IMG/VR virus record: IMGVR_UViG_3300009159_000033
Source of the DNA: a virus
Strand: one strand, 5' to 3'
Length of the DNA stretch: 64,000 nt
Shown here: positions 1 to 64,000 of the stretch, in pieces
Layout: each line of letters opens with the position of its first letter
How positions within the stretch are numbered: the first letter of the stretch is position 1
Translations under genes and position numbers: made by a program
The notes under the pieces: generated by a model
The model's input: the letters and a program-made list of their open reading frames with translations, nothing else
Databases searched by the model: none
What the model was told of the DNA's origin: nothing

Positions 1-10
1 AAGTAAGTAA

Positions 11-844
11 ATGATTATTGACGCATGGGGGCAAGAGTTCGCCACAAAGTATGGTAATACTTTACCTAAAAGCTATTTGTGTTTCGACACGGAGTTTACA
101 GGTAGTAGCGAACAAACTGATCTGATTATGGAAATTGGGCACACAATGGTTGAGGATGGCAGAGTTGTTGATCAACTTAGTCTTGTCCTTAACTGGTATG
201 ATCATCCTTCTATTACAGAGGATTGGTTAGACTACAAGCTGAACACCATGCGATCTATCGTAGGTGAAGGCTGGCAATTGCTCCCAGCCCATGTGAAGAA
301 AACTGGTATCAATCCTATACAAGCCTTACAATTCTATTACAAGTTGTTTGATGCGTGGAACAATAGAAATCTTCCATTTGTGGCTCAGAATGGGCAGAAC
401 GCAGATGAAAGGTTGCTGCGTGGTAACTTTAATAGGTTCTTAAATAAAGGGTTTGAATTACCTTCTGATAATTACTTTGATATAGGTGGCATTTATAAGG
501 CTACGCAGATATGGGAATCATCAAGCCCTAACTGTGCTAACTTACGAATGGCTGTATTACCTTATAGGTCAGACGACTTAAAAAGTTATTTCAAACGAGT
601 AATTGGAATAAAAGTAGCTGGAATCAAATGGTCATTACCACTAATACTAGAACAGTATGGGTTGATAGCTAAGCATAGTGTTTCTCCGGAGCAGATGCAT
701 AGTGCTGGTTTTGACTCATTATGTTTACATTGGATTATGGAAGAATTTAGAACACAGACAAAGAATCAGAAGGAGCTAAGGCCCAAGTCTTCGCAATCTG
801 ATATGGGGCAGCGTAACTCAACACGGCGACAACGCTTAATATGA
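11..844 (+). CDS. DEDDh 3'-5' exonuclease (DnaQ/DNA pol III epsilon-like)
   Basis: ExoI CFDTEFTG, ExoII-like AQNGQNAD, ExoIII HSAGFD motifs. Confidence 0.7.
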   Translation: MIIDAWGQEFATKYGNTLPKSYLCFDTEFTGSSEQTDLIMEIGHTMVEDGRVVDQLSLVLNWYDHPSITEDWLDYKLNTMRSIVGEGWQLLPAHVKKTGINPIQALQFYYKLFDAWNNRNLPFVAQNGQNADERLLRGNFNRFLNKGFELPSDNYFDIGGIYKATQIWESSSPNCANLRMAVLPYRSDDLKSYFKRVIGIKVAGIKWSLPLILEQYGLIAKHSVSPEQMHSAGFDSLCLHWIMEEFRTQTKNQKELRPKSSQSDMGQRNSTRRQRLI

Positions 845-858
845 AAGGAAATATAGAT

Positions 859-1257
859 ATGGCAAAACGGAAAAATTCTCGCAACAAAGGGGCGGTAGGA
901 GAACGAGAATTAGCAGCAGAACTAAATAAGTTATTTGGAGCAAAGGCCCGAAGAGGGCAGCAATATAGCGGATTAGAGGGAGAAGATGTTGTTGGGCTAG
1001 ACGGTATACATGTAGAGTGCAAACGAGTTGAGAAATTAAATATTTATGAAGCAGTAGAACAAGCTGTTACTGACTCAAAGTCTGTTAAAATTCCTGCAGT
1101 GTTTCACCGTAGGAATCACAAGCCTTGGTTGGTGACAGTTCGCTTAGATGATATTGAAGCTTTCTCTATCGCACTACAAAAAGTGCTGTCTCAACAAAAA
1201 CCCGCAATTAATTTATTTGAAGCTAATGTAGCAGAGCTGATGAAACAAATGTTGTAA
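859..1257 (+). CDS. Holliday junction resolvase-like PD-(D/E)XK nuclease
   Basis: SRNKGAVGERE...DVVG...IHVECKR; start moved to ATG 859 after SD aaagga. Confidence 0.7.
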   Translation: MAKRKNSRNKGAVGERELAAELNKLFGAKARRGQQYSGLEGEDVVGLDGIHVECKRVEKLNIYEAVEQAVTDSKSVKIPAVFHRRNHKPWLVTVRLDDIEAFSIALQKVLSQQKPAINLFEANVAELMKQML

Positions 1258-1278
1258 ATGATGTTAGTTAATTTATTT

Positions 1279-1294
1279 TAAAATCCGGATTTTA
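1279..1294. promoter_or_regulatory. 16-bp palindromic site, perfect copy TAAAATCCGGATTTTA
   Basis: Intergenic, 12 nt before ATG 1307; member of the TAAAWTCYRGAWTTDA family. Confidence 0.75.
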
Positions 1295-1306
1295 GAAAGG
1301 ATTAGA

Positions 1307-2431
1307 ATGTCAGAAGAAATCAAACCTACAGAACCAGAGGCTAACCCAGTTGCTGAAGCAATTGACCCACAGCTGGTTACCGACATAGAATTAGTTGCAG
1401 CTGTTGCTAATAAATTAGTAGGTAGCCATCCTGGTTTCACCCAGCTCATTGCAAGTATGCTGGCGTCTAGACAATTATATGCCATGTGCCTTTATGAGCT
1501 AGATTGGCTTTGTCGAGATACTGATTTTAGTGCGGTAGACACGGCCCTTGCTGACATGACGGATCAGCAGAGAATTATGTTTAAAGAAGTGCTAATTAAT
1601 GCAGCTGCGGTACAAGCCCAGCAGCCTTTTGATGAACAAGTGCTTTTTGCTGGAATGACTCAAACTGTATTCCCTTGGATGCAGACTGTAGTTAAAAAAC
1701 ACAGTGAGCATCAAGCTGCAGAGAAGAAGAAGGGGAACGAACAAAGAGAAGAGTTGCGTGTTTCTACTCCCATCAACCTTGGATTTCAATTTTATGCCGA
1801 AACCGAAGCAATTGAAACACATGCGATCAATCGGCATAAACCTGTTTTGTTGGTTGGCAAACAAGATGCAGTCCGTTGGCTATTGCATCGAATTACTGAA
1901 AGTGTTTTAACTCCTGCAAGTGGTGCAACGCAACTGACTAGGCTGCTAGAAGGTGCACCTAAAATTACGGACTCGCATCTAGTTAACATTCCCAAAGATG
2001 TGTGGGAGAACTGTGCAAGCAGTAATACAGGCTTTCAAAAGATATATGACTTTTTTGTTTATCCCAAGCTTAATGAACCGGTAGATCTACTGATAGTGGA
2101 TAACTTGTTGCAAACTTGCAAAGGTATGACTTCTATACCTATTACAAGTATCGCTAACGAGGCACAGCGTAGATTTAAAAACTGGGGAGAAAAAGCTGGA
2201 GCTTTAGTTCTTGGCTGCATTCCTTTAGACAGAGAGCTACGAGCAAATGAGCTAAATGGCACAGAGTACGAAACTCTAAGAGTTCATAATATTATTCGAG
2301 GAGTGGTAGCAGAACCTTGCGTAATCAATGATGCTCCTCATTTTAAAATATGTGTAGGTCAGCACGAAGTTGCACAAATTCCAGCTGCAGAGCTAGAAGC
2401 TTTTCACTTTAGTAAAATTATTACAGCTTAG
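1307..2431 (+). CDS. Hypothetical protein, possibly with a degenerate RecA/DnaB-like C-terminal domain
   Basis: Long ORF with SD; PVLLVGK strand without a GKT motif and Walker-B-like DLLIVDNL. Confidence 0.35.
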   Translation: MSEEIKPTEPEANPVAEAIDPQLVTDIELVAAVANKLVGSHPGFTQLIASMLASRQLYAMCLYELDWLCRDTDFSAVDTALADMTDQQRIMFKEVLINAAAVQAQQPFDEQVLFAGMTQTVFPWMQTVVKKHSEHQAAEKKKGNEQREELRVSTPINLGFQFYAETEAIETHAINRHKPVLLVGKQDAVRWLLHRITESVLTPASGATQLTRLLEGAPKITDSHLVNIPKDVWENCASSNTGFQKIYDFFVYPKLNEPVDLLIVDNLLQTCKGMTSIPITSIANEAQRRFKNWGEKAGALVLGCIPLDRELRANELNGTEYETLRVHNIIRGVVAEPCVINDAPHFKICVGQHEVAQIPAAELEAFHFSKIITA

Positions 2432-2439
2432 GAGGGTTT

Positions 2440-3126
2440 ATGCGTGTATTTGTTAGCTGGGCAGATGTGTCAACTGCTGAAGAAGCAGAAACGGCACGAT
2501 TGGATTGGGTAGAAAAAGCTAAGAAATCTAAAGCTGTAGAAGACAAACAATTTGTAGCTACACTTTCCCCTACTTTATGCTTACCCGAGTACCATGAATA
2601 CCTACAGACGATAAAGCAACAAGAAGGAGCATTTGCACAATTAGACCCGCTTAACCGCAATATTCTCGCAATTCGATTTGTTGTCCCTGCCTTGGAAAAA
2701 GTAGTAACATATCAACTTGCTAAGCGAGTGCCCGGAGATAACAAGTTATCGGTCAGTTTGGCTGCTCGTGCTTTCCTACTAAATACATTTCCAGGGGAAT
2801 GGGTAGGCGAAGCAAATCCTAAGCATGTTGTGTTTGTAGGAATGCAGGGTTTAAAACATTTTATGCAAAGATTTGCATATGCATGTGGGGCACTCGGTCA
2901 AGCACTTCCTTCAAGTTTATGGTTTAACAGCCCACAAATAGAATTGGCAGATGCTATTTCCGCTCGAGAGCTGATAGATGCTTGTGCTTTTGTACAGTCA
3001 ACCATTGAAACCAAGCAGCCATACTTATCATTGACACAAGGTTGGATGGGCATAGGGGCTAGCGCAGACCGTGATAGCTCCTTACTATTAGCCACAGCTT
3101 TTAAGCTAGGGCTTGGTGGTGTTTAA
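2440..3126 (+). CDS. Hypothetical protein
   Basis: 228-aa ORF, SD ggaggg, packed in operon. Confidence 0.6.
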   Translation: MRVFVSWADVSTAEEAETARLDWVEKAKKSKAVEDKQFVATLSPTLCLPEYHEYLQTIKQQEGAFAQLDPLNRNILAIRFVVPALEKVVTYQLAKRVPGDNKLSVSLAARAFLLNTFPGEWVGEANPKHVVFVGMQGLKHFMQRFAYACGALGQALPSSLWFNSPQIELADAISARELIDACAFVQSTIETKQPYLSLTQGWMGIGASADRDSSLLLATAFKLGLGGV

Positions 3127-3129
3127 ACT

Positions 3130-3831
3130 ATGGACTCACCGGCTAAACCACAAGATGATAAGTTTTATGAGTTTAAAGCATTTCGTGTGCCAAAGTATCG
3201 AATAGAATTTCAACGAGCAGGGAAGCTCGAAGATATTCCCGGATATGTTTGGTACACGCCTGCTGCCTTATATCTGTATGGCAGATATACAGATACAAAT
3301 TTGGCAGATTTAGTGCAGCTGCATAATTTAAAAATCTTTTGGTACAAGTTTGAAAAACCAATCTTTAATGGGTTCAAGTTTAATGAAGATCCCAGCTGGA
3401 ATCATGTATTATGGGCTGCGAGCACTGAACAATGGAGTAAGTTAGTGGACGGCATTTTAGAATCTGTCCAATTTGATCTTAAAAATTCAAAGCTTTATCA
3501 ATATGCTTTGCAGCAGTTAACCATATATGATCCTTTGTCTGTAGATAACAAGCGTATTGTGTCAGAACTTACTCCTACAATAAAAGTACATGCTTTTGCA
3601 GTGTTGAGCAATGAAAAGCAATATGCTTTTGATGTTCGAAATAAAGATGTGCGATTGCTTCCGGCTATGTCTAGTTTTAAGCCAGATCCTTTGCATGTAA
3701 TGGCAGCACAGCGTCTTTTTTCTTCTCCGAATATGACTCAAGATAAAGCTTTTAATCGTTACAAAGAAATCTTAGTTAGCGAGCAAGATGCTGAGTTTCG
3801 TAAAAAGAATATGAAGAAAGGAACATCATGA
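3130..3831 (+). CDS. Hypothetical protein
   Basis: 233-aa ORF, packed in operon. Confidence 0.6.
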   Translation: MDSPAKPQDDKFYEFKAFRVPKYRIEFQRAGKLEDIPGYVWYTPAALYLYGRYTDTNLADLVQLHNLKIFWYKFEKPIFNGFKFNEDPSWNHVLWAASTEQWSKLVDGILESVQFDLKNSKLYQYALQQLTIYDPLSVDNKRIVSELTPTIKVHAFAVLSNEKQYAFDVRNKDVRLLPAMSSFKPDPLHVMAAQRLFSSPNMTQDKAFNRYKEILVSEQDAEFRKKNMKKGTS

Positions 3832-4067
3832 GTAAGTCTGTAGATTTTCCATTACAATCTTTGCGACAGTTTATGCTGCCGGATCAAACTGTGCAGTTAA
3901 AGACTTTTCAAGCAAAAGACATACAACAGTTAGATATTCAAATTAATGCTTGGGTGCAAAAGACCAAAAGCATTATTGCAGTGCCTGGACCTTTGGTAAC
4001 TAATGCAGAAGGCGTAGCGTTAAGCTTAACATTTGTAGACGCAGCAGAAGGGATATCCAATGGCTAA
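3828..4067 (+). CDS. Small hypothetical protein
   Basis: ATGA overlap with upstream stop, SD aaagga. Confidence 0.55.
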   Translation: MSKSVDFPLQSLRQFMLPDQTVQLKTFQAKDIQQLDIQINAWVQKTKSIIAVPGPLVTNAEGVALSLTFVDAAEGISNG

Positions 4068-4653
4068 GGTTAACAACGAAAAGTGGGAAGCTTATAAAGT
4101 TTCTATTCCCGGCCTAGAATCTCTGTTAAAGCCAGCACTTACAGCCCCATCTGACTCAGACATAGAATATAACTCTTTAACAGAGAAACTGCCTTCAGAT
4201 GTACTTGCACAGATGCAAGACACAAAACAGGGAGCTAACGAACAAGTGTGGGGGGCTAGCATAGCACATCACTGGTGCTTATGTGATATGCAAGAAGGGG
4301 ATTTTCCCAGAGTACATATCTACCCAAACTTGCAAAGCTTAACCGAAGCTATAGCTAAACGAGAAGGAAAAGAAACTGCTGTTTGGGCAATGTATGGTAT
4401 ACCTTTACAGTTGACTAAGCCAATCCTCAAACCTAATGGGGATAAGCAGCGTTATTTGTTGTTACCTAATCAAATGGCGGTTACTGTGGGAAGTAAAGAA
4501 GATTATAGAATGATGGAGCAATCATTATTGCCCGCTACGACTTTGGAAGAAACTGGATGGCTTGGCAATCCTTTGTACTTAGAATCACAACAGTTTTACA
4601 CGCCTGGCTTTGTGGATGATGACCAGTTTTCAGAAGAGCCAGACGAAGACTAA
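4060..4653 (+). CDS. Hypothetical protein with acidic C-terminus
   Basis: 197-aa ORF overlapping the previous stop. Confidence 0.6.
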   Translation: MAKVNNEKWEAYKVSIPGLESLLKPALTAPSDSDIEYNSLTEKLPSDVLAQMQDTKQGANEQVWGASIAHHWCLCDMQEGDFPRVHIYPNLQSLTEAIAKREGKETAVWAMYGIPLQLTKPILKPNGDKQRYLLLPNQMAVTVGSKEDYRMMEQSLLPATTLEETGWLGNPLYLESQQFYTPGFVDDDQFSEEPDED

Positions 4654-4682
4654 CTCTTTTTTTTAGCTATTGGACAACAATT

Positions 4683-5669
4683 ATGGCGGATAACTCAGTC
4701 AGATCTAATACCCCAGACCCTACACGCTACCACGCTAACCAGTCTGGTATGACTGGTACTATGATACCGAGGTCGGGGATGGATGGCCAATCTTTAGGAT
4801 TTGATCCTAATCAGCCTCAAACTGTAATAGTAGATCCTGGGGTAGAAGGTGGTGGTTTTGTTTTAGATTTAAAAGCTGCATCTTCTTCCCGACCTCAGTT
4901 TAATGCCGAGGCAAGGCGTAGCAATGTAATTAACGATGTGCATTCGTTTTACAAAGGGCTGAGCCAGCAGGTGGCGGTAGACGAAAAGATAACCCATAAT
5001 GAAAAGGAACTGCTTGTGGACGAACCTCTTAAACCTTTAAACTTTTCTGCACCAAGCAACGATTTTGAAGAAACTTCTCAACCTCAAATTGAAAACAATC
5101 CAACTGTTAAGCTTGCTGAAGAAATTCAAAACTTGCTGCAAGCTGAGTTACCTAGAGTGCAAGACACACGAACAAAAGTACAAAATCGTAGAATGGAAGT
5201 AGAAGCGTCGATTGCGGCTATATCTTCAAAATCTACTCCGCAGCAATTATCTGACCAAACCAATCTATTAAATGCACTCGTGGGCAGAGTAAATAGGTTA
5301 AGTGCTGCTTCTGCTGAAAACAAAGAAATGCCAGATTCGATTCAAACAGCATTTTCTAAGTTACAAATTCCATTCTTTTCTGGGGTCAAACCAGAAAGAC
5401 CACAATATGAAGTCTATTTTGAAATGGCAAAGTTGGGTACAATATCTGCAAGGTATCACGCAGTGATTGCCGGTGATGCTTGTGTTGCGCTGGTTTATGA
5501 CACTAGATTTGAAGATGGTTTTCAATATTTACCGCCCAATCTAGGTGAAGAGCAGATTATGGTTTCTGTCCCAAAGACAAAAGAAACTTATTCATGTTCA
5601 TCACTTGGGTTACACTGGTCGCTTGGTTGTTTAGATGTAGTTATTTTAATTAGATATAAGGAGGATTAG
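4683..5669 (+). CDS. Hypothetical protein upstream of the portal
   Basis: 328-aa ORF; disordered N-half, beta-rich C-terminal domain. Confidence 0.6.
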   Translation: MADNSVRSNTPDPTRYHANQSGMTGTMIPRSGMDGQSLGFDPNQPQTVIVDPGVEGGGFVLDLKAASSSRPQFNAEARRSNVINDVHSFYKGLSQQVAVDEKITHNEKELLVDEPLKPLNFSAPSNDFEETSQPQIENNPTVKLAEEIQNLLQAELPRVQDTRTKVQNRRMEVEASIAAISSKSTPQQLSDQTNLLNALVGRVNRLSAASAENKEMPDSIQTAFSKLQIPFFSGVKPERPQYEVYFEMAKLGTISARYHAVIAGDACVALVYDTRFEDGFQYLPPNLGEEQIMVSVPKTKETYSCSSLGLHWSLGCLDVVILIRYKED

Positions 5670-5673
5670 TACA

Positions 5674-5883
5674 ATGGAAAAGAATGGAGCTATTAACGCA
5701 AACACACCTAGGTGTGGCGGTGGCTGTAGTTGCGGTGGCAACTGTAGCTGCAAAGCTAAAACAGCTAGTGCAAAACAACTTTTGTTATTTCCAGAGACTA
5801 ACGAAGTTGCAGACAACCTAGATCAAGATTTGATTAAACAAGCAGTAGAAATAGTTAAAGTGAATAGTAATCCAGCTCATTGA
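5674..5883 (+). CDS. Small Cys-cluster protein
   Basis: RCGGGCSCGGNCSC cluster; SD gagga. Confidence 0.5.
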   Translation: MEKNGAINANTPRCGGGCSCGGNCSCKAKTASAKQLLLFPETNEVADNLDQDLIKQAVEIVKVNSNPAH

Positions 5884-5916
5884 TTAGCTGTGCATAATTG
5901 CTAGGGGGAAACAGTA

Positions 5917-7812
5917 ATGTCAATGATGTCTTCGGGCAGCCCATTCTTTAATCGTAGCACCACTAACACTGGTTTTGCTGACCCTTTCAATGACATAGCC
6001 ACTACGCAGATGCCGACTACTATGAAGTCGGCACTGTGGTGGTCTGAATACATTTGGACGGTGCAAGGTACCTACCGCATGGCAATGGAACGCATTGTCA
6101 GCTATTTCATCACAGATATTGAGATAGGTGGCGATGTAAGCGATGACGAGAAAACTAAATATTCTGATTTTTTAAATAAACAATTAAATGTATTAGCTTT
6201 TCTTGGTCAGCTTATGCGAGACCGTCTTTGTTATGGTAATTCCTTTGCTAGCGTAGTTGTTCCATTTCGTAGATTTCTGCGTAATCCAAAAACTGGGGAT
6301 ATCTACCCACTCAAGTATGTATTTGATAACTTTGATTTTAAGTTTACAGAAGACTTTAAGTTTGAAGCCACTTGCCCAAAAACTAAATGGCGTGGTGCTT
6401 GGATCGTAGAAGACAAGGCAAGAGAAGAATCTAAACATGTGATTCTAAAGCGATGGAGTCCTCATGAGATAGAAATTTTACATGATCCATATACGGATGA
6501 AGTTGCCTACTTGTGGCGTATCCCCGAGTACTATAAGAAAATGGTAAAAGATGGAAATCTGTTTCATTTAGAACGAGCGAGTAAACAAGTCCTTGAAGCT
6601 ATTCGCACAGACAAATTGTTTAGGTTCAACCCAGATGCTGTCTTTCACATGAAAGAGCCAACTTTGGCAGGTATCCGCAACCTTGGCTGGGGTCTTCCCC
6701 GCAGTTTAACCAACTATCGTCAAATATGGTATGTACAGGTTCTTCGTAGATACAACGAAGCAATTGCCTTGGACTATGTTATTCCATTCCGTCTAATCAC
6801 TCCCGCTGCACGCAGTGGTGGTTCTAATGCAGGTAGCGTAGCCACACAAGACCCGATGTCTATTTACTCAGCGGGGGACTTCCGCTCTCAAGTTAGACAA
6901 ATGATCAATAGACGCAGACGGGATCCAGCAGCTTGGCAGCTTCTGCCTTTCCCAGTCAATTATCAGATCCTTGGTGGTGACGCTAAACAGCTAGCTCCTA
7001 CAGAGTTGATACAGCAAGGCACTGAAGAACTATTAAATGAGTGTGGTACTCCTGTAGAGTTCTATCAAGGTTCTTTGTCGCTACAAGCTGCACCTGTGGC
7101 TCTTCGCCTTTTTGAAAGCACCCATCGTCAGTTAGTTACAGATGCAAACACTTTCTTGCAGTGGATGGTTACTACCCTTAGTCAAATTATGTCTTGGGAA
7201 TCTGTAGAGTGTAGCTTACAGAGAGTTACCACTGCAGATGATATGCAGAAACAAATGGCTGCGTTGCAGTTAATGATGGGTCAGCAGTTGTCTGGCACAA
7301 CAGGGCTTCGTGCTATGGGTTATAGTTGGGATTCCGAACAGAAGCTACTCGCAGAAGAAGCAAGCAAACAGCAAAAGATGCAAGCTCGACAAGCTGAAGA
7401 AGCAGAGCAAGCTGGATTCGCTGCACAAGTATCTAAAGGTGTTAATCCAGAAGCTGGGGCGGGTGCTCCTCCCGCTGGTGGTGCTCCTCCAGCCGGTGGC
7501 GGTCCTGCCCCAGCGGGTGCTGGTGGTGCGCTTGGTGGTGGTGTTCCAACGCCTGTTACCACTTATTTGCAATCAATGGGTCCAAATGCAGCTATTACCC
7601 CTAATGACTTACAATCAACCGCAGAACAGCTAGCTCAAGAGTTGTTAGGCATTCCTGAATCAATCAAAGATTCAGAACTGCGTAAACTTAAGCAAAATAA
7701 TGCTACGCTGCATTCGATTACGCGCACCAAGCTAGACGAAGCTCGCCAGAAGATGAAAGCACAGGGCGGAGCTATGTTGCAGCAACAGCTGCAGCAAGGT
7801 GGCGGAGGTTAA
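5917..7812 (+). CDS. Probable portal protein with a Gly/Pro/Gln-rich C-terminal tail
   Basis: Portal-like segments LMRDRLCYGNSF, RWSPHEI, VFHMK...GWGLP; size 631 aa. Confidence 0.6.
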   Translation: MSMMSSGSPFFNRSTTNTGFADPFNDIATTQMPTTMKSALWWSEYIWTVQGTYRMAMERIVSYFITDIEIGGDVSDDEKTKYSDFLNKQLNVLAFLGQLMRDRLCYGNSFASVVVPFRRFLRNPKTGDIYPLKYVFDNFDFKFTEDFKFEATCPKTKWRGAWIVEDKAREESKHVILKRWSPHEIEILHDPYTDEVAYLWRIPEYYKKMVKDGNLFHLERASKQVLEAIRTDKLFRFNPDAVFHMKEPTLAGIRNLGWGLPRSLTNYRQIWYVQVLRRYNEAIALDYVIPFRLITPAARSGGSNAGSVATQDPMSIYSAGDFRSQVRQMINRRRRDPAAWQLLPFPVNYQILGGDAKQLAPTELIQQGTEELLNECGTPVEFYQGSLSLQAAPVALRLFESTHRQLVTDANTFLQWMVTTLSQIMSWESVECSLQRVTTADDMQKQMAALQLMMGQQLSGTTGLRAMGYSWDSEQKLLAEEASKQQKMQARQAEEAEQAGFAAQVSKGVNPEAGAGAPPAGGAPPAGGGPAPAGAGGALGGGVPTPVTTYLQSMGPNAAITPNDLQSTAEQLAQELLGIPESIKDSELRKLKQNNATLHSITRTKLDEARQKMKAQGGAMLQQQLQQGGGG

Positions 7813-7823
7813 AAAGAAAGATC

Positions 7824-8621
7824 GTGCCAAAAATTGGGTTTATTTGCCCTGTGTACAATGCTACGGTTTTTGCAAATTATACGCAAAAAGCTTTAAAATC
7901 TTTTTTTGATACTACTCCAGATGGTGTAGCTATCGTTGTAAACGATGGTTCAGCCGGGTGGAGTGATGCTTATGAGCAATCTTTATTAAAGCTAGCAGAT
8001 AGTTATCCTATTGTTTCTTTATACATTTTAAAATTTTACACATCTGGTGGCCTAACCCGAAGCTGGAATGCGGGGTTGGCTAAAGCTGCGGAACTCAACT
8101 TAGACTATGCCATTGCTGGTAATAATGACATAATTTTCTCAGATGGTTGGCATAAAGGAATGATACATGCGTTAGCCAATGGTTATTCGTTAGTAGGCCC
8201 AACTTCTAACGCACCTGGAGTTACAGCGAAAGGCAAGCAAAATATAGAGTTATATGTGCCTAATTACCAGCTCACCGATAATTTGATAGAGGTAAATAAG
8301 GTCGCAGCCCAATTGCAGCAATTGCATTTTAACGAAGTTTTAGAACGCAGTGTTAATGGGTTTTTCCTAATGGCAACTGTAGAATCATGGAATAATGGAA
8401 AATTTGACGAACATCATTTTTTCAGACCTAAAAACAAATATACATCTAAAGGAAAAGTTATCCCAACTCCCACGATGGTCGGGAATGAAGATGAACTGCA
8501 AGGAAGATGGGCTAAAAAAGGTATGAAATCTGGAATTGCTTTGAGCACTTTTATTTTTCATTATCGGTCTGTCTCTAGAGGAGACAAATATAAGAAAGGA
8601 AAATGGTATCGACAAGCATGA
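7824..8621 (+). CDS. Glycosyltransferase family 2 (GT-A)
   Basis: FICPVYN, VVNDGS, SWNAG, NNDIIF motifs. Confidence 0.75.
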   Translation: MPKIGFICPVYNATVFANYTQKALKSFFDTTPDGVAIVVNDGSAGWSDAYEQSLLKLADSYPIVSLYILKFYTSGGLTRSWNAGLAKAAELNLDYAIAGNNDIIFSDGWHKGMIHALANGYSLVGPTSNAPGVTAKGKQNIELYVPNYQLTDNLIEVNKVAAQLQQLHFNEVLERSVNGFFLMATVESWNNGKFDEHHFFRPKNKYTSKGKVIPTPTMVGNEDELQGRWAKKGMKSGIALSTFIFHYRSVSRGDKYKKGKWYRQA

Positions 8622-9346
8622 CTAAAACATTAATTTACAGCTGTATTGCAGGTGACTTCGAAGACGCTACAAAAGGCGTATTGTCTTCAATGGCTCCAAT
8701 GGAAAAAGATGCAGTATATGTATTATACACCGATCAAATAATTAAAAATGCTGTAAAAACAAATCAAAATTGTTTGCAATATCAGGTTCCAAATGGAAAT
8801 ATTCTTTGGCAAATTAAACCTTTAGTTTGGGAACATCCTTTTTGTAAAAGACGCACAGCTCGTTTTTGCAAAATTAACCCTCACATTTTTTGCGAAGATG
8901 AAATAACACACACTATATGGATGGATGGTACTCAAGTTATCAAAGAAAATATGGAACTAGCTAAAAATATGTTGCCATTATTAGGTGACAATTTCGTGGC
9001 TGCGTTTAAACATTATGAGCGTAATTGTATTTATCAAGAATTAAACATGTGCATAAAGTTAAAAAAAGATAACAAAACATTAATGCAGCAACAGATTGCA
9101 AAATATCAAAAAGAGAATTATCCCGCTTACAATGGTCTAGTTGAAACAGGTTGTTTGATACGCAAACAAGGAAAGGAAGCAGCTGAGTTTAATAACCATT
9201 GGTGGAATGAAATTACGCAGAACAGCTATAGAGATCAGTTAAGTTTTAATTATGTGATGTGGAAATATAATCAAAATTATAGTCTAATCCCAGAGCAACC
9301 TCGTAAATGTAAATTTTTCCATCATGTGTCGCACTCAAACAGATAA
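8618..9346 (+). CDS. DUF616-type glycosyltransferase-like protein
   Basis: KINPH, IWMDG, FKHYERNCIYQE, RDQLSFNYV motifs; ATGA overlap. Confidence 0.65.
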   Translation: MTKTLIYSCIAGDFEDATKGVLSSMAPMEKDAVYVLYTDQIIKNAVKTNQNCLQYQVPNGNILWQIKPLVWEHPFCKRRTARFCKINPHIFCEDEITHTIWMDGTQVIKENMELAKNMLPLLGDNFVAAFKHYERNCIYQELNMCIKLKKDNKTLMQQQIAKYQKENYPAYNGLVETGCLIRKQGKEAAEFNNHWWNEITQNSYRDQLSFNYVMWKYNQNYSLIPEQPRKCKFFHHVSHSNR

Positions 9347-9365
9347 TTCAAGCCTAGGAGTTATC

Positions 9366-10430
9366 ATGCTTAAAGTTGGAATTTTTGCACCTTATGTTCG
9401 CAATGAAACCACTTTAGCAGCTGTGCAGATAGCAGATTGGTTAATACGTTGTGGCATTGAAGTAGAGTTCCTAGCTGATGGCAAAGTCTCAAAAGGTATT
9501 CACCCAGTATGGGATAACAAGGTTAAGCGAGCAAATGAAGACTCAATTCACCATTGGGCTTTTCAAGCAACACATCTATGCTGGTTCAGTCCTAACCTAT
9601 GGGCATTACAAGAAGCTAAGTTGGTAAGTTCATTCAGCCCAAAGTATCAGACTCTTCATTACTATTTTCCTTATTGGGGTATGTGGAATGAATATAACTC
9701 AATATTCTTGAAAATGGCGGATCGAGTCATTTGTTTAAGTCATGACTTATCTAACTGGTTAGACAAGCATCAAGGTAAAGTGTTGCCTAACCGCACTTGG
9801 GCTAACTTAGTGGTTTCAGATAAGTTGTTGTCTCCGAAGAGTGGTTGGGTACAGCCTGGCATACAAAAATTCTTAATTGTCGTATCTAAATCAGTAAAAT
9901 TAGATTTAGGGCCAGAGCTACTCGACATATTTTATTCACTTTTAGACAATTACAGTGGGACTAGATTTACTTTTTTGTTAGAACATTCCATGCCCCGCAG
10001 ATATCGTACAGATATCAAAAACTTGCAGCAGGCTTACCCTAATCGAGTTGCTTGTGTGACTAGCCCGCCTTACTATGATTACAGTAATCTAGCACGGCAG
10101 CATGACTGGGTTTACATGGCTAGCACTCGTTATACTTATGGATCTGTGATGGCAGCCTTGGTTAGTAGTTCTTCAGTTTTGGCTTGTCATGACATTCCCC
10201 CAGTAGGAGCCCATGTAATAGATGATTCAAATGGTAAGTTAATTGTGTGTGGGCTAGATGAGCAGCCCGCTCCTATTGCTGAAGTGTCTTTAGATGATGT
10301 GGAAATCGCCTTATCAGAGTTAGCTGAGGTGCCCACAGAGCTGCTGGAGTCTATGCAATTAGTTACAGCAGAGTACATACGCAAGAAACAGAAAGCTTTT
10401 GAATGGTTCATTTGCAACGAGTTTGTGTGA
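9366..10430 (+). CDS. Possible GT-B-fold glycosyltransferase-like protein
   Basis: ADRVICLSHDL and LACHDIPPVG segments resemble GT4; operon context. Confidence 0.4.
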   Translation: MLKVGIFAPYVRNETTLAAVQIADWLIRCGIEVEFLADGKVSKGIHPVWDNKVKRANEDSIHHWAFQATHLCWFSPNLWALQEAKLVSSFSPKYQTLHYYFPYWGMWNEYNSIFLKMADRVICLSHDLSNWLDKHQGKVLPNRTWANLVVSDKLLSPKSGWVQPGIQKFLIVVSKSVKLDLGPELLDIFYSLLDNYSGTRFTFLLEHSMPRRYRTDIKNLQQAYPNRVACVTSPPYYDYSNLARQHDWVYMASTRYTYGSVMAALVSSSSVLACHDIPPVGAHVIDDSNGKLIVCGLDEQPAPIAEVSLDDVEIALSELAEVPTELLESMQLVTAEYIRKKQKAFEWFICNEFV

Positions 10431-10993
10431 CCAAGCATGTGTTAGTAGCAGGTACTCCCGGAGCTTGGACTAATCATGTGGCTAAACGCTTGCACAATTT
10501 TGGCTGGGCTGTGCTCTGGCCCAACCAAGACATAGAAATGCCACATATTCGTTTCTACTATGACCATGACTTCCAAAATTACGAAGCACAGAAGATTCAT
10601 GAAAGTATTTGTGAGAAACATGGGGTTAGTTGTTTAAGTGATAAGCTTCCTACTTATTACGATCCACCATTTCCGGGCCCATCTGAGTTTATTGCAAAGT
10701 TTGATAGCCCTGCTGTTATTTCCGCAACAACGATAGCCCCATTTTTAGATTTGTGGGCTAATACAACTAATGTTGTAATAGATATACAAGCAACAGAGGC
10801 AGAAGATAAAGCCATGATTGAACGTTGGACAAAGAGTTCATTTACCTCCGACTATATAAAATCTATCTGTAATTGTTATCATAATAGGTATAATGCTCAC
10901 TTGAAATTGTTTAGTAAAGTTTTCACAATGACAAACGCAGAAGTTAAGGACAGGCATTTTAATAAGTTAGATAAGTTTCTAACCTCTATTTAA
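10427..10993 (+). CDS. Sulfotransferase/P-loop-fold-like protein (degenerate)
   Basis: VLVAGTPGAWTNHVAKRL resembles the sulfotransferase 5'-PSB strand-loop-helix; GTGA overlap. Confidence 0.35.
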   Translation: MTKHVLVAGTPGAWTNHVAKRLHNFGWAVLWPNQDIEMPHIRFYYDHDFQNYEAQKIHESICEKHGVSCLSDKLPTYYDPPFPGPSEFIAKFDSPAVISATTIAPFLDLWANTTNVVIDIQATEAEDKAMIERWTKSSFTSDYIKSICNCYHNRYNAHLKLFSKVFTMTNAEVKDRHFNKLDKFLTSI

Positions 10994-11018
10994 TGTTTTT
11001 AAAACAAGGATAAACGCA

Positions 11019-12314
11019 ATGAGTAATTCAGATGGGTCGATTGAACAGCAAATGAAGGCATCGTTGAGCAAGGCATCGGGTGTGCCAATTGCCACTCCTC
11101 CAGTTGCTCCCCCGGTTGCCCCTATTGTCACACCTTCAATCGCACCCCCAGTTGCAGCCCCCGGTGTTGTGCACATAGGTAACATCGCTGCAGCATTGAA
11201 TCCTGCTGCCCATAAGCAAGCAGCAACCCAAGTAGTGGTAAACGATGCCTTTCCTTATGATGTCGCATTTAACATGGCATTTCTGGGGTCTGGGCAGGGC
11301 GGTGCTCGCTTAGCCTCCAGCTTCTGGTCCTTAGGCTATAGACGAGTGGCCTTATTCAATACCGCAGAAAGCGACTTCCAAGGTTTACCCGATGAGATTC
11401 AGCGACACACGCTGCAATTGGGTGGGGCTGCAAAAGATGCAAGGTTTGCTGAACAAGCCATAAATGGGCACGAAGAGGAAATCTGGGATCTGTTGCAACG
11501 TTCATGGGGCAACGATGTGGACTATGGCTTAATCTGTGTTGGCCTAGGTGGTGGTACTGGCTCTGGTACTAGCGGTAAGCTGGTACAAGTGGCTAGAGAG
11601 TACTTAGAGTCAAAAGGCAAGCCACCCCGAGTTGGAGTGATAGCTTCAATTCCGGCTTTTACGGAAGGTCAGCAAGTATGTCGCAATGCAGTTACATCCT
11701 TCCAAAGATTAATGGAGCTCAAAGTAAGCCCATTAATCTTGATTGACAATGCACGCATTAACCAACTGTATCGCCCAGGCATGGCACAGCTGTACAATGT
11801 GGCTAATAGCACAGTCAGTCAGCTATTCCATTTGTTTAATCAATTGGCTGCGGTACATAGCCCTTTAATCACCTTTGATCGCAGTGAGCTAGCTCAGTTA
11901 CTGGATCATGGTATCTGTGTGATGGGTGCAGCCAGCTTACAAAACATCACTAGCCCTGCAGACATCTCTGCAGCGATTAGGGATCAGCTCACTAACAATG
12001 TGTTAGCTGAGGTGGATTTAAAGCAAGGCACCAAGGGTGCTTGTCTGTTCGTAGGTGATCAGCATCACTTGGACAGCCTCGGTTTAGAGTACTTTGATGC
12101 AGGGTTCACGCAAATGAATCGTACATTGAAGGGTGGTACTAGTGTGGTGCATAGGGGTGTGTACATTGGCTCGTCGCCTGGGTTACAAGCTTATGCTATG
12201 ATTAGTGATCTTAAGCCACCCTTGCCTACCTTGGCAAAGTTGGCAAAAGAAGCTAATATTTCCAAAAGTCAGCTGACCAGTGGGTTAGCTCAGTTCCTCG
12301 GTGTGAATGATTAG
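11019..12314 (+). CDS. Tubulin/FtsZ-family GTPase (PhuZ/TubZ-like) with a Pro-rich N-terminal extension
   Basis: GSGQGGARLA (T1), FNTAESD, signature GLGGGTGSG, LIDN, T7-like ITFDRSEL. Confidence 0.85.
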   Translation: MSNSDGSIEQQMKASLSKASGVPIATPPVAPPVAPIVTPSIAPPVAAPGVVHIGNIAAALNPAAHKQAATQVVVNDAFPYDVAFNMAFLGSGQGGARLASSFWSLGYRRVALFNTAESDFQGLPDEIQRHTLQLGGAAKDARFAEQAINGHEEEIWDLLQRSWGNDVDYGLICVGLGGGTGSGTSGKLVQVAREYLESKGKPPRVGVIASIPAFTEGQQVCRNAVTSFQRLMELKVSPLILIDNARINQLYRPGMAQLYNVANSTVSQLFHLFNQLAAVHSPLITFDRSELAQLLDHGICVMGAASLQNITSPADISAAIRDQLTNNVLAEVDLKQGTKGACLFVGDQHHLDSLGLEYFDAGFTQMNRTLKGGTSVVHRGVYIGSSPGLQAYAMISDLKPPLPTLAKLAKEANISKSQLTSGLAQFLGVND

Positions 12315-12326
12315 GAAAGGATTGAT

Positions 12327-12632
12327 ATGAATAGTGTTATAAACGGAAAATCTGGAGAGCTTCCCGATTTGATTGCTTTCTTGACTACGGCATATCGTAA
12401 AGAAATCAAGATTCCCGAAGGTGTTCAAGATTCTTCAGATGCTTTTGTTAGCTGGGCAAAGAGCTATCTAGCCAAATATCGCCCTAGCGAAGTATTTGCT
12501 GTAGATAACAACTATGGGGTACAATTAAACAATGGGCAGCGTCTTCAAATCAGTCCTAGTGCCTCTGTAGATGGGGCTGTAGCTGGTAAGATGGCGAGCC
12601 AAGATTCATCGATTGCAATCTTTAATAGTTAG
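12327..12632 (+). CDS. Hypothetical protein
   Basis: 101-aa ORF with SD after the tubulin gene. Confidence 0.55.
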   Translation: MNSVINGKSGELPDLIAFLTTAYRKEIKIPEGVQDSSDAFVSWAKSYLAKYRPSEVFAVDNNYGVQLNNGQRLQISPSASVDGAVAGKMASQDSSIAIFNS

Positions 12633-12649
12633 TGTTTTGCCTTATTAGC

Positions 12650-12682
12650 AGCGGGATTGAACGAATTCAACCCGCTATTTTG
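12650..12682 (+). terminator. Intrinsic terminator-like hairpin
   Basis: AGCGGG-A-TTGAA/CGAA/TTCAA-CCCGCT followed by ATTTTGTTT. Confidence 0.6.
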
Positions 12683-12715
12683 TTTCGTTACCATGTATAG
12701 AAAAAGAGGTATAAA

Positions 12716-13279
12716 ATGGACTCTGCACAGAAATTGCCTAGGTTGAGACGAGGTAGGAAGGGTTTAGGACTTAAAGAACTAATAGATTATATCAACAAAA
12801 TAGCTCCAACTAAGGAAATGACATTAGTAGAGATAGGAGCTTATGCAGGGGAATCTACATCTGTCTTTTGTGAGAATTTTAAAAGCGTAATCACAATTGA
12901 TCCTTATCTTAATGGATATGACCCCAGCAATAAAATTAGTTATATAGTTCCCATGTCTAGGGTGTATGAAGTATTTTGTCAAAATATGCAAAAATACGAT
13001 AACTATAGGCTAATACAAAAAAAATCTGATGAAGCTATTCTTGAGCTAGCTGATCAGCAATTTGATGTTATTTACATAGATGGTGCGCATCAGTATGAGC
13101 AAGCAAACAATGATATTATTAATTACAGCAAAATTGTAAAAGTAGGCGGGTTTATAACTGGTCATGATTATAACAAACGCTGGACTGGTGTTGTCCAAGC
13201 TGTATCTGAAAACTTTAACAAACCTGAAGTAAGATTTAGAGACTCAAGCTGGTTAGTAAGAAAAACTGAAAAGGTATAA
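12716..13279 (+). CDS. Class I SAM-dependent methyltransferase (Methyltransf_24-like)
   Basis: VEIGAYAGES, DVIYIDGAHQYE, GGFITGHDY. Confidence 0.8.
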   Translation: MDSAQKLPRLRRGRKGLGLKELIDYINKIAPTKEMTLVEIGAYAGESTSVFCENFKSVITIDPYLNGYDPSNKISYIVPMSRVYEVFCQNMQKYDNYRLIQKKSDEAILELADQQFDVIYIDGAHQYEQANNDIINYSKIVKVGGFITGHDYNKRWTGVVQAVSENFNKPEVRFRDSSWLVRKTEKV

Positions 13280-13283
13280 TAGT

Positions 13284-13853
13284 ATGAGCACATCTCAAAT
13301 CTTTCAAATGAGAGGTGAAGAGTTAGAGCAAGGTTTGCTAGATATGATAGCTTATATCAACAGAAGATCTCCGACTAAAAACATGAGACTGTTAGAGATA
13401 GGTGCTTATACTGGGGAATCAACAGCCATCTTTTGTCAGCACTTTAAACATGTAACTACTATTGATCCGTATAAGGGTAGTTATGACCCACAAGACTATG
13501 TTTGTTACTTTTCTCCCATGTCTACAGTCTATGAAGCATTTTGCGCAAGGATGAGCAAGTACACCAACTACACACTAATAATTAAAACATCTGACGAGGC
13601 TATTAAGGATATAGCAGATCAGCCGGTAGTGCACTGCTTTGATGTAGTGTATATAGATGGCATGCACCAGTATGAACAAGTGAAACGAGACATATTGAAT
13701 TATAGGGTTGTGGTGAACCGAGGTGGGTTTGTCACTGGGCATGATTATGGGGGTGGTTGGGTAGGTTATGTGGATAAGGCTGTAGATGAGATCTATGGAG
13801 CACCAGATGTTGTTTTCAATGATACTAGCTGGTTAGTTAGAAAAGGCACTTGA
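13284..13853 (+). CDS. Class I SAM-dependent methyltransferase, tandem paralog of the previous gene
   Basis: LEIGAYTGES, DVVYIDGMHQYE, GGFVTGHDY; colinear with 12716 ORF. Confidence 0.8.
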   Translation: MSTSQIFQMRGEELEQGLLDMIAYINRRSPTKNMRLLEIGAYTGESTAIFCQHFKHVTTIDPYKGSYDPQDYVCYFSPMSTVYEAFCARMSKYTNYTLIIKTSDEAIKDIADQPVVHCFDVVYIDGMHQYEQVKRDILNYRVVVNRGGFVTGHDYGGGWVGYVDKAVDEIYGAPDVVFNDTSWLVRKGT

Positions 13854-13902
13854 CAGAAAGTGCGATATCGAACACCCTTATTTGGCCAATGCCTTAGGAA
13901 AA

Positions 13903-14448
13903 ATGAATATGAAAATTAGGCCATTTGACGGCAAAGTATTAGATGAGATTATATGTATGTTTAATAACGATGTAGTTATTTGCGGAAGCTTATTAGATTA
14001 CCTTTACATAGACTATGCAACTGTACATGATTTTGATTTCATTACTGATAAATTTGTTTTTCTTAAAAGTTTTAATCTATCTGAGTTAAACAACGAAATA
14101 AACTTAAATGGTTTTTCTCTTAAAAAGAAAACAGTAACAACTTACAAACATGTATCATATTTTGGAAGATACAAAGAAAATACAACAGTAGACTTTTTTA
14201 TAAAGGACCAAGTTGTAGACGATGTTAATGTACAAATAACTTCAAGTTTATTTCTTGATAACAGCAGATATGAAACCTATACAGTTAACAATGTGGCAAC
14301 GCGAAAGAAAAGACTAAATGAATTACTTGTAATTGCTAGTAGCACTGATGATGCTAATGAGAACTGGATCTTAGAGTGGAGAAAGAAAAAGTTACAACAA
14401 GTAAATGAAAAGTTACCCTTGTATAACAACAAATTTCCCAATGACTAA
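13903..14448 (+). CDS. Possible nucleotidyltransferase-fold protein, AT-rich gene
   Basis: VICGSL followed by HDFDFI (GS + DxD). Confidence 0.4.
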   Translation: MNMKIRPFDGKVLDEIICMFNNDVVICGSLLDYLYIDYATVHDFDFITDKFVFLKSFNLSELNNEINLNGFSLKKKTVTTYKHVSYFGRYKENTTVDFFIKDQVVDDVNVQITSSLFLDNSRYETYTVNNVATRKKRLNELLVIASSTDDANENWILEWRKKKLQQVNEKLPLYNNKFPND

Positions 14449-14515
14449 CTAGAATACCGCTAAACAGGCCCATATTGTGATAGATTTCAGAGCATACTGC
14501 AGAAAGGATTAGATA

Positions 14516-14785
14516 ATGGCTAACTTATACGGCAATTTAGTGGACATTGTGGCGGACCATTTGGAGATCGAAGCGGATCGCATTCGATCCACTGACACCT
14601 TTCATTCCCTAGGAATAGACAGTCTTAGCTCTATGGAGCTATGGTTCGTGATTGAAGATCGCTGGGGCATAGACAAGGACTTAGTAGACAACGGCATGCA
14701 CCAGACCTTGGGAGATCTAGCACACCAGCTAGAGCAACAAGTCCATAAACAAGGCATGCCTGACAAGCCAGTTTTCATCAAGTGA
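14516..14785 (+). CDS. acpP: Acyl carrier protein
   Basis: LGIDSLSSMEL phosphopantetheinylation motif; small acidic protein. Confidence 0.8.
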   Translation: MANLYGNLVDIVADHLEIEADRIRSTDTFHSLGIDSLSSMELWFVIEDRWGIDKDLVDNGMHQTLGDLAHQLEQQVHKQGMPDKPVFIK

Positions 14786-14797
14786 TGGAATTTAGTT

Positions 14798-14813
14798 TCA
14801 AATCCGGATTTTA
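14798..14813. promoter_or_regulatory. 16-bp palindromic site (1 mismatch) TCAAATCCGGATTTTA
   Basis: Intergenic, upstream of ATG 14832. Confidence 0.65.
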
Positions 14814-14831
14814 ACTTGCAAGGATGCATGT

Positions 14832-15182
14832 ATGTGGTTCGCACTATCGGATGGTGGTGAATTAAACAAATCTGAATTTCTAAATGAACTTCGCAACAAT
14901 CGTGTATGTCCTCTGCTGGTGTACCAGAAGGAAGATCAAGCAATTGTCCCTACATTTGCGAGCCAAGAGCTTGCTGCCCGATTCGCTAGACGAAACACTT
15001 CCAAGGAATGCTCGGTTGGAGCAATGGAAGCTATAGAGGAAGATATGGAAAAGCTTCGCAAGGAAGGCTTTGTCTTCGAGAAGCTGGAATGGCCCAATCT
15101 TCGTAGTGTTACTGTGCATGTCCTATGGATAGATCGAGAGGTGGAACCAATAACCAAAGGCTTTAGAAAAGACATTAGTTGA
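14832..15182 (+). CDS. Hypothetical protein
   Basis: 116-aa ORF with SD agga. Confidence 0.55.
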   Translation: MWFALSDGGELNKSEFLNELRNNRVCPLLVYQKEDQAIVPTFASQELAARFARRNTSKECSVGAMEAIEEDMEKLRKEGFVFEKLEWPNLRSVTVHVLWIDREVEPITKGFRKDIS

Positions 15183-15196
15183 TGTTATAAACTCTC

Positions 15197-15904
15197 TTGA
15201 AAGGAATTCTCATGTTTAATTGCGTTTTTGTTTTAATTGCACTGCCCCTACAGGGAGCAGTTTCTTTCCCCAATGCAGGCCAAGATCAATACTTACCTTT
15301 AGCGGAACAACAAAGGATCCATAAGATGTGGCCCAAGGGATTAGCATTCCCCGATAGGCTGCACTTCTACAACCGATCTAACTACAGCCAGCGACTCACT
15401 ATCACCAATGGACTGGATCACCATGTATGGGTGCCTACCAGCCAAGACGACAGCATTGCAAGGGAAACTAACCCCAACCGCAAGTTTCCTTGGGCAACCT
15501 CGGGTGGTACAGACGATCTAGCCGACTTTGTATCCTATGTGGGAGTATCCTTCCCCAAAGATGCGGAAGTAAACCTCTACATTGAGAATGTGGATGCAGG
15601 AGCAAGAAGGGCATTACCCATGCACAAGTGGGGCTGGCCCAAAGGTTCTATCTTCATTGACATGCTAACGCACAAAAAACAAACCTTTGAGGTGCGTAAG
15701 CGTGAGAAGGTGAGCGAAGATGAATGGACATCTAAAGTGGTATTCACTGACGCTGACTGTGCCCCTAATGGTTTCACTGGGGCTGGGCAGTCGTGTATGT
15801 CCTGTCATGGTAAGACTGGTAGCCAAGATGGCTATGGGATTAGGATCCGTGGTGGTGATACCGTGTTCTCCTTAACCCCAGTCAGTCTGATACCTAAAAA
15901 ATAG
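15197..15904 (+). CDS. Secreted c-type heme protein, cytochrome P460-like fold
   Basis: N-terminal hydrophobic signal; C-terminal SCMSCHG (CxxCH); WPKGSIFIDML...FEVRKRE..W pattern. Confidence 0.55.
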   Translation: MKGILMFNCVFVLIALPLQGAVSFPNAGQDQYLPLAEQQRIHKMWPKGLAFPDRLHFYNRSNYSQRLTITNGLDHHVWVPTSQDDSIARETNPNRKFPWATSGGTDDLADFVSYVGVSFPKDAEVNLYIENVDAGARRALPMHKWGWPKGSIFIDMLTHKKQTFEVRKREKVSEDEWTSKVVFTDADCAPNGFTGAGQSCMSCHGKTGSQDGYGIRIRGGDTVFSLTPVSLIPKK

Positions 15905-15905
15905 C

Positions 15906-15966
15906 TCCATATCTCTGCTAGGCTGAGATATGGAAGCATCGCCAGTCTATATTATAGGCTGGCGAT
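15906..15966. terminator. Two adjacent strong hairpins
   Basis: TCCATATCTC/GAGATATGGA (10 bp) and ATCGCCAGTCTAT/ATAGGCTGGCGAT (13 bp, one G-U). Confidence 0.5.
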
Positions 15967-16002
15967 AATATCAATAACTTTGATCATATTTGCAATGCTG
16001 CT

Positions 16003-16482
16003 GTGTACTATTTAGGCATGTCTTGGGTAGACTCATATCTTATGAGACGCACTATGAAAACAGCCAAAGCCCTCCCCGATATTGCTTCAGCACCGCATCT
16101 GACAGCATGGCCTGTCGCAATGCAGATAAGTCGCTGTAGGCAGAAGGCTACACTTCAAGACATGAGCTCTAAGGGGCTATCTGACCTAGTGTGTAATGGT
16201 TGGCACTGTGACTTAAATCCGGAATTTAACTGCTTATCTTTGAACCTAGTAGCTGGGCAAAGAAAGTCGTTATGTCACTGGGTTAAGAAGTTCAGCATGC
16301 TGGGGCATGAGCACTGCATACTAATACAATTGCCAAAGACTGAAGTGTTGCTGTACCGCCCTGTGTGTACGCAATCTAGTGACGATTATCTCTGCTTTCA
16401 TTACTTAAACCGAATATACCGACCTTGGAAACAATTCACCTTTGACAAGGAGTCTTACCATGGCCAGCAAGAAGAAACCTAA
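16003..16482 (+). CDS. Hypothetical protein, start uncertain
   Basis: Fills the gap before phoH; GTG start without a clear SD. Confidence 0.4.
   Translation: MYYLGMSWVDSYLMRRTMKTAKALPDIASAPHLTAWPVAMQISRCRQKATLQDMSSKGLSDLVCNGWHCDLNPEFNCLSLNLVAGQRKSLCHWVKKFSMLGHEHCILIQLPKTEVLLYRPVCTQSSDDYLCFHYLNRIYRPWKQFTFDKESYHGQQEET
16213..16228. promoter_or_regulatory. 16-bp palindromic site (1 mismatch) TTAAATCCGGAATTTA
   Basis: Within the 16003 ORF, about 230 nt upstream of phoH. Confidence 0.5.
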
Positions 16483-17122
16483 TACACCTACATCATTGCA
16501 AGAGACTGTGTTTCACTTTAAGCCCGCTAACCCTACTCAGATCAAAGTTGCTAAAGATTACCCGACTCATGACCTTATCTTTTTGACCGGACCCGCTGGG
16601 ACAGGCAAAACTCATTGTGCCCTCGCTTGTGCACTACAAGAGCTATTAGCTGGTGAGAAGAAACAAATCTTAGTGGTTAGGCCCATTGTAGAGGTGGGTG
16701 ATACCCTAGGATTCTTACCAGGCACTGTAGAGGAGAAGATATCTCCTTACTTTGATCCTATCCGAAGATTGATCAAACGCTTGACCTATAAGCTGCCCGA
16801 GGAAGCTGTATTGTTTCAGCCCTTAGCCTATATGCGGGGCGATACCTTCGAGGACACTGTCTTGTTCCTTGATGAGGCCCAAAACGCAACCTATAGCCAA
16901 CTTAAGATGTTTTTGACTAGGGTGGGCAACAACTCTAAGGTACTCATCTCCTGCGATCCCGAGCAAACAGATGTTAGACCACACAACCCTGACAACACAC
17001 CTTGTGATATACTCTCTGTAATGCAGCGGTTGTCCCCTATGCCTACCGCATGCACGCATACTTTTACTGAAGGTGAGTCGCTTCGCCATCCGTTGGTGCG
17101 TGAAGTGCTAAAGAGACTGTAA
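16460..17122 (+). CDS. phoH: PhoH-family ATPase
   Basis: GPAGTGKT, LGFLPG, PLAYMRGDTF, LDEAQN, FLTRVG, RHPLV; SD aaggag. Confidence 0.92.
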   Translation: MASKKKPNTPTSLQETVFHFKPANPTQIKVAKDYPTHDLIFLTGPAGTGKTHCALACALQELLAGEKKQILVVRPIVEVGDTLGFLPGTVEEKISPYFDPIRRLIKRLTYKLPEEAVLFQPLAYMRGDTFEDTVLFLDEAQNATYSQLKMFLTRVGNNSKVLISCDPEQTDVRPHNPDNTPCDILSVMQRLSPMPTACTHTFTEGESLRHPLVREVLKRL

Positions 17123-17138
17123 ACTAATAAGGTTAATC

Positions 17139-18287
17139 ATGGCTAACATTCCTAAACTGCGATTGATGCTTGCTCGGCTGGAGAAAGAAGCTGCAGTAAC
17201 CAAGGCAGAGCTACCATGGCGAGACAGAGTTGAGGTCTACACTCAAAACCCCAAGGGCAAGATCTATGGTGGCATTTGGGACAATGACAAGTCCTTTGCC
17301 CTCCCTGGCGGTGGTATTGACGAAGGTGAGGATCCTTTAGTAGCTGCTTTGAGAGAGCTTAAGGAAGAGACAGGCATTACTGCCAAGAATCCTAGGTTGC
17401 TCCCTATTGATCCCGTAGACAGTCCTTGGAGTGATGCTCATAGAGCTAAGATTAAACGCAACTTCGCTGGTTCTAGAACGCACTTTGTTTTAGCGGACGC
17501 TATGGGTAGACGAGGTAACAAGAACTTAGATGTCTGGAATGCTTCTAATAGGGGTTATTATACACCAGCCAAAGCCATTGATATCATGAACAGCAACACT
17601 AATTACATGGCTCCTACAGCTGCTGCTGCTCGGCTCAAAGCTTTGCAGCATATCCAGTCCCTAGCCATGGCAGCAGCTAAAGAAAAGTCAGCCGCTCCAA
17701 TGAACCTATACTCTTACATTCCAAGTAGTTCTATCGAGCATGTAAAAAAGCATGGACTGTTATCGGGAAACGAATTAGCAAAGCCCGAAAATAGGCACTT
17801 GTTAGACATAGCTAGACCAGATGGAGATGCAGACAGATGGCTCAAAGAAAGGGATGCAAGATTAGCTAAGTCTCCATGGACAAACTCTTATAACGGCCCC
17901 TCTGCTTTCTTTGGGGACATAGACGCTGGGAAAATCCACGATAAGCACCCAATCAAGAAGTTTGATACAACTAGGGCTGTAATTAAATTACGAGAACTAT
18001 TGAGGGACTACCCCGCTACAAAGATGGAAGGTAGCGAATTGATTCCATTCTCAGACACTACTTACGATGCCTTAGATGAAAAAGGTCAAAATGAATTTGT
18101 GAATAAACGGCATCATACGCTATCATTGGACGAGATTAAGGCATTGCTGACGAGGGGTCAAAACCCGAAAGATATGTGGAAAGACTTCAAGGACACAGAA
18201 GGTAAGTACTACGCATCAGACGTGCCACATGCACAAGTTGTTACACCTATGGGAAAGATACCTTCTAAATACATTGAGTTTAAATAA
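17139..18287 (+). CDS. Nudix hydrolase fused to a second, possibly ADP-ribosyltransferase-like, domain
   Basis: Nudix box GGGIDEGEDPLVAALRELKEETG; linker KEKSAA; then LYSY...IEHVKKHGLLS and GKIPSKYI. Confidence 0.7.
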   Translation: MANIPKLRLMLARLEKEAAVTKAELPWRDRVEVYTQNPKGKIYGGIWDNDKSFALPGGGIDEGEDPLVAALRELKEETGITAKNPRLLPIDPVDSPWSDAHRAKIKRNFAGSRTHFVLADAMGRRGNKNLDVWNASNRGYYTPAKAIDIMNSNTNYMAPTAAAARLKALQHIQSLAMAAAKEKSAAPMNLYSYIPSSSIEHVKKHGLLSGNELAKPENRHLLDIARPDGDADRWLKERDARLAKSPWTNSYNGPSAFFGDIDAGKIHDKHPIKKFDTTRAVIKLRELLRDYPATKMEGSELIPFSDTTYDALDEKGQNEFVNKRHHTLSLDEIKALLTRGQNPKDMWKDFKDTEGKYYASDVPHAQVVTPMGKIPSKYIEFK

Positions 18288-18294
18288 GTAAGTA

Positions 18295-18879
18295 ATGAAA
18301 AAGTTAGAAATTGGACCATCTAGTCACCAGCGTACCCCCGATGGTGCACCTACAGCGACTTGGGATACATTAGATAGTAGCTATAAAGCGACCTTCAACG
18401 CTAAATGGTCTGGTGATGTAGCCTCACTCCCTATCCCAGAATCTACCTACGATTGGGTGCACGCTTCGCATGTATTAGAACATTTGCCATGGTGGCAGAC
18501 TATTGGTGCGTTGACCGCTGTACATAACATCTTGAAGTTTGGTGGTCGGTTTACAGTTTGGGTGCCCGATGCTTTAAAAATCATCAAGTTAGCAATGGAA
18601 GATCCTGCGCAATTGCAAGAGCTTGAGAAGATTTGGCGGTGCGGTGGTCTTAACCCTAGCAAAGATCCTTGGATTTACATGAATGCTCGTGTATTCTGGG
18701 GAGCTAGGCCGGGCGAGGTAGGACAGGAGCAGCACTTTCATCGTGCTATGTTTGGGGAAGAATCATTGAAAAGGTTGATGGAGAAGGCTGGGTTCACTAG
18801 CGTGGCTCGAATTGAGCGGGACACCGCTGTTGATGTGGGGCATGGTTGGATGGAAATTGGGATGGAAGGGTTTAAATGA
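18295..18879 (+). CDS. Class I SAM-dependent methyltransferase (Methyltransf_11-like)
   Basis: LEIGP, YDWVHASHVLEHL, ILKFGGRF. Confidence 0.75.
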   Translation: MKKLEIGPSSHQRTPDGAPTATWDTLDSSYKATFNAKWSGDVASLPIPESTYDWVHASHVLEHLPWWQTIGALTAVHNILKFGGRFTVWVPDALKIIKLAMEDPAQLQELEKIWRCGGLNPSKDPWIYMNARVFWGARPGEVGQEQHFHRAMFGEESLKRLMEKAGFTSVARIERDTAVDVGHGWMEIGMEGFK

Positions 18880-19589
18880 GCAAGATAACCTTTGTCCTTT
18901 TGAACTATAAGCGACCCGATAACTTAATTAAACATATCATCCCAAGCTTATTAAAGAACGAGCTAACCGCTAAAGTGATCGTGTCTCACGCACTGAGAGA
19001 GACTTGCTTTGATACCTATGTACATGACGATAGGTTACTACAGTTAAAAAGCTTTGACGAGCAGAAGCGGGTAGGGATGTATTGTAGGTTCTTAGCCACG
19101 GAAAGAGCCACCACTGAGTGTATTGCCTTTCAAGACGATGACTTCTTAGTAGATAATGCTTCTATTAAGTTTTGTTATGAGCAGTGGGCAGAAGACAAGC
19201 ATTCCATTCATGGGGTTACAGGTAGGGTTATAACAGAAGACACCTACATTCCTAAAGATACACCCTCTGCCCGTGTTCCAGTGATATTGCCCCACTTTGC
19301 CATGACCTCTAGCCTTACGATAAAGAAAGTGATGGAGCTGGCACCTACAGTTGCACCCTATGTTCAAGACTGTACACCGATATGGAATGGGGAAGACATC
19401 TTTCTAAGCATTGTTGCGATGTTGCAAACAAAGAAGTTCAACCGAAGGCATGATTTGAAGCTCCAAGCATTACCATGCCCCGCTGCTATTTGTGAAATCG
19501 AAGGACACTATGACCATAGAACTTACCTAGTTACAAAATTATTTAAACTATTTCCAGAGCTCAAAGAAATATTTAAATCAAATAATTGA
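18876..19589 (+). CDS. GT-A glycosyltransferase (GT64/EXTL2-like)
   Basis: LLNYKRP, IAFQDDD, NGEDIF motifs. Confidence 0.65.
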   Translation: MSKITFVLLNYKRPDNLIKHIIPSLLKNELTAKVIVSHALRETCFDTYVHDDRLLQLKSFDEQKRVGMYCRFLATERATTECIAFQDDDFLVDNASIKFCYEQWAEDKHSIHGVTGRVITEDTYIPKDTPSARVPVILPHFAMTSSLTIKKVMELAPTVAPYVQDCTPIWNGEDIFLSIVAMLQTKKFNRRHDLKLQALPCPAAICEIEGHYDHRTYLVTKLFKLFPELKEIFKSNN

Positions 19590-19590
19590 G

Positions 19591-19676
19591 TGGCAAGGAG
19601 CAGCAAGGAATGGCAAGGAGCAGCAAAGAGGTTCATAGAAGTTCATTTTAAGATTGAACAAGATTGAACGTTCAAT
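19591..19676. repeat. Short intergenic repeat cluster
   Basis: TGGCAAGGAGCAGCAA x2 (20-nt period), GTTCAT x2, AAGATTGAAC x2, palindrome ATTGAACGTTCAAT at 19663-19676. Confidence 0.8.
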
Positions 19677-19695
19677 TTTGTTTAAAAGATTTAAC

Positions 19696-19723
19696 TAGAC
19701 AACCCCCCAAAGGGGGCTAAAAT
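19696..19723 (+). promoter_or_regulatory. Sigma70-like promoter for the HNH gene
   Basis: TAGACA-16 nt-TAAAAT; spacer contains CCCCC/GGGGG inverted repeat. Confidence 0.45.
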
Positions 19724-19766
19724 GGTCTGCAGTTATTAGATCCTTATACATAGAAAGTAGGGTAAC

Positions 19767-20588
19767 ATGCTTGAGGAAGCAAAATACTGTGTAGATAATG
19801 CGGATACTATTAAAGCTATAAAAACTGCTCAACGGAAAAAACGTAAAGTACTTCAGCAGAAAGAACGTAGAGCGTTTGGAAAAGAGTATGTGGTAATATC
19901 TGGTAAACAGAAAAGAGTAAAATACCCAGATAAGATAATAGATGTATTGAGTGAGCGTTTTACAGTTTCTGGTTGTTCTGAAACTGGGTTAAAGTGGTCT
20001 GACTCTGCTATTAATAAGTCTTGGCTTAGAGGTCAAGAAGCAGGTTATCCCTCCTCTGATGGATATTTTTTCGTTACTATTGTTATAGATTTGGTTACTT
20101 ATGCAATACAAGTAGCAAACGTTGTGTGGATGTTGACTCATAAACAACAAATTAAAGATGGCGAAATAATAGACCACATTAATCATAATCGTCGTGATAA
20201 TAGAATAGAAAACTTAAAAAGTGGTGACTATTTACACAATGCAATCAATTGTTCACATAAAAAATCATATGGGTATCCCAACATAAGTATTAAAAAGTTT
20301 GCCAATTTTAAAAAAATATATTTCGTGGCTAGATTTAGCTGTTCGGGCTCAAACTGGTCTTCTAAATATGTACAATCACAGGACCATGCTTTTGTATTAG
20401 GGTGGGAAATACTAACATCAGGACAAATTCCTTTGAATTATATAAAAAGCAAATCTTTAGAGTTTTTAGACGGCACTTATTTAAAAGAAGCCCTAGCCGA
20501 GTGCGCAAAGCAAGGCATAACCATCGCATCTCTTAAATTCAAAACGCTGTACGAATACATAGCTTCTGTTGAGAACAACGCTAACTAA
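19767..20588 (+). mobile_element. Free-standing HNH homing endonuclease
   Basis: IIDHINHNRRDNRIENLK (HNH_3-type); AT-rich, basic; interrupts the glycan gene run. Confidence 0.75.
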
Positions 20589-20618
20589 GTAACCAATAGT
20601 AGAATAGGAAATTAGATT

Positions 20619-21941
20619 ATGACTACTGATGAAGCTTTGGATCAGCTTATAACTCAACTTCAAGGAAAAACAGCTAAAGTGATGGTGGTAGGTCTCGGCT
20701 ACGCTGGCCTACCTCTTGCTGAGTGTATTGCCAGTGCTGGGTTTGATGTCATTGGTTACGACATAGACCCAAACAAGGTTGAAATCCTACAACAAGGGAA
20801 AAGCTACTTAGAAACCATTCCTGCAGCTAGGGTGCAAAGCTTATTAAACACAGGTAAGTTTAAAGCAACCTCAGACATTGCTACTGCAGAACCTTGTGCC
20901 GTCTATTGGATTTGTGTCCCCACTCCTTTGGTAAATGGTGCCCCTACTCTAGATATCTTATATAATGCGATCAATGCAGTAAGCACAGTAGCTAAAACAC
21001 CTTTCTTGGTTGTGGTCTCTAGTACATCCTTCCCCGGAACCACTCGGTCTATGGGCTTGAGCATTCTAGAAGAAGATAGGAAAGAGGATCGCAACTTCTT
21101 TCTTGCCTTTAGCCAAGAAAGAGAAGATCCAGGCAATACCAAATTTACCACGAGAACGCTTCCTAGAGTCTTTGGAGCACTCAATGACTCTTCGGAAAAA
21201 GTGACTTCAGTTTTGTTTAATCAGCTGTTTGATGAGGTGCATCAAGCAAGCTCCATGGAAGCAGCAGAAGCCTCTAAAATGATGGAGAATGTCTATCGTG
21301 CGGTAAACATCGCACTTGCAAACGAATGGGCTGATATTTGTAATAAATTGGGTTTGGATGTGTGGGAGGTGATTAAACTCGCAGCAACCAAGCCTTTTGG
21401 CTTTCAAGCGTTTTATCCTGGTCCGGGTGTTGGTGGTCATTGCATCCCTGTGGACCCTTATTACCTTCTTCAAAAGCTGCAGAGCATGGGTTCAGACGCT
21501 GAGCTTATTAGTCTTGCGTGTGAACTGAACAAAAAGAGGCCAAGCGTAATCGTAGGCAAGCTAGTGGAGTTCTTAGGACTTTACACCCACCGCTTTGATG
21601 AAAGCTTTCCTATATTATTGATTGGGATAAGCTACAAAAAAAATGTAGGAGATCTTCGAGGTTCGCCAGCGCTTGAAATCCTTGATTTGCTCTGCAGAGA
21701 AGGTTTTGATGTAACATGGTATGATCCTTTAGTAGATAAGACAGACTTGGCTCTAGAATTATTGAGAGAAACTACTCTCAGCTCAATACTATTAAAGGAG
21801 CAAGCTGTCTGCATTATCCTTTCGGACCATGACATAATTGACTGGGATATGGTGTTAGCCCACTCCAACTTTATATTTGATACTAAGAACAAATATGCAA
21901 AGTGTGATGGGGTAAACCCGTTCAAGCTGATAAGACTTTAG
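20619..21941 (+). CDS. Nucleotide-sugar dehydrogenase (UDP-GlcNAc/ManNAc 6-dehydrogenase family)
   Basis: VVGLGYAGLP, ICVPTP, STSFPGTT, KMMENVYRAVNIA, GPGVGGHCIPVDP, YKKNVGDLRGSP. Confidence 0.92.
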   Translation: MTTDEALDQLITQLQGKTAKVMVVGLGYAGLPLAECIASAGFDVIGYDIDPNKVEILQQGKSYLETIPAARVQSLLNTGKFKATSDIATAEPCAVYWICVPTPLVNGAPTLDILYNAINAVSTVAKTPFLVVVSSTSFPGTTRSMGLSILEEDRKEDRNFFLAFSQEREDPGNTKFTTRTLPRVFGALNDSSEKVTSVLFNQLFDEVHQASSMEAAEASKMMENVYRAVNIALANEWADICNKLGLDVWEVIKLAATKPFGFQAFYPGPGVGGHCIPVDPYYLLQKLQSMGSDAELISLACELNKKRPSVIVGKLVEFLGLYTHRFDESFPILLIGISYKKNVGDLRGSPALEILDLLCREGFDVTWYDPLVDKTDLALELLRETTLSSILLKEQAVCIILSDHDIIDWDMVLAHSNFIFDTKNKYAKCDGVNPFKLIRL

Positions 21942-21947
21942 CTACCC

Positions 21948-21976
21948 TTGCGTTTAATCCCTATGCTATTTAAACT
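21948..21976 (+). promoter_or_regulatory. Sigma70-like promoter
   Basis: TTGCGT-17 nt-TAAACT before ORF 22016. Confidence 0.4.
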
Positions 21977-22015
21977 AAATTAGTGAAGTAGTTTAATAAC
22001 ATAGGGAAATGCATT

Positions 22016-22654
22016 ATGTACGCACAACGCACCAAACAAGCAAACATTGGTAAACTTTTGGCAAGCCTAGGGCTTGGCGGATTGATTGGAGGCGGTATTG
22101 GCCGTGTCTCTGGCTATAATTCTGGTAACCACGCAGGTTACGCAGAAGGCTCTGCAAATGCGAGCAAAGACACTTTAATAAATCTACTCAAAGGTATGAC
22201 TGGTGTTGTACAACAAGGCGCAGAAAGCAAGCTAGACTTAAAGAAGCTACTTGAATCTAAACCTGGTGTAATGCCATCTATTCCTATGGCTCCACTAAAT
22301 GCAGAATCAATTAAAACTGCAAAACTACGCAGAGTACTCCGCCGAGTAGAAAAGTCAGCTGCGGAGAAACGAGCCATTGCTGCGTTGTTAGCTGCGCTTA
22401 AGGGTGGTGGTGGTAAAGCGATGGGTGCAATTGAACGGCTGATGGGTAAAGCTGCACCTAAAACTCCTTTTGTTTCACAAGGTGCGCTCAATGCCGGACT
22501 TGAATCTTCTGCGGCGCGCCCCTTAAGCTTTGCGGAGTCTGCTCTGCCTGCCCTACCTAAAGGGTTTAGTGGTGTGCACCCCGCAGAACTTCCTGACACC
22601 GATATAATGCACAAATTATTTATGCTTAACCAAAAGTTTAAACACCAGAACTAG
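22016..22654 (+). CDS. KxA-motif protein with a glycine zipper, probable virion cargo
   Basis: TKQA leader, GLGGLIGGGIG zipper, VEKSAAEKRA. Confidence 0.55.
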   Translation: MYAQRTKQANIGKLLASLGLGGLIGGGIGRVSGYNSGNHAGYAEGSANASKDTLINLLKGMTGVVQQGAESKLDLKKLLESKPGVMPSIPMAPLNAESIKTAKLRRVLRRVEKSAAEKRAIAALLAALKGGGGKAMGAIERLMGKAAPKTPFVSQGALNAGLESSAARPLSFAESALPALPKGFSGVHPAELPDTDIMHKLFMLNQKFKHQN

Positions 22655-22664
22655 GAATTTAACT

Positions 22665-24437
22665 GTGCCATTTAAATCTGATGCTCAGCGTAAATTATGT
22701 TATGTCCTTAAAGGCAAAGGTCAGGCAGGTTCATGGGACTGCGCTGAATGGTCTGAAGCCACCGGCGATAAGAAGTTGCCAGAGCATGTAGAGGACCAAA
22801 CAGAGAAGAAGGCACTGGGAATCACCAACAAGCTGAAAGGCGGAGTTGGTGATAATAAAAATCCTGCGGAGTTAGACAGATCTGAATTAAATTCTGGAAT
22901 TAAAGAAGAAAAAGAACATACCAATGATACGGATGTAGCCACAGAGATTGCAGTGGATCATCTTACCGAAGAGCCTAAGTACTACTCAAAAATGAAAAAG
23001 GTTGAAAAGAGGAGTGCTATGCACATTATACAACCCTCAAAATTCGCTGAGTTGTTAGCTAAGGTGGCAGCAGCACGACCCGGCCTTTGGGCTAACATAC
23101 GAGCTAAAAAGAAGCGTGGCGAGACTGCTGCTACGCCTGGGGACGAGGACTATCCAGATTCTAAGAACTGGGACAAGGTAACGGCGATCTCTGAGAAGAA
23201 GGCTCAATGCTGGGAAGGCTATGAGCGTGTTCCGGGCACTAAGGCATTAACTTCTGGTTCTTGTCGGCCTAAAGGTAAAAAGAAAGAAGATAAAAGTGCA
23301 GCAGCTTGGGAAACCTCTGAAGGTAAGAATCCCGAAGGCGGTTTGAACGACAAGGGCAGAGCTAGCTTAAAGGCACAAGGACACGACATCAAACGACCTC
23401 AGCCTGAGGGCGGAGCTCGTAAAGATAGCTTCTGTGCACGCATGGGCGGGATGAAGGCTAAGCTCACCTCTAGCGAGACAGCTAACGATCCCGATAGCCG
23501 AATCAACAAAGCATTGCGTAAGTGGAAGTGCGGTAGTGACATGGTAGAGAAACAAGCTATCGCTGCATTATTTAAGACATTGGGTCAAGGTGCATTAAGA
23601 GCTATGTCTAAGGCTCCTATGACCACGGCTGCTGTGGGTATTGGTGGTGCGGGTGCGTATGAAGCTACTCGACCTACGAACAAGCTTATTCCTCAGATAC
23701 TTCCTAATGCAACTGGTGCAGCTCCGCCTACTCCTCCTCTTAATGAGAAAACTGGTTATGTTATTGCTGCTTTGGCCAAATTGGCAGTAGATCAAGCTGG
23801 TGGATCTTATTTAAATGCACAAAATACTATAAATGCACAACGAGTAGCACAAATAAAAGCAGATGCCGAGCGAGTGCGAATTGCTTCGGGTGCTCCTAAA
23901 CCATCTGGAAATGGAACTTATAGATACAGCGGCACTGTATTTCCCAACAGAGTTGAAAACGCACAGCACAGCTTTACTCCTCCCGCAGCCCAAGGCCAAG
24001 GAGAGTTTCTACGACAACCAGTTCAAGCTCCTAGCATGAAAGGTGACACTACACCTACTTTTAACAATCCTACTCCGCCTACCTCTAATAACACTTTTGC
24101 ACCGAGCACGGCAAAGCCTACTAATCCTCCTCCTGCTAATCGTTGGAAACCCATAGACATTAGTGGAGATCGAAGAAGAAAAGAGAAAGAGATGGGTTGG
24201 GCTCCTAATTCTATGGATCAAGGTGGGAGTCGCTATGGAGAGAATGGCCCACGTTCTGCGGAACTAGTAAAACAGTATGGTCCAACTGGTGCACCTTCTA
24301 AACCCGCTACACCTACTTCTTTAACGCAGGCTCCGGTGGCTAATGCTTCTAAAGCCCCATCTAATACTTATGCTACTTCTAGGTTCTCTTCCACACCCCC
24401 AAGTTGGGCGACACAAGGTTGGAACCCAAAACTTTAA
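22665..24437 (+). CDS. Multi-module KxA-punctuated polyprotein-like head protein
   Basis: Successive short modules (MPFKS..., EHT..IAVDHL..YY, GLWANI, CWEGY, EGKNPEGGLN..SFCARM) each ending in KxA-type sites. Confidence 0.65.
   Translation: MPFKSDAQRKLCYVLKGKGQAGSWDCAEWSEATGDKKLPEHVEDQTEKKALGITNKLKGGVGDNKNPAELDRSELNSGIKEEKEHTNDTDVATEIAVDHLTEEPKYYSKMKKVEKRSAMHIIQPSKFAELLAKVAAARPGLWANIRAKKKRGETAATPGDEDYPDSKNWDKVTAISEKKAQCWEGYERVPGTKALTSGSCRPKGKKKEDKSAAAWETSEGKNPEGGLNDKGRASLKAQGHDIKRPQPEGGARKDSFCARMGGMKAKLTSSETANDPDSRINKALRKWKCGSDMVEKQAIAALFKTLGQGALRAMSKAPMTTAAVGIGGAGAYEATRPTNKLIPQILPNATGAAPPTPPLNEKTGYVIAALAKLAVDQAGGSYLNAQNTINAQRVAQIKADAERVRIASGAPKPSGNGTYRYSGTVFPNRVENAQHSFTPPAAQGQGEFLRQPVQAPSMKGDTTPTFNNPTPPTSNNTFAPSTAKPTNPPPANRWKPIDISGDRRRKEKEMGWAPNSMDQGGSRYGENGPRSAELVKQYGPTGAPSKPATPTSLTQAPVANASKAPSNTYATSRFSSTPPSWATQGWNPKL
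22888..22903. promoter_or_regulatory. 16-bp palindromic site TAAATTCTGGAATTAA
   Basis: Exact consensus match inside CDS 22665. Confidence 0.55.
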
Positions 24438-24446
24438 GAGCTAAAT

Positions 24447-25970
24447 GTGTTCAAATGCTCCGGCAGTACCTTTGATGCAATTGCACACTTAGCTGCCCAT
24501 GCTGCTAATTTAAATCTTACAAAATACGCAGACTTAAATTCTGGAATTGAACTGCAGCCTCATCAAGCAAGAGTTGTACGCAATGTACAAAATCAACTAG
24601 CTACTGAAGACAAGGTTAGACTGTTGCTGTACCAAGGGCTGGGCTCTGGCAAGACCTTAGGTGGTCTTGCTGCTGCTGAAAGCTCTAAGCTACCTTACAC
24701 CGCAATCGTACCCGCTGCTCTCCGTACTAATCTTAGGAAAGAGCAAGAGAAGTTCATCGACCAAGATACGGCGGTGCCTAGCAGCATCATGAGCCATACT
24801 GGGTTAGGTAGAGGGCTTCCCATAGCAAATCCTGACTCGTTGCTCATTGACGAAACACACCGGTTTAGGAACGCACAATCTTCTCAAACGCAGAACTTGT
24901 TAGATGCAGCTAGAAAAGCAAAGCAAGTAGTGATGTTGAGTGGTACACCTATTGTGAACTCTCCTGCGGATTTTGCAGTACCTTATAGCGTGCTTACCGG
25001 CAAGGATACGACCCCAGAAGAGTTTAGTGCTAGGTATGTGGACAACGACCCACAACCTTCGCTGTATCGCCGTTTCTTTAATTTAAAGGCACCCGATCCC
25101 GGCTTAAAGAATGTAGAGGAGCTGAAGAGCAACTTAAAAGGTAAGGTAGATTACTTTGCACCAGCTAAGCCTCAAGCAGAGATTAATAGAGAAGATGTGA
25201 TCACGGAGATGACTAGGGATCAAACAGACCTAAACTCACAGATGTATGGTAAGCTCCCCGCCTTGCTCAAATGGAAGCTACAACTAAACTACCCACTGAG
25301 TGACGCAGAGTCTAAGAAGATGGTTAGCTTTCTGACTGGACCAAGACAGCTAGGGTTGTCTACGAGCACATTCACGCAGGATAAGTCTGACCCCATGGCT
25401 GCGTTTAACAGCTCACCTAAGCTAACAGAAGCATTTAAAAGGGTTAACGAAATGATCCAAAAGGATCCTAAAGGTAAAGCTCTCATCTTTTCTAACTTCA
25501 TTGAGTCGGGCTTGAACCCTTATCAAGCTGCGTTGGACAAAGCGGGCATCCCTGCAGCATCCTTCACAGGAGCACTCTCTGACAAACAGCGAAAGAAGCT
25601 GGTAGACGACTATAACTCAGATAAGCTGAAGGTGGCATTGCTGGGGCCATCTGGTACTGAGGGGCTCTCGTTCAAAGGTACAAAGCTTATGCAGCTATTG
25701 GATCCACATTGGAATAATGTTAGGTCTGAGCAGAGTGAAGGGAGAGGATTAAGGTATGACAGTCATGCCCATCTTCCGCTTGCCGATAGGAAAGTAAAGA
25801 TAGAGCGGTACATAGCTAGGACAGCCCCAAGCCGATTAAAATCATTACTCCGCTACATTGGGGTTAAAGTTAATCCCTTATCTGCTACTGATGATTACCT
25901 CATTGCAGCGGGTAATCGTAAGCAGCAGCTAAATGACAAGTTCTTAGACTTACTCAAAGGATTAGATTAG
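24447..25970 (+). CDS. Superfamily 2 DExH helicase/ATPase (SNF2-related, NPH-I/VETF-like)
   Basis: LQPHQ, LLYQGLGSGKT, LLIDETH, LSGTP, LIFSNF, GTEGL, QSEGRGLRYDSH. Confidence 0.85.
   Translation: MFKCSGSTFDAIAHLAAHAANLNLTKYADLNSGIELQPHQARVVRNVQNQLATEDKVRLLLYQGLGSGKTLGGLAAAESSKLPYTAIVPAALRTNLRKEQEKFIDQDTAVPSSIMSHTGLGRGLPIANPDSLLIDETHRFRNAQSSQTQNLLDAARKAKQVVMLSGTPIVNSPADFAVPYSVLTGKDTTPEEFSARYVDNDPQPSLYRRFFNLKAPDPGLKNVEELKSNLKGKVDYFAPAKPQAEINREDVITEMTRDQTDLNSQMYGKLPALLKWKLQLNYPLSDAESKKMVSFLTGPRQLGLSTSTFTQDKSDPMAAFNSSPKLTEAFKRVNEMIQKDPKGKALIFSNFIESGLNPYQAALDKAGIPAASFTGALSDKQRKKLVDDYNSDKLKVALLGPSGTEGLSFKGTKLMQLLDPHWNNVRSEQSEGRGLRYDSHAHLPLADRKVKIERYIARTAPSRLKSLLRYIGVKVNPLSATDDYLIAAGNRKQQLNDKFLDLLKGLD
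24535..24550. promoter_or_regulatory. 16-bp palindromic site TAAATTCTGGAATTGA
   Basis: Exact consensus match inside the helicase CDS. Confidence 0.55.
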
Positions 25971-25997
25971 TGCTTTCTAAGATTTAGAGGAATAGCT

Positions 25998-27014
25998 ATG
26001 AAATTGTTATGCGGAGTTATCGACAATCCAAAACATGATTTAAAAATTAGAGGGATAACTGAATTTCGCTCTTTGTATATGTTTGGAGAAGATCATTTAA
26101 TGAGCCCCAATGCCAACTTGTTGCTTAAGCAGGCTGAGCATCGTGGCGACTACATTGTAATGATTGATCCTGGATATCATTTCACACATAAAAAAGTTAT
26201 AGAGAGTTGGGCTTTAGCTTCCGATGTACTTTGTATGGGGCAAGAAGGAATTACGCTTATACATTTAAAAAAATGGGTACAACAAGATAAACCTTCTTGG
26301 GACCAGCTTTTATCAACTAAAATACATGTAGATATTTCGGATAAAGTTGTTTTGTTTAATAATTTAGATTGCATTGAATATGCAAACCATTACCGCAACC
26401 GCATTTGGCATATAAACACAGAGCAAATTCAACCGGCTCTACCTACAAATCGTAATATTAATTGTATAGTGATACCTACTGCTGGGCTAAAAGCCATTAC
26501 CGCAGCTCACTATTTTAAATGTCCTCCAAATTCTGAAATTGTCTTTTTTGACTATTCAAAACCTAGTTTGGAATTTAAGAAGAACTTAATTTTAAATTGG
26601 GATGGAATCGATTATCCTAAATATGTTCGGGCTAACCCGACAAATGATGTGTTAGAAGATATGGATAATTTACCTCAAGACTCATTATATGGCTACTGGC
26701 AAGCTGTGTTGAAATGGTTTAAAGGTTCAGCTGCTTTTGTTGAACATTGGAAACTTTTTTGTAGTTTTAAACATTCTTTTGTGCATTGCGATTTGCTAGA
26801 CGAATCAAACCAAGATACACTGTTTAAAACGATGGCTAATAAAAATGTCGCTGTTTTTACTAGTAACATTTTTTTTACTTCTTATGCCTACCACACTGCA
26901 CCGCCTCCTACTGTAAATCAATTAAGCGAAAGATGGTTTGCCTTGTTGAAATCGCATCCTTCTTTAATTGTAGAGCATAACTGTTATACTTCACGCCATG
27001 GGTACTTTATGTAG
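25998..27014 (+). CDS. Hypothetical protein, AT-rich gene
   Basis: 338-aa ORF with SD gagga. Confidence 0.6.
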   Translation: MKLLCGVIDNPKHDLKIRGITEFRSLYMFGEDHLMSPNANLLLKQAEHRGDYIVMIDPGYHFTHKKVIESWALASDVLCMGQEGITLIHLKKWVQQDKPSWDQLLSTKIHVDISDKVVLFNNLDCIEYANHYRNRIWHINTEQIQPALPTNRNINCIVIPTAGLKAITAAHYFKCPPNSEIVFFDYSKPSLEFKKNLILNWDGIDYPKYVRANPTNDVLEDMDNLPQDSLYGYWQAVLKWFKGSAAFVEHWKLFCSFKHSFVHCDLLDESNQDTLFKTMANKNVAVFTSNIFFTSYAYHTAPPPTVNQLSERWFALLKSHPSLIVEHNCYTSRHGYFM

Positions 27015-27125
27015 CTCTGTTTAAAGAATCAAATTAAAGTTAGCCCCAGCAATTGCTAAAGTTAACAAACAAAGTTAAAGTAATGACTAAGTTTGCGGTT
27101 TTGTTTCGATTTTATGGAGATAATC

Positions 27126-29930
27126 ATGTACGAAAAAAATGCTGATCTAATGGGTTCGTTTTCCAATGCAAGAAGTGCAGTGTCTAAAAGTGCATTAGGT
27201 CTATTAGACAAGATTAGAGGTACTTCCGTAAATGATGTAGTGGCGGATCGTGAAGCACAGGGCAAGCAGCTGCAAGACAGCATAACCGAAGCTATTCCTA
27301 AGTCTATTCGAGAAAATGTAGATTCCTTAAGCAGCCAACCTATAGGTGAATTAGCAGACAAAGCTACAAAAGCTTTGTCAAGCGTGGGAAATCATTCCAA
27401 ATTAGACACAAGTCCTTCCGCTTTATCCTACATTCCCGGCATTGGTGGATTTTTAGGTGGGTTAGCCAAACCGACACCAGGACGGGGCCGATTTGTTAGC
27501 TCCTTGGGTGAAGGTATTACCGGCAACGCTGGAGCTGGGTTAGGTGGTGCTTTAGGTTTTACAGGCGGTGCAGCACTAGGGGGTGTTGGTCACCTACTCA
27601 TGTCTTTGTTATCTAAGGGTAAATATCATAAGTTAACTGCTGGACTTGGAGCACAGCCTGCCATGATGGGTGGTGCAGCCCTTGGTGGCTTAACTGGTGG
27701 TTCCTTAGGTACGCACGCTGGTGCTGGTCTTTTCCGTGACATTGCTGCCAAACCAGAGAAAAGTGCTGAGCTTACCGGAAACCAAGAAGAAATTGATGTT
27801 AACAACAATGATAAAATTGAAGCAGCAGATTTAGCTAATTTGAGAAAAGGTAAAAATCTTTCTAAGGATAAGACTAAGTTTGCTGAATGGCCAGACAAGC
27901 CTACATTTACAGCAAATATGTCACTACCTGAAAAGCAACCTAATCGTTATGTGGTTGGTAAGAAATCTGCTCCAAAAGCAAATACAGCTGGGATAGAAGA
28001 GGCGCAGGCTAAACTTGCCTCACAAGACAATGCTTCTCCCTCTCGCTCAGCTGCAGGTGACAGTAAAGGAGTGAAGTACAAACAGCAGAACGAAGACCAT
28101 GCAACAGGCACAGCTGCGTTTGACTCTTTAGACAAGTATCTAAGAATGTCTAAGAAAGCCGGATTAAACGATTTCCAAACTAACTTCTTTGGTCGATTGA
28201 TCCAAGAAGGCAGAAATCAACAAGAGATTTACGCAGCGGTTAAACAAGCTAATGCTCAATTTGGAGCTGAAGTTGGTAAAGAATTAAAGCGTGGCTTTAA
28301 GAAGTTAGCAGGGGTTGGTAGCTTACTAGGACAAGGTCTTATGACCGCCGGTAGAGCTGCGATGGGTAATGCTGGCAATATTGCTAAGATTGGGGTTGGC
28401 GGTGGGGCACTAGCAGCGGGAGCAGGTGCGGGCTATGGTGCAGCTCAAATGCCCGAAGCAGTAAAAGGAGGAATCACTCAAGCAGCCCCCGCTATCGGTG
28501 CTGGTGTTGCAAATACTGCAATGGATCGCATGCAGAAGATGCCCGGACAAATTGCACAAAATCTACCTAGTCAGTTTGGTGACATGGCTGGTCAAGCTTT
28601 ACAAAGAATGCCAGCACAGTTTGGTGACATGGCTGGTCAAGCTTTACAAAGAATGCCATTTCAAATGGGCGGGGGACAATCTGGAATAGGACAATCAACC
28701 GGCGGCTTTGCTGGTCCTTACAAGCAAAGTAGGGATAAACAAGCAGGTGTGTGGGATAAGCTAGTAGGGTTAGGGCTTAAAGGTACAGGAGTTGCAACAA
28801 AAGCAGCACCTAGAATCATTGGTACTCCTACCGCAGGCACAGGCTTAGCTAATGTAGTAAATCAATCTACTAAGAGCACACTTGTACCTCGTATGGTAAC
28901 AGGTGCAACTACAGGTGCTATAAACCCATTCACTGGGGCTATGGCAGAAGGCCCTGAAGACGAAAGCGGTTGGGGTATGGCTGGAAGAATTGGAGCTAGT
29001 GCTTTAGCTGGTGCCGGCCTTGGTGGTGCTGGCAACATGAAAATGAATAACATGCTGAAGCGTATGAGTGGTGGTACTTTTGCCGGTGGTGCTGCGGACC
29101 AAGCTGCAGGGCTAGCAGGTTATGACACAGGTGGTTATGGCGCAAAAGGCGGTTTCCTTGGTGCAGCTGCTTTACCTAAACTCTACTCTAAAGGTGGCGT
29201 TACAGGAATTGGGGCCACTAAAATACCTGGCACACAGAAAACTATCTCAGATTTAGCGGGCTTTGCTGGTGGTACCGGCGGTAAATCCATACAGACTGCA
29301 GATTTACTAAGTTTAGCTGATCCATTTAATATGGGCATGAAAGGTATAGGTGCAGGTTACAAAGCATTAAAACCATTTGCCAAATCTAATCCTATAGCCA
29401 CTGCTGGTTTAGGGTTAGGAGCTGCAGGGGTTGGCACTGGAGCTTACATGGCTAATTCAGTTAAGGGTATGCGTGATGACATGGCCAAGCAAATGACTAG
29501 CTTCCGCAATGAAGCTAACAACCACTTGTCCGGTATTCGTCAAGATCTTGGCGGTGGCATGGGCGGAATTGGACAGTTCTTTAATGAGAATAAACATTGG
29601 TTGATGCCTGCGTTGTTGGCGGGCGGGGGTGCCCTTGCGGGCGGTGCACTAGGTGGTGGTACCGGTGCTGCACTAGGCGGTCTTAGCTTACCCGCTCTCT
29701 ACATGATGCACCAGAATGGTATGTTTGGTGGCGGTGGTGCTGCTAATCCTTTACAAGCACCAGAAGGTAAACCACGTCTCGATTACGCACAGCAAAATCA
29801 ACAACATGCAAGAGAGGAAGCAGACAAGCAAGTTGCTGCTCGTACTCAAGATCCAAGGTTGGCAAGCCCCACGAAAAAAAATAACTCCGTGGGTGGTGGT
29901 GGATTAATAAATCCTAATAACATGAAATAA
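27126..29930 (+). CDS. Large Gly/Ala-rich KxA-punctuated protein with glycine zippers, probable virion/ejection protein
   Basis: Start moved to ATG 27126 (SD ggaga); six KxA-type boundary sites; no Cys seen; several GxxxG runs. Confidence 0.6.
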   Translation: MYEKNADLMGSFSNARSAVSKSALGLLDKIRGTSVNDVVADREAQGKQLQDSITEAIPKSIRENVDSLSSQPIGELADKATKALSSVGNHSKLDTSPSALSYIPGIGGFLGGLAKPTPGRGRFVSSLGEGITGNAGAGLGGALGFTGGAALGGVGHLLMSLLSKGKYHKLTAGLGAQPAMMGGAALGGLTGGSLGTHAGAGLFRDIAAKPEKSAELTGNQEEIDVNNNDKIEAADLANLRKGKNLSKDKTKFAEWPDKPTFTANMSLPEKQPNRYVVGKKSAPKANTAGIEEAQAKLASQDNASPSRSAAGDSKGVKYKQQNEDHATGTAAFDSLDKYLRMSKKAGLNDFQTNFFGRLIQEGRNQQEIYAAVKQANAQFGAEVGKELKRGFKKLAGVGSLLGQGLMTAGRAAMGNAGNIAKIGVGGGALAAGAGAGYGAAQMPEAVKGGITQAAPAIGAGVANTAMDRMQKMPGQIAQNLPSQFGDMAGQALQRMPAQFGDMAGQALQRMPFQMGGGQSGIGQSTGGFAGPYKQSRDKQAGVWDKLVGLGLKGTGVATKAAPRIIGTPTAGTGLANVVNQSTKSTLVPRMVTGATTGAINPFTGAMAEGPEDESGWGMAGRIGASALAGAGLGGAGNMKMNNMLKRMSGGTFAGGAADQAAGLAGYDTGGYGAKGGFLGAAALPKLYSKGGVTGIGATKIPGTQKTISDLAGFAGGTGGKSIQTADLLSLADPFNMGMKGIGAGYKALKPFAKSNPIATAGLGLGAAGVGTGAYMANSVKGMRDDMAKQMTSFRNEANNHLSGIRQDLGGGMGGIGQFFNENKHWLMPALLAGGGALAGGALGGGTGAALGGLSLPALYMMHQNGMFGGGGAANPLQAPEGKPRLDYAQQNQQHAREEADKQVAARTQDPRLASPTKKNNSVGGGGLINPNNMK
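28572..28658 (+). repeat. In-frame tandem duplication (45-nt period, QFGDMAGQALQRMP x2)
   Basis: Two identical 42-nt copies. Confidence 0.9.
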
Positions 29931-29942
29931 ATGAAGCTGTGT

Positions 29943-30236
29943 GTCGAGTAAGTGGCTGTGTAGAGCGCAAGGCGGGTTGTATACTCCCCGTATCATCTCT
30001 AGCAGCTGGGTGCGTTTGTTTCTAGTAGATAAACGCACAGAACGCTGCTGGGGAAAATTCCTTGCGATCAGTGTTTCGGGCAGTTGGAATGGTGGCTGTT
30101 TTAAAGGGTCCACGATACCTCAGGTCTCCTTTCGCCCTACCACCATACAACTTGAGACCTCTGATACACCACAGGGTGTCACGTTTCGACGAGGAAAGGC
30201 GGAAACGCTAGACCGGGTGCGACTGCCCAGCTTGAC
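29943..30236 (+). ncRNA. Candidate structured, pseudoknotted ncRNA (about 295 nt), family unknown
   Basis: GC-richer intergenic block with at least 8 helices found by eye; G-U pairs favour the + strand. Confidence 0.55.
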
Positions 30237-30238
30237 TT

Positions 30239-30254
30239 TAAATTCTGGATTTTA
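30239..30254. promoter_or_regulatory. 16-bp palindromic site TAAATTCTGGATTTTA
   Basis: Intergenic, 16 nt before ATG 30271. Confidence 0.7.
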
Positions 30255-30270
30255 GAAAAGAAAGAATAAC

Positions 30271-31104
30271 ATGATTAGTAAGGAATTCTATTTTTTTGAT
30301 TGTTTAGGACTTTATCATAAACGAAATGTTTTTGCTCCAGAGCAAATAGCTGCAGCTAATCAAGTGGTGGACGAGTGTCAAGCAAACGCAAGATTTAAGC
30401 GTGGTACTTTGGCTAATGAGATCATCAAATACTTTGGCATATGGGAATCACACCCAATTTTCTTAGAGTTAGCAAACCACCCTGCCGTCCTTGAAGTGTG
30501 TAACCATTCCTTTGGAGGCCCAGATTCTTTTCGTTTGGATCATGCTCTCATCGTTGAATCTACTCCTAAAGATAAATTACAAGGTCTTTTGCATGGGCTT
30601 AGTTTTGGTAAGAACACTACGCACTATCACTTAACCCAAGGTCAGCCACATTTGAACAGCGTATGTTGGACTAGAATTGGGCAGCTTTCTGTTGCAATCA
30701 TATTACAGCCACAAAGTTCAAAGACGGGGGGCTTTTGTTTTATACCCGGATCGCATAAAACTTCTTATTTTGTTTCAGGGCAAGAACTGCACAAGCACAT
30801 ATTTAAAAAACAATCTTTAGACATAAATGAGGAACATCTTATTATTCCTGATTTAAACCCAGGAGATCTGATTGCATTTCCCGAGTCTTTAATTCATGGA
30901 CAAACAGGTATAGCGGGAGCAGAAGAAAATCGTAGGCTTATTTTTAATATGTTCTATCCCATGGGTATTAGGTTTATGGACTGGACTGAGCAATACAAAA
31001 AGATTAGAGAGCATACAAAAGACGAGAAAAAGTTAAAAATTATTAAAGAGTTACCTTCAGATTTAATAAAGTTAGACCCAAATTACGCTGGACCCTCTAA
31101 GTGA
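30271..31104 (+). CDS. Phytanoyl-CoA dioxygenase (PhyH)-family Fe(II)/2OG oxygenase
   Basis: FRLDH, LHG, FIPGSHK, PGDLIAFPESLIHG, RRLIF. Confidence 0.75.
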   Translation: MISKEFYFFDCLGLYHKRNVFAPEQIAAANQVVDECQANARFKRGTLANEIIKYFGIWESHPIFLELANHPAVLEVCNHSFGGPDSFRLDHALIVESTPKDKLQGLLHGLSFGKNTTHYHLTQGQPHLNSVCWTRIGQLSVAIILQPQSSKTGGFCFIPGSHKTSYFVSGQELHKHIFKKQSLDINEEHLIIPDLNPGDLIAFPESLIHGQTGIAGAEENRRLIFNMFYPMGIRFMDWTEQYKKIREHTKDEKKLKIIKELPSDLIKLDPNYAGPSK

Positions 31105-31904
31105 AAAACTACAAGTTTGCAATTGTGCGCATTTTGGGTAATGAAAATCCTCCCCGAGATGTGATTGGGGCAAGGTTAAAGTCATTAGAATTTACTTTAA
31201 AAAATGAACCTTCTTTTCCAGATACCATTAAACTTTTCTTGCTGAACCGTTTTTTAGATCCTATTTTTCGAAATCAAATAGAAGAGCTTCTGTTAGAGCG
31301 GCGTATGCGGTACATGGAGCTCCCATTAGACTGGGATAAGCTAAAAACGATGCAACAGAATAAAGCTACAAACGAAGCTTTAAATTTAGAAGTCATTGGT
31401 ATCAACTCTGCAAGAAATGTGGCGATAGACTATGGTCATGTGTTTGCTACAAATGCAATTGTGCTAGATGGAGATTGTATCTTTGATCAAGAAGGCTGGA
31501 ATCAGTTCAGGCAAATTACAGAAGAACAACCTAGTCAGTACTACAGCCTACCTATGGCACGCATACCTCTTGAGCATTACAGCCAAAGGCTAACTGCTCC
31601 TCTAGAAGAGAGTCAGTTAGCCTTTCGAGAGGATTCCTCATTACGCTTTGACTCGGCTAGATTATTTGGGGATAACGATAAATTGGATTTGTTGTTCCGG
31701 CTTGGGCATGACCGTACTCCTCTAACCGCTCATCTTAAAATAGAAGGAGATAAGACAAAATTAGCTGGATATGTTTTGCACCTACAGACTGGAAAAAATG
31801 TTACAGAAAGCTCAGTGCTTGTACGTTGTAAAGAGCGAAACGAATCGTTGCGTTGTTTGTTTGACAAAGTTCGAACAATGGCAGAGGAGCGGAATCGTTG
31901 TTAA
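31101..31904 (+). CDS. Possible GT-A glycosyltransferase-like protein
   Basis: INSARNVAI...IVLDGD pattern. Confidence 0.45.
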   Translation: MKNYKFAIVRILGNENPPRDVIGARLKSLEFTLKNEPSFPDTIKLFLLNRFLDPIFRNQIEELLLERRMRYMELPLDWDKLKTMQQNKATNEALNLEVIGINSARNVAIDYGHVFATNAIVLDGDCIFDQEGWNQFRQITEEQPSQYYSLPMARIPLEHYSQRLTAPLEESQLAFREDSSLRFDSARLFGDNDKLDLLFRLGHDRTPLTAHLKIEGDKTKLAGYVLHLQTGKNVTESSVLVRCKERNESLRCLFDKVRTMAEERNRC

Positions 31905-32422
31905 ATGCTCGTAAAATACTACATGTAGATTGGCCTCTCGAACTTCAGCTAATGAATACGCTTAGGGACAATTTACTCAAGTTAAATATAAATGCGTCTA
32001 ACACAGTTGTAGTCGCAGTATCCACAGACTATTCCTCTGTAGTCGCCCAGTACCTTAGGCACCAGTTATCTCACGATGGCGAAATATGTGAAGGGTTTGG
32101 CATTGATGTTCCCTATCCCGATGAAAAGTTTGATGACAAATTTGTTACCGCTATCTTGGCTTTGTTCTATTTAAACCTTGCAAACATCGGAAACAAGAAA
32201 ATCCTTCTTGTAGAAGCGGGTGTTATTCGAGGTGGTAACTACACCAAGGTTCATGAGATAATTAGGCAGCAACTTAAGCTAACTCAAGAGGTATACACCC
32301 TTACTTTGTTTGAGAATTTTGGAAGTAAATTCAAGTCTGACTTTGTAGGCAGGTATTACAATGATTTAAAAGAAGATTTAACTTTTTGGTGGGAAAAGCC
32401 AAACAAACATTGGCCACTTTAG
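31898..32422 (+). CDS. Type I phosphoribosyltransferase-fold protein
   Basis: KILLVEAGVIRGGNY variant PRPP loop; TTG start. Confidence 0.6.
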   Translation: MLNARKILHVDWPLELQLMNTLRDNLLKLNINASNTVVVAVSTDYSSVVAQYLRHQLSHDGEICEGFGIDVPYPDEKFDDKFVTAILALFYLNLANIGNKKILLVEAGVIRGGNYTKVHEIIRQQLKLTQEVYTLTLFENFGSKFKSDFVGRYYNDLKEDLTFWWEKPNKHWPL

Positions 32423-32440
32423 CAAATAACAAGGATTGCA

Positions 32441-33028
32441 ATGCGAGTCAGCAAAAAAGCTAAATTGGTCTACATTAACCCGCCTCGTACCGGCACCACA
32501 TTAATCGACCAAGTCATGCACGAGTTTTTTGATGATGTATGGCATCCTAAAAAATGCACACAGCATACTACTGTTTGGAACCCTAATTGGCATGATTACT
32601 TCATTTTTATCTCAGTAAGAAATCCTTACACTCGTGCAGTTAGTATTTGGCAACGCCAAGCCCAGTACTGGAATCGTAGAAAAGACAGTTGGAAAAAATG
32701 GCTCAATAATGGAAAGATATCTTTTGAAGATTTAATCTTACACCCTAGCGAAGAGGTGCAGAATTGGTGGCAATGGCAGGTATGCTCTTCTTTTACGAAA
32801 CTTATTCCCCGCATTGACCATGTAGTGCATTTGGAACAACTGCAAGAAGACTTAGAAAAAGTGCCTGGGTTAAAAAAAGAAAAGTATGATTGTGTTAATC
32901 CAAGCCATTATTCAAAAGCATGGCAAGCTAACTATCAAAGTGAACGATGTATTTCTGCGGTGAAAAGAATATTCCAGCCTGATTTTGAATCTTATGGGTA
33001 CAGCGACACATTTTCTCAATATCTTTAG
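32441..33028 (+). CDS. Sulfotransferase family 2 protein
   Basis: INPPRTGTT (5'-PSB), SVRNPYTRAVS (3'-PB), DFESYGY end. Confidence 0.75.
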   Translation: MRVSKKAKLVYINPPRTGTTLIDQVMHEFFDDVWHPKKCTQHTTVWNPNWHDYFIFISVRNPYTRAVSIWQRQAQYWNRRKDSWKKWLNNGKISFEDLILHPSEEVQNWWQWQVCSSFTKLIPRIDHVVHLEQLQEDLEKVPGLKKEKYDCVNPSHYSKAWQANYQSERCISAVKRIFQPDFESYGYSDTFSQYL

Positions 33029-33112
33029 CTGCTATAGCCTAGAATTATAATTGGAAGGTATAATGATTTTTTAGGATGGACTCGATTTGTATGTCAAATT
33101 GGGCTGAATCTG

Positions 33113-33142
33113 TTGACACAGATTACCAACATTAGGTATTAC
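33113..33142 (+). promoter_or_regulatory. Possible sigma70-like promoter
   Basis: TTGACA-18 nt-TATTAC (weak -10). Confidence 0.3.
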
Positions 33143-33183
33143 TAATAGTTGATGATACAAGATAAATAACAAGGAGCATTGCA

Positions 33184-34185
33184 ATGCGAAGAAGTTTAGC
33201 AAGTCAGTATCGAGTTAAAACCGCACATCACTTACTTAACATCGTTGCGTTGAAGCGAGAAATGGACACCTACAGTGTAGACGGTCTGTTGAAAGCTGCT
33301 TCTACTGGGCATAGCAAAGAAGCTTGTTTAAGATACGCTGGATTACACGCTGCTTTGTTGATTGAAAAGCGAGCGGTAGACAGCTATAATTTTGGACCAG
33401 ATACAGCTGCATTTAAAAACAATAGTCCAAAACCAGCTGCACCTACAGTAACACCGCCTACAGCAGCACCTGCAGCAAAAATACCAAATCGTGGCTTTGC
33501 TGGCTTATTTGGAGGCGGAAGCGCAGCTCCTAAACCCGCAGCTTCGAGTTCTAGTGGTTCTGGTTACACCGGTGGTAACTATATGATTAACACTCAAGCT
33601 ACAAAGCCTTCCACCGCACCTAGCAACCTTGATGCAAGTATGCTGGATGGACTTCTTGCCCACAGTAAAGCTAATGATGTGCAAGCCCCTGGTTTATCAG
33701 TTCTATCCCCAGCAAGCCCACCACCTGCAATGAATAATGCAGGCACAGCCTCAAGGAGACAAGCTCCGGCACCACTTACCGCAAATGTGATTCCTAAACC
33801 GCAAGGCACGGCTAATGCAACCAGTGGTTTAGGTTATGATCCTACTGGCTCCGGAAGTGCTGGAAGAGTTTCGGGTACTAAGCCTGCTCCAACCCCTCCC
33901 GAAAATGATATGAGCAGCAAAAAGTTTAAACCTACTGCAGACACCGTAGACCCTGTTGAAGAAGCTTACTCCAAGCAATTAAACGAAAGTGCTGCTGCTG
34001 CTGCAAAAACTGACAAAATGCCAAGCCTTTCAGAAAGTTCTGGGGCAGAAGGCGGTGTACCTGCAGCACAAGAAGCAATAGCTGCACAATCTCAAGGTAA
34101 TGGGCGTAGTGGTCGCTTCTTTAATGGACAAGGTATTGGGCAAGGTCTCCAAAACCGTGGTCGCCTATTTGGGCGAGGCCGTTAA
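33184..34185 (+). CDS. KxA-leader protein with a low-complexity Pro/Ala/Ser/Gly body
   Basis: N-terminal helical module ending IEKRA, then disordered region. Confidence 0.6.
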   Translation: MRRSLASQYRVKTAHHLLNIVALKREMDTYSVDGLLKAASTGHSKEACLRYAGLHAALLIEKRAVDSYNFGPDTAAFKNNSPKPAAPTVTPPTAAPAAKIPNRGFAGLFGGGSAAPKPAASSSSGSGYTGGNYMINTQATKPSTAPSNLDASMLDGLLAHSKANDVQAPGLSVLSPASPPPAMNNAGTASRRQAPAPLTANVIPKPQGTANATSGLGYDPTGSGSAGRVSGTKPAPTPPENDMSSKKFKPTADTVDPVEEAYSKQLNESAAAAAKTDKMPSLSESSGAEGGVPAAQEAIAAQSQGNGRSGRFFNGQGIGQGLQNRGRLFGRGR

Positions 34186-34190
34186 TTAGT

Positions 34191-34206
34191 TAAAATCTAG
34201 AATTGA
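34191..34206. promoter_or_regulatory. 16-bp palindromic site TAAAATCTAGAATTGA
   Basis: Intergenic, just after the stop of 33184. Confidence 0.7.
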
Positions 34207-34238
34207 ACCTAGGCACTTATTTGTAGCTTAGGTTCAAT
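34202..34238. terminator. Intergenic hairpin overlapping the palindrome
   Basis: ATTGAACCTA/TAGGTTCAAT stem followed by CTAGTTTCTTT. Confidence 0.5.
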
Positions 34239-34260
34239 CTAGTTTCTTTTGAGGGATAGC

Positions 34261-35493
34261 ATGGCAAATTATACGAATGAAAAGCTTGCTTGGGAGGCTT
34301 TAACCAACATGTTTGGGGGTTCAAAGCCTACTCCAAATCCAGCTCTTGCACGTATCAATTTACCAGCTCCTGCTCAACCTGATTACTCTGGCGGTTGGTT
34401 AGGTGGTATGCTTGGTATGTCTGGGCCTACTCCTAATACCTTAACTAAAGGTATGCAGGCAGATAGGGCTGCTGGAACAGATACTGCTTCTCGTCATGAA
34501 GCTATGCGCAAAGCTATGCCCGCAAATCTACCAGCTCCACCTCCTCCACCACCTGATCACTCAGGCGGTTGGTTAGGTAATATGCTTGGTATGTCTGGGC
34601 CTACCCCTAATACTACAACTGCAGGTTTTCGTGCAGATCAAGCTGCGGGGACAGATACAGCATCAAGACAAAACGCACAGATGCAAGCTGGAACAAATGT
34701 TGGGGGTGGTACCCCTATAGGCGTAGACGAAGTGGCGGGAACTAATGTTGGCGGTGGAATCCCTGAAGGAGTTAAACAATCCATGGACAAGCAAGCTATA
34801 GCTCTTAGAGCAAATCGTTTACATATTTTGAACACAGAGATTGCTCGATACAATCCTGCCAATTTGATTAAACAAGCTGCAGACTATCCCACTACAAGCA
34901 ATAAGCAAGCATGTGCTTATTACCTTGGGTTGAAGAAGCAAGCAGCGGTAGAGAAGAAAGCTTTTCTTAAAGCATTAGGTAAAATATTAGGTGGTGCTTA
35001 TGGTGTGGCCAAAGGTGCAGTTACTGGGGCAGCTCCTCATGTAGGTGACGCAATGCGTGGAGCAGCAACAGGAGTTAGAAATTACACTGTAGCTAATCCT
35101 CTTAAAGCCGTAGCAGGTGGTGGTGCCCTTGGGCTTACCGGCGAACACTATGTCTTACCATTCTTAGGTGATGTAGCTAACACCGTCAAAGATAGATACA
35201 ACGAGTCCGCAAAAGGATTTGATGAATTCATGCATAGGCTTGGTAGAGGCTACAAAGCAACTACTGCTGACCCGACTTCTGACTTTTCAAGCGATGGTAT
35301 AAACAAAGCCAAAAAAGTAATAGAAAGCGTTACTCCTAAAGCAATTACTTCTGGCATCATACCTTCCAAACCTTCTAGACTGCTTGAAGTAGAAGAAGGC
35401 TCTATTCCTGATGATTTTAAGTCTAGATCTTTGCCTAGGGATAACCCCCAGTGGAGAAGTGGAACACGTGGTCGAGACTACCCCAGATACTAG
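34261..35493 (+). CDS. KxA-punctuated protein with an internal duplication
   Basis: Start at ATG 34261 (SD gaggga); NEKLA, DKQA, IKQA, KKQAAVEKKA. Confidence 0.6.
   Translation: MANYTNEKLAWEALTNMFGGSKPTPNPALARINLPAPAQPDYSGGWLGGMLGMSGPTPNTLTKGMQADRAAGTDTASRHEAMRKAMPANLPAPPPPPPDHSGGWLGNMLGMSGPTPNTTTAGFRADQAAGTDTASRQNAQMQAGTNVGGGTPIGVDEVAGTNVGGGIPEGVKQSMDKQAIALRANRLHILNTEIARYNPANLIKQAADYPTTSNKQACAYYLGLKKQAAVEKKAFLKALGKILGGAYGVAKGAVTGAAPHVGDAMRGAATGVRNYTVANPLKAVAGGGALGLTGEHYVLPFLGDVANTVKDRYNESAKGFDEFMHRLGRGYKATTADPTSDFSSDGINKAKKVIESVTPKAITSGIIPSKPSRLLEVEEGSIPDDFKSRSLPRDNPQWRSGTRGRDYPRY
34381..34668 (+). repeat. In-frame duplication, 174-nt period (D.SGGWLG.MLGMSGPTPNT...AAGTDTASR)
   Basis: Two diverged copies visible in DNA and protein. 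Confidence 0.85.
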
Positions 35494-35547
35494 TTTGTAA
35501 GTTTTTTTGATGGAAATGTTGACAACCACTTTGTATGTTAGTTCTTC

Positions 35548-36225
35548 ATGTCAAAGCTTAAACTTATAATCACCGGCTGGTCTCGTGGTGGCTTAGGTTA
35601 TGTTGCTGAGCTATTACGGCTCAGCGGGGCAGAGGTTGGCCAGACATTTGATGAAAATATCTGTTATAAAAATGTCGAAGAGTGGTTACAGAATGCCAAG
35701 GAAATAGAAGTTTCCTCATTTTTTGTACCTTGGTTGGCTTACGAAAAGTTGAAAGGTATTCGTGTAGTTTTTATTACACGAGACCCAATGTGCGTTTTAA
35801 ACAGTTTGTATTTTCATGGGATGTTCCATGATGAAAAGATGTCTAAAATAAAAGAAAAAGCTTATTATGTATTTCATAATTTCAAAAAAACCTATGAAGG
35901 TAAACCTGCACAAGCAGCAGTAGCTTATATTATTGATTGGCATGGCTTAGCTAAACTTCTTTGTCCTACGCTAGTTGAATTGCCGGTAGAAGAAGGCCCT
36001 CATCATTTGTTAAAAATACTTTTATCTCAACAATTTAAAGACACTATCTTTTGTCCGCCTACCGTTAACAGTTCTAATTGTAGACAAGTTTTAGTTCCTT
36101 CTAAACTTCCAAAAAATGCAAAACAAAACATGTTAGAGCTTCTTATTCAGCTAGGTTACCGTGAAAGATTCTGGCTCCCTTGCGGTAACCATGTTTATTA
36201 TGCTAACGCAGATTGGCACTGTTAA
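35548..36225 (+). CDS. Sulfotransferase-fold-like protein
   Basis: IITGWSRGG and FITRDP motifs. Confidence 0.5.
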   Translation: MSKLKLIITGWSRGGLGYVAELLRLSGAEVGQTFDENICYKNVEEWLQNAKEIEVSSFFVPWLAYEKLKGIRVVFITRDPMCVLNSLYFHGMFHDEKMSKIKEKAYYVFHNFKKTYEGKPAQAAVAYIIDWHGLAKLLCPTLVELPVEEGPHHLLKILLSQQFKDTIFCPPTVNSSNCRQVLVPSKLPKNAKQNMLELLIQLGYRERFWLPCGNHVYYANADWHC

Positions 36226-37406
36226 TGAACACTATTGTTGTTAATCGATTTAAGCCATATCGTAAATTTAGGTGGATACGATCTAATTATTTATGGCAAG
36301 ATAGCAATCCTTATTTAGCTAAATATAATATTAAAGTAAAACACGAATCTGCGGGGCCTCACGATGTAATGGTCATACCTTGTCCGCACTTGCCCGGTAA
36401 AGAATCTTTTGCGCACCAAGACCATGTCATTGAAATTGAAAGGGGACATCGTGGAATTATGGATTTCCAAGATACCCCATTAATTTGTGACAGTTCTTTA
36501 GATTATGCTTATTTAGACCCTGTTATGCGTAGCTTAATAAGTCACCCTCAAGTTCGTGCATACTTGCCTAATGTTTCTTTTCGAGATCCTATTGTGCAGC
36601 AGCGTGGTTCTCTTAATGGGGAATATTATGGCACAGTTTATGCTGCTCGAGAACTGTATGCTAGTGGACCTTCTTCTCGCCAAAATAATCATCCAATGCC
36701 TGCAGAGCTGTTAGCTAAGATTCAGCCGGTTAGTCGTCCTCCTACTCCTCTTTTTTCAGATACTGTTTTTGAGTACATAGCTAAAAAAATTAAACCATTA
36801 AAAAATCGTAGCGTTGACGCTATGTTTAGTGGTCGAACTTTTTATGGGCAAACACAAAAAGCTACATATATTACAAAGCATCGAAAGCACCTCGAATATT
36901 TGTGGGACAGTTTGCCAGGCTGTAACATTATAAAAAGTTACGACAATTACGAAGGAGATATTAAAAATGGAAAGCCGACAAAGATTTATTCTTATCCTTA
37001 TGAGTATGTAGACGCTTTATTAGAAGCTAAAGTGGTTATCAGCCCTTGGGGTTGGTCTCCTTGGTGCATTAGAGATTTAGAGGCGCTGGCTTGTGGCTGT
37101 ATAGTGATTAAGCCGGAGTGTAGCAATATGTTAATCTACCCAGACATTTATGCCCCACATCGACAATTGATGGTTTGGTGCGACATCGTTTTTGATAGTT
37201 TAAAATCACAGTTATATTACATTTATCGAAGTCTGGATGAAATGCAGGATCGGGCGGACCGAGGTAGGCAATTTGTCACGGATGCCCTATACCCTAATGA
37301 TAAGATTTATGCGAGCTGGACCAAGGATATACGACGCATATTAGAGAATGCGTTAGAGCGTCCTGCTTACAGTGTTGCTGCACAAATGCTGGACTTTAAC
37401 TCTTAA
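36225..37406 (+). CDS. GT-B glycosyltransferase-like protein
   Basis: AMFSGR, KVVISPWG, RDLEALACGCIVIKP. Confidence 0.65.
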   Translation: MNTIVVNRFKPYRKFRWIRSNYLWQDSNPYLAKYNIKVKHESAGPHDVMVIPCPHLPGKESFAHQDHVIEIERGHRGIMDFQDTPLICDSSLDYAYLDPVMRSLISHPQVRAYLPNVSFRDPIVQQRGSLNGEYYGTVYAARELYASGPSSRQNNHPMPAELLAKIQPVSRPPTPLFSDTVFEYIAKKIKPLKNRSVDAMFSGRTFYGQTQKATYITKHRKHLEYLWDSLPGCNIIKSYDNYEGDIKNGKPTKIYSYPYEYVDALLEAKVVISPWGWSPWCIRDLEALACGCIVIKPECSNMLIYPDIYAPHRQLMVWCDIVFDSLKSQLYYIYRSLDEMQDRADRGRQFVTDALYPNDKIYASWTKDIRRILENALERPAYSVAAQMLDFNS

Positions 37407-37420
37407 ATCATTTACCGCTG

Positions 37421-37449
37421 TTGCATGATTAAACATATCTGCCCATAAT
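37421..37449 (+). promoter_or_regulatory. Sigma70-like promoter
   Basis: TTGCAT-17 nt-CATAAT before ORF 37515. Confidence 0.5.
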
Positions 37450-37514
37450 CAAAAAGTTGGAAAAGCTCTATTTGATCGATTTCACTAGCATCGCACCGTC
37501 ATGGAGGACTCTGT

Positions 37515-38873
37515 ATGCCAGTTAAGCCCAAGTATGATATTCCCATTCAAGTCATTTTTGATACGGCAATAAGTTGTGGTGGTAGCTTGGCTAAAACAGC
37601 TATAGCACTAGGCATACCTTATCGTTCCACTGTTGGTGCAAGGCTTAAAAAAGCTGGGCTGATGGCACGCATGCGTGCAATGACTAACACTAAGCAAAAG
37701 ACTGCAACAGCTGCTAAAGAAAAACTAACCATCAACGAACGTGGTCAATTTACTGAAGTTGATTATGTGGGAGACCAAATTAACACTGCGGAAGAACTCC
37801 TCTTAAAATCCGGAATTGACATGGAGTTGTACGAGGTAGAACGCATTACTGTCAACAACTGGGAAGTGGCAGGGGCTAAACCAACCAGTGGGATTTGGAA
37901 GACTGGATTAAAACAGATCAAAGTACAGCTAAGGCGCAAGCGAGACGAAAGAGTGGCGGTAGACCGTGTGCTTCAAAAGCTAGAAGATAACTCACCTATT
38001 AACTTGAAGATTAAATACCCTAAAGACAAGAAGCAGAAAGCTCGTCGTGCCCTCGAAGTGTCGATTATGGATCCTCACTATGGCATGCAATGCTACAAGG
38101 GCGAAAGCGATCACAATTGGAGTTTAGAAGAGTGTAGTCGCATGTGTCTGTGGGCAATTGACTCATTGCTAGCTCAAGCCCATTTGTATGGCAAGTTTGA
38201 AGAGATTGTCTTTCCTTTTGGCAACGACTTCCTTCATCATGATAATGCAATGCACACCACCACGAGGGGAACACTGCAGCCAGAAGGTCTGTCTTTCCAG
38301 CATGTGTATGAAAATGCAATTAAGCTTGCTGTAACTATGGTGGACAAGCTTACGGCACTGGCTCCTGTTCGAGTTATTCAAGTTTCTGGTAATCACGACC
38401 AGCAAGCTTCGTTTAGCTTAGGACAGGTGTTAAAAGCCTACTATCGCAACGATGATAATGTTACAGTAGATGTAACTCCAAGCCCTTATAAGTTTTACCG
38501 GTTTGGTACAAACTTGATTGGGTTTGATCATGGCCATCATATTAAGTCGATTCGGCTAGCTGCTTTGATGGCACACGAATGCCGTGAGCACTGGGCAGAC
38601 ACTAGCTTTAGAGAATGGCATTTAGGAGACCAGCATCGCAAGGGAACTGGAAGTCCTGTGGTAATGGAGGAGCAAGGGGTTGGCGTTGAGTATTTGCCCG
38701 CTTTAACCCCTCCTAATGCTTGGCATCGGTTAAAAGGGTTTAACTGGCAGCAACGTGGTGCTATGGCTTTTATATGGGATCACGACACTGGACCAGTGGC
38801 AAGATTGCAGGTAAACCTTAATAGTTACACGGGGAAGCCTACGGGTGTGGGTTTTCCCCAGAAGGGCAAGTAA
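37515..38873 (+). CDS. HTH plus calcineurin-like metallophosphoesterase
   Basis: N-terminal HTH-like LAKTAIALGIPYRSTVGARL; DPHYG, GNDFLH, GNHD, DHGH, GDQH. Confidence 0.75.
   Translation: MPVKPKYDIPIQVIFDTAISCGGSLAKTAIALGIPYRSTVGARLKKAGLMARMRAMTNTKQKTATAAKEKLTINERGQFTEVDYVGDQINTAEELLLKSGIDMELYEVERITVNNWEVAGAKPTSGIWKTGLKQIKVQLRRKRDERVAVDRVLQKLEDNSPINLKIKYPKDKKQKARRALEVSIMDPHYGMQCYKGESDHNWSLEECSRMCLWAIDSLLAQAHLYGKFEEIVFPFGNDFLHHDNAMHTTTRGTLQPEGLSFQHVYENAIKLAVTMVDKLTALAPVRVIQVSGNHDQQASFSLGQVLKAYYRNDDNVTVDVTPSPYKFYRFGTNLIGFDHGHHIKSIRLAALMAHECREHWADTSFREWHLGDQHRKGTGSPVVMEEQGVGVEYLPALTPPNAWHRLKGFNWQQRGAMAFIWDHDTGPVARLQVNLNSYTGKPTGVGFPQKGK
37804..37819. promoter_or_regulatory. 16-bp palindromic site TAAAATCCGGAATTGA
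   Basis: Exact consensus match inside CDS 37515. Confidence 0.55.
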
Positions 38874-39290
38874 ATGAAGTTCTTCTGGTTAGTATTTTTG
38901 TTGTTTTTTGGCTGTTTATTGGGGTGGGGGATTTTCCCCACCCTCTATGAACTGGAAATTCCGCTAGAGCCAGTTGAACAACAAGCTGAGATGGTATCGC
39001 ATGACCATGCGGTATTTGAGGGCCCTCGCTCGGGGAAGTGGCCTGCGGTGCGTCAGCGATTTATCAAGGCGCACCCTTGCTGTGAAGCTTGCGGCAGCTT
39101 GCAGAACCTAAATGTGCATCATATTTTTAGTTTTAAAAATAATCCCGAGTTGGAGTTGGATCCTGATAATTTAATTACCTTATGTCGCAAGCATCATTTT
39201 TTTCTAGGTCATTCGGGTAACTGGACAATCACTAACAAAAAGTGTCAGGAAGAGGTGAAGGCTTACCGCCAACTACATCCGTGGAAATAA
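38874..39290 (+). CDS. HNH endonuclease with an N-terminal hydrophobic segment
   Basis: CEACG...VHHI...DNLITLCRKHH; first ~20 aa hydrophobic. Confidence 0.75.
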   Translation: MKFFWLVFLLFFGCLLGWGIFPTLYELEIPLEPVEQQAEMVSHDHAVFEGPRSGKWPAVRQRFIKAHPCCEACGSLQNLNVHHIFSFKNNPELELDPDNLITLCRKHHFFLGHSGNWTITNKKCQEEVKAYRQLHPWK

Positions 39291-39326
39291 ACTGTTGTTT
39301 TCTGCCAAAGTGCCAAGGAGGGTGAC

Positions 39327-39677
39327 ATGGCTGAGCGAACAGATGGACAAGGTGCAAAGTTTCGTGCGGTCTTACGCATGTTACGCAAAGAGTGCAAAAT
39401 AGCCCGCCCTATCAAAGTAATTAGCAAAGATTTAAATAGAGAAAAGCTATGCGGTTGCTGCATTGCTTATTTAGATGATAATGGTCAAGTAACTCGTTTC
39501 GCTATTGAAGTAGATAGTAATCTAGCCCCAGTTACCGCTATTGATACTCTTTTACATGAGTGGGCACACGCACTAGATCAAGTGACTAATGGAGTGACCG
39601 GAGAGCCTCATCGTAGTAGCTGGGGTAAATGCTACGCTAGAGTATGGCGAGCTTATGTATCTAAAATAATTGATTAA
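39327..39677 (+). CDS. HExxH zinc metalloprotease-like protein (SprT/ImmA-like)
   Basis: TLLHEWAHAL and downstream HRSSWG. Confidence 0.6.
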   Translation: MAERTDGQGAKFRAVLRMLRKECKIARPIKVISKDLNREKLCGCCIAYLDDNGQVTRFAIEVDSNLAPVTAIDTLLHEWAHALDQVTNGVTGEPHRSSWGKCYARVWRAYVSKIID

Positions 39678-39683
39678 ATTTAG

Positions 39684-39712
39684 TTGACTATGTCCCCTTA
39701 AGTGGGTACAAA
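39684..39712 (+). promoter_or_regulatory. Sigma70-like promoter
   Basis: TTGACT-17 nt-TACAAA. Confidence 0.35.
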
Positions 39713-39755
39713 CCCATCTGCTTAGGATGATCAATGTAAAATCCACGGAGGGTTT

Positions 39756-40532
39756 ATGGCTTGGTACAACCGAGAAAATGCGGAAATTCTTAACTTTATG
39801 GTGATTGGAAATAGGCATTCGGGCTATGGTTTATTGCAGTCTTCGCTCGCAGCTCACCCAGATATAGTTTGTCATGGTGATCTTCTTCACGATGACGATA
39901 AAGTTAGAAAAGTCGAGCACTCCATGTATTTTGGGACTACCGGTAAAATAATCGATCACTTCGACCCAACTCATTTAAGTGTGGAACAATATTTCAATAA
40001 CAAGATATTTGACAACATATTGCACGGCGAAAAAGCTGTGGGTGTAAAAGTAACTTACGATCATCTGCGTCATTATGATTTATGGGATTACACAGACCAG
40101 CGGTGTCGCCGGGGTGACTTCTGTTTAGTACATGTTGTGCGTAACCCTATTGCTTGTTATGTTGCATGGAAACAGCAGCAGCAAAGGGAAGGTAATGCGG
40201 AAATTAGTAGTAGTGATCGCTTGCCTGCAATTTGCATTGAGCCCGCTGAACTAACTCAGTTTGTGAGGGACCATACCGCTGCCATGTCTAAAGTTAATAA
40301 ACTTTGCCCAGACCGAGCTGTTATTCCTTATCATGAGTTACTTTTAGACTTTCGAGGTGTCTTAGAAAATCTGTTAGAGTTTTTGGAGTTAAAGTTCAGC
40401 CCAGCATGTTTGCCCAACCAAAAACGAGTACAGCGTAGAGATGTTCGTAGCCGTGTCATGAATTGGACTGAATTAAAGAATGTAGTACCCCATGATGTTC
40501 TTGAGTACATGAATAGCACCACTTTGTTTTAA
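39756..40532 (+). CDS. Sulfotransferase-fold protein (Stf0/family 3-like)
   Basis: IGNRHSG..LL.S.L.AHPDI, VGVKV, VHVVRNP, IPYHEL. Confidence 0.65.
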   Translation: MAWYNRENAEILNFMVIGNRHSGYGLLQSSLAAHPDIVCHGDLLHDDDKVRKVEHSMYFGTTGKIIDHFDPTHLSVEQYFNNKIFDNILHGEKAVGVKVTYDHLRHYDLWDYTDQRCRRGDFCLVHVVRNPIACYVAWKQQQQREGNAEISSSDRLPAICIEPAELTQFVRDHTAAMSKVNKLCPDRAVIPYHELLLDFRGVLENLLEFLELKFSPACLPNQKRVQRRDVRSRVMNWTELKNVVPHDVLEYMNSTTLF

Positions 40533-40545
40533 TAACGAGGTAGCC

Positions 40546-40659
40546 ATGAGTTTTGAACTTCATTTAATGTGTTGGGGTAGTCTTATTCTTCTTGTGGGAA
40601 TTGTTTTAAATATATGGCTTATTAGTGTATCCGATGACCACGGCACTGATGATTTTTAA
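40546..40659 (+). CDS. 37-aa single-TM membrane peptide (not in the ORF track)
   Basis: SD gagg, MSFELHLMCWGSLILLVGIVLNIWLISVSDDHGTDDF. Confidence 0.55.
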   Translation: MSFELHLMCWGSLILLVGIVLNIWLISVSDDHGTDDF

Positions 40660-40680
40660 TTAGAATGGTAAAATAAAAAC

Positions 40681-40890
40681 ATGCAGCAAGATAAAGGATT
40701 GACGGCACGGGAACGAGAGATAGTCATACTAATCAGCAAAAACTTAAAGTATAAAGACATTGCGATAAAGCTTAATCTTGGCTATGAAACAATTAAGACT
40801 TATGTTAAACGTATTCGTAAAAAACTAAACCTTTCCTCCAAGCTAGAGGTAGGGTTGTGGGGTTACAAACAAGGGTGGACAGAAGGTTAA
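40681..40890 (+). CDS. Stand-alone LuxR/GerE-type HTH regulator
   Basis: LTAREREIV...YKDIA.KLNLGYETIKTYVKRI..KL. Confidence 0.85.
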   Translation: MQQDKGLTAREREIVILISKNLKYKDIAIKLNLGYETIKTYVKRIRKKLNLSSKLEVGLWGYKQGWTEG

Positions 40891-40908
40891 ACTAAAGAAA
40901 GGACCTAC

Positions 40909-41619
40909 ATGAGTAAGTTTAAGAAGGCGGTTATGTTGCATAACAAAGAGGAGTGGCAGCATTATCAGAAAGATATGATAACTGAATTAAATATGCTTTC
41001 TTATGGCCATTCGTTGTCAATACAGTTACCTAAAAGTCCAGAATCTTATCCCTGCCTAGTGTACACAACATTATTACCTTTAAGTCAAAACTCTGAAGCT
41101 ATAGATCACGCTGAAATCGCCTGTTGCTATGTGTATACAGACAATGCAGAAGAACTAGTAAAGTTAATAGGCCCAGAAAATCTGCTTGATTTCTTTTCTT
41201 CGTTGGAAAGCAAACTGGCTACAGATAACACATATACGGAGAAATATAAGGAGTGCCATAACTACGAAGGGCACAAAGGTAGGGAAGGGGTTGAAGGCAA
41301 GGACGAAGATGACGAAGAAGAAATTCTTTTTGATGACGATGCTTATCTTCCAGCTGCAGACTCTTTTGAAGCGGATGAGGATGAGGATGAGATAAAGATG
41401 AAAAAAGGTAAAACAGAAGACTATGTGCCAGCTTCTGCTGGTGTATTACTACTTACCTTGGTATCAGAGCTACGAAGCATAGGAGCTTTGCGGTTAGATC
41501 GAATGCTGGAAACTGCAAAGGAAATAGAAAAGTGGATGGTGGAAAACAAAGAAGAAAATCTACATTCGGATCTGTGGGAACTTTTAAAAAGATTGTGGGA
41601 TAAAAAAGATGCTAGCTAA
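40909..41619 (+). CDS. Hypothetical protein with an acidic tract
   Basis: 236-aa ORF with SD aaagga. Confidence 0.6.
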   Translation: MSKFKKAVMLHNKEEWQHYQKDMITELNMLSYGHSLSIQLPKSPESYPCLVYTTLLPLSQNSEAIDHAEIACCYVYTDNAEELVKLIGPENLLDFFSSLESKLATDNTYTEKYKECHNYEGHKGREGVEGKDEDDEEEILFDDDAYLPAADSFEADEDEDEIKMKKGKTEDYVPASAGVLLLTLVSELRSIGALRLDRMLETAKEIEKWMVENKEENLHSDLWELLKRLWDKKDAS

Positions 41620-42244
41620 CTTCATAAACCAGTGTTGGTGGTACATGGAGATTCCAAGAACAGGTTCATCTACCATTGATAGAGGCTTGCGTAGGTTTTT
41701 TCCTCATGCACAAGCAATATATCAGAAACATTGGCCAATCACGCCTGCTCCGTTTATGGATAAGGATACAAAAGAAGTTTTTGGTTTTACTTCTATTAGA
41801 AACCCTTACAGTCGGGCAGTAAGCTGTTGGCAGTTTTTTACTCAGCCTGGGAAAATCTCTTTTCTAGACTGGACAAAAGAGCGAAGAGACCAAGGTTTTA
41901 TGGATGTACATATTGAGGCGCGTCCGCAACATTTCTGGTTTAATCTTCATCAGTGGGAAGCTGTTATTCGGCAAGAGCATCTAGAATATGATTTTTGGCA
42001 AATAGCTCAAAAGCTTAACTCTCGTTTGTCTCCCATGCCATTAATTAAATACAATGATATAAATGGACCATGGGTAAACAGAGTGCATGCTAAAACTTCT
42101 CGGGATAAGCCTTGGCAAGACTACTACTGTACAGAAAGTAAGCAAAATGTTCTGCAACTGTACCAAGAAGACTTTAAATGCTTAGCCCCTTGGTATTCTG
42201 TCCAGTTTCCTACTATTGCTGTCACCTCTGCTCAAGAGGTATAA
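41609..42244 (+). CDS. Sulfotransferase family 2 protein
   Basis: EIPRTGSS, SIRNPYSRAVSCW, LYQEDF; paralog of 32441. Confidence 0.75.
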   Translation: MLANFINQCWWYMEIPRTGSSTIDRGLRRFFPHAQAIYQKHWPITPAPFMDKDTKEVFGFTSIRNPYSRAVSCWQFFTQPGKISFLDWTKERRDQGFMDVHIEARPQHFWFNLHQWEAVIRQEHLEYDFWQIAQKLNSRLSPMPLIKYNDINGPWVNRVHAKTSRDKPWQDYYCTESKQNVLQLYQEDFKCLAPWYSVQFPTIAVTSAQEV

Positions 42245-42246
42245 TC

Positions 42247-42441
42247 AGCCCAAGTGGCTTTATCGCAGGTGCCGATAGGTTAGGAAATGCAGTGCAGCTA
42301 GGATAGCCGCAATTTGTATTAGGATTGCTGGGCAAGTGAAAAACAGCCAGCTGGTGGAGTTTCAGTCGCACCTTATGACTGTTACCAGCGGAACGCTTCC
42401 GCACTGGACTTGAGGGAGGGGATCTCAAGGGGCCACTTAGC
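42247..42441 (+). ncRNA. Candidate structured ncRNA (about 195 nt), GGA-rich
   Basis: Closing stem AAGTGGC/GCCACTT and at least 5 internal hairpins. Confidence 0.45.
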
Positions 42442-42472
42442 TATTTCTCTTGCTTACAAGGATGTCACAAGC

Positions 42473-42814
42473 ATGACAACTACTCAATACCACGCTTTAG
42501 CCTTAACCCAAGAACGATTAATACAGCAAGTGGCATCGGTTGAGGCTAAGGTGGATCATATGAGCCATGATATTGGTATCTTGTGTAAGCTAGTGCGGGA
42601 TGGAAACGGCCAGCCATCTATTATGCAGCGGTTAGCCCAAGTAGAGACAGTGTTAGAAGCTCAAGTTAAAGATTTAGAACAAATTAGCCAATATGCCAAT
42701 TCTATGACTGCGTCCCGCATGCTTACTCGAACACAGTTAGTTGTAGGGTTATCGGGGATGATACTTACTGTGTTGCTTTCTTCATTTTCAGTTTATGCAG
42801 CAATTATGAAATAG
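42473..42814 (+). CDS. Coiled-coil protein with a C-terminal TM helix (XhlA/holin-accessory-like)
   Basis: Start moved to ATG 42473 (SD aagga); heptads then LVVGLSGMILTVLLSSFSVYA. Confidence 0.55.
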   Translation: MTTTQYHALALTQERLIQQVASVEAKVDHMSHDIGILCKLVRDGNGQPSIMQRLAQVETVLEAQVKDLEQISQYANSMTASRMLTRTQLVVGLSGMILTVLLSSFSVYAAIMK

Positions 42815-42829
42815 GTTAAGGGAGTTTTT

Positions 42830-43414
42830 ATGAGTTTGATTTCTACGGCTGATATTCCAGATTATCGGCATTTATTGCTTTATGATGTTTTACAAATGCC
42901 GGAGAAATGGGCTGAAGTTAAGATGACAGGTTTGTTACAACTCACTAATTCAAAATGTGCAGCTCCTAGCTATTTAATAGTAGGCATACCCACTGCTTTG
43001 GTTCGTGGTGTTTTTGATGCAATGCATGAACCTGGTATTTCTTTACCTGCATCTGTAGACGGAGGGGCTATGCGTGCCGGTATTGTGGTCATGACTCCGG
43101 AAGAACTAAAACAAATAGGTGGTTCTGAAAAGATTAGCGAGCGGGGTAAATCTTTTAGTTATTACCTTGATGGGCTAACAGAAACACCAGCTAAAGGGTG
43201 GCCCGGTGTCTCCACTTGCTGGCACATGAGAATTAAATCACCAGACCTTGGTAAGTTACGCCGTAGCTACGGGTTACCTACCAAAGTTGAAGGTGATTCT
43301 GACTTTTCCATAGTAGTGGCAGTGCGTAAAACTGGAGTACTTACTGCCAATGCTACGAGTAAATCTACGAAGCAGAAGGATTCTCAGGAGCTTCCAAGTT
43401 GGACTCTGCCTTAA
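42830..43414 (+). CDS. Possible 2H-phosphoesterase-fold protein lacking both catalytic His
   Basis: AGIVVM and FSIVVA at the positions of the two HxS/T motifs; SPDL..LR..YGL segment. Confidence 0.4.
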   Translation: MSLISTADIPDYRHLLLYDVLQMPEKWAEVKMTGLLQLTNSKCAAPSYLIVGIPTALVRGVFDAMHEPGISLPASVDGGAMRAGIVVMTPEELKQIGGSEKISERGKSFSYYLDGLTETPAKGWPGVSTCWHMRIKSPDLGKLRRSYGLPTKVEGDSDFSIVVAVRKTGVLTANATSKSTKQKDSQELPSWTLP

Positions 43415-43577
43415 GCTTATTCTCAATTAACTTTGCGATTTCGCTGCGGTGAACAGCAACTTCACGGGGAGCTGCTATCCCAATTTGAATTTTGTCACCA
43501 CGGATGTCAACAATGGTGATAGTGATGTTATCACTGATTTTAATGCTCTCGCCTTTTTTTCTACTTAATACTAGCAT
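43365..43577 (-). CDS. csrA: Carbon storage regulator CsrA/RsmA
   Basis: MLVLSRKKGESI.I.D.I.ITIV.IRGDKI.IGI.AP.EV.VHR.EI. Confidence 0.93.
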   Translation of the reverse strand: MLVLSRKKGESIKISDNITITIVDIRGDKIQIGIAAPREVAVHRSEIAKLIENKLKAESNLEAPENPSAS

Positions 43578-43620
43578 TTGAATCGTCCTTCCTTGAAGTT
43601 AAAATGCTTGGAATTCGACC

Positions 43621-43649
43621 ACCATACTTATTTTATACAAGCAAGTCAA
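43621..43649 (-). promoter_or_regulatory. Sigma70-like promoter for csrA
   Basis: On the - strand TTGACT-17 nt-TATGGT, then SD AAGGAAGGA. Confidence 0.55.
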
Positions 43650-43661
43650 TAAGGAGTTATC

Positions 43662-44096
43662 ATGGAAGCTTTTCTTCAACGTTTACCTGCAATATTTAAC
43701 AATAAAACGGCAGCTAACAGCAATGGCTGGTACATTGCGGAATCAAATATAAAAGGTAAAGGCATATTTGCTGACAAGGATTACAAGGAAGGGGAGATCA
43801 TTGGCAGTGGGGGTACAGCGGGCGGAGAAGATGAATTCGGTTCTAAAATCTGGAATTTAACAGAACTGGCTCGTTATTGTAACCATCAATGGAAATCGAA
43901 TGTTGACATAAAGAAAGATAATGATCAAATTGATTTAGTGGCAAAACGAGAAATTAGCAAGGATCAAGAAATTGTAGCGGATTACGCACAAGTTTCTCGA
44001 GAGCTTGGAGCTCGTTCACGCATGATGTGGAATGGCAAAGATGTACCATCTACCGACTTTTCTGACTATGTGGAAAAAAACAACGAAGATGAATAA
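43662..44096 (+). CDS. SET-domain protein lysine methyltransferase
   Basis: KGKGIFA, ARYCNH, EIVADY motifs; NKTAA leader. Confidence 0.8.
   Translation: MEAFLQRLPAIFNNKTAANSNGWYIAESNIKGKGIFADKDYKEGEIIGSGGTAGGEDEFGSKIWNLTELARYCNHQWKSNVDIKKDNDQIDLVAKREISKDQEIVADYAQVSRELGARSRMMWNGKDVPSTDFSDYVEKNNEDE
43844..43859. promoter_or_regulatory. 16-bp palindromic site TAAAATCTGGAATTTA
   Basis: Exact consensus match inside the SET gene. Confidence 0.55.
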
Positions 44097-44107
44097 GAAA
44101 GTTAAAA

Positions 44108-44968
44108 ATGAATTTTATCAGTTTAGCAGAGCTTTACCGAGATATAGCGGTATGGGAGAGACAGTTACCGCAATTCGACGCAGTGTGTGGTGTACCTCGC
44201 AGCGGATTGATTCCTTCCACTTACATTGCGCTGCGTCGTAATATTCGGTTAGTGGAGCTTTCCGACTTACTACGACAACCCGAAGGAGCAATTGATAGGG
44301 CGCACTTACGCCCTAATAATCCTGTTTGCCGTTATAACATACCTTATGGTAACAGACTTTTAATCGTAGACGATTCTTCTAGTTCGGACAGTGTCACTTT
44401 TACCGGTTTGCGTGAGCAACTAGAAACACAAACTAGCTTACAGATTGCCTATGGGGCGGTGTATCGAAGCTCAGAAAAAAGCAAAGTTAATTACTACTAT
44501 CGAGAAGTCACACAACCTCGCATGTTTGAATGGAACTGGTGGCGTAACTGGTGGACACAATTCGCACTATGTGATCTAGATGGTGTGTTGTGTGAAGATT
44601 GGAAAGGTAAAAGTGAAGTAACTGACGATCTTGAGTTTGCTAGACATGTGAGAGAAGTTGCTCCTTTGTACATTCCTCAGATGCCAATTAAAGCTGTGGT
44701 GACTAGCCGGATTGAAAAATACCGTAAAGAGACAGAGAAGTGGCTGGCTAAGCACAATGTTATGTATTCTAAATTGATCATGCACCCAGCCTCTACGCCA
44801 GAGCTGCGAAGGCAAATGAACGACCACGCAATTCGAAAAGCCGAAGCTTACATGCAGATTCCAGAAGGTAATCTTTTTATTGAAAGTGATGTGAAACAAG
44901 CTGCTCAAATTTTTAAGTTGACGCAACGTCCTGTGCTGTGTATCGATAGTATGACTATGTTTAAATAA
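44108..44968 (+). CDS. Phosphoribosyltransferase-HAD phosphatase fusion
   Basis: CGVPRSG and LIVDDS (PRT); CDLDGVL, VTSR, RKA, FIESD (HAD). Confidence 0.8.
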   Translation: MNFISLAELYRDIAVWERQLPQFDAVCGVPRSGLIPSTYIALRRNIRLVELSDLLRQPEGAIDRAHLRPNNPVCRYNIPYGNRLLIVDDSSSSDSVTFTGLREQLETQTSLQIAYGAVYRSSEKSKVNYYYREVTQPRMFEWNWWRNWWTQFALCDLDGVLCEDWKGKSEVTDDLEFARHVREVAPLYIPQMPIKAVVTSRIEKYRKETEKWLAKHNVMYSKLIMHPASTPELRRQMNDHAIRKAEAYMQIPEGNLFIESDVKQAAQIFKLTQRPVLCIDSMTMFK

Positions 44969-44979
44969 AGGAGCAAACC

Positions 44980-45543
44980 ATGTTATCCGATTATATTGAA
45001 GAAGATTTTAGGTTTGCTACTTCGCTGCAGATTAGGCATTATACTCCCACAGAATTGGTATTTAAACCACATTGTAATGGGTATGCACTCTCGCAGCTAA
45101 TAGATCAGATTGATGGGCAAGTCTTAAGGCATTGCCCTCAGTCAACCATATTCTATTTACGGGCTCCTGGAGGTACGGCATTGTGGTTAGCTCGTCACTT
45201 ACATGTATTTGCGAGTAAATTTGAACTTTTTTTATCTATTGAACCTCAGCATTGTACGGAGCAGGTACTCATCGAATTACAAAGCATACCTAATGTAAGA
45301 CAAGCGATAGCAGAATCAGCGCCCTCTAATAATAACGATTTACAGGAAATAGACTGTGTAATATTAGCAAATAGTGTGGATTTGTTAGCGTGGGTAAATT
45401 GGGTGCAGACACGCACAGATTTACGAAGGGCAACTATGTTAGGTTATGATCCTCAGCGACAGTTACAGCCGACTAAAGCTGGGTATTATTTCATGAACTC
45501 TTCCATTTGGGTGGACAATAGACAGCGGTCTAAAAGTGTTTGA
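44980..45543 (+). CDS. Hypothetical protein
   Basis: 187-aa ORF, SD aaggag. Confidence 0.55.
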   Translation: MLSDYIEEDFRFATSLQIRHYTPTELVFKPHCNGYALSQLIDQIDGQVLRHCPQSTIFYLRAPGGTALWLARHLHVFASKFELFLSIEPQHCTEQVLIELQSIPNVRQAIAESAPSNNNDLQEIDCVILANSVDLLAWVNWVQTRTDLRRATMLGYDPQRQLQPTKAGYYFMNSSIWVDNRQRSKSV

Positions 45544-45584
45544 ATTGTAGGTTTGTAACAGTTTTAATTTACTAGGAGATAGGT

Positions 45585-47864
45585 GTGCAAATTACTTCTT
45601 TTAAAAAAGATGCTTCAGCTCGTAGTCATGTAGATTTAACGGTCAAGAAGCGAAGTGGCAAAGTGGTGAACTTCGATCAAGCTCGTATTTACACTGCTTT
45701 ACATCGTTGTTTGGTAAGTGAGCTGAAATACGATGAAGCCGAGGCAGCTCGCATCAGCAAACTAGTTGGTGAGCAGGTATACAACATTGTATGCAGCAGC
45801 AACAAAGTAGTAGATGTGGAAGAGATTCAGAATCTGGTGGAAACTCAATTGATGGCTAATGGGTTATACCTTGTGGCCAAGCAGTACATTCTCTTTCGAG
45901 AAGTAAAAAGACAGCAACGAGAAAACGCACCACTGCCAGAAGAAGTAATTGTCGCATTCCAAGAAAACGACACTTATTTTGATAATGAGTTACAGAAGTT
46001 TCAAGCATTAGACAAATTCGCACGCTTTGTCCCCGAGCTGGGTCGCAGAGAGACTTGGCCTGAAACAGTGGATCGGGTTATCGGATTTTTTCAAACACAT
46101 TGCAAGCGTGAAAACCACAATGTAACTGAAGAAGAATGGGGTAATCTTAAGCAAAGTCTTTTGCGGTTAGAGTCTGCTCCTTCCATGCGTTGTGTGCAAA
46201 TGGCTGGACCTGCTTTAGAACGATGTCATGTCGGAGTATACAACTGTTCTTTTCAAATGCTGCAGAATACTACAGATTTGGCAGAGGAACTCTATGTACT
46301 TATGCAGGGCACGGGTGTTGGATTTTCAGTGGAAAAAGAGTTTAGCGTAGAAGAGTTTCCTCGAGTTAAACGACAAAAGAAGCATAGTGAGCCTACTACC
46401 TATGTAATTGAAGACAGTACAGAAGGCTGGTGTGATGCATACAAGGCAGGGTTAGATGCATGGTGGGCGGGTGAAGATATTCATTTCGATTATAGTCATA
46501 TCCGAGAATCAGGTGCTCCACTTAAAATCAAAGGTGGAAGAGCTTCTGGCCCAGGCCCATTAAAAGACTTGTTAGAGTTTTCTAAAGCTCGAATCTTAGC
46601 AAGACAAGGACGGTATCTGTCTAGCTTGGATCTTCATGACATTAATTGTTTTGCTCATCGAATTGTGCGTATGGGTGGGGTGCGTAGGGCTAGTGGTATC
46701 TCTCTATCGGATCTGCATGATCGTGAAATGCGAGATTGCAAGCAACAAGATTTTTGGACTACTAATGAACAACGCAATCAAGCTAATAACTCTGCTGTTT
46801 ATAATGAAAAACCTGATCAATTGATTTGGATGGAAGAATGGCTATCGATGGCCAAGTCAAACTCGGGTGAGCGGGGTATTTTCAATCGAGGCGGGTTGAA
46901 AAGTCAATTCCCTAAACGTCGCAAACACCATGGTCACCTTTTTGGGACTAATCCTTGTGGTGAAATTATTCTGAGACACAAGCAGTTCTGCAACCTATCC
47001 ATTGCAGTTATTCGTGTCACAGACACTTATGAAGAGATTGCTCGTAAAGTGGAGTTAGCTACAATTTGGGGCACGCTTCAGTCTACGATGACTCGCTTTA
47101 AGTACATTGGAGAAGAGTGGAAAAAGAATAGTGAAGAAGAGAGGTTACTAGGCGTAGACTTGCTTGGTTTTCTTGATCATCCGCTATTCCAAGACAACGC
47201 AAAAGCTGGTGGAACCTTGGATAAGCTATTAAGCTTAGTCAACGAAGTTAATGCTAAATGGGCAGCACGATTTGGTATCAATGTATCTGCTGCTACAACT
47301 TGTATTAAGCCTTCGGGAGACAGCAGCGTGTTCTTCAATACGCCTGCTGGGTTCAAAGGACATCATGGGGAATGGTATGTTAGACGAGTTAGGGCAAACT
47401 CTACTAATCCAGTAGCGCAGATGTTGAAAGATGAAGGTGTACCTTGCCTTACGGATTACGATGGCAGTGGCTTGGTATTAGAGTTTCCTATGAAGGCTCC
47501 TAAAGGTGGCGTGTTGTTAGAAACTCAAACAGCGCTTAGCCAGTTGGAAAAATGGAAAACTTTTAAAGTACACTGGACTGAGCATAACCCTAGCGTGACG
47601 ATCTATATTCGACCCACTGAATGGCTGGAAGTTGGTAAGTGGGTTTATGACAACTGGGATATTGTCGGAGGGTTAAGCTTCTTACCTTTTGATGGGGGTA
47701 TGTATCACTTAGCACCTTATGAAGCGATTTCTCAAGAAGAGTTCGACCGTAGAACTGCAGCTATGCCTAAGATCAACTGGGCTAAACTGGTTCGTTATGA
47801 ACGCTCTGACATGACAGATCTACACCAGCAGACTGCGTGTGCCGGTGGTGCTTGTGCTTTGTAA
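45585..47864 (+). CDS. nrdJ: Class II (adenosylcobalamin-dependent) ribonucleotide reductase with an ATP cone
   Basis: VKKRSG cone; RETW.E.V.R, YNCSF, GTGVGFS, GGVRR, GTNPCGEI, CNLS, IKPSG, C-terminal CAGGAC. Confidence 0.88.
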   Translation: MQITSFKKDASARSHVDLTVKKRSGKVVNFDQARIYTALHRCLVSELKYDEAEAARISKLVGEQVYNIVCSSNKVVDVEEIQNLVETQLMANGLYLVAKQYILFREVKRQQRENAPLPEEVIVAFQENDTYFDNELQKFQALDKFARFVPELGRRETWPETVDRVIGFFQTHCKRENHNVTEEEWGNLKQSLLRLESAPSMRCVQMAGPALERCHVGVYNCSFQMLQNTTDLAEELYVLMQGTGVGFSVEKEFSVEEFPRVKRQKKHSEPTTYVIEDSTEGWCDAYKAGLDAWWAGEDIHFDYSHIRESGAPLKIKGGRASGPGPLKDLLEFSKARILARQGRYLSSLDLHDINCFAHRIVRMGGVRRASGISLSDLHDREMRDCKQQDFWTTNEQRNQANNSAVYNEKPDQLIWMEEWLSMAKSNSGERGIFNRGGLKSQFPKRRKHHGHLFGTNPCGEIILRHKQFCNLSIAVIRVTDTYEEIARKVELATIWGTLQSTMTRFKYIGEEWKKNSEEERLLGVDLLGFLDHPLFQDNAKAGGTLDKLLSLVNEVNAKWAARFGINVSAATTCIKPSGDSSVFFNTPAGFKGHHGEWYVRRVRANSTNPVAQMLKDEGVPCLTDYDGSGLVLEFPMKAPKGGVLLETQTALSQLEKWKTFKVHWTEHNPSVTIYIRPTEWLEVGKWVYDNWDIVGGLSFLPFDGGMYHLAPYEAISQEEFDRRTAAMPKINWAKLVRYERSDMTDLHQQTACAGGACAL

Positions 47865-47910
47865 ACCTAGCTTAGTCTAGCTATGCAGGGTATAAATGGA
47901 GTAAGATAGT

Positions 47911-47943
47911 AAGCCATGTGTCGTTTTTGGCACATGGCTTTGT
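47911..47943 (+). terminator. Intrinsic terminator-like hairpin after nrdJ
   Basis: AAGCCATGTG/CACATGGCTT perfect 10-bp stem. Confidence 0.65.
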
Positions 47944-47955
47944 GATTGTAACTCA

Positions 47956-49071
47956 ATGGATAAGCATGTGGCATACGATAGCGAGTTACCTAATTTAAAT
48001 GTTGAACAGACTCTAGATTTAGGGCTCTACGCTGATTTTCCCGGCACTATTGATTACTTGGCCGAGAAGTGTGCTGCCCCTGCTCAAATCATAAGACGGA
48101 TAGTTTCTCCTTTATACACAAAAACAGATATAGGTATTTACTGGAATCCAGCACTTGAAAAGGCTGGCATGTATGTGAGACCAGTATTAAATCAAGAAGA
48201 GTTTGATTGGGGACTGCAGCTTTTAACGGAGAAGCTTGGTGCAGACCGAGTGCATTCCGAACCTTTGACACCTTACGATTTACATGACTGGTGGGTAAAG
48301 GTAGCTTACTCTCCAACTATACGACGATTAGGAGAACTAGCTCAATTCTTTCCAAGCAAGGACATTCCCGGCTATGGTGGACGACCTATTGCAGCTATGG
48401 TTGCCAGCGGGCTCATAGGTACAGGTCTTGGCTATGGCGCAGGTTGGTTAGGAGAAAAGGTATTGCCAGAGTGGGCACAGACCAAAGGCACACTGCGTAA
48501 GCGTTTAGCGTTGCTTGGTGGTGTAGGCGGAGCTTTAGTAGGTTCAATGCCTGGGTTAGTAAATTTGCATGAAGGTCGAGAATTTAACGATCCAACTCTT
48601 TTTAAAGGTTTTCCCGAAGATGGGTTTGAGGATAAGTTACCTACCTCTGTAAGGTATAAAGAAGCAGTGGCCAACTTTATATCAAAGCAAGCTGATACTG
48701 CTTTTGGAAGCATCGGCGGGCCATCTTTTGCAGAGATGCCTCTAATTCGTACAAATGAGCTTGGACAAGTGCTTTGGGGGACTAACGCAAGCCCTCAAAC
48801 CACCGCTATGACAATGGGTGCAGTATATGGGGCAGGGCAGATGCAAGATCCCAATTCAAGACCCGGAATAGTAACTCCGCACCAAGTTGGGTTGTTTGGT
48901 ATGGCCATGGGGGCCGCAGGTGGCGGGCTCCAAGGCTATTTAACAGGACGTACAGTTGGCTATGGGCTTGGACTGCTAACTGGAATGCCTGGCGGAACGC
49001 AAGCTACATTAGGGCAAACTGGGGCTACCCTAGGTGTAATTAATAGTATAGTGCCTCGACTTTTTAACTAA
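47956..49071 (+). CDS. KxA-motif protein with glycine zippers, probable virion protein
   Basis: EKCA, VKVA, SKQA; GLIGTGLGYGAG and GAAGGGLQGYLTG...GYGLG. Confidence 0.55.
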   Translation: MDKHVAYDSELPNLNVEQTLDLGLYADFPGTIDYLAEKCAAPAQIIRRIVSPLYTKTDIGIYWNPALEKAGMYVRPVLNQEEFDWGLQLLTEKLGADRVHSEPLTPYDLHDWWVKVAYSPTIRRLGELAQFFPSKDIPGYGGRPIAAMVASGLIGTGLGYGAGWLGEKVLPEWAQTKGTLRKRLALLGGVGGALVGSMPGLVNLHEGREFNDPTLFKGFPEDGFEDKLPTSVRYKEAVANFISKQADTAFGSIGGPSFAEMPLIRTNELGQVLWGTNASPQTTAMTMGAVYGAGQMQDPNSRPGIVTPHQVGLFGMAMGAAGGGLQGYLTGRTVGYGLGLLTGMPGGTQATLGQTGATLGVINSIVPRLFN

Positions 49072-49087
49072 GTATAAGGAGATAGTT

Positions 49088-49519
49088 ATGGCTACAGTAC
49101 AAGAACAATTGGAACAAACAATCCTTGCAATGATTGATCGTTACAAAGAATACACAGCAGACGGAAAAATAACTTATTCAGAAGTGCTTGGGTTGTTGTA
49201 CAACGGGGCAGCAACCCTTGTGCGACTTGTAGAAATAGCTGGGCAGGGCAGCCGTGCAGAAAAAAAGCAGCTAGTGTTAGCAGGGCTTGATAAGTTTTAC
49301 GATACCGTAATTGCTCCAATCGACATCATTGGTGTTCCTAATATGCTTGAGCCCATGGTTGATTCCACTATAAAGTCATTGTTACTTTCTACAGTTGATG
49401 GGGCTACTGATTCTATATTTAATGTGTTTGAAAAGATGGGCTGGATAGCTGAAGATAGCGGTAATGAGCCTCATGCTGTTAAAATGGCAGCAAGGGCTAA
49501 GCCTGTTATGATTTTTTAA
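49088..49519 (+). CDS. Hypothetical helical protein
   Basis: 143-aa ORF, SD aaggag. Confidence 0.6.
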   Translation: MATVQEQLEQTILAMIDRYKEYTADGKITYSEVLGLLYNGAATLVRLVEIAGQGSRAEKKQLVLAGLDKFYDTVIAPIDIIGVPNMLEPMVDSTIKSLLLSTVDGATDSIFNVFEKMGWIAEDSGNEPHAVKMAARAKPVMIF

Positions 49520-49532
49520 ATTCTAGATTTTA
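49517..49532. promoter_or_regulatory. 16-bp palindromic site TAAATTCTAGATTTTA
   Basis: Starts on the stop codon of 49088, 9 nt before ATG 49542. Confidence 0.7.
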
Positions 49533-49541
49533 AGGTGTGAT

Positions 49542-49940
49542 ATGACTGTATTGCTTGGAATGAGTGGCGGAGTTGTTTTCTTTGGTCCTCGGACTAATCC
49601 AAAAGCGGTTCGTTGGTGGGCTGAACGAGGACAACTCCACTGGGAAGATTCTCGAGACAACAACTATGGAGTGGTGTCTATTCGAGAATTTCTTCTGCGG
49701 TTGCAAGGCATTAACGATATGATGTCTAATGGACGCAGTAAGGATAATGAAGGTTTTATGCACCAAGATGAGTTGGAACGGCATATGCGTTTCATCGAAC
49801 AAGCATTAGACTTAGTACATAAAGCAAGGGAGCAAGGTGCTCCTGATGATCCTACGGCGCAGAGACACAAGGCAATGAGTTTGCCTGTTACTGTAGTCAT
49901 GCCGTCTTGTTTAACTAGTGGCAAAAGTGTTGCGTTCTAG
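49542..49940 (+). CDS. Hypothetical protein
   Basis: 132-aa ORF, SD aaggtg. Confidence 0.6.
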   Translation: MTVLLGMSGGVVFFGPRTNPKAVRWWAERGQLHWEDSRDNNYGVVSIREFLLRLQGINDMMSNGRSKDNEGFMHQDELERHMRFIEQALDLVHKAREQGAPDDPTAQRHKAMSLPVTVVMPSCLTSGKSVAF

Positions 49941-49951
49941 GAGATTATTTA

Positions 49952-50332
49952 ATGCAAGTACATGAAGCATTTAAACTTGGGTTTTTATCTAGGTGTGTCG
50001 AAGAGGGAATGAATCCCGAGCAGACACATGGTTTGTCTAAAATGGCTGCAAGCTTATTTAGCCCAATGGGTGAAGTGCGTAACGCTGTTGGAACTCTTGG
50101 GGACATGGCCCCGTATTTAGCGGCAGGATTGGCAATTCCGCCTGCCCTTGGCGGTCTTGCTGCCTACTTTGCTAACCAAGCTACAGACACAGAAAGCAGT
50201 CAAGGCGTAGATAATATTAAGCGGCAGGAATTGCAAGAAACTTATGAAAGAATGGCTGGGCAGCTGCAAAGGCAGAAAGAACGACAAGATTATAAAGCAA
50301 AGCGTAAGAGTACTGGGCGTATTTTCCTGTAA
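49952..50332 (+). CDS. KxA-leader protein with a hydrophobic segment and coiled coil
   Basis: Leader FKLGFLSRCVEEGMN...SKMA; LAAGLAIPPALGGLAAYF. Confidence 0.55.
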   Translation: MQVHEAFKLGFLSRCVEEGMNPEQTHGLSKMAASLFSPMGEVRNAVGTLGDMAPYLAAGLAIPPALGGLAAYFANQATDTESSQGVDNIKRQELQETYERMAGQLQRQKERQDYKAKRKSTGRIFL

Positions 50333-50347
50333 CCGGAAGAGGCTAAG

Positions 50348-50722
50348 ATGGCTAATAGTTTAGTGAAGTTTACCAACCGAAAAGAAGGTAACGAGCGAGG
50401 CCAATTGTTTTGGGATCGTGCGGATGTAGATGGTCTGCCTTTCCGAGGACATCAAGCACCCCTATACCGCAACGAAGAGTATGAAGACAGACTAGTACGA
50501 GTAGCTGACCCAAAAAACGCTACTTTCTACACTGGGGATAACGAACAGAACTTGGCCTATTTAAAAGTCATGGATGGTGTGGCAAATTCTTGGTATCAGT
50601 TGGTGTTTATCGAAAGATGGCGAGAAGAGAAAGATAAGCATCATTACATCTACGCAGAGTGGCTCGAATATTTCTTAGAAGATGGTAATCCCTGCTTGAT
50701 GCCTTCTTCCTCTACCCCATAA
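50348..50722 (+). CDS. Hypothetical protein
   Basis: 124-aa ORF, SD gagg. Confidence 0.6.
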   Translation: MANSLVKFTNRKEGNERGQLFWDRADVDGLPFRGHQAPLYRNEEYEDRLVRVADPKNATFYTGDNEQNLAYLKVMDGVANSWYQLVFIERWREEKDKHHYIYAEWLEYFLEDGNPCLMPSSSTP

Positions 50723-50726
50723 GGAT

Positions 50727-51509
50727 ATGGACATGAATAAGACAAGCGCAAAAAAGTTATTGAAACAAATTAAAGTTGAAAAATCTGCAGCAACACCAAT
50801 TGGTGCGCTCGGTGATGATCTTAGAACGCAAGTTAATCAACAAATGCAATCTGATGCAATTAAAACTATTCTTAAGGCAGTAGCATTTGCAGCAGGAACT
50901 GGAGCTGCAGTTAGAGGAGTTACCGGACTTTTTGAAGGGCCAAGAAACCCTAAAAAAGGCCCGCGCGTAATTGATATGCCGGTAGCATATCCAAAAGAAA
51001 AGAATGCAATAGATTCAAATTCTAGAGCGACTTCTCCTTATGGTTTAGACTACTTTTTACCTAGCCTTGTGGTAGGTGCTCCACTCGCTGCTTATGGTGG
51101 CTGGAAAGGTGTAGATCTTTTGCTAAACAAAGTAAAGGAACGAGAAAGCAAAGCAAAGCTTGAATCTTCAAAAAAGAAATACGAGGAAGCTTTACTTGGA
51201 GCATACAAGCAAGGAACTGATGATTGCTTAGACCAGGCATTTTCTGGATATAGTCAAAAAGCGGCATTAGATCCTATTGGTGCCATTTCTGACAAATTTA
51301 ATTCTACTTTTCCAAATGCTTCTGGGCTTGGTAAAGGACTAGCTTTAACTTGGTTGTTGTCTAGTGTTCCTGCTGGTTACTACTTGGTCAACAAAGCTAT
51401 GAAAAAGAATAGTAGGCGCGCCATATTGGAAGAGGCTGTCGAAGAAAGAGCACGTCGGCAAGCATTGACACAACCTCCTGAAATTTACGCTACTCCGCAT
51501 GCCGTATAA
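50727..51509 (+). CDS. KxA-punctuated protein with three hydrophobic segments
   Basis: VEKSAA and SQKAA sites; hydrophobic helices each followed by basic coiled segments. Confidence 0.55.
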   Translation: MDMNKTSAKKLLKQIKVEKSAATPIGALGDDLRTQVNQQMQSDAIKTILKAVAFAAGTGAAVRGVTGLFEGPRNPKKGPRVIDMPVAYPKEKNAIDSNSRATSPYGLDYFLPSLVVGAPLAAYGGWKGVDLLLNKVKERESKAKLESSKKKYEEALLGAYKQGTDDCLDQAFSGYSQKAALDPIGAISDKFNSTFPNASGLGKGLALTWLLSSVPAGYYLVNKAMKKNSRRAILEEAVEERARRQALTQPPEIYATPHAV

Positions 51510-51529
51510 TCTTATTTAGAGTTTTATGA

Positions 51530-54500
51530 ATGCTTCCACTTTCATCTAATTTGTTTGATTCTTCTAATCTCTCGTTGCTAGGGAATACACCTCCTTTAGC
51601 ACAGCCGATGCAGCCATTGCCACCCGCAACTCCATTGCCTAGCTTTCATGAATTTCATGACACTAAGAAGGTCAGATCTATTATCTACGATAGAGTGCTG
51701 CAAGCAGCTCAGCAGCTACAGCCTATGGCTAATGATCGGCATACGCTTAGTTTAACTGGAGTAAATTACCGTGATGGTGATACCGCTAGCAAACAGGAGC
51801 AGAAAGCTGCCATTCTTAATGGTAGATCCCAAGGACGTAGGCTAGAAGGTACTTGGGAGTTAATGGATAACGCAACACAACAAGTAATCGCTTCTAAGAA
51901 ATCAGTTCTTGCCACTGTGCCTCACTTGACGGATCGTGGCACCTTTATCAACAACGGCACTGAGTACATTCTAAGAAATCAACAGCGGTTATTGCCCGGA
52001 GTTTACACCCGCACACGGAACAATGGTGAAATTGAATCCCATGTTAATGTGATGCCTGGGAAAGGTGTATCACAGCGTTATTTCTTAGATCCCGAGAAAG
52101 GCAAATTTAAGCTTAAGGTTGGGCAAGCTTCAGTTGGATTAACTCCTTTGTTAAAAGCTATGGGAGTTACCTCGGAGCAGGCGCAGGAAGCTTGGGGTAA
52201 AGATCTATTCGCTTCTAATTACAATTCGGATGATGCATCCGAATACACACGGCTTAAAGGCATGTTTCTTTCTTCTAAAGAACTAGCTGAGCCAGAAGAA
52301 AAACAAAAACAAGCATTGCTTGCTAAGTTTTCTAAGATGGAAATGGATCCCGAGGTAAATCGTCGCACGCTGGGAAACCCACATTCAGGTGTCACACTAG
52401 ACACATTGATGGACATTACTAAAAAGCTGATAAAGGTTAATAGGAAAGAAGCGGATCCGGATGACAGAGATGCACTTCACTTTCAGCAATTTGTAGGTCC
52501 AGAAGATTTGTTTTCAGAGCGTATTGCCCGAGATAAAGGCGGGGTACGACGTAACCTACTTTGGAAGATGTCGGGCAAAGGTGATTTAAACTCAATGCCA
52601 TCTTCTGCTTTAGACAAACAGGTGAAAAGTGCTTTGCTTGGCAGCGGGCTGGGACAAGCTATTGAAGAAATTAATCCTACAGACATTTATGAAAAGACAA
52701 TGTCTGTTACTCGAGTAGGTGAGGGTGGTATTGGTTCTATGGATGCAATTCCCATGGAATCCAGAAATGTACAGTCAAGTATGCTGGGTTATGTCGATCC
52801 TGTGCGTACTCCCGAGTCGGGTCGTGTTGGGGTGGACACTTATCTGGCTAGGGGATCTCGTAAGGGAAGTGATGGTAAGCTCTATGCTCAGTTTAAGGAT
52901 ATGCGTAACGGGGAAATGACTTTTAAAACTCCTCAAGATGTAGCAGACCTAACTGTCGGTTTTCCCGGAAGCCAAGAAGGCGAAGATGGCCGTGTAGTGG
53001 CGATGCGTGGCGGTAAGATGTTACATGTACCTAAATCAAGCATTGATTTAGAGCTTCCTGACATGGAAGAAGCATTTAATCCTCTTTCCAATGTTATCCC
53101 TATGAAGAGTCAGGTAAAGGGTCAGCGATTAGTTATGGCATCTCGTATGACTACACAAGCATTACCTTTAGCTTCTCCCGAAGCTCCTTTAGTACAGTCA
53201 GCGGTTCCCCGCACAGGTGGCAAACAAAGTTATGAAGAGCTATACTCGGCTGGGATGGGAGCTTTAAGAGCTTCCCAAGGGGGCACAGTTACCTCCGTGA
53301 CAGATGAAGAGATTAAAGTGCGGAATGAAGATGGAACCGAGGAAACGCACGAACTTTATCACAACTTTCCTTTTAATCGTAAAACCTTTTTTCATCAAAC
53401 CGCTGCAGTTCAACCTGGCGACACATTTAAGCCAAACCAGTTGTTAGCAAGTTCTAACTTTACAAACAAGACAGGAACAATGGCTTTAGGTACAAATGCA
53501 CGTACCGCTTATATCCCATGGCAGGGTAAGAACTTTGAAGATGCAATTGTCATCTCAGAAAGTTTTGCAAAGAAGACAGCCTCTTCTCATATGTATCAGC
53601 ATGAGCTGGAAGTGGATGACAAAACACAAGTTGGTAAAAGACAATTTATTCAAGCATTTCCAGCTACATTCAAGAAAGACATATTAGCGAACATAGATGA
53701 TCAAGGAGTGATCAAACCAGGCACAGTAGTTAATTTTGGAGATCCTTTGGTACTAGGGATTACACAAAAGGAAAATGCATACAACAAGGTACATAAGAAG
53801 GGTCAAGCCGGGTTCAACGATGCAGCCGTACTTTGGCAGCATCACGATACTGGTGTTGTTACTGATGTGGTGATGGGTAAGAAGGGTCCGGTCGTTGTAG
53901 TTAAAGCAGAATCTCCAACGCAAGTTGGTGATAAGTTATCTGGTCGTTATGGGGACAAAGGTGTTATTGCGGACATTATTCCAGATAGCGAAATGCCACA
54001 CGATTCAAATAAGTTACCTTTTGAAGTGCTGCTTAACCCTCTTGGTATTATTAGTCGAACTAACCCTGCTCAAATGTCTGAATTGTTTCTAGGTAAAATA
54101 GCGGCTAAGCGTGGTATGCCGATTAAAGTAGATGATTTTGATACTAAAAAAGATATGACTCAATGGGTCATGCAAGAACTGGCTAAAGAAGGTTTGTCGG
54201 ACTTAGAAGACATTATAGACCCATCTAAAGAACAAAAAATTAAAAATATAGCAACTGGTAGTCGTTTCTTTATGAAGCTACATCATACTTCTGAGTCTAA
54301 AGGACAAGGTAGGAGCGGTGGTGCTTACACGATGGAAGATGCCCCAGCCAAAGGTGGCATTGAAGGTTCTAAGCGTATTGGGCTAATGGATGCTAATGCC
54401 TTGCTATCTCACGGAGCCACGGACACACTGCAAGATATCTTCACAGTTAGAAGGCAGAAGAATGATCAGTATTGGATGCAGTACATGTCGGGGTATAACC

Positions 54501-55996
54501 CTAAAGTTACTAAGGTTCCTTTTGCTTATCAGAAGTTTGTAGCCCAGTTACAATCTGCTGGTGTTAATGTAGTCAAGCAGGGAACGCAGACTCAGATTAT
54601 GGCATTAACGGACAAGGATATCGATAACTTAGCTGGGGATCGTGAGCTTAGCAGTGCCGATGGAGTGGAGTGGGGCAACCAGCTTAAAGAGATTAATGGT
54701 GGCTTGTTTGACAAGGCTAAGACCGGCGGGCATGGTGGCACTCGATGGTCGTTTATGCGTTTGCACGAACCTTTACCTAACCCAGTAATGGAAGAACCTA
54801 TCCGTCATATGCTTGGGCTAACACAGAAAAAGTTTGAAGGTATTGTGGCTGGCACAGAATTTTTAGAGAAATATGGAACCGGTACGAAAGCGTTACAAAA
54901 AGCATTAGCAGATCTTAATCCTGCTGCAGAAATTCCTAAAGCTCGGGCTATTATTGCGGCGGGTAGAGGGGCTCAGCGGGATGAGGCAATTCGTAAACTT
55001 GGTTATTTTAAATCGGCACAGAAACTTAATTTGCAGCCTGCAGACTACATGCTGACCAAAGTTCCAGTTCTTCCCCCAATGTTTCGTCCAGTTAGCTTGA
55101 TGAGCAACGGCATGCCATTGGTTAACGATGCTAATCACCTTTACAAAGAACTGTTTGAGGCTAATCAGAATTTTAGCAAAATGCAGCAAGAAGTAGGGGA
55201 AGAGGCTTCGGGATCGGAGCGTCTTTCCACCTATCAAGCATTTAAAGCGGTGACTGGTCTAGGAGATCCGATTAGTGCAAAAAGCCAAGAGAAGAATGTT
55301 CGTGGGGCTTTAAAAAATGTGTTTGGTGCAAGTCCTAAGTTTGGGATTGTGCAACGTAAACTGATTTCTTCTACAGTAGACAATGTGGGCCGAGCGGTAA
55401 TTACTCCAAATCCGGAATTGGACATGGACTCGGTAGGGCTACCCGAAGACAAGGCATTTAAGGTCTATGAGAAATTTGTTACTAGAAGATTGGTGCGACA
55501 AGGCATGTCTATGCTACAGGCTCGTACTCAATTAGAAGATAAGACTCCAGTAGCACGCAAGTTCTTGCTTGAAGAGATGGAGCATCGTCCTGTATATATT
55601 AGTCGTGCTCCTGTTTTGCATAAGTTTGGGATTATGGCAATGAGACCAAGATTGACTAAAGGAAATACCTTACAAGTGAGCCCTTTAATTGTAAAAGGGT
55701 TTGGTGCTGACTTTGATGGCGACACCATGAACTATCATGTGCCAAGTACGGAAAAAGCTAGGCAAGAGGCTTTTGATCGTTTGTTACCTAGTCGTAATCT
55801 TTTTAGCATAGGGGATATGAAATCTGTTATGCATGCCCCTGCTAATGAATACATTGGGGGTTTGTTTATGGGTACAGATCCTTCTCGTAAATCTGATCGA
55901 CCAGTACGGATTTTTCAGAACATACAAGATGTAAGGCGAGCACATGCGCGCGGAGATATTTCAATCAACGATCCGGTACGAATTTTAAATGGGTAG
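51530..55996 (+). CDS. rpoBC: Multi-subunit RNA polymerase beta subunit fused to the N-terminal half of beta'
   Basis: beta motifs GTFINNGTE, DPVRTPESG, NFEDAIVIS, GDKLSGRYGDKG, LNPLG, MKLHH; beta' motifs VPVLPPMFRP, GRAVI, SRAPVLH, catalytic GADFDGD at 55703-55723. Confidence 0.95.
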   Translation: MLPLSSNLFDSSNLSLLGNTPPLAQPMQPLPPATPLPSFHEFHDTKKVRSIIYDRVLQAAQQLQPMANDRHTLSLTGVNYRDGDTASKQEQKAAILNGRSQGRRLEGTWELMDNATQQVIASKKSVLATVPHLTDRGTFINNGTEYILRNQQRLLPGVYTRTRNNGEIESHVNVMPGKGVSQRYFLDPEKGKFKLKVGQASVGLTPLLKAMGVTSEQAQEAWGKDLFASNYNSDDASEYTRLKGMFLSSKELAEPEEKQKQALLAKFSKMEMDPEVNRRTLGNPHSGVTLDTLMDITKKLIKVNRKEADPDDRDALHFQQFVGPEDLFSERIARDKGGVRRNLLWKMSGKGDLNSMPSSALDKQVKSALLGSGLGQAIEEINPTDIYEKTMSVTRVGEGGIGSMDAIPMESRNVQSSMLGYVDPVRTPESGRVGVDTYLARGSRKGSDGKLYAQFKDMRNGEMTFKTPQDVADLTVGFPGSQEGEDGRVVAMRGGKMLHVPKSSIDLELPDMEEAFNPLSNVIPMKSQVKGQRLVMASRMTTQALPLASPEAPLVQSAVPRTGGKQSYEELYSAGMGALRASQGGTVTSVTDEEIKVRNEDGTEETHELYHNFPFNRKTFFHQTAAVQPGDTFKPNQLLASSNFTNKTGTMALGTNARTAYIPWQGKNFEDAIVISESFAKKTASSHMYQHELEVDDKTQVGKRQFIQAFPATFKKDILANIDDQGVIKPGTVVNFGDPLVLGITQKENAYNKVHKKGQAGFNDAAVLWQHHDTGVVTDVVMGKKGPVVVVKAESPTQVGDKLSGRYGDKGVIADIIPDSEMPHDSNKLPFEVLLNPLGIISRTNPAQMSELFLGKIAAKRGMPIKVDDFDTKKDMTQWVMQELAKEGLSDLEDIIDPSKEQKIKNIATGSRFFMKLHHTSESKGQGRSGGAYTMEDAPAKGGIEGSKRIGLMDANALLSHGATDTLQDIFTVRRQKNDQYWMQYMSGYNPKVTKVPFAYQKFVAQLQSAGVNVVKQGTQTQIMALTDKDIDNLAGDRELSSADGVEWGNQLKEINGGLFDKAKTGGHGGTRWSFMRLHEPLPNPVMEEPIRHMLGLTQKKFEGIVAGTEFLEKYGTGTKALQKALADLNPAAEIPKARAIIAAGRGAQRDEAIRKLGYFKSAQKLNLQPADYMLTKVPVLPPMFRPVSLMSNGMPLVNDANHLYKELFEANQNFSKMQQEVGEEASGSERLSTYQAFKAVTGLGDPISAKSQEKNVRGALKNVFGASPKFGIVQRKLISSTVDNVGRAVITPNPELDMDSVGLPEDKAFKVYEKFVTRRLVRQGMSMLQARTQLEDKTPVARKFLLEEMEHRPVYISRAPVLHKFGIMAMRPRLTKGNTLQVSPLIVKGFGADFDGDTMNYHVPSTEKARQEAFDRLLPSRNLFSIGDMKSVMHAPANEYIGGLFMGTDPSRKSDRPVRIFQNIQDVRRAHARGDISINDPVRILNG

Positions 55997-56068
55997 GCAA
56001 TATATCTCTATCCTAGATTTTGATTAGAACTTAGAATCATAAGATGAGATCACACAAGGAGTATGTTT

Positions 56069-56791
56069 ATGGCAGTTAATTTGGAATTGTTAAAGATGGC
56101 CCGACAACATGTAGGAAAACGCCATCTATCTAAATATGCATTTGTTGCAGCAGGTGACCCAGCTATGGGTGCTCCTATGCCTTCTGGCGGTGCTCCTCCT
56201 ATGGATCCTTCCATGGGTGGCGGTGCTCCACCTCCTGACCCTTCAATGGGTGGTGCTCCTCCTATGGATCCTTCTATGGGCGGTGGTGCTCCTCCTATGG
56301 ATCCTTCTATGGGTGGTGGTGCTCCACCTCCTCCCCCTATGGACCCAATGGCAGCAATTATGCCAATGGTTCAACAGGCAGTACAACAAGCAATGTCGGC
56401 TAATGGTGGTGGGCAACCGCAAGGTGCGGGCCCTGGGCTTAAACCTAAAATTGACATAAATGTTGAAATTGTACAAATTAAAAAGATGCTTGCTAAAATT
56501 ATTGATGCTCTTGGTATCCATGTGCCTGTGTCTGATATGGTGGTAACACCCGAAGATTTAAACCAGATTGCACAAGGTGGACCAGGCTTGGCAGCAGCTA
56601 CTCCCGATGGTAAGTCGGGTGGCGGTCTTGGGCAGATTGCCCCTATTTCTCCGATCAAGGCTGCTGAAGCGTGGGAAAGTGGCACAGCTTTTAGTTTATC
56701 AGCTGACTACTATCCTCAGCAGCCTTCTAATAAAAATGGCAGTGTAGCTGCAATGGCTACTGCTCTTTTAATGCGTAATAATAACAAGTAA
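56069..56791 (+). CDS. Pro/Gly/Met-rich repeat protein between the RNAP genes
   Basis: KMA/KYA leader, (GGAPPMDPSMG)n, then a short helical region. Confidence 0.6.
   Translation: MAVNLELLKMARQHVGKRHLSKYAFVAAGDPAMGAPMPSGGAPPMDPSMGGGAPPPDPSMGGAPPMDPSMGGGAPPMDPSMGGGAPPPPPMDPMAAIMPMVQQAVQQAMSANGGGQPQGAGPGLKPKIDINVEIVQIKKMLAKIIDALGIHVPVSDMVVTPEDLNQIAQGGPGLAAATPDGKSGGGLGQIAPISPIKAAEAWESGTAFSLSADYYPQQPSNKNGSVAAMATALLMRNNNK
56186..56349 (+). repeat. In-frame tandem repeat, 30-33-nt unit, about 4.5 copies
   Basis: GGTGCTCCTCCTATGGATCCTTCTATGGG units. Confidence 0.9.
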
Positions 56792-56804
56792 AGGGGTTCA
56801 GCGT

Positions 56805-57029
56805 ATGTTCATCGTGGAGGTTATTGAAAGTATTGGTAAGCCTCCACTTAGGATACCTGCTTCGCAGGTTGTAGTTCGAATGCAAGATGGTACTCCAGTA
56901 AGTGTAGCTGCACTTTTTGGAAGTGCTACTAGTGTGATGGTATCTCATTGTGAAGATGCTAATTTCAATGATAATTTGCGTAAACTAGGTATCAACGAAA
57001 CCGTTATTTCTACTAAAGTACAGGTGTAA
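56805..57029 (+). CDS. Small hypothetical protein
   Basis: 74-aa ORF, SD agggg. Confidence 0.55.
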   Translation: MFIVEVIESIGKPPLRIPASQVVVRMQDGTPVSVAALFGSATSVMVSHCEDANFNDNLRKLGINETVISTKVQV

Positions 57030-57030
57030 T

Positions 57031-57603
57031 ATGGACTCTTCTTTACGATCTTCTGACTACTACTACCGAGACCGAAAACCAGAGGTTATTCCCGAGATTG
57101 TTCCTACTCCTACTTATCAACAATCCTCTAGTATAAACTCTTCTAACAATAAGTATTATGCCGAGATGGGACCACTTGTTGCAGAAGATGTCCCTCTTAT
57201 TGCTAAGCTTCAGATGCCTCCGAAAGAAGTAGAATTGGAGATACTTGATGGTTGCTATGGCCTAGCTACCATACAAGCTGCATTTGAAGACGGAGCCACC
57301 CGCATCATAGTTAAAGCCTATGACTATGTAGTGACTCAACTGCAAGTTGCTGTAGACATGTCAGTGGGTCGTGGAGAATTAACACGAGAGCAAACAGACT
57401 CTATAGTTTTTGTTGTCTTAGCCCCAGAAGCTATTCTTAGCCCAGAAGAAGTAGCTCTACCTATTGTAGATATGCCAGAGGCGACTGCTGTTTTAAACGA
57501 GGCTCCTAAGCCATCTCGTAAAAAAGCAAAGCGTGGCAAGAGTGAGGAAATTACTCTTAAAGATATCGAAGCTGCCTTTGGTGGTGACGATAGTGACGAC
57601 TAA
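57031..57603 (+). CDS. Hypothetical protein
   Basis: 190-aa ORF abutting the previous stop. Confidence 0.55.
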   Translation: MDSSLRSSDYYYRDRKPEVIPEIVPTPTYQQSSSINSSNNKYYAEMGPLVAEDVPLIAKLQMPPKEVELEILDGCYGLATIQAAFEDGATRIIVKAYDYVVTQLQVAVDMSVGRGELTREQTDSIVFVVLAPEAILSPEEVALPIVDMPEATAVLNEAPKPSRKKAKRGKSEEITLKDIEAAFGGDDSDD

Positions 57604-57616
57604 AATCCAGATTTTA
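57601..57616. promoter_or_regulatory. 16-bp palindromic site TAAAATCCAGATTTTA
   Basis: Starts on the stop of 57031, 28 nt before the beta'-C ATG. Confidence 0.7.
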
Positions 57617-57644
57617 AATAATTTGCACACTCTGAGAACTATCC

Positions 57645-60600
57645 ATGTTGAATACGACCGTTGGACAACTGTTAATTAATGATGTCCTTCCGGAAGAGTT
57701 GAGAGACTCCCATCGTGTGCTAGACAAAAAAGGGTTGCAATCTTTACTACAGCAAGTGGCGCGGCAGCACCCAGAGAATTACCGAGATATATCTTTTAAG
57801 CTAAGTAATCTTGGTCAAAGTATAGCACAAGAGCAGGGTGGTATGTCGTTTGGGCTTCGTCACATGCAAGTAAGTAAATCTGCAATAGCTTCCCGCCAGA
57901 AGGTTAGAGCTTCTCTTACTAATATCCTAGCTGACGATTCTTTGACAGACCAAGAGCGAAACGAGCAGATTATTCGTGCAGTTGGCAAGGAAAGTCCAGA
58001 ACAGCAAAAACAAATACTTGCAGAAGCGTTAAAAGACAAGAACCCTCTCGGTATGCAGGTTATGTCGGGTACCCGTGGTAAGTCTATGAATCTAACTAGT
58101 TTGTTAGGTTCAGACATGCTGTATTCGGACCAGCGTGACGATGTAATTCCAATTCCTGTGCTGCGAAGTTACAGCGAGGGGCTGTCTCCTGCCGAGTACT
58201 GGGCTGGAACCTACGGAGCACGCAAAGGCATTATGGCAACTAAGTTTGCCACACAAGATGCTGGATTCTTTAACAAACAACTTAATCAAACTAGTCATAG
58301 ATTGGTAGTCACCGGAGAAGATGCCGAAGAGGCAGACGACGCACCTATCCGTGGATTAGTGGTGGATACTGATGATCCAGACAATGAAGGGGCATTGCTA
58401 GCTCGTAATGTTGGTCCTTACGCTAGAAATACTCCACTTACTCCAAAAATACTGAATCATTTAAAACGGCTTGGTACACCTAAAATCTTAGTGAGATCTG
58501 CCCTAGTGGGCGGGTCTCCCGATGGCGGTGTTTATTCTAGAGATGTAGGTATTAGAGAAACTGGAAAGCTGCCTGGGCTTGGCGAGCAAGTTGGGTTACA
58601 GGCTGCCCACGCTTTAAGTGAACCGATTAGCCAAGGTCAGTTATCTGCAAAGCATTCGGGGGGCGTGGCCGGACAAGAAAAAGCTGTTAGCGGTTTTCAG
58701 TATTTAAACCAATTAGTACAAGTTCCTAAGAAAATGCAAGGAGGGGCAGCCCACTCGTTAATGGATGGAGTGGTGCAGCGTATTGAAGAAGCCCCTGCGG
58801 GCGGGAGCTATGTCACCATTGGGGATAAACAACATTATGTAGGGGCTGGGTTTGAGCTTAAAGTAAAAAAAGGAGATGAGGTAGAGGCTGGTGATGTAAT
58901 TAGTTCAGGAATTCCTAACCCAGCAACTATTACCGAACATAAAGGAATTGGAGAGGGTAGGCGGTATTTTGTTAATGAGTTCCGCAAGGCGATGGGTGAC
59001 AGCGGAATGTTTGGGCACAGACGTAATATTGAGGTGTTAGCCCGAGGTCTTATCAACCATGTAAGGCTGACAGAAGAAACAGATGACCATGTGCCTGACG
59101 ATGTTGTTCCTTACTCTACGCTTGAACACACATACAAGCCACGAGAAGACCACCAGCGGTTAACTCCTAAGCGTGCATTAGGACAGTATCTAGAGCGCCC
59201 TGTACTGCACTACACTATTGGGACCAAGATTCGACCTTCTATGCTTAAGAATTTTGAAGATTTTGAAATTAATGAAATTCCAGTGCATAAGAACCCACCG
59301 CCATTTGAACCAAACATGGTTCGTGGGTTGTATCAAATGCAACATGATCCCGATTGGATGACACAAATGTATGGGTCTGGTCTAAAGAAAAGCTTCTTAG
59401 ACTCTGTGACTCATGGGGCTATCAGCGAAGAACGAGGTACAAGCTTTGTTCCAAGCTTAGCAATGGGTCTTGATTTTGGAGAAGGTAAAAACCATGCGGT
59501 AATAAAACCTCAGCCTAGTTATGAGCTACCGGCATTACCTCCACTTCCTCCCCCTATTCCTTCTACTCCTGCTGCGGCAAAGCCTACAGCTCCTAGCAGT
59601 GCTCCTTTTTTTGGCGGGCGTTTTACCCCTGGGCAAACTAAGCTAGGATTAGATAGCACACCTTCTGTGTCTAAGCCACCTTCTGTCTCTAAGCCACCTG
59701 CTGTAACCAGTATGTCACCAGTTTCTAAGCCTCTTAATACAAACATTATGCCTTCTCCTACTCCAGCCCCCAAAACTGCACCGACTACCCCAAGTTCAAA
59801 CCAATTTAGTAACTTGATGCAAAACGATACTTTTGCACAGCAAACTGGTCAGATGTTAAACGGAGCAGATCCTACAAGTGCACTTATGATGCTAGGAGGC
59901 ATGGCAGGGGGTAGTAATAACATGTCTCAGTTATTTAACTCTGGGCCTTCGCAGCGATTAGCCACAAGCGGTAGTGGCGGTGGAATGTTTGGTAATTTGT
60001 TTAATATGTTTGGGAATAACAATCAAAATGGGCAATCAATTATGCCCAGTGGAGATTACAACTCAGCTACAAATCAAGGCGGGATGTTGAGTAGTAACAC
60101 ATCTGCGGAATCTGCACCCGCATCTTCAGCAGAAGCAGTTCCTGCAGAGGCTACATCAAAAGCTGGTCCAGATATATTTACAGCTGTAGATCATGCACCG
60201 GCGGCCTATACCGCTATAAAAAATACAATCGTACCGCCTAAGGCATTACCTACTCCCCCTGCGCCTACTGCACTAGTGCCTAAAGCACCGCTACCTACAG
60301 CTCCAGCACCTATTACCCCTACTCCACCGATACCCAAAGCACCAATACCCAAAGCACCAATGCCAGCTGCACCAATACCAGCTGCACCCGGAGGTTTACT
60401 TAGTAAAGTAATGCCAGCAGTTTCCACGACTTACAAAACATTGGCTAAAGCAGCCCCTGGTATTGGAATAGCTTTAGAAACTGGGAGTGTCGGTTACGAT
60501 GTTTACAATAAGGGTTGGGATAACACAACTAACGACGCAGCACAAAATATAAGAAACATTGCTTCAGGTAAAGATGGGTTGCACACATTGTGGCAAGCTC

Positions 60601-61364
60601 CTGTTCAAATTTTAAACCCAGTGGCTAACGCACAGCTAATAGCAGGCGGTACAACTCAGACTGCACAGATGATTGGGGAGCAAGCTGGGATAGGTGCTGA
60701 AGCTATTCGAGATAAAGTAACTGGAACTGATGCTATTTCTCGTGCATCGGTTGTGGACAAATCAAAAGTTAACGCAATGGAAGTAGCAAAGCAAAAAGAT
60801 TTAGAAGCACAAAAAGCTAAGCTTCAGCAAGAGTCGCAAAATACAAATATCATGGCTCCCTCCATGATAGAACAAAATAAACAAGAGCAAGCTGGCATCG
60901 ATGCACAAATAGGAGACGCTAAAACTAGACAAGAAAATACGGCAGACGAAACAGCTAAGTGGAGATTAGGTCAGCAGAATTGGTTTGGGAGTGGCGGACA
61001 CAAATTCCGAGATGCCATGCAAAATTCGGTTGCAGCTACGGACACAGAGCTAGCAGATTTAAAAGCTAAAGGTGAATTAGATGCAGTAGGTCAAGCACGG
61101 CAGGAGCAGTTATTAAATAGACAGGCGCAGCGTAAGGCAATGCTGGGTACTTATGACCGAGAAAGCGGTTCCTCGGGTAAGGGATTATTCAGCAAGGATA
61201 TACGCAATCGGGTTAGCGGTCTTAAAGAAAACATTGTGGCAGTTACTGCACAGCTTCGAGATACTTCTCTTCCTCCTGAACAAAGGGCAAAGCTAGAAGC
61301 CCAATTGAAAACTAATAACGAGGACCTTGCTGAGTACCGAGGATGGGCAGAAAGTTCTAAATAA
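57645..61364 (+). CDS. rpoC: RNA polymerase beta' C-terminal half plus a ~620-aa low-complexity/coiled-coil extension
   Basis: TTVGQ, SGTRG, EGLSP, bridge helix GARKG...AGF, trigger loop GEQVGLQAAHALSEP...KH.GG, HRRNIEVL. Confidence 0.92.
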   Translation: MLNTTVGQLLINDVLPEELRDSHRVLDKKGLQSLLQQVARQHPENYRDISFKLSNLGQSIAQEQGGMSFGLRHMQVSKSAIASRQKVRASLTNILADDSLTDQERNEQIIRAVGKESPEQQKQILAEALKDKNPLGMQVMSGTRGKSMNLTSLLGSDMLYSDQRDDVIPIPVLRSYSEGLSPAEYWAGTYGARKGIMATKFATQDAGFFNKQLNQTSHRLVVTGEDAEEADDAPIRGLVVDTDDPDNEGALLARNVGPYARNTPLTPKILNHLKRLGTPKILVRSALVGGSPDGGVYSRDVGIRETGKLPGLGEQVGLQAAHALSEPISQGQLSAKHSGGVAGQEKAVSGFQYLNQLVQVPKKMQGGAAHSLMDGVVQRIEEAPAGGSYVTIGDKQHYVGAGFELKVKKGDEVEAGDVISSGIPNPATITEHKGIGEGRRYFVNEFRKAMGDSGMFGHRRNIEVLARGLINHVRLTEETDDHVPDDVVPYSTLEHTYKPREDHQRLTPKRALGQYLERPVLHYTIGTKIRPSMLKNFEDFEINEIPVHKNPPPFEPNMVRGLYQMQHDPDWMTQMYGSGLKKSFLDSVTHGAISEERGTSFVPSLAMGLDFGEGKNHAVIKPQPSYELPALPPLPPPIPSTPAAAKPTAPSSAPFFGGRFTPGQTKLGLDSTPSVSKPPSVSKPPAVTSMSPVSKPLNTNIMPSPTPAPKTAPTTPSSNQFSNLMQNDTFAQQTGQMLNGADPTSALMMLGGMAGGSNNMSQLFNSGPSQRLATSGSGGGMFGNLFNMFGNNNQNGQSIMPSGDYNSATNQGGMLSSNTSAESAPASSAEAVPAEATSKAGPDIFTAVDHAPAAYTAIKNTIVPPKALPTPPAPTALVPKAPLPTAPAPITPTPPIPKAPIPKAPMPAAPIPAAPGGLLSKVMPAVSTTYKTLAKAAPGIGIALETGSVGYDVYNKGWDNTTNDAAQNIRNIASGKDGLHTLWQAPVQILNPVANAQLIAGGTTQTAQMIGEQAGIGAEAIRDKVTGTDAISRASVVDKSKVNAMEVAKQKDLEAQKAKLQQESQNTNIMAPSMIEQNKQEQAGIDAQIGDAKTRQENTADETAKWRLGQQNWFGSGGHKFRDAMQNSVAATDTELADLKAKGELDAVGQARQEQLLNRQAQRKAMLGTYDRESGSSGKGLFSKDIRNRVSGLKENIVAVTAQLRDTSLPPEQRAKLEAQLKTNNEDLAEYRGWAESSK

Positions 61365-61383
61365 TATTAGTTGTGTGCTTGTA

Positions 61384-61413
61384 TTGCGGTATAGGCCCCT
61401 ATATGGCTAAACT
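61384..61413 (+). promoter_or_regulatory. Sigma70-like promoter with a palindromic spacer
   Basis: TTGCGG-18 nt (TATAGG-CC-CCTATA)-TAAACT. Confidence 0.35.
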
Positions 61414-61451
61414 GGTCTAATAATTTCAAGTTTTAAACTTAGGTGAATATT

Positions 61452-61661
61452 ATGTGGAATAAACCGCTGCTTGGTGGGCTTGACATAAAATATGCTGCAG
61501 CATACTTGTTGCCTCCGACTACCATGAAGAAAAAGAAAAAGAAAACGCCACTAGAGGAAGAAGAAACGGATGTGGAAAAGGTGGCAGCTGCCTTGGGTGA
61601 TGCTATTGTAAATGCCCGCCTTTCTTTACTTAGACAGCAGATGCGCTCTAATAATCGGTAA
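61452..61661 (+). CDS. Small KxA-motif protein
   Basis: IKYAAA and VEKVAAA; SD aggtg. Confidence 0.5.
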   Translation: MWNKPLLGGLDIKYAAAYLLPPTTMKKKKKKTPLEEEETDVEKVAAALGDAIVNARLSLLRQQMRSNNR

Positions 61662-61686
61662 GTAATACAATCGAGGAATGTTGCTC

Positions 61687-64000
61687 ATGGAAATGCCTAG
61701 ACAAAATAATTTATTGAAGAATGCTAGTATCGGCGGTAAGGGAGGAGAAACTGAATTTGAACAAGCTTTCTCTAGCTTGGCTTATGCTTATTTAAAAGAT
61801 AAGGCACCCCGCCTCCTTGATTACATGTTAGGCTTCCAGCTAATTGATCGAAATGAAGATAACACTAAAGCTATTGGTGTCTTTGGTTTTCAAGTCGGCA
61901 AGCAATGGTTGTACGCTCCTGTATTTTTCTTAAATGGTGATTTAAAAGGACACGAGTTACTCTACATAAAAAATAATGATTCGTTTGTTCCTATGAAGGA
62001 AAACTGGATCAACTATCTTATGAGTCGAAAACCTCATATTTTAGGGGAGTCTTCCGTAGGTAAATTACAAGAGTTAGGAGGAATCGCTCCTGATATCAAT
62101 TCTTTATCTATTTCTCCCCAAGGCCACAAGCACGCAAGTGATTCCCAGTGGTTACAGCCCGTTCTACCTATGCTAGCGGCCTTCAAAGTAAAACTTGCGG
62201 GCTCTTTGTACCGTGGTGCCGGCAGCCGTAAGCTGGATCAAAAGGCAGTTGTTCGAGTGCCATTCACAGCAGCATTAACCAAGACAGCTTCAAATCTGGA
62301 TTTTAACCAAGTGCTGCCTAAAAGCTTGGCATTACTTGAAGCAGCTTACGACTTAGCAGAACGCTATCCCACCATTAAAAAAGCTACTAGTGACTTCTAT
62401 GGTGTGGATTGTTTTTCACGCTGGGCTAAAGAACTTCGAAGTAACACAATCAAGCAGGCTAGCAGCATTCTTCCTACGCCTACTACTGTCACACTTGTGC
62501 CCAACACCTTGCTAAGCTCACTATCCCAGCCACTTCCTATTACCGACCACATTAAGGAAGGTAAGTTAGAAGTCTATATGTCAGCTTCTGTGGTAACTAA
62601 TAAAGATGAGCTAAACACCCTAGATCGAGAAAGGTTATTACAAGGCAAAGTAGTCATCAAAGATCGTAGAGAAGATACAGAAGTAAGTAAGCTTTACACC
62701 ACTGAAAATGATATTAGCCTCACCAACCCCTCTGAAACTGAATTGTATTCTGTTTTAGAGAGCTCTGGTGAATTTAGTAAAATGTTGGTGGTCTTGAATG
62801 GTATCAGCAGTCGTGGAGCAGAGTCCATGACCACAGTTGTACGGATAGATAAAAAGGATGGGGCTAACAAAAGCTGGTTAAATGCCGACAGCACGTCAGT
62901 TTTTGCTACACAAGTTTCTGACAAAGACGAGTGGAAAGATTGGTTTGATGGCTTATCCTCTGATACAGACTTGGACGAGGATGCAGAATATATTGCTATA
63001 AACTACAGTCGTTCAGCTACTGCTCCTTTCCGTGTAACTACGGACATGGGTGATGGTGAGTACAAAGTAGATTTTCGCACGAATAAAGATTATTCAGCTT
63101 CACGTAGCGAGCTGATGCCTAAGATACAAGATCGGTATGCTCCTTCTAGGCGGGGCATGGCAGCAGGTGCTAATCTAATAAGTTCTTTCAATAGTAATAG
63201 TAATTATGGGGCTACTCTAATCATTGGCAAAGAAGATAAGAGCGGCCTTAGACTTAGACCTGTCTCCGGACAACTTCGTGTGCCAGCTTCTTTCAAGTTC
63301 ATCAAATTGTCGGATGGTTCTTCTTCCAGCATCTTTGGCGGGTGTGGCTGTTCACCTTTTGACGATGAATCAAATCCTATTAAGTTAGGTGGCTTAGCTG
63401 ACATCAAACGCTTATTAGTTGAAAAGACAGCTAGGCTCAAGATATTTAATAACGGAACTGATGTGTACCTAGACTCTGTAATCGGTGCCGTTCAATTAAG
63501 CAAAAAAGCAGCACTATGCCGCTTGGTAGACACACATGGACTTCGTGAAAAAGTTGCCGTGGATATGCTGCAACAAGCAGAGAAAAAAGGTCATGCAATT
63601 TATCGTGTGCTTTATGCTGCTGGTTATGGGACCGAGAAACAAGCTGAGCCTAATACCAGCGTGTTAGCTGGAGGCCCATCCTTCCCCCTTGATACGGATA
63701 CTTCTGGGGATCGTGGCAGTGAAACCTATGGCCCAAGCACCTCTGCCCTAACTCGATATTCTACCGAGAAAAACTCGCCTATCCCTTCAATGAGCGGTAA
63801 GAACACAAATAGGTCTAAGTGGGACAACTGGCAGAACTTTGAAGCTAAAGATTTTCAACAAAATCTGCAATCTGCTCAAACTGCTGGCAAAGATGGGCAG
63901 AAAGAAGTATTTGATGTTTCAATGATGGCAGGTATGTTAAAAACAGTAAGACAAGATTCACTAGTAGATCGCCACTTGGGCGACTTAATGGCAGCCTTGG
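61687..64000 (+). CDS. Large KxA-punctuated protein, 3' end outside the window (not in the ORF track)
   Basis: Open frame from ATG 61687 (MEMPRQNNLLKNASIGG...FEQAFSSLAYAYLKDKAP) to the window end, at least 771 codons by my translation. Confidence 0.8.
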   Translation, partial: MEMPRQNNLLKNASIGGKGGETEFEQAFSSLAYAYLKDKAPRLLDYMLGFQLIDRNEDNTKAIGVFGFQVGKQWLYAPVFFLNGDLKGHELLYIKNNDSFVPMKENWINYLMSRKPHILGESSVGKLQELGGIAPDINSLSISPQGHKHASDSQWLQPVLPMLAAFKVKLAGSLYRGAGSRKLDQKAVVRVPFTAALTKTASNLDFNQVLPKSLALLEAAYDLAERYPTIKKATSDFYGVDCFSRWAKELRSNTIKQASSILPTPTTVTLVPNTLLSSLSQPLPITDHIKEGKLEVYMSASVVTNKDELNTLDRERLLQGKVVIKDRREDTEVSKLYTTENDISLTNPSETELYSVLESSGEFSKMLVVLNGISSRGAESMTTVVRIDKKDGANKSWLNADSTSVFATQVSDKDEWKDWFDGLSSDTDLDEDAEYIAINYSRSATAPFRVTTDMGDGEYKVDFRTNKDYSASRSELMPKIQDRYAPSRRGMAAGANLISSFNSNSNYGATLIIGKEDKSGLRLRPVSGQLRVPASFKFIKLSDGSSSSIFGGCGCSPFDDESNPIKLGGLADIKRLLVEKTARLKIFNNGTDVYLDSVIGAVQLSKKAALCRLVDTHGLREKVAVDMLQQAEKKGHAIYRVLYAAGYGTEKQAEPNTSVLAGGPSFPLDTDTSGDRGSETYGPSTSALTRYSTEKNSPIPSMSGKNTNRSKWDNWQNFEAKDFQQNLQSAQTAGKDGQKEVFDVSMMAGMLKTVRQDSLVDRHLGDLMAAL
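62290..62305. promoter_or_regulatory. 16-bp palindromic site (1 mismatch) TCAAATCTGGATTTTA
   Basis: Inside CDS 61687. Confidence 0.45.

Follow-up and report, generated by a model that had tools for sequence, protein, structure and literature searches.

The 64,000-nucleotide window corresponds to the minus strand of an IMG/VR phage record of 172.7 kb, and EKxA is present in ten of the proteins encoded between its positions 17139 and 64000. The features considered here are as follows:

17139..18287, plus strand: Nudix fusion, 382 aa, 0 Cys (Pfam NUDIX, E 2.7e-12)
22016..22654, plus strand: Cys-free protein of 212 aa, with a glycine-zipper stretch at its N-terminus and two EKxA sites next to each other
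22665..24437, plus strand: 590-aa micro-domain protein (Pfam DUF5661 and DUF6321, plus a PGLWANI module) with K-x-A between modules
24447..25970, plus strand: SNF2-family ATPase/helicase, 507 aa (Pfam SNF2-rel, Helicase_C, ResIII)
27093..29930, plus strand: 945-aa Gly/Ala-rich glycine-zipper protein, 17.5% Gly, 42 GxxxG
33184..35493, plus strand: two low-complexity proteins poor in Cys (333 and 414 aa), with seven K-x-A each
43662..44096, plus strand: SET-domain protein, 144 aa (Pfam SET, E 2.3e-8)
47956..49071, plus strand: 371-aa protein whose sole Cys lies within a conserved EKCA motif
50727..51509, plus strand: 260-aa protein, directly 5' of the RNAP beta::beta'N gene
51530..55996, plus strand: RNAP chain 1, beta::beta'N, 1488 aa, 0 Cys, without a K-x-A leader
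56063..56791, plus strand: 242-aa Cys-free protein, always between the two RNAP genes
57645..61364, plus strand: RNAP chain 2, beta'C, 1239 aa (Rpb1_5), 0 Cys
61678..64000, plus strand: 843-aa head-module protein, extending 209 bases beyond the window end

The genome is best explained as that of an uncultured myovirus, about 170-200 kb in size, in the lineage of Salmonella phage Arash and Vibrio phages D69, D148, and D181 (Arash and D69 being distant relatives), and the window as its internal-protein and head-assembly part. A sequence-only reading had treated positions 17139-64000 as a single apparatus. This region is not one coherent system, because the Cys-poor proteins alternate throughout with ordinary Cys-containing enzymes, including glycosyl- and sulfotransferases, a UDP-glucose dehydrogenase, a PhyH dioxygenase, a class II RNR, and HNH nucleases.

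The two-gene multisubunit RNAP proposed in that reading, without Cys or zinc, is borne out. Chain 1 is a complete beta subunit (domains Rpb2_3 and Rpb2_6) joined to the catalytic N-terminal half of beta' (Rpb1_1 and Rpb1_2), with GADFDGD at residue 1394. The enzyme closely resembles bacterial RNAP (E 1e-67 in matches to solved beta subunits). Residues 1-620 of chain 2 form the C-terminal half of beta' and are followed by a variable extension of about 620 aa, Pro-rich, low-complexity, and coiled-coil in composition, which is absent in relatives L012 and L015-L019 and in Arash gp216. At the genome's Cys content of 1.35%, the chance of finding 0 Cys is 1.6e-9 for chain 1 and 4.7e-8 for chain 2. 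Both beta' zinc sites have been lost: the N-terminal zinc ribbon is gone, with a short KTGGHGGTR loop in its place, and at the second site C814 aligns with Ala, C888 with Gly, and C895/C898 with a gap. Among relatives, whose RNAP chains are 52-96% identical overall, beta-beta'N also has 0 Cys in five (70-96% identity) and beta'C in nine, and the Arash and D69 RNAPs have one to four. The RNAP genes sit inside the head module, not among early genes, and in relatives L015-L019 the helicase gene lies between them. A single RNAP set, and no match to an alpha subunit, was found in the phage record, which is 84% complete, so that a second RNAP or an alpha subunit could sit in the missing part. A sigma-like protein of 245 aa, also with 0 Cys, is encoded outside the window in the baseplate operon; it matches Sigma70_r3 and phrog_351, and Arash gp10 is its homologue.

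The helicase and the Nudix fusion had been described as Cys-free downstream of a short K-x-A leader, and this description holds: the sole Cys of the helicase is residue 4, inside a 28-aa leader ending in TKYA (residues 25-28), and the Nudix fusion, with no Cys at all, has EKEA at residues 15-18. Among solved structures (PDB), the helicase sequence is best matched by vaccinia NPH-I (6rfl_Y, E 5e-7), with Rad54 close behind and the NPH-I match confined to the C-terminal lobe. Cys is absent from 90 of 97 helicase homologues, and K-x-A stands at a fixed distance before LQPHQ in 106 of 120 homologue representatives, with K-x-[GS] in eight more (114 of 120 together). The motif is absent from Arash gp217, a virion protein to which the helicase is 32% identical. 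Because many homologues have only 2-4 residues before it, the helicase K-x-A could belong to the mature protein.

Conserved K-x-A also marks the point where a variable leader meets a conserved body in four other window proteins and in the capsid protein, whose N-terminal 34 residues are themselves conserved. In the SET-domain protein the leader varies in length and ends in a conserved K-x-A (five sequences aligned), and in the 843-aa protein the motif closes a variable leader just before GG.GGETEFEQAF (eight sequences; 11 K-x-A in all vs 4.4 expected). In the 242-aa protein, the leader is followed by a K-x-A that precedes FVAAGDP; PPMDP repeats come next, and a second invariant K-x-A lies close to the C-terminus (eight to nine sequences aligned); the helical leader of the 260-aa protein ends in EKSA, replaced by VKQA in one relative and missing in the most distant. 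A module swap also coincides with the motif. In the Nudix fusion, the EKEA-terminated leader and Nudix domain are followed by EKSA (182-185) and a 200-aa C-terminal module; in a 96%-related phage this module is 93.5% identical and stands behind a different, HExxH/acylphosphatase-like N-terminal part, with identity starting at the AAKEKSAAPM junction. The PGLWANI module of the 590-aa protein occurs in relatives as separate 216-298-aa proteins with K-x-A on both flanks. In relatives, Cys-freedom (RNAP and helicase) is conserved, as is K-x-A at leader/body junctions.

Several glycine-zipper proteins had also been proposed, and by composition they are present, with GxxxG counts of 42, 15, and 8 in the 945-, 414-, and 212-aa proteins. 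A Pfam search gave no family for the 212-aa protein, and family searches gave no match for the 945-aa protein, which has EKNA at residues 14-17 and one Cys, before a possible internal start. Its composition resembles that of Arash gp4, the second most detected virion protein, though homology between the two is not detectable. A glycine-zipper channel for ejection is putative.

A candidate for the prohead protease, expected elsewhere on the contig, is a 492-aa protein encoded upstream of the scaffold-like and capsid protein genes, with a predicted fold like those of T4 gp21 and herpesvirus assemblin. In a structure search of its model (pLDDT 71) against 48,161 chains, the top two hits were T4 gp21 (Z 7.2 over 141 residues) and the VZV protease (Z 6.4), a Z of about 7 being in the middling range of the tool, and its nearest named ESM Atlas clusters are Peptidase S77/S78/S80. 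It carries a 250-aa helical tail, in which K-x-A is conserved in variable linkers. Herpesvirus assemblin cuts after Ala, and the T4 protease cuts after Glu in (L/I)-x-E; as far as could be found, the literature holds no description of K-x-A as a phage protease site. The protease most likely cuts after the Ala of K-x-A, with the capsid protein N-terminal peptide, the scaffold, and its own tail as likely head substrates, and the leaders of the SNF2 ATPase, the SET-domain protein, the Nudix fusion, and the 242-, 260-, and 843-aa and micro-domain proteins as likely cargo substrates.

Raw frequency of the motif does not set the Cys-poor proteins apart. As a plain count K-x-A shows no enrichment among them (z = 1.8), and Cys-rich proteins have more of it than expected (z = 3.0); it is not among the top gapped dipeptides, and Glu before it is over-represented equally in Cys-poor and Cys-rich proteins. 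The 333- and 414-aa proteins are individually enriched, at uncorrected p values of 0.013 and 0.03. Such counts fit a reading in which K-x-A is not a protease site at all, being a by-product of Lys/Ala-rich helices together with a conserved N-terminal element in a few families, and in which the head matures by another motif or by none; the many copies in the conserved folded core of the protease itself, and the motif's start at residue 3 in many helicase homologues, point the same way. What this reading leaves unexplained is position: at least six unrelated families have the same tripeptide where leader and body meet, the helicase leader before it varies from 2 to about 200 residues, and it marks the exact junction of the Nudix-fusion module swap. 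Moreover, K-x-A is enriched in the protease/scaffold proteins of the head modules of this phage, Arash, and D69, and in these three separate genomes the most enriched proteins are neighbors of the protease, most of the enriched head-assembly genes here lying just past the window end; assemblins of the same fold also cut after Ala. We consider the by-product reading possible but doubtful. Maturation at K-x-A sites is plausible given the predicted protease fold, the conserved junction motif, and the head-module enrichment, and the earlier picture of about a dozen proteins punctuated by (E)K-x-A survives in positional conservation and in head-gene enrichment, though not in the raw count. It does not extend to the RNAP: alignments with relatives revealed no K-x-A leader on either chain, so the chains are not protease-matured as had been proposed and would have to reach the head interior in a different way, perhaps by means of the variable beta'C tail or a leader-bearing partner.

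Evidence for packaging comes wholly from Arash, a relative at about 30% identity. In purified Arash virions, Gp206 gave 3516 spectra, the most of all proteins and above the capsid protein, followed by Gp216 with 1210, the helicase Gp217 with 1148, and the sigma factor Gp10 with 467 (PMC10585845). Divided by length, these become 2.3, 2.0, 2.4, and 2.0, respectively (portal, 1.5), and such near-equal values are consistent with equal amounts of the four transcription proteins in virions. Detection alone is weak evidence, because the list covers 116 of 272 proteins and includes ribonucleotide reductases and a kinase (PMC10585845). Cys content offers a second line of comparison: N4 gp50, gp51, and gp52 have 0 Cys in 4294 residues, and neighboring N4 proteins have Cys. 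The proposal that an RNAP and an accessory SF2 ATPase are packed in the head is upheld indirectly, by the abundance of the Arash orthologues (PMC10585845), conserved Cys-freedom, and the N4 match.

Alternatively, the RNAP, sigma, and helicase may act only in the infected cell, as a T7-style takeover enzyme, with their abundance in Arash reflecting very high late expression and co-purification and the lack of Cys arising from another cause, such as resistance to oxidative or thiol-directed host defenses or lineage drift. The Arash authors themselves raise over-expression, and their list holds clearly non-structural enzymes (PMC10585845); the RNAP chains have no leader, and because there is only one RNAP set, the same enzyme must also act late inside the cell. 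We nevertheless judge this unlikely, since the beta homologue outranks even the capsid protein in Arash virions (PMC10585845), the length-normalized counts of the four proteins are nearly equal, the RNAP genes belong to the head module and not to the early genes, and Cys-freedom is common to the RNAP, capsid protein, scaffold, and helicase, without the replication enzymes, and resembles that of the N4 ejection proteins. More improbable still is that the proteins are packaged but not ejected, serving as internal head or DNA-organizing components or being retained in the empty capsid. At 1488 and 1239 aa the chains are very large, and the sequence says nothing directly on ejection, but a catalytically intact RNAP (GADFDGD is kept), with a sigma and an ATPase, has no evident capsid role, and virion RNAPs are ejected in N4 and phiKZ-type phages (PMC13434306; PMC7598289).

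Most likely, the RNAP, its helper ATPase, and the sigma factor lack Cys and zinc sites because they travel in the virus particle. The RNAP chains, sigma, and SNF2 ATPase would be produced late, packed into the head, and delivered along with the DNA, presumably by ejection, and the delivered RNAP would start transcription without the host enzyme. Loss of every Cys and of both zinc sites would be an adaptation both to storage in an oxidizing particle and to threading, loosely folded, through the tail. We give the whole account, a virion-carried Cys-free RNAP set together with a K-x-A-cutting prohead protease, slightly better than even chances.

The combination had been put forward as unrecognized among characterized phages; this does not stand, as the Arash paper of 2023 had RNAP, sigma, and helicase in virions (PMC10585845) and phiKZ-type phages pair RNAP genes with a Swi2/Snf2 helicase (PMC7824862). 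Arash (OQ632216) shares the beta::beta'N (Gp206) and beta'C (Gp216) layout at 29% and 27% identity, and its RNAP genes likewise lie within the head module. Its helicase (32%), protease (40% across the core), sigma, portal, capsid protein, and terminase are orthologous to those here, and K-x-A is enriched among its head-module proteins and stands ahead of the capsid protein N-arm. All four transcription proteins are found in Arash virions (PMC10585845). Unlike the phage described here, Arash keeps one Cys in beta and four in beta'C and encodes a second sigma (gp196). There is no K-x-A leader on its helicase, which adjoins beta'C, and no 620-aa tail on its beta'C, and it has no detectable homologue of the window's other cargo-like proteins.

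In phiKZ-type phages (Chimalliviridae), a gp21-like prohead protease processes many proteins of the head, inner-body and ejection proteins among them, at a short motif that ends in Glu. There and in AR9, a multisubunit RNAP is packaged and injected, as we infer here. Those RNAPs are highly diverged, have 4-5 chains and no sigma factor, and are accompanied by a second, non-virion RNAP, whereas the RNAP here is near bacterial, has a sigma-like factor, and is the only one of the phage. N4 likewise delivers an RNAP from the capsid for early transcription, and its ejection proteins lack Cys, as do the RNAP, sigma, and mature helicase here, although gp50 is a single-subunit, T7-like polymerase of 3500 aa, and N4 later turns to another phage RNAP and after that to the host enzyme. 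With T4 gp21 and assemblin the 492-aa protein shares its predicted fold, and T4 removes short N-terminal leaders from packaged internal proteins and Alt and cuts its scaffold at many sites, as proposed here; T4 cuts after Glu rather than at the proposed K-x-A, and the 250-aa helical tail is a feature of the protease here. Finally, the poxvirus core, whose transcription apparatus includes NPH-I and VETF, also packages a multisubunit RNAP with an SNF2-family ATPase, and NPH-I is the helicase's best solved-structure sequence match, though only over the C-terminal lobe and with Rad54 scoring almost equally; the likeness of the two systems is taken as an analogy, not as a sign of common descent.

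The phage RNA polymerase (RNAP) is encoded in two chains, and, as the sequence-only reading had claimed, neither contains a cysteine or a beta' zinc site:

51530-55996, plus strand: RNAP chain 1, a beta::beta'N fusion of 1488 aa (Rpb2_3, Rpb2_6, then Rpb1_1, Rpb1_2)
57645-61364, plus strand: RNAP chain 2, beta'C, 1239 aa (Rpb1_5)

Chain 1 carries the beta double-psi barrel and flanking beta domains (Pfam Rpb2_6, E 1.4e-50, and Rpb2_3), aligns to solved bacterial beta subunits at E 1e-67, and continues into beta' sequence with Rpb1_2 (Pfam, E 1.2e-23) and the beta' catalytic loop, where NADFDGD reads GADFDGD at residue 1394 of the fusion. For beta'N the best alignment is to the cyanobacterial gamma subunit, so that the break between the phage chains falls near the rpoC1/rpoC2 split. 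At the genome's cysteine frequency of 1.35%, the chance of finding none is 1.6e-9 for chain 1 and 4.7e-8 for chain 2, and cysteine is likewise absent from the beta-beta'N of five relatives and the beta'C of nine, down to 52% identity; the RNAP of Salmonella phage Arash has 1 + 4 cysteines and that of Vibrio phage D69 has 2 + 4. Both Cys4 zinc sites of beta' are missing: at the first, the ribbon flanks are kept around the beta/beta' junction and a short KTGGHGGTR loop replaces the ribbon, and at the second, alignment to Salmonella RpoC sets Ala227 against C814, Gly against C888 and a gap against C895/C898. The 172,719-base IMG/VR record, where the window corresponds to positions 50152-114151 read on the reverse strand and to which CheckV assigns 84% completeness, holds a single RNAP set and has no match anywhere to the alpha subunit (PF01193 or PF01000). 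Beta'C ends in an extension of ~620 aa (residues ~620-1239) with Pro-rich linkers, an NMFGG-like low-complexity stretch and a coiled coil, which is variable among relatives and missing in Arash and in the fetched loci L012 and L015-L019. A 414-aa protein at 34249 has MFGG and GGWLGGMLG stretches like those of this tail.

By tblastn with the large RNAP protein, the nearest cultured relatives are Arash and Vibrio phages D181, D148, and D69, each at ~30% identity; in D181 and D148 the RNAP beta match is split by a homing endonuclease. A tblastn search of the Arash genome with all predicted proteins found orthologues of the terminase, DNA polymerase, portal (window 5917-7812), both RNAP chains, the SNF2 helicase, the major capsid protein, three tail/baseplate proteins, a 492-aa protein (matching gp222), and a sigma-like protein (matching gp10). 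Packaging of the RNAP in the virion is likely; the detection itself is that of these Arash orthologues, in purified Arash particles analysed by mass spectrometry (PMC10585845).

Spectra of Arash virion proteins (PMC10585845), with spectra per residue computed here from protein lengths
Gp206 (beta): 3516 spectra, the most of any protein; 2.3 per residue
Gp216 (beta'): 1210 spectra; 2.0 per residue
Gp217 (helicase): 1148 spectra; 2.4 per residue
Gp10 (sigma): 467 spectra; 2.0 per residue
Portal: 877 spectra; 1.5 per residue
Capsid protein: 1333 spectra; 4.3 per residue

The length-normalised counts of the four transcription proteins are near-equal and compatible with a stoichiometric complex. 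The Arash virion list comprises 116 proteins, ribonucleotide reductases among them, and its authors mention carry-over of highly expressed proteins (PMC10585845). Two observations that do not depend on the Arash proteomics also bear on packaging. The RNAP genes are embedded in the head module, with the protease, scaffold, and capsid protein encoded downstream, and occupy a head-module position in Arash too; and the Cys-free pattern agrees with that of the N4 ejection proteins.

Three further cysteine-free or cysteine-poor proteins are candidates for the same set:

L003:17718-18455, minus strand, on a fetched locus outside the window: sigma-like protein, 245 aa, no cysteine, in the baseplate operon
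24447-25970, plus strand: SNF2 ATPase/helicase (Pfam PF00176, PF00271, PF04851; phrog_62)
17139-18287, plus strand: Nudix fusion (PF00293, E 2.7e-12, residues 47-99; Nudix box present), no cysteine

The sigma-like protein, homologous to Arash gp10, scores 26.7 bits against Sigma70_r3 (cut-off 25.3) and matches the sigma factor family phrog_351 (E 1.7e-8); region 4 falls under its cut-off, and sigma-70 region 2 was not found in it. A 69-aa Cys-free protein of LuxR/GerE HTH type (window 40681-40890, E 3e-11) also matches sigma-70 region 4 and might serve the phage RNAP as a minimal transcription factor. The ATPase has both the SNF2-related N-lobe and the Helicase_C lobe, is orthologous to Arash gp217 (32% identity), and among solved structures matches vaccinia NPH-I best (E 5e-7), closely followed by Rad54-like proteins (9e-6), in both cases by sequence and over the C-lobe only. 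Of 97 normal-length helicase homologue representatives, 90 are Cys-free. In the sister-clade loci L015-L019 the two RNAP genes flank the helicase gene, which in Arash comes after beta'C, and this recurrent linkage supports a role of the helicase with the RNAP; helicase-RNAP gene linkage has already been described in phiKZ-type phages (PMC7824862). In the sister clade, beta-beta'N is followed by the helicase, a small PGLWANI-module protein, a PPMDP protein, and finally beta'C, and in the window the helicase is displaced ~25 kb from the RNAP genes.

The Nudix protein ends in a 200-aa module that recurs, 93.5% identical, in a 678-aa protein of a 96% relative (L020:119-2155), where a 460-aa HExxH/acylphosphatase-like front stands in place of the Nudix domain and identity begins at AAKEKSAAPM. 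Judged from these sequences, the exchange appears to be a cargo swap between near-identical phages. A 144-aa SET-domain protein (window 43662-44096; Pfam E 2.3e-8), whose variable leader ends in a conserved K-x-A (Lys-x-Ala) motif, may act as a protein methyltransferase carried in the virion. Outside the window, a 2044-aa protein without cysteine (L004:2830-8964, minus strand) has internal repeats (SARMKEAGLD twice and a similar EKMKEAGLD); its role may be that of a tape measure or of a giant internal protein. Arash gp229 as its homologue, and gp4 as that of a 945-aa protein, were rejected because neither pair has detectable homology, the likeness being in composition only.

The proposal that K-x-A punctuates these proteins as a prohead-protease site fares differently according to how the motif is read. 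As a raw count it does not stand: Cys-poor proteins contain 118 instances against 102.5 expected (z = 1.8), Cys-rich proteins reach z = 3.0, other gapped dipeptides score higher in the same count, and Glu precedes the motif with about two-fold enrichment in both sets. Its occurrence within residues 5-70 did not differ significantly between Cys-poor and Cys-rich proteins (p 0.064), and raw K-x-A was therefore dropped as a protein classifier. What does stand is its position at the junction of a variable leader and a conserved body. The helicase leader spans 12-28 residues in the fetched loci and retains T/x-K-x-A-D, and among 120 homologue representatives (44-96% identity), K-x-A is present in 106 and K-x-[GS] in a further 8, always at constant spacing from the first helicase motif, LQPHQ, which follows; the segment ahead of the K-x-A position runs from 2 to ~200 residues. 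The same layout is found in the SET-domain protein, the 843-aa protein at 61678, a 260-aa protein whose gene precedes those of the RNAP, and a mostly low-complexity 242-aa PPMDP-repeat protein between the RNAP genes (K-x-A before FVAAGDP in 9 sequences). The capsid N-arm is preceded by L-E-K-Q-A across 90 distinct N-termini of the lineage, with LVKEA in Arash and LTKEA in D69, and the junction at which the Nudix module is swapped, AAKEKSAAPM, itself carries the motif.

Permutation tests of individual proteins likewise show the enrichment concentrated in head-assembly genes.

K-x-A enrichment per protein (permutation tests)
This phage, 471-aa protein: 12 against 4.3 expected
This phage, protease: 15 against 4.8 expected
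This phage, scaffold-like 399-aa protein: 14 against 4.6 expected
This phage, 146-aa protein: 6 against 1.8 expected
This phage, 843-aa protein: 11 against 4.4 expected
Arash gp220, gp223, and gp222: ranks 1st, 2nd, and 4th among 195 ORFs
Vibrio phage D69, 311-aa protein, protease, 269-aa scaffold-like protein, and 175-aa protein: all p ≤ 0.007

The sole strongly enriched protein outside the head module is a 392-aa protein on the opposite strand, adjoining the terminase (14030-15208 in reverse-strand coordinates of the fetched genome G000; 15 against 3.9 expected).

Cleavage at K-x-A by a head protease is plausible. Many helicase homologues have just two to four residues ahead of the motif, so that K-x-A might instead belong to the mature protein. 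The enzyme that would perform the cleavage is the 492-aa protein (L005:5782-7260, minus strand, on a fetched locus), encoded directly upstream of scaffold-like and capsid proteins in the order protease, 399-aa scaffold-like protein, two small genes, capsid protein. It has no sequence match in Pfam, PHROGs, or the PDB, and the same searches gave nothing for the scaffold-like protein and most head-module proteins; a related-locus search with the scaffold-like protein recovered the 96% relative only. A model built from 21 homologues (mean pLDDT 71) was compared exhaustively with 48,161 chains, and T4 gp21 ranked first (5jbl_A; Z 7.2, 141/165 residues, rmsd 3.9), followed by varicella-zoster protease (1vzv_A; Z 6.4), with the HCMV and KSHV proteases lower. 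Foldseek against the PDB returned nothing significant, gp21 having the highest probability (0.72), and the nearest named ESM Atlas clusters are Peptidase S77/S78/S80. Among candidate catalytic residues, H62, H103, S166, and S230 are invariant in the 21 sequences, and the helical C-terminal half keeps (D/E)-K-x-A at two places within otherwise variable linkers, a pattern that self-processing would explain. The assemblins of herpesviruses cleave after Ala, and an Ala at P1 would thus be in character for this fold. We consider the 492-aa protein a predicted prohead protease of the gp21/assemblin fold.

The two RNAP chains themselves are without a K-x-A leader, contrary to the view that a packaged RNAP would be addressed in this way. 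They would have to enter the head by another route, for which the variable beta'C tail, or leader-bearing proteins encoded alongside the RNAP chains, are candidates.

The treatment of 17139-64000 as one system fails for the many ordinary Cys-containing enzymes encoded there, which belong to no packaged group: GT64, sulfotransferases, UDP-glucose dehydrogenase, PhyH, a class II ribonucleotide reductase, and HNH nucleases. The plus strand of the window carries every sizeable gene. Sugar and sulfate enzymes are dense at 18876-21941, 30271-33028, 35548-37406, and 39756-42244; GT64, UDP-glucose dehydrogenase, the PhyH dioxygenase, three or four sulfotransferases, and a GT47-like protein together suggest that the virion, DNA, or host surface is modified with a sulfated glycan. 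The reductase (B12-type, with ATP-cone and 15 Cys; 45585-47864) immediately precedes the Cys-poor head block, and two HNH endonuclease genes (19767-20588 and 38874-39290) sit among structural and metabolic genes. The glycine-zipper proteins are real by composition, and a channel role for them is speculation.

The lineage is common in metagenomes, where it is uncultured, and its cultured members infect Salmonella and Vibrio, making direct testing feasible. Protein searches recovered upwards of 800 relatives for the 492-aa protein and 1770 for the capsid protein, the contigs reaching ~236 kb; the RNAP recurs at 70-96% identity on five IMG/VR contigs and the helicase at 67-95% on six. The Arash description is the sole paper on the lineage that we found, and it records the virion presence of the proteins, with no analysis beyond that (PMC10585845); the Moraphage paper (PMC12619734) was set aside as describing another lineage, without RNAP genes. 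To that description we add the fold of the protease, the helicase statistics, the cysteine count for N4, and the junction-conserved K-x-A with its recurrence in Arash and D69.

Taken at its fullest, our reading is a tentative one that we think somewhat unlikely to hold in its entirety: a single phage head would pack a complete sigma-dependent bacterial-type holoenzyme, without cysteine, zinc, or alpha, together with an SNF2 ATPase and exchangeable enzyme cargoes; a K-x-A code read by the assemblin-like protease would address and release the cargoes; and the whole set would be injected for takeover of the cell. The exchangeable cargoes would be the Nudix enzyme, the SET methyltransferase, and, in the close relative, the metalloprotease-like module. 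If true, a bacterial-type holoenzyme would for the first time have been shown to pass a phage tail, the cargo system would be modular and readable from sequence alone, and injection would show a bacterial-type RNAP rebuilt, with fused chains and no alpha, zinc, or cysteine, to survive storage and transfer. Two rules for recognising ejected proteins of uncultured phages may follow: folded enzymes wholly without cysteine, and K-x-A conserved where a variable leader meets a conserved body.

N4, phiKZ/AR9, crAss-like phages, and P23-45 are established carriers of virion RNAPs. We infer that the RNAP set described here is ejected, and its lack of cysteine is paralleled by the N4 ejection proteins gp50 (3500 aa), gp51 (644 aa), and gp52 (150 aa), in each of which we counted no cysteine, whereas neighbouring N4 genes have it. 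The RNAPs of N4, phiKZ-type and crAss-like phages, and P23-45 are far from the host enzyme, whereas the RNAP of this phage can still be recognised as bacterial and is accompanied by a sigma-like factor.

Follow-up and report, generated by a model that had tools for sequence, protein, structure and literature searches.

The prohead protease gp21 of phage T4 acts on (L/I)-x-E sites, and capsid targeting sequences are carried by the internal proteins IPI-III and Alt (PMC5694885, PMC10052503). The corresponding motif of phiKZ gp175 and SPN3US gp245 is (S/A/G)-x-E (PMC5694885, PMC10052503). Herpesvirus assemblin (pUL26/VP24) cuts after Ala, at R- and M-sites of the form (V/L/I/Y)-x-A followed by S/T, and is encoded in the order protease, linker, scaffold (PMC4498786). 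For the virion of Salmonella phage Arash, LC-MS/MS was reported as coverage only, with 116 proteins in the sample and with abundant helicase and RNAP (PMC10585845). The papers on Arash and on Bacillus phage G describe no cleavage motif (PMC10585845, PMC12484599). We found no publication on a head-protease motif of the form K-x-A. To our knowledge, the specificity of the prohead protease has been established in few phages, and every characterised enzyme with the T4 fold cuts after Glu.

We analysed a stretch of 64,000 nt, here called the window, from the uncultured jumbo phage with the IMG/VR virus record IMGVR_UViG_3300009159_000033. A preliminary description of this DNA had proposed a recurrent EKxA motif as a prohead-protease cleavage or packaging signal. 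Our analysis points to K-x-A (written K.A in pair counts) as the core of this motif, which is probably the substrate recognition motif of the phage clade's own prohead protease. The candidate enzyme, the densest carrier of K-x-A, is encoded outside the window:

68892-70370 (window-equivalent, just downstream of the window): candidate protease, 492 aa

The candidate protease

The 492-aa protein is predicted to begin with a serine-protease domain of the T4 gp21/herpes assemblin fold, which a disordered linker joins to a helical, scaffold-like C-domain of about 200 aa. The AF2 model of the N-domain (residues 16-234, pLDDT mostly 75-94) aligned to T4 gp21 (5JBL_A) with a Z of 8.4 and a rmsd of 3.8 over 143/165 aa, to the VZV protease (1VZV) with a Z of 6.0 and to the HCMV protease (8J3S) with a Z of 4.0, the next unrelated match having a Z of 5.1. 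Foldseek matches of the model were weak (prob 0.44-0.60). The protein has no direct Pfam (including S77 and S78), PDB or PHROG match and its hhalign comparison with T4 gp21 was uninformative. Transitive homology leads from the ORF to Arash gp222 (5e-24) and on to phage G gp19 (8e-8), which in turn matches the head maturation protease family phrog_18299 (3e-19).

H103 and S166 (motif VSMAC), the candidate catalytic residues, do not vary between this protein, Arash gp222 and phage G gp19, and an invariant Cys cluster adjoins the candidate Ser. The second His of a Ser-His-His triad is not evident, as H218 is unconserved in Arash and phage G. Behind the protease domain a K250-x-A252 site is invariant out to phage G; here it reads K250-A-A252 followed by A and lies in the disordered linker. 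Further conserved K.A sites (K82, K95, K139 and K156) fall inside confidently folded parts of the predicted protease domain, and these would be cut only during self-destruction or would be structural.

The system resembles T4 in the protease fold, in a protease gene upstream of a scaffold-like gene and the major capsid protein (MCP) gene, and in a motif that is repeated in scaffold or propeptide regions, at the MCP N-terminus and in the protease itself, where it would allow autoprocessing. As in T4, short N-terminal leaders end in the motif and the enrichment is detectable by the same statistic. It differs from T4 in the invariant Lys (P3) and Ala (P1) instead of a Glu at P1, in the lack of a Pfam S77 match, in the fused helical C-domain and in the Cys cluster. 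With herpes assemblin it shares, besides the fold match, the order protease-linker-scaffold, a putative self-release site just behind the protease domain and, if the scissile bond follows the Ala, the Ala at P1 with a small P1' (Ser/Ala). In contrast to assemblin, P3 is a Lys and not hydrophobic, dozens of sites occur in many proteins rather than two or three, the second His is not evident and the host is bacterial. Arash (OQ632216) and phage G have a homologous MCP, protease and gp218-like protein, and the K-x-A pattern is also found in Arash gp220-225 and MCP and in phage G gp19, gp21 and portal; the MCP identity is only 24-29% though, and the phage G MCP has no K.A.

Enrichment and definition of the motif

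All 18 EKxA sites of the preliminary description were found, each in its ORF, and three were missing from that list (EKDA in 8603, EKWA in 42830 and EKNA in 50727). The 69 ORFs of the window (20,474 residues) contain 21 EKxA sites where a composition model expects 6.5 (3.2x), and positions 17139-64000 contain 20 against 5.0 expected. None of 2000 within-protein shuffles and none of 300 local-window shuffles reached 21. EKxA ranks second among the 8000 XY.Z motifs in the window and scores highest when E, K and A are put in 66 arrangements. The excess is not driven by the DNA, given that codon usage is like that of the genome and off-frame counts are low. The finding was replicated in unseen sequence, the rest of the genome, with 25 sites against 12.7 expected (p=0.0014). 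The size of the effect had been overstated: the earlier expectation of about 2 sites in about 4300 residues was too low since its denominator took only hit-bearing ORFs, a selection bias, and the real excess is 3-4x, not about 9x. As described before, NrdJ (45585) and the UDP-glucose dehydrogenase (20619) have no EKxA.

Across orthologues, 42 distinct sites are kept in at least 50% of the sequences, with K and A columns at 0.9-1.0 and flanks at 0.15-0.6, so that K and A stand as near-invariant islands in drifting flanks (more than 50 relatives). In joint retention K.A is second of 115 pair types. At the conserved sites Lys is invariant at P3, and the residue before it is most commonly Glu (23%, 3.2x), while about 77% have another residue there. 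P5 shows a hydrophobic preference (L 2.2x, F 4.2x), and the residue after the Ala is A in 34% and S in 14%, both being enriched at P1'. The broader motif is (L/F)-(E/V)-K-x-A-(A/S), with the last position also given as A/S/G, and EKxA is the subset of K-x-A sites with Glu at P4. Of the motif first proposed, the K-x-A core is thus conserved and the Glu does not belong to it. Roughly half of the listed EKxA sites are unconserved or untestable in orthologues; 17139 K16, 27093 K223, 34249 K12, 42830 K26, 50727 K92 (kept at only 0.18) and 47956 K38 are unconserved. Total K.A counts of ORFs 17139, 22665 and 27093 are at expectation. Among the XY.Z motifs of 75 related loci, which are phylogenetically non-independent, enrichment is strongest for EK.A (882 against 142 expected, about 6x), and the substituted or rearranged versions ER.A, DK.A, AK.E and EK.V/T are without enrichment.

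The head-morphogenesis module

K-x-A is concentrated in a head-morphogenesis module that starts at the 3' end of the window (61443, 61678) and runs about 10 kb beyond it, and the main body of the signal lies downstream of the window. Along the genome, the observed/expected ratio of K.A is about 1 everywhere except at 60-80 kb, where it is 2.2-2.3x and where the strong motif has 12 occurrences for 1.1 expected. The genes 68892 (protease), 70412 (K.A-rich, 399 aa), 71648, 72145 and 72745 (MCP) follow each other in the same order as Arash gp222 to gp226. Among gapped pairs in the eight proteins of the module, K.A leads by ten orders of magnitude, with 65 occurrences where 22.6 are expected (p=3e-13). 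F.K (P5-P3) comes second, and none of the Glu-P1 pairs L.E, I.E, A.E, S.E and G.E departs from expectation there. This agrees, at the level of sequence, with the earlier suggestion that a Lys-P3/Ala-P1 rule would be a specificity unlike that of T4 gp21. The same analysis of T4 gp21-24 as a control gave I.E and L.E as the top two pairs, which is the known gp21 rule, and no K.A excess in the T4 scaffold. K.A is also the top pair in Arash gp218-226 (46 against 21 expected), and it is at background in the RNAP, helicase and tail proteins of Arash.

The following features of this module lie in the window:

61443..61661, + strand: 72-aa ORF with K16-Y-A18 and E45-K-V-A48 (the second listed before), both kept in 4/4 orthologues, a small sample
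61678..64000, + strand: 5' 2.3 kb of the gene for an 843-aa head-module protein that runs to window-equivalent 64209, with 11 K.A against 4.5 expected
61717..61725, + strand: K14-N-A16 leader site of ORF 61678 (LLKNA followed by S), K and A kept in 8/8 orthologues, flank identity 0.51
62128..62136, + strand: K151-H-A153 of ORF 61678, kept 1.00, flank 0.46
62281..62289, + strand: K202-T-A204 of ORF 61678, kept 1.00, flank 0.46
63421..63432, + strand: E582-K-T-A585 of ORF 61678 (listed before), kept 1.00, flank 0.50
63547..63558, + strand: E624-K-V-A627 of ORF 61678 (listed before), kept 0.88, flank 0.52

The product of ORF 61678 has a homologue in Arash, the MS-verified structural protein gp218 (phmmer E=3e-8). 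All 71 relatives, even those with 29-32% identity, have a single K-x-A in the MCP, at residue 24-36, a position read from sequence alone as the predicted MCP model is poor. The invariant columns of the MCP begin with K32 and A34, and the Arash MCP has GLVKEA followed by G at 27-29.

Leader sites, mosaic proteins and the proposed processing

A conserved K-x-A at residues 14-39 is found in the helicase, the SET protein, 49952, 56063, 61443, 61678, 70412 and the protease. The K-x-A leaders already remarked on in the helicase, the SET protein, 49952 and 56063 are all conserved, and this remark held better than the EKxA list. Sites on putative cargo and at module borders are:

22665..24437, + strand: 590-aa mosaic protein with DUF5661 and DUF6321 modules (Pfam)
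24522..24530, + strand: K26-Y-A28 at the leader/domain boundary of the helicase (ORF 24447-25970), kept in 92% of 12 orthologues (median 43% identity), flank identity 0.31
33364..33375, + strand: E61-K-R-A64 of ORF 33184 at a homology breakpoint to the closest relative, the HSP ending at residue 66-68 (single relative)
34789..34797, + strand: K181-Q-A183 of ORF 34249, immediately before the sole module shared with the closest relative, the HSP starting at residue 184-187
43704..43712, + strand: K15-T-A17 leader site of the SET-domain protein (ORF 43662-44096), kept in 4/4 orthologues, flank 0.49
50039..50047, + strand: K30-M-A32 leader site of ORF 49952-50332 (GLSKMA followed by A), kept 0.86 in 14 orthologues, flank 0.29
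50778..50789, + strand: E18-K-S-A21 of ORF 50727 (listed before), moderately conserved, kept 0.64, flank 0.28
56132..56140, + strand: K24-Y-A26 leader site of ORF 56063-56791, kept 0.91 in 11 orthologues, flank 0.54
56657-56665, + strand: K199-A-A201, second site of ORF 56063-56791, kept 0.91 in 11 orthologues, flank 0.41

In every relative the conserved helicase domain starts right after the K-x-A, with an N-terminal part that ranges from 10 to 495 aa. Since conserved sequence follows them, the sites of the helicase and the RNAP (K92) might belong to the fold. The module borders of ORF 22665 coincide with EKKA 47-50, KFA 126-128, EKKA 177-180, KSA 210-212 and EKQA 295-298. Its segments match separate ORFs in relatives with HSP boundaries clustering at K.A sites, and half of the relatives' HSP starts lie at most 6 aa from a K.A cut compared to 10% at random. 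The DUF6321 module follows KSA in this phage and LPE and LME in a T4-like cyanophage, so the junction motif is swapped between lineages.

The reading as a prohead protease motif is supported by the top rank and positional conservation of K-x-A in the head module, by the site that every relative has near the start of its MCP, by the high density in and around a protease with the gp21/assemblin fold, and by the replacement by L-x-E in front of the same module in a T4-like cyanophage. As proposed originally, as a Lys-P3/Ala-P1 rule, it is the best supported reading once the motif is taken to be K-x-A. We infer that cleavage occurs, that the scissile bond follows the Ala and that leader-bearing proteins are packaged. 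Head-internal proteins, scaffold-like proteins, protease and MCP would assemble into the prohead, after which the protease would cut behind the Ala. The MCP would lose a leader of about 34 residues, the protease would free itself at K250-x-A252, scaffold-like proteins would be chopped at many sites and packaged cargo (helicase, SET protein, small proteins and mosaics such as ORF 22665) would be trimmed at short N-terminal leaders or joints.

More tentatively, K-x-A may be a general code for loading into the head and then cutting, used across a large clade of uncultured jumbo phages and also by Arash and phage G. Unrelated enzymes (the helicase, the SET methyltransferase, possibly the multisubunit RNAP) and freely shuffled small modules behind K-x-A joints would then be packaged, set free by an assemblin-like Ala-P1 protease and injected into the host, and the joint would co-evolve with the protease (L-x-E in T4-like phages) as cargo moves between lineages.

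Alternatively, K-x-A could be an uncleaved docking or packaging signal, with the portal, the scaffold or the inner shell of the capsid as examples of what it might bind. Its position at N-terminal leaders of putative cargo, its repetition in scaffold-like proteins and the sites in folded regions, where cutting seems unlikely, would fit this, and the T4 capsid-targeting sequence both targets and is cleaved, so both roles can coincide. We consider docking without cleavage unlikely: three residues make a short core for a binding epitope, the protease domain and the region directly behind it have the highest density of the motif, with one site invariant out to phage G, the small P1 and P1' residues fit assemblin-type cleavage, the equivalent junction in a T4-like phage is a bona fide cleavage motif, and the T4 control shows that such an enrichment reflects protease specificity.

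It is likewise improbable that the protease recognises the motif and the scissile bond lies elsewhere, for example after the Lys or before it after Glu, or that a host protease cuts. Cleavage after Glu is known from characterised T4-type phage proteases (PMC5694885), and Glu is found in front of the Lys more often than any other residue; yet most conserved sites lack it whereas K and A are invariant, and Glu-P1 pairs show no excess in the head module. Moreover, the MCP core, the helicase domain and the DUF6321 module begin directly after the Ala, where A and S are enriched.

ORF 43662 encodes a genuine SET-domain protein (SET PF00856, E=2e-8) and the Lys is invariant, as the earlier alternative of a Lys modification, for example methylation by the phage SET enzyme, would require. 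This is very improbable, since the Ala two residues on is equally invariant and the motif tracks the protease gene and not SET, which is present in this phage and its closest relative and absent from the 100%-complete relatives G012 and G019 and the complete Arash genome, all of which bear the motif.

Just as improbable for the motif as a whole is a by-product of helical segments rich in the helix formers E, K and A (the pairs EK, K.A and E..A are each mildly enriched, 1.1-1.3x) and picked post hoc with a biased expectation and a half-unconserved list, a reading that is largely refuted for the head module by the local-window shuffles, the replication, the excess in the 75 relatives with flat permuted motifs, the columns conserved above their flanks and the T4 scaffold, and that is the likeliest one for isolated sites such as 17139 K16, 42830 K26 and 50727 K92.

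If true, Lys-P3/Ala-P1 would be a specificity not known before, similar to that of herpesvirus assemblin, and would strengthen the link between phages and herpesviruses at the substrate level. This window contributes a further instance of the motif and the cyanophage junction comparison. Arash is a cultured member of this group for a direct test, and virion LC-MS/MS data exist for it. The motif would let sequence alone predict mature N-termini and head-internal, possibly injected proteins in a large group of uncultured jumbo phages.

The phage and the excess of EKxA

The window corresponds to positions 50152-114151, on the minus strand, of a 172,719-bp IMG/VR viral contig that is estimated to be 84% complete and has almost all genes on a single strand. 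It encodes an NrdJ-type ribonucleotide reductase, a UDP-glucose dehydrogenase, a helicase, an exonuclease, a NUDIX protein, a SET-domain protein and two giant RNA polymerase (RNAP) beta/beta'-like proteins. The window therefore comes from an uncultured jumbo phage that encodes a multisubunit RNAP of its own; a close cultured relative was not found by comparison at the DNA level. Directly downstream of the RNAP genes the head module begins, a run of head-morphogenesis genes starting with ORFs 61443 and 61678 (named by their start in the window) and continuing past its 3' end.

51530-55996: RNAP beta/beta'-like protein, 1488 aa
57645-61364: RNAP beta/beta'-like protein, 1239 aa

In virions of the cultured Salmonella phage relative Arash, mass spectrometry (MS) found RNAP subunits, a sigma factor and the helicase among the most abundant proteins (PMC10585845), which by analogy hints at a packaged RNAP.

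The preliminary description had listed 18 EKxA sites against an expectation of about 2. All 18 are present and three further ones were found; the expectation was too low, as its denominator held only the ~4,300 residues of the hit-bearing ORFs. Composition over 69 ORFs (20,474 aa) gives 6.5, and for 17139-64000 there are 20 sites against 5.0 expected, so the enrichment is 3-4x. The 21 sites were reached by none of 2000 within-protein shuffles and none of 300 local shuffles of 10-40 residues. EK.A ranks second among 8000 motifs of the same shape and first among the 66 ways of arranging E, K and A. The sites use codons as the genome does, and the DNA pattern seldom occurs off-frame; a DNA-level cause was thereby ruled out and the signal placed at the protein level. 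The 108 kb outside the window, which the preliminary description had not covered, contain 25 EK.A against 12.7 expected (p=0.0014), with most of the excess contributed by a run of seven genes immediately beyond the window's downstream end.

K-x-A in the head module

One of the proteins encoded downstream of the window is the major capsid protein (MCP).

72745-73692 (window-equivalent): MCP, 315-aa ORF, matching the annotated Arash MCP (E=1e-28) and Bacillus phage G gp27

Used as a probe, the MCP retrieved 75 related viral contigs, while the fast-evolving proteins 27093, 50727 and 66338 each found only 1-2 loci. The head-module neighbourhoods of the 75 contigs contain 882 EK.A against 142 expected; it is their most enriched XY.Z motif and is 4-16x enriched in most related loci, including those with ~30% MCP identity. 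K.AA, K.AS, F.K.A and [V/I/T/Q]K.A are also enriched there, and ER.A, DK.A, AK.E and EK.V/T are not. In orthologue alignments there are 42 distinct positions at which conservation reaches 0.9-1.0 for K and A, with flanks at 0.15-0.6, and these alignments show the conserved core to be K-x-A. When 115 pair types were ranked by how often both residues persist in divergent orthologues, K.A came second, and no other type was nearly as numerous. After removal of duplicates the logo reads (L/F)-(E/V)-K-x-A-(A/S), and Glu accounts for just 23% at its position. The sites and their enrichment are real, which confirms the preliminary observation in part, and the motif is to be restated as K-x-A with an optional Glu.

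Along the genome, K.A is at expectation except at 60-80 kb (2.2-2.3x), where there are 12 copies of the strong motif and 1.1 would be expected. Eight head-module proteins have 65 K.A against 22.6 (p=3e-13), and all Glu-P1-type pairs in these eight are at expectation. The identical pair analysis of T4 gp21-24 returned I.E and L.E as the top two pairs, the known gp21 rule, which validates the approach.

A single K-x-A is found at MCP residue 24-36, directly before the conserved core, in 71 of 71 relatives, among them four with only 29-32% identity and unrelated leaders. The first invariant columns are K32 and A34, and the Arash MCP reads GLVKEA/G at 27-29 (slash, supposed cut). An upstream EKLA in the MCP of this phage is EKLS in most relatives and is probably not a motif site. 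The MCP structure model (pLDDT 59) was set aside.

The MS-verified head-module proteins gp220-225 of Arash carry many sites, GIVKVAS, TIEKTAS, QMTKQAS and ELVKEAS being examples. Among residue pairs in Arash gp218-226, K.A ranks first (46 vs 21, p=2e-6), and it is at background in the RNAP, helicase and tail proteins. The Arash paper does not mention a protease or cleavage; its MCP peptide coverage of 86.6% (PMC10585845) is compatible with a lost leader and proves nothing.

Four phage G proteins were examined (gp14, gp19, gp21 and gp27). The protease gp19 has 8 K.A against 2.4 expected and gp21 has 7 against 2.8, and the portal leader contains QMAKQAA at residue 18. The MCP gp27 has no K.A, so MCP trimming may have been lost in the phage G lineage.

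Sites in the window and module junctions

Between 4 and 27 orthologues were available per window protein. The short-leader KxA sites that the preliminary description had mentioned in passing (helicase, SET protein, 49952, 56063) are conserved in them.

Motif-like sites in window proteins
ORF or protein; sites; conservation
61678; K14, K151, K202, K583, K625; conserved
61443; K16, K46; conserved
56063; K24, K199; conserved
49952; K30; conserved
SET protein; K15; conserved
Helicase; K26; conserved
50727; K19; moderate

Conservation fails at 42830 K26, 50727 K92, 47956 K38, 17139 K16, 27093 K223 and 34249 K12, several of them in ORFs listed before as bearing the motif, and 17139, 22665 and 27093 contain about as many K.A in all as expected. 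For ORFs 22016, 17139 and 27093 the comparison is with one close relative, and ORFs 33184 and 34249 have homologues in the closest relative only. K92-A-A94 of an RNAP beta-like protein, kept in 96% of 27 orthologues, was excluded as a motif site, both flanks being conserved.

The helicase domain begins right after K-x-A in every relative, with 10 to 495 residues preceding it. In distant relatives (L096-L105) this domain (window 24447-25970) is part of open frames of 650-2984 aa, where it is joined to long N-terminal portions of unrelated sequence, and K-x-A followed by (D/E)L stands at every junction.

ORF 22665 (22665-24437) is a mosaic whose segments match separate ORFs in relatives, with borders clustering at K-x-A sites. 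In the relatives, half of the module starts have a K.A cut no more than 6 aa away, where 10% would be expected at random, and K-x-G/S variants are found at others. Its DUF5661 and DUF6321 micro-modules recur in different proteins of relatives, and also at the C-terminus of a 939-aa protein adjoining the terminase in the T4-like cyanophage Synechococcus phage ACG-2014f (NC_047714 gp121). There, DUF6321 is preceded by LPE/G and an earlier copy by LME/G, so that the junction is L-x-E and not K-x-A; by its sequence this is the Glu-type site expected for a T4-like lineage. Breakpoints relative to the closest relative lie 2-3 residues from K-x-A in 22665, 33184 and 34249, a small sample, and 5 of 14 are within 4 aa against 13% at random, some being locus-edge artefacts. 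This coincidence is only suggestive.

About 44 kb upstream of the window, on the opposite strand and far from the head module, a 392-aa ORF (G000:C1:157512-158690) has 15 K.A against 3.9 expected, with four EKxA, four strong-motif sites and no family match. It could be another protease substrate or cargo.

A candidate protease and the reading of K-x-A

The protein richest in the motif lies just downstream of the window.

68892-70370 (window-equivalent; L002:13631-15109, minus strand): candidate prohead protease, 492 aa, 15 K.A sites, 12 conserved

Its homologues include Arash gp222 (5e-24) and phage G gp19 (8e-8); gp19 in turn matches phrog_18299 'head maturation protease' (3e-19) and bears that annotation (PMC12484599). 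Scans of the genome with Pfam S77 and S78, and of the 492-aa protein and its alignment against Pfam, PDB sequences and PHROG, gave no match. In an AlphaFold model based on 28 orthologues, residues 16-232 form a confidently predicted N-domain and 233-286 a disordered linker, followed by a C-domain of helices. The best match of the model in an all-against-all structural search was gp21, the T4 capsid assembly protease (Z 8.4, 143/165 aa); the varicella-zoster virus protease came second (Z 6.0), and the HCMV protease was also listed. Comparing the protease alignment with T4 gp21 by hhalign gave a non-significant match of 7 residues.

H103, S166 (VSMAC) and the linker site K250-x-A252 are invariant out to phage G. 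A herpes-like triad H62/S166/H218 was dropped, as neither H62 nor H218 is kept in phage G or Arash. Immediately behind the candidate catalytic Ser stands an invariant cluster of C169, C176, C179 and C190 (residues 166-195), also kept out to phage G. It may be a zinc-binding insertion, something one would not normally expect in a prohead protease. The heptapeptide VSSRGLI (residues 24-30) shares 6 of 7 positions with T4 gp21 139-145 (VSSRGLG), the residues around the catalytic Ser of gp21. This is probably a coincidence, because the heptapeptide is not collinear with the structural alignment, neither of its Ser residues is invariant across the family, and the hhalign probability is <1%.

From sequence and model, the likeliest role of K-x-A is to mark where a prohead protease of the assemblin fold cuts, with Ala at P1. 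The prohead-protease reading of the preliminary description is partly supported, with the core of the motif lying in and beyond the last 2.5 kb of the window. Herpesvirus pUL26 has a like domain order, a self-release site right behind the protease and cuts after Ala at its R and M sites (PMC4498786), features that are predicted here. C-terminal autocleavage is documented for the phiKZ and SPN3US enzymes (PMC5694885), and the giant-phage proteases published so far cut after Glu (PMC5694885, PMC10052503).

That K-x-A is an uncleaved docking signal is unlikely, and cleavage at a bond neighbouring the one after Ala slightly more so. Methylation of the Lys by the phage SET enzyme, proposed earlier as the alternative, is disfavoured: the SET domain is genuine in this phage, but two complete relatives and Arash carry the motif and lack SET. 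For the head module, an origin by chance or helical composition is ruled out by the shuffles, the replication, the controls with permuted motifs and the conservation of columns; only for isolated unconserved sites is it the likeliest reading.

A literature search for Lys-X-Ala, K-X-A or KXA with prohead, of incomplete coverage, found no paper describing a K-x-A rule. If cleavage after Ala is true, the phage and its relatives would have a variant of the known prohead-protease systems.

What the first reader, a model, noticed from the sequence alone, without database searches (positions are those of the whole stretch)
29943..30236. Candidate new pseudoknotted ncRNA of about 295 nt
Helices seen on the + strand: GTCGAGT 29943-49 with GCTTGAC 30230-36 (closing); CGCAAGG 29966-72 with CCTTGCG 30060-66; CGGG 29973-76 with CCCG 29987-90; TAGCAGC 30000-06 with GCTGCTG 30044-50 enclosing GTGCGTTTG/TAAACGCAC; GGGCAGTT 30078-85 with GACTGCCC 30221-28; AGGTCTC 30122-28 with GAGACCT 30154-60, whose loop CCACCAT 30140-46 pairs with ATGGTGG 30089-95 (pseudoknot); ACACC/GGTGT; CGTTTC/GAAACG. 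It is GC-richer than its flanks, G-U pairs favour +, and it ends 2 nt before a palindrome site. I cannot match it to tmRNA, RNase P, 6S, SRP or a group I/II intron. A ribozyme-like or virion/RNAP-associated RNA is possible.
Basis: partly seen in the sequence, partly recalled or inferred. Interest (0 to 1): 0.72.

Follow-up and report, generated by a model that had tools for sequence, protein, structure and literature searches.

The report
New pseudoknotted 300-nt phage RNA
The gap after a glycine-rich gene of an uncultured ~173-kb phage encodes a real ~295-base RNA whose fold is kept by compensating mutations in freshwater and marine phages, matches no known RNA family, and has no known function.

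Summary
The element (29928-30258; RNA body 29943-30236, + strand) recurs in 12 distinct sequences from related freshwater phage contigs and in one divergent marine (TARA) phage. It always lies directly after a fast-evolving glycine-rich gene. The gene that follows it differs between phages.

Across both clades, 33 of 84 modelled base pairs change on both sides yet stay paired (99.5% of cells paired; 2-5 pairs in shifted controls). The 104-codon ORF is broken in all relatives.

Rfam (4227 families), ARAGORN, 50,697 isolate phages and the GTDB genomes give no match.

Three are not (TAGCAGC/GCTGCTG, AGGTCTC/GAGACCT, CGTTTC/GAAACG), so the proposed pseudoknot is wrong. Two other loop-loop pseudoknots are supported: CGCAAGG/CCTTGCG, and CTGGGG 30048-53 with CCTCAG 30118-23.

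Function is unknown. My best guess is a compact folded RNA, cut from the late transcript, that acts through its shape. A leader or 3'-UTR role remains open.

This scan had already reported the same family in two other genomes.

The parts
29928..30258 (+). Whole conserved block: it starts at the TAA stop of the glycine-rich gene and ends just past the palindromic motif
   Evidence: The homology block with the related phage G005 runs 29924-30263 at 92% identity, between flanks of 73-82% or with no homology. 12 distinct homologues were found.
29943..29949 (+). P1 5' strand (GTCGAGT). It pairs with 30230-30236 and closes the whole RNA.
   Evidence: 7 pairs, 100% paired, 4 pairs changed on both sides in marine L062 (AGUAGGC/GCCUACU).
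29954..29965 (+). P2 5' strand (GGCTGT, one bulged G, TAGAG). It pairs with 29997-30007.
Evidence: 11 pairs, 100% paired, 5 with changes on both sides.
29966..29972 (+). PK1 5' strand (CGCAAGG) in the internal loop of P2. It pairs with 30060-30066 in the P4 loop.
   Evidence: 7 pairs, 100% paired. The terminal C-G becomes A-U in L062. This pairing was not part of model R1, to which the alignment was fitted.
29973..29990 (+). P2a hairpin (CGGG/CCCG) with a loop that varies in length
   Evidence: Loop indels of 1-3 nt among relatives. One pair covaries.
29997..30007 (+). P2 3' strand
30010..30038 (+). P3 variable hairpin (GTGCGTTTGTTT / AGATAAACGCAC)
   Evidence: 8 of 12 pairs change on both sides.
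30040..30047 (+). P4 5' strand (GAACGCTG). It pairs with 30069-30076.
   Evidence: In L062 it is GGGCACCG/CUGUGCCC. 2 pairs covary and 2 change on one side only.
30048..30053 (+). PK2 5' strand (CTGGGG) in the P4 loop. It pairs with CCTCAG 30118-30123.
   Evidence: It is one of only two stems of 5 bp or more that are conserved among the unpaired columns, and the only one kept in L062 (UGGAGG/CCUCCA, with 1 nt added on each side). The freshwater changes G-to-A and A-to-G are both compatible.
30060..30066 (+). PK1 3' strand (CCTTGCG)
30069..30076 (+). P4 3' strand (CAGTGTTT)
30078..30086 (+). P5 5' strand (GGGCAGTTG). It pairs with 30220-30228 and closes the 3' domain.
   Evidence: 9 pairs, 100% paired, 3 change on both sides.
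30089..30095 (+). P6 5' strand (ATGGTGG). It pairs with 30140-30146. This helix is nested, not a pseudoknot.
   Evidence: In L062 it is AUGUUAG/CUAACAU; 2 pairs covary.
30105..30138 (+). P6a hairpin (AGGGT 30105-09 with GCCCT 30134-38). Its loop carries CCTCAG (PK2) and the conserved AGGTCTCCTT.
   Evidence: In L062 it is GGAAG(U)/(A)CUUCC. AGGUCUCCUU is kept in both clades.
30140..30146 (+). P6 3' strand (CCACCAT)
30153..30188 (+). P7 (TGAGAC 30153-58 with GTTTCG 30183-88), enclosing hairpin P7a (ACACC 30166-70 with GGTGT 30175-79)
   Evidence: P7: A-U becomes G-C in L062, and G-U becomes A-U independently in L025 and L062. P7a: 4 of 5 pairs change on both sides.
30199..30208 (+). P8a hairpin GCG-GAAA-CGC (GNRA loop) in the freshwater clade
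   Evidence: The loop is not kept in L062, so this is a peripheral feature.
30220..30228 (+). P5 3' strand (CGACTGCCC), preceded by the universally conserved unpaired CGGGTGC
30230..30236 (+). P1 3' strand (GCTTGAC)
30237..30254 (.). Palindromic intergenic motif TTTAAATTCTGGATTTTA. It borders the RNA but is a generic genome-wide signal placed just before start codons.

Best explanation
This is a real member of a previously unclassified family of structured phage RNAs. It is about 295 nt long (29943-30236, + strand). It has no promoter of its own, so it is probably transcribed as the tail of the mRNA of the glycine-rich, probably virion-internal, protein gene. It folds into two multi-helix domains enclosed by one closing helix, P1. 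The 5' domain holds P2/P2a, P3 and P4. The 3' domain holds P5 enclosing P6/P6a, P7/P7a and P8a. The P4 loop acts as a hub for two loop-loop pseudoknots: PK1 to the internal loop of P2, and PK2 to the P6a loop. The structure is shown; the function is inferred. I think it most likely acts as a compact, nuclease-resistant folded RNA. It would be released from the polycistronic late transcript by cuts in the AU-rich single-stranded flanks. It would then work through its three-dimensional shape, either as a binding platform for a protein or another RNA, or as a catalyst. It is not a coding sequence or a simple regulatory hairpin. My odds: real new structured RNA about 0.95; acts as a free folded RNA particle rather than purely in cis about 0.4-0.45.
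For: Conservation: 12 distinct sequences are 90-99% identical. The neighbouring glycine-rich gene is only 51-99% identical at the DNA level, and the well-conserved helicase gene is 84-94% identical. The homology block has sharp edges. A marine homologue, L062:5167-5489, scores 96 bits with E = 4e-31. On its own it folds into the same architecture. Covariation: 84 pairs, 99.5% of cells paired, and 33 pairs changed on both sides, against 2-5 in shifted controls and 5.4 in shuffles. PK1 and PK2 were not in the model used for alignment, yet both covary. Non-coding: every reading frame is broken by indels in relatives. Strand: 16 G-U pairs, and all neighbouring genes are on +. No sigma-70-type promoter or intrinsic terminator lies in 29600-30400. 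The variation pattern is typical of RNAs with tertiary structure: hairpin tips vary, while junctions and loops are invariant (GCAAGG, CCUUGC, AGGUCUCCUU, AACUUG, CGGGUGC). A closing helix joins the 5' and 3' ends, and both flanks are AU-rich or U-rich and unpaired. The link to the upstream glycine-rich gene holds in both clades, while the downstream gene differs: PhyH, deacetylase, a 263-aa gene, a 174-aa gene or a 69-aa ORF. Four related phages have neither that gene nor the RNA.
Against: The RNA always ends 20-35 nt before the next start codon, as a 5' leader would. No partner protein or RNA has been identified. Nearly all covariation in the invariant core rests on one divergent sequence (L062), and alignment A9 was fitted to a model containing most of the nested helices. 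The family is rare: 13 distinct sequences in my searches.
Confidence: 0.55

Rival explanations
1. It is a cis-acting 5' leader, such as a riboswitch, attenuator or processive-antitermination element, that controls the block of accessory sugar- and glycan-modifying genes that follows it.
For: It ends 20-35 nt before the next start codon in every phage. The following genes are accessory enzymes in both clades: PhyH, polysaccharide deacetylase, sulfotransferase, methyltransferase, glycosyltransferase and MIOX. In marine L062 the P1 3' strand is followed at once by a run of 8 U, which looks like a terminator. From established knowledge, long polysaccharide operons often carry RNA or ops-type antitermination leaders (EAR RNA, JUMPstart/RfaH), and the put RNAs of phage HK022 act on RNA polymerase in cis.
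Against: The first downstream gene differs even among close relatives, whereas the upstream gene is constant. No conserved expression platform sequesters the ribosome-binding site. The consensus scan finds no terminator in the window. At about 295 nt it is larger than almost all known aptamers. The run of U is not kept in the freshwater clade (UUUAAAUU).
Confidence: 0.25
2. It is a 3'-UTR element of the glycine-rich gene: a structured cap that protects the mRNA from 3' exonucleases, a processing site that separates cistrons, or an unusual terminator for the phage's own RNA polymerase.
For: It begins 0-2 nt after that gene's stop codon in all 13 sequences. It co-occurs with that gene in two clades, and both are absent from four relatives. 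There is no promoter between the gene and the RNA.
Against: Known protective or processing elements are single hairpins. A doubly pseudoknotted, two-domain fold with invariant loops is far more than that task needs. Tight spacing is normal in dense phage genomes and may mean nothing.
Confidence: 0.15
3. It works by base pairing with the second conserved RNA of this phage, the csrA-linked leader at 42245-42450.
For: Two exact 10-nt complementarities (30093-102 with 42340-49; 30216-25 with 42363-72) and two of 8 nt. There are 8 complementary 8-mer positions against 0.94 in shuffles (1 of 500 shuffles reached this). This puts the RNA in the top 0.4% of 331-nt windows of the 64-kb window. Both RNAs are present in G000 and G005, and both are absent from G001-G004.
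Against: With about 190 independent windows, roughly one such window is expected by chance. The complementary stretches in this RNA are strands of its own helices P5 and P6, and they changed in L062. No compensatory change could be tested, because both RNAs are nearly invariant in the two genomes where I hold both. The covariance model finds no homology between the two RNAs.
Confidence: 0.08
4. It is not an RNA element at all. It is either the protein-coding ORF 29941-30255 or a DNA-level signal such as an origin, a packaging site or a recombination boundary.
For: A 104-codon ORF is open in the window. The block sits at the edge of a variable gene region, and variant L057 looks like a mosaic of two other variants.
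Against: That frame is open for only 33-92 codons in relatives, with 1- and 2-nt indels. There is no Pfam or PHROG hit. 33 compensatory pairs and 16 G-U pairs are features of a single-stranded + strand fold, not of duplex DNA.
Confidence: 0.02

Closest known systems
ROOL (RF03087) and GOLLD (RF01998): large ornate RNAs of phages and prophages
   Same: They are large, multi-helix, pseudoknotted non-coding RNAs carried by phages, with no known function. They have conserved loop-loop pairings. In ROOL and GOLLD these pairings were first seen by covariation, and cryo-EM later showed them to be bridges between molecules (10.1101/2024.12.08.627333).
   Different: There is no sequence or structure match to either model, even at E up to 10. 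This RNA is about half their size or less, from my knowledge that ROOL is about 580 nt and GOLLD about 800 nt. It is not next to tRNA genes: there are none in the window. It is embedded between protein genes of one transcription unit.
phi29-type packaging RNA (pRNA, RF00044)
   Same: It is a phage-encoded structured RNA that acts as a folded particle and uses loop-loop pairing. In pRNA that pairing is intermolecular and builds a ring on the portal (established knowledge).
   Different: There is no Rfam match. The size differs (pRNA is about 120-174 nt). The genome position and phage type differ. No evidence links this RNA to packaging.
Bacterial RNase P RNA
   Same: It has a similar size, a closing helix that joins the two ends, long-range pseudoknots, and, in the freshwater clade, motifs that recall P4 (ACAGAAC, GAGGAAAG).
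   Different: No RNase P model matches. The P4-like motifs are not kept in the marine homologue, where they read UGUCGGG and GAGAGUA. The helix order differs.
Large cis-regulatory leaders (T-box, cobalamin riboswitch, EAR and put antitermination RNAs)
   Same: It sits directly upstream of a gene, has a P1-type closing helix and is pseudoknotted.
   Different: No model matches. The downstream gene is not constant. There is no recognisable expression platform. It is tied to the upstream gene.

Membership tests
Any Rfam 15 family (4227 models, including RNase P, tmRNA, 6S, SRP, group I/II introns, ROOL, GOLLD, HEARO, OLE, raiA, pRNA, T-box and the self-cleaving ribozymes) | A covariance-model score at or above the family's gathering threshold | tested here: not met
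   0 hits at gathering thresholds in the whole window. At E up to 10 on 29700-30500 there are only four sub-threshold hits, the best 17.7 bits against a threshold of 33.3. The marine homologue gives one noise hit.
tmRNA / tRNA-like | A tRNA-like domain with a T-arm and acceptor end, plus a tag reading frame | tested here: not met
   ARAGORN finds no tRNA or tmRNA in the window.
RNase P RNA | Conserved P4 pseudoknot nucleotides (GAGGAAAGUCC ... ACAGAA) kept across members | tested here: not met
   The look-alike motifs in the freshwater clade are replaced in marine L062, and there is no covariance-model hit. The consensus is recalled from established knowledge.
Group I / II intron | It interrupts a gene whose exons join into one open frame, and it has the catalytic core | tested here: not met
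   It lies after a stop codon. The downstream genes are unrelated between phages. There is no covariance-model hit.
Protein-coding gene (ORF 29941-30255) | The reading frame is kept in relatives, and substitutions follow a codon pattern | tested here: not met
   The frame is open for 33-92 codons in relatives against 106 in the window, with indels of 1-2 nt. There is no Pfam or PHROG match.
New structured-RNA family (this report) | Homologues keep the helices through compensatory changes | tested here: met
   33 of 84 pairs change on both sides and 99.5% of cells are paired, against 2-5 pairs in shifted controls. An independent minimum-energy fold of L062 gives the same architecture.
New structured-RNA family (this report) | It is transcribed and accumulates as an RNA | not testable with these tools
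Ornate multimeric RNAs (ROOL/GOLLD-like behaviour) | Homo-oligomers form through intermolecular kissing loops | not testable with these tools
   PK1 and PK2 covary, but covariation cannot tell pairing within one molecule from pairing between molecules.

The most novel reading that the evidence does not exclude
The RNA founds a new class of self-assembling or catalytic phage RNA. In this reading its two conserved loop-loop pairings (PK1, PK2) are, wholly or partly, bridges between molecules that build a multimeric RNA particle, as in ROOL and GOLLD. Alternatively, the invariant junctions form the active site of a new ribozyme. Either would be made together with the virion-internal glycine-rich protein and would possibly act with it, for example inside the capsid or at DNA ejection.
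Probability: 0.15. Interest if true: 0.9.

Novelty: categorically new. Interest (0 to 1): 0.7.

Why it matters
Large RNAs with complex folds and conserved sequence are rare. Those whose function has been worked out have repeatedly turned out to be ribozymes, guide RNAs or self-assembling particles.

This one is compact at about 295 nt. It has a well-constrained fold with two testable pseudoknots. It occurs in an unexplored lineage of large aquatic phages that carry their own RNA polymerase.

Its size suits chemical probing, cryo-EM and cleavage or binding assays. Its fixed position after a fast-evolving virion protein gene also gives a concrete first hypothesis about a partner.

Even if it proves to be a leader or a 3'-UTR element, it would be an unusually elaborate one for a phage.

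Tried and rejected
- **Known RNA families:** Rfam at gathering thresholds and at permissive thresholds on both clades gave nothing. ARAGORN gave nothing.
- **Isolate phages:** BLAST of the element, of the marine variant and of the marine glycine-rich protein against 50,697 isolate phages gave no match.
- **Prokaryote genomes:** Two exact core motifs in 185,579 prokaryote species genomes gave no match, so I see no host or prophage copy. Exact motifs cannot find diverged copies.
- **IMG/VR motif scans:** These returned only the one known relative plus chance hits. L004-L024 and L060 were rejected by nhmmer or cmsearch. L046 from the metagenome scan is a chance hit inside a coding region.
- **More distant relatives:** Phages whose helicase is 67-72% identical (G001-G004, one of them 92% complete) show no homologue by BLAST, nhmmer, model R1 or the two-clade model R3. 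G005 served as the positive control.
- **Alternative hairpin GGGUC/GGUCU:** My own alternative (window 30106-10 with 30123-27) fitted the freshwater data. I rejected it because it is not kept in L062, where AGGGU/GCCCU covaries instead.
- **Homology to the second RNA:** Rejected.
- **Mini-ORF after the stop codon:** A 6-codon ORF (ATGAAGCTGTGTGTCGAGTAA) follows the stop codon in the freshwater clade. It has non-synonymous changes and is absent from L062, so I rejected it as a leader peptide.
- **G-U to A-C correlation beside the GAAA hairpin:** This is part of one haplotype block, so it is not independent evidence.
- **Sulfotransferase presence or absence in relatives:** The searches were uninformative because the positive control did not match.
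- **Expression data:** Unavailable.
- **Published catalogue:** I could not check membership in the catalogue of about 10,000 candidate viral structured RNAs (PMC10690425), because no supplementary files are held.

Full report
**What is in the window.** The finding lies in a 340-nt gap. Upstream is a 945-codon ORF (27093-29930). Downstream is a PhyH-like dioxygenase gene (30271-31104). All genes here are on the + strand. The window is part of a 172.7-kb IMG/VR virus record. That phage encodes a bacterial-type multisubunit RNA polymerase, an SNF2 helicase and many sugar-modifying enzymes. By helicase similarity its nearest isolates are Salmonella phage Arash and Pseudanabaena phage PA-SR01, at only about 31% identity. 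The upstream protein is a low-complexity, glycine- and alanine-rich chain with no family match.

**Check of the observation.**
- GC is 0.531, the 99th percentile of the window. The upstream coding flank is almost as GC-rich (0.512), while the downstream flank is 0.386.
- The + strand folds to -116.6 kcal/mol, with z = -2.7.
- The palindrome at 30237-30254 is real. It is a genome-wide intergenic motif: 14 copies with up to 3 mismatches against 0.23 expected, and the core AAAWYCNGGATTT occurs 22 times against 1.9 expected. Most copies lie 10-45 nt before start codons.

**It is conserved and non-coding.**
- I used homologues of the upstream protein to fetch their contigs, and added one metagenome motif scan. 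This gave 12 distinct freshwater-type sequences (alignments A5 and A9).
- The element is 90-99% identical between them. The helicase gene is 84-94% identical in DNA (93-98% in protein), and the first 900 nt of the glycine-rich gene are 51-99% identical.
- Against the related phage G005, the homology block runs exactly 29924-30263 at 92%. The flanks are 73-82% identical or not homologous.
- The window's 104-codon ORF is open for only 33-92 codons elsewhere, and the indels are of 1-2 nt.
- The gene after the element varies: PhyH, polysaccharide deacetylase, a 263-aa gene or a 174-aa gene. The gene before it is always the glycine-rich one.

**A divergent marine homologue settles the fold.**
I therefore spent my last contig look-up on a distant glycine-rich protein, P0025.
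- Directly after that gene, in a 186-kb TARA Oceans scaffold, model R1 finds L062:5167-5489 at 96 bits, E = 4e-31. It is about 48% identical to the window.
- Folded alone, L062 gives the same architecture.
- On the 12-sequence alignment, 84 pairs are 99.5% paired. 33 pairs change on both sides, against 5.4 in shuffles and 2-5 when the partners are slid.
- Caveat: the alignment was fitted to a model that held most of the nested helices, and most core covariation comes from this one sequence.
- PK1 and P6a were not in that model, and both still covary.

**The fold.** P1 (29943-49 with 30230-36) encloses two domains.
- 5' domain: P2 (29954-65 with 29997-30007) with hairpin P2a; the variable hairpin P3 (30010-38); and P4 (30040-47 with 30069-76).
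- 3' domain: P5 (30078-86 with 30220-28) encloses P6 (30089-95 with 30140-46), P6a (30105-09 with 30134-38), P7 (30153-58 with 30183-88) with hairpin P7a, and the small GAAA hairpin P8a.
- Two loop-loop pseudoknots both involve the P4 loop:
  - PK1 is CGCAAGG 29966-72 with CCTTGCG 30060-66. Its terminal C-G becomes A-U in L062.
  - PK2 is CTGGGG 30048-53 with CCTCAG 30118-23. In L062 it reads UGGAGG/CCUCCA, with one nucleotide added on each strand. In freshwater variants a G-U becomes A-U and a U-A becomes U-G.
- PK2 is one of only two stems of 5 bp or more conserved among the unpaired columns, and the only one kept in L062.
- The unpaired stretches AGGUCUCCUU, AACUUG and CGGGUGC are kept in both clades.

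- Seven of the ten helices survive.
- TAGCAGC/GCTGCTG fails in L062, where 5 of 6 cells are unpaired. P2 and P4 replace it, and both covary.
- CGTTTC/GAAACG fails in L062 (4 unpaired cells). P7 replaces it.
- AGGTCTC/GAGACCT has five unpaired cells among the freshwater variants. The same G-to-A change arose independently in L025 and L062. In both it breaks this helix and turns a G-U of P7 into A-U.
- ATGGTGG/CCACCAT is therefore a plain nested helix, and the proposed pseudoknot is not supported.

**What it is not.**
- No Rfam family matches either clade.
- There is no tRNA or tmRNA.
- The RNase P-like words in the freshwater clade (ACAGAAC, GAGGAAAG) are not conserved in L062.
- No copy turned up in isolate phages or, by exact core motifs, in prokaryote genomes.
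- Four relatives with 67-72% identical helicases have neither the RNA nor the glycine-rich gene. The positive control was found.

**How it probably works.**
- Shown: a conserved, doubly pseudoknotted, + strand RNA fold that is tied in position to the 3' end of the glycine-rich gene in two clades. No sigma-70-type promoter or intrinsic terminator lies nearby.
- Inferred: it is made as the tail of that gene's transcript.
- Three features resemble RNAs that act as folded particles: variable hairpin tips with invariant junctions and loops; a helix joining the two ends; and AU-rich or U-rich single-stranded flanks.
- On that basis my preferred reading is an excised, stable RNA that works through its tertiary structure, as a binding platform or a catalyst (about 0.4-0.45).
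- A 5' leader for the accessory-gene block is the main rival (0.25). It always ends 20-35 nt before the next start codon, and in L062 P1 is followed by a run of 8 U.
- A 3'-UTR stabilising or processing element comes next (0.15).
- Covarying kissing loops in ROOL and GOLLD proved to be intermolecular, so PK1 and PK2 could also join molecules.

**Second RNA.**
Other agents of this scan read that RNA as a csrA-linked leader.
- I confirmed two exact 10-nt and two 8-nt complementarities. They are unusual for a pair of sequences this size (1 of 500 shuffles; top 0.4% of windows). Across the whole 64-kb window, about one such region is expected by chance.
- Both RNAs occur in G000 and G005, and neither occurs in G001-G004.
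- No covariation test was possible. I keep this as a lead only.

**Novelty.** I found no published family that matches. This scan has already reported the same family in two other genomes, also as a new RNA of unknown function. My additions are the marine homologue, the corrected fold and the two pseudoknots. Expression could not be examined.

Noticed in passing
window 1277-1294, 14796-14813, 30237-30254, 34191-34208, 49515-49532, 57601-57618, 62288-62305 and others: A palindromic motif (core AAAWYCNGGATTT) occurs 22 times against 1.9 expected. Most copies lie 10-45 nt before start codons, and in some relatives its GGA serves as the only Shine-Dalgarno-like element. It could be a translational operator, for example a hairpin that presents GGA to the phage's CsrA, or a phage promoter or terminator signal.
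   Followed up: partly
window 42245-42450: A second conserved structured RNA lies behind a TTGCTG / TATAAT promoter-like pair. It is 96-98% identical in the related phage G005 and absent from G001-G004. It carries segments complementary to the RNA studied here (42327-34, 42340-49, 42363-72). Other agents of this scan describe it as a csrA-linked leader family.
   Followed up: partly
window 27093-29930 and homologues: The glycine- and alanine-rich upstream gene evolves very fast. It is 39-100% identical in protein over its first 300 residues, while the neighbouring helicase is 93-98% identical. Its C-terminus is replaced between close relatives. It is missing from four related phages that also lack the RNA.
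   Followed up: partly
L062:5490-5699: An uncalled ORF of about 69 codons fills the apparent 209-nt gap after the marine RNA. It starts about 12 nt after a run of 8 U that directly follows P1.
   Followed up: no
L057:5191-5524 (alignment columns): This variant of the RNA looks like a mosaic. Its 5' and middle parts carry the changes of the L026/L028 type and its 3' part those of L030. This suggests recombination within the element between co-occurring phages.
   Followed up: no
window 21940-22019 and 34175-34270: Two other short intergenic stretches are as well conserved with G005 (89-92%) as coding DNA. The second contains a copy of the palindromic motif.
   Followed up: no
window 29931-29951: A 6-codon mini-ORF (ATG AAG CTG TGT GTC GAG TAA) starts right after the upstream stop codon and runs into the P1 5' strand in all freshwater copies. 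It has non-synonymous changes and is absent from the marine homologue, so it is probably not a leader peptide.
   Followed up: yes
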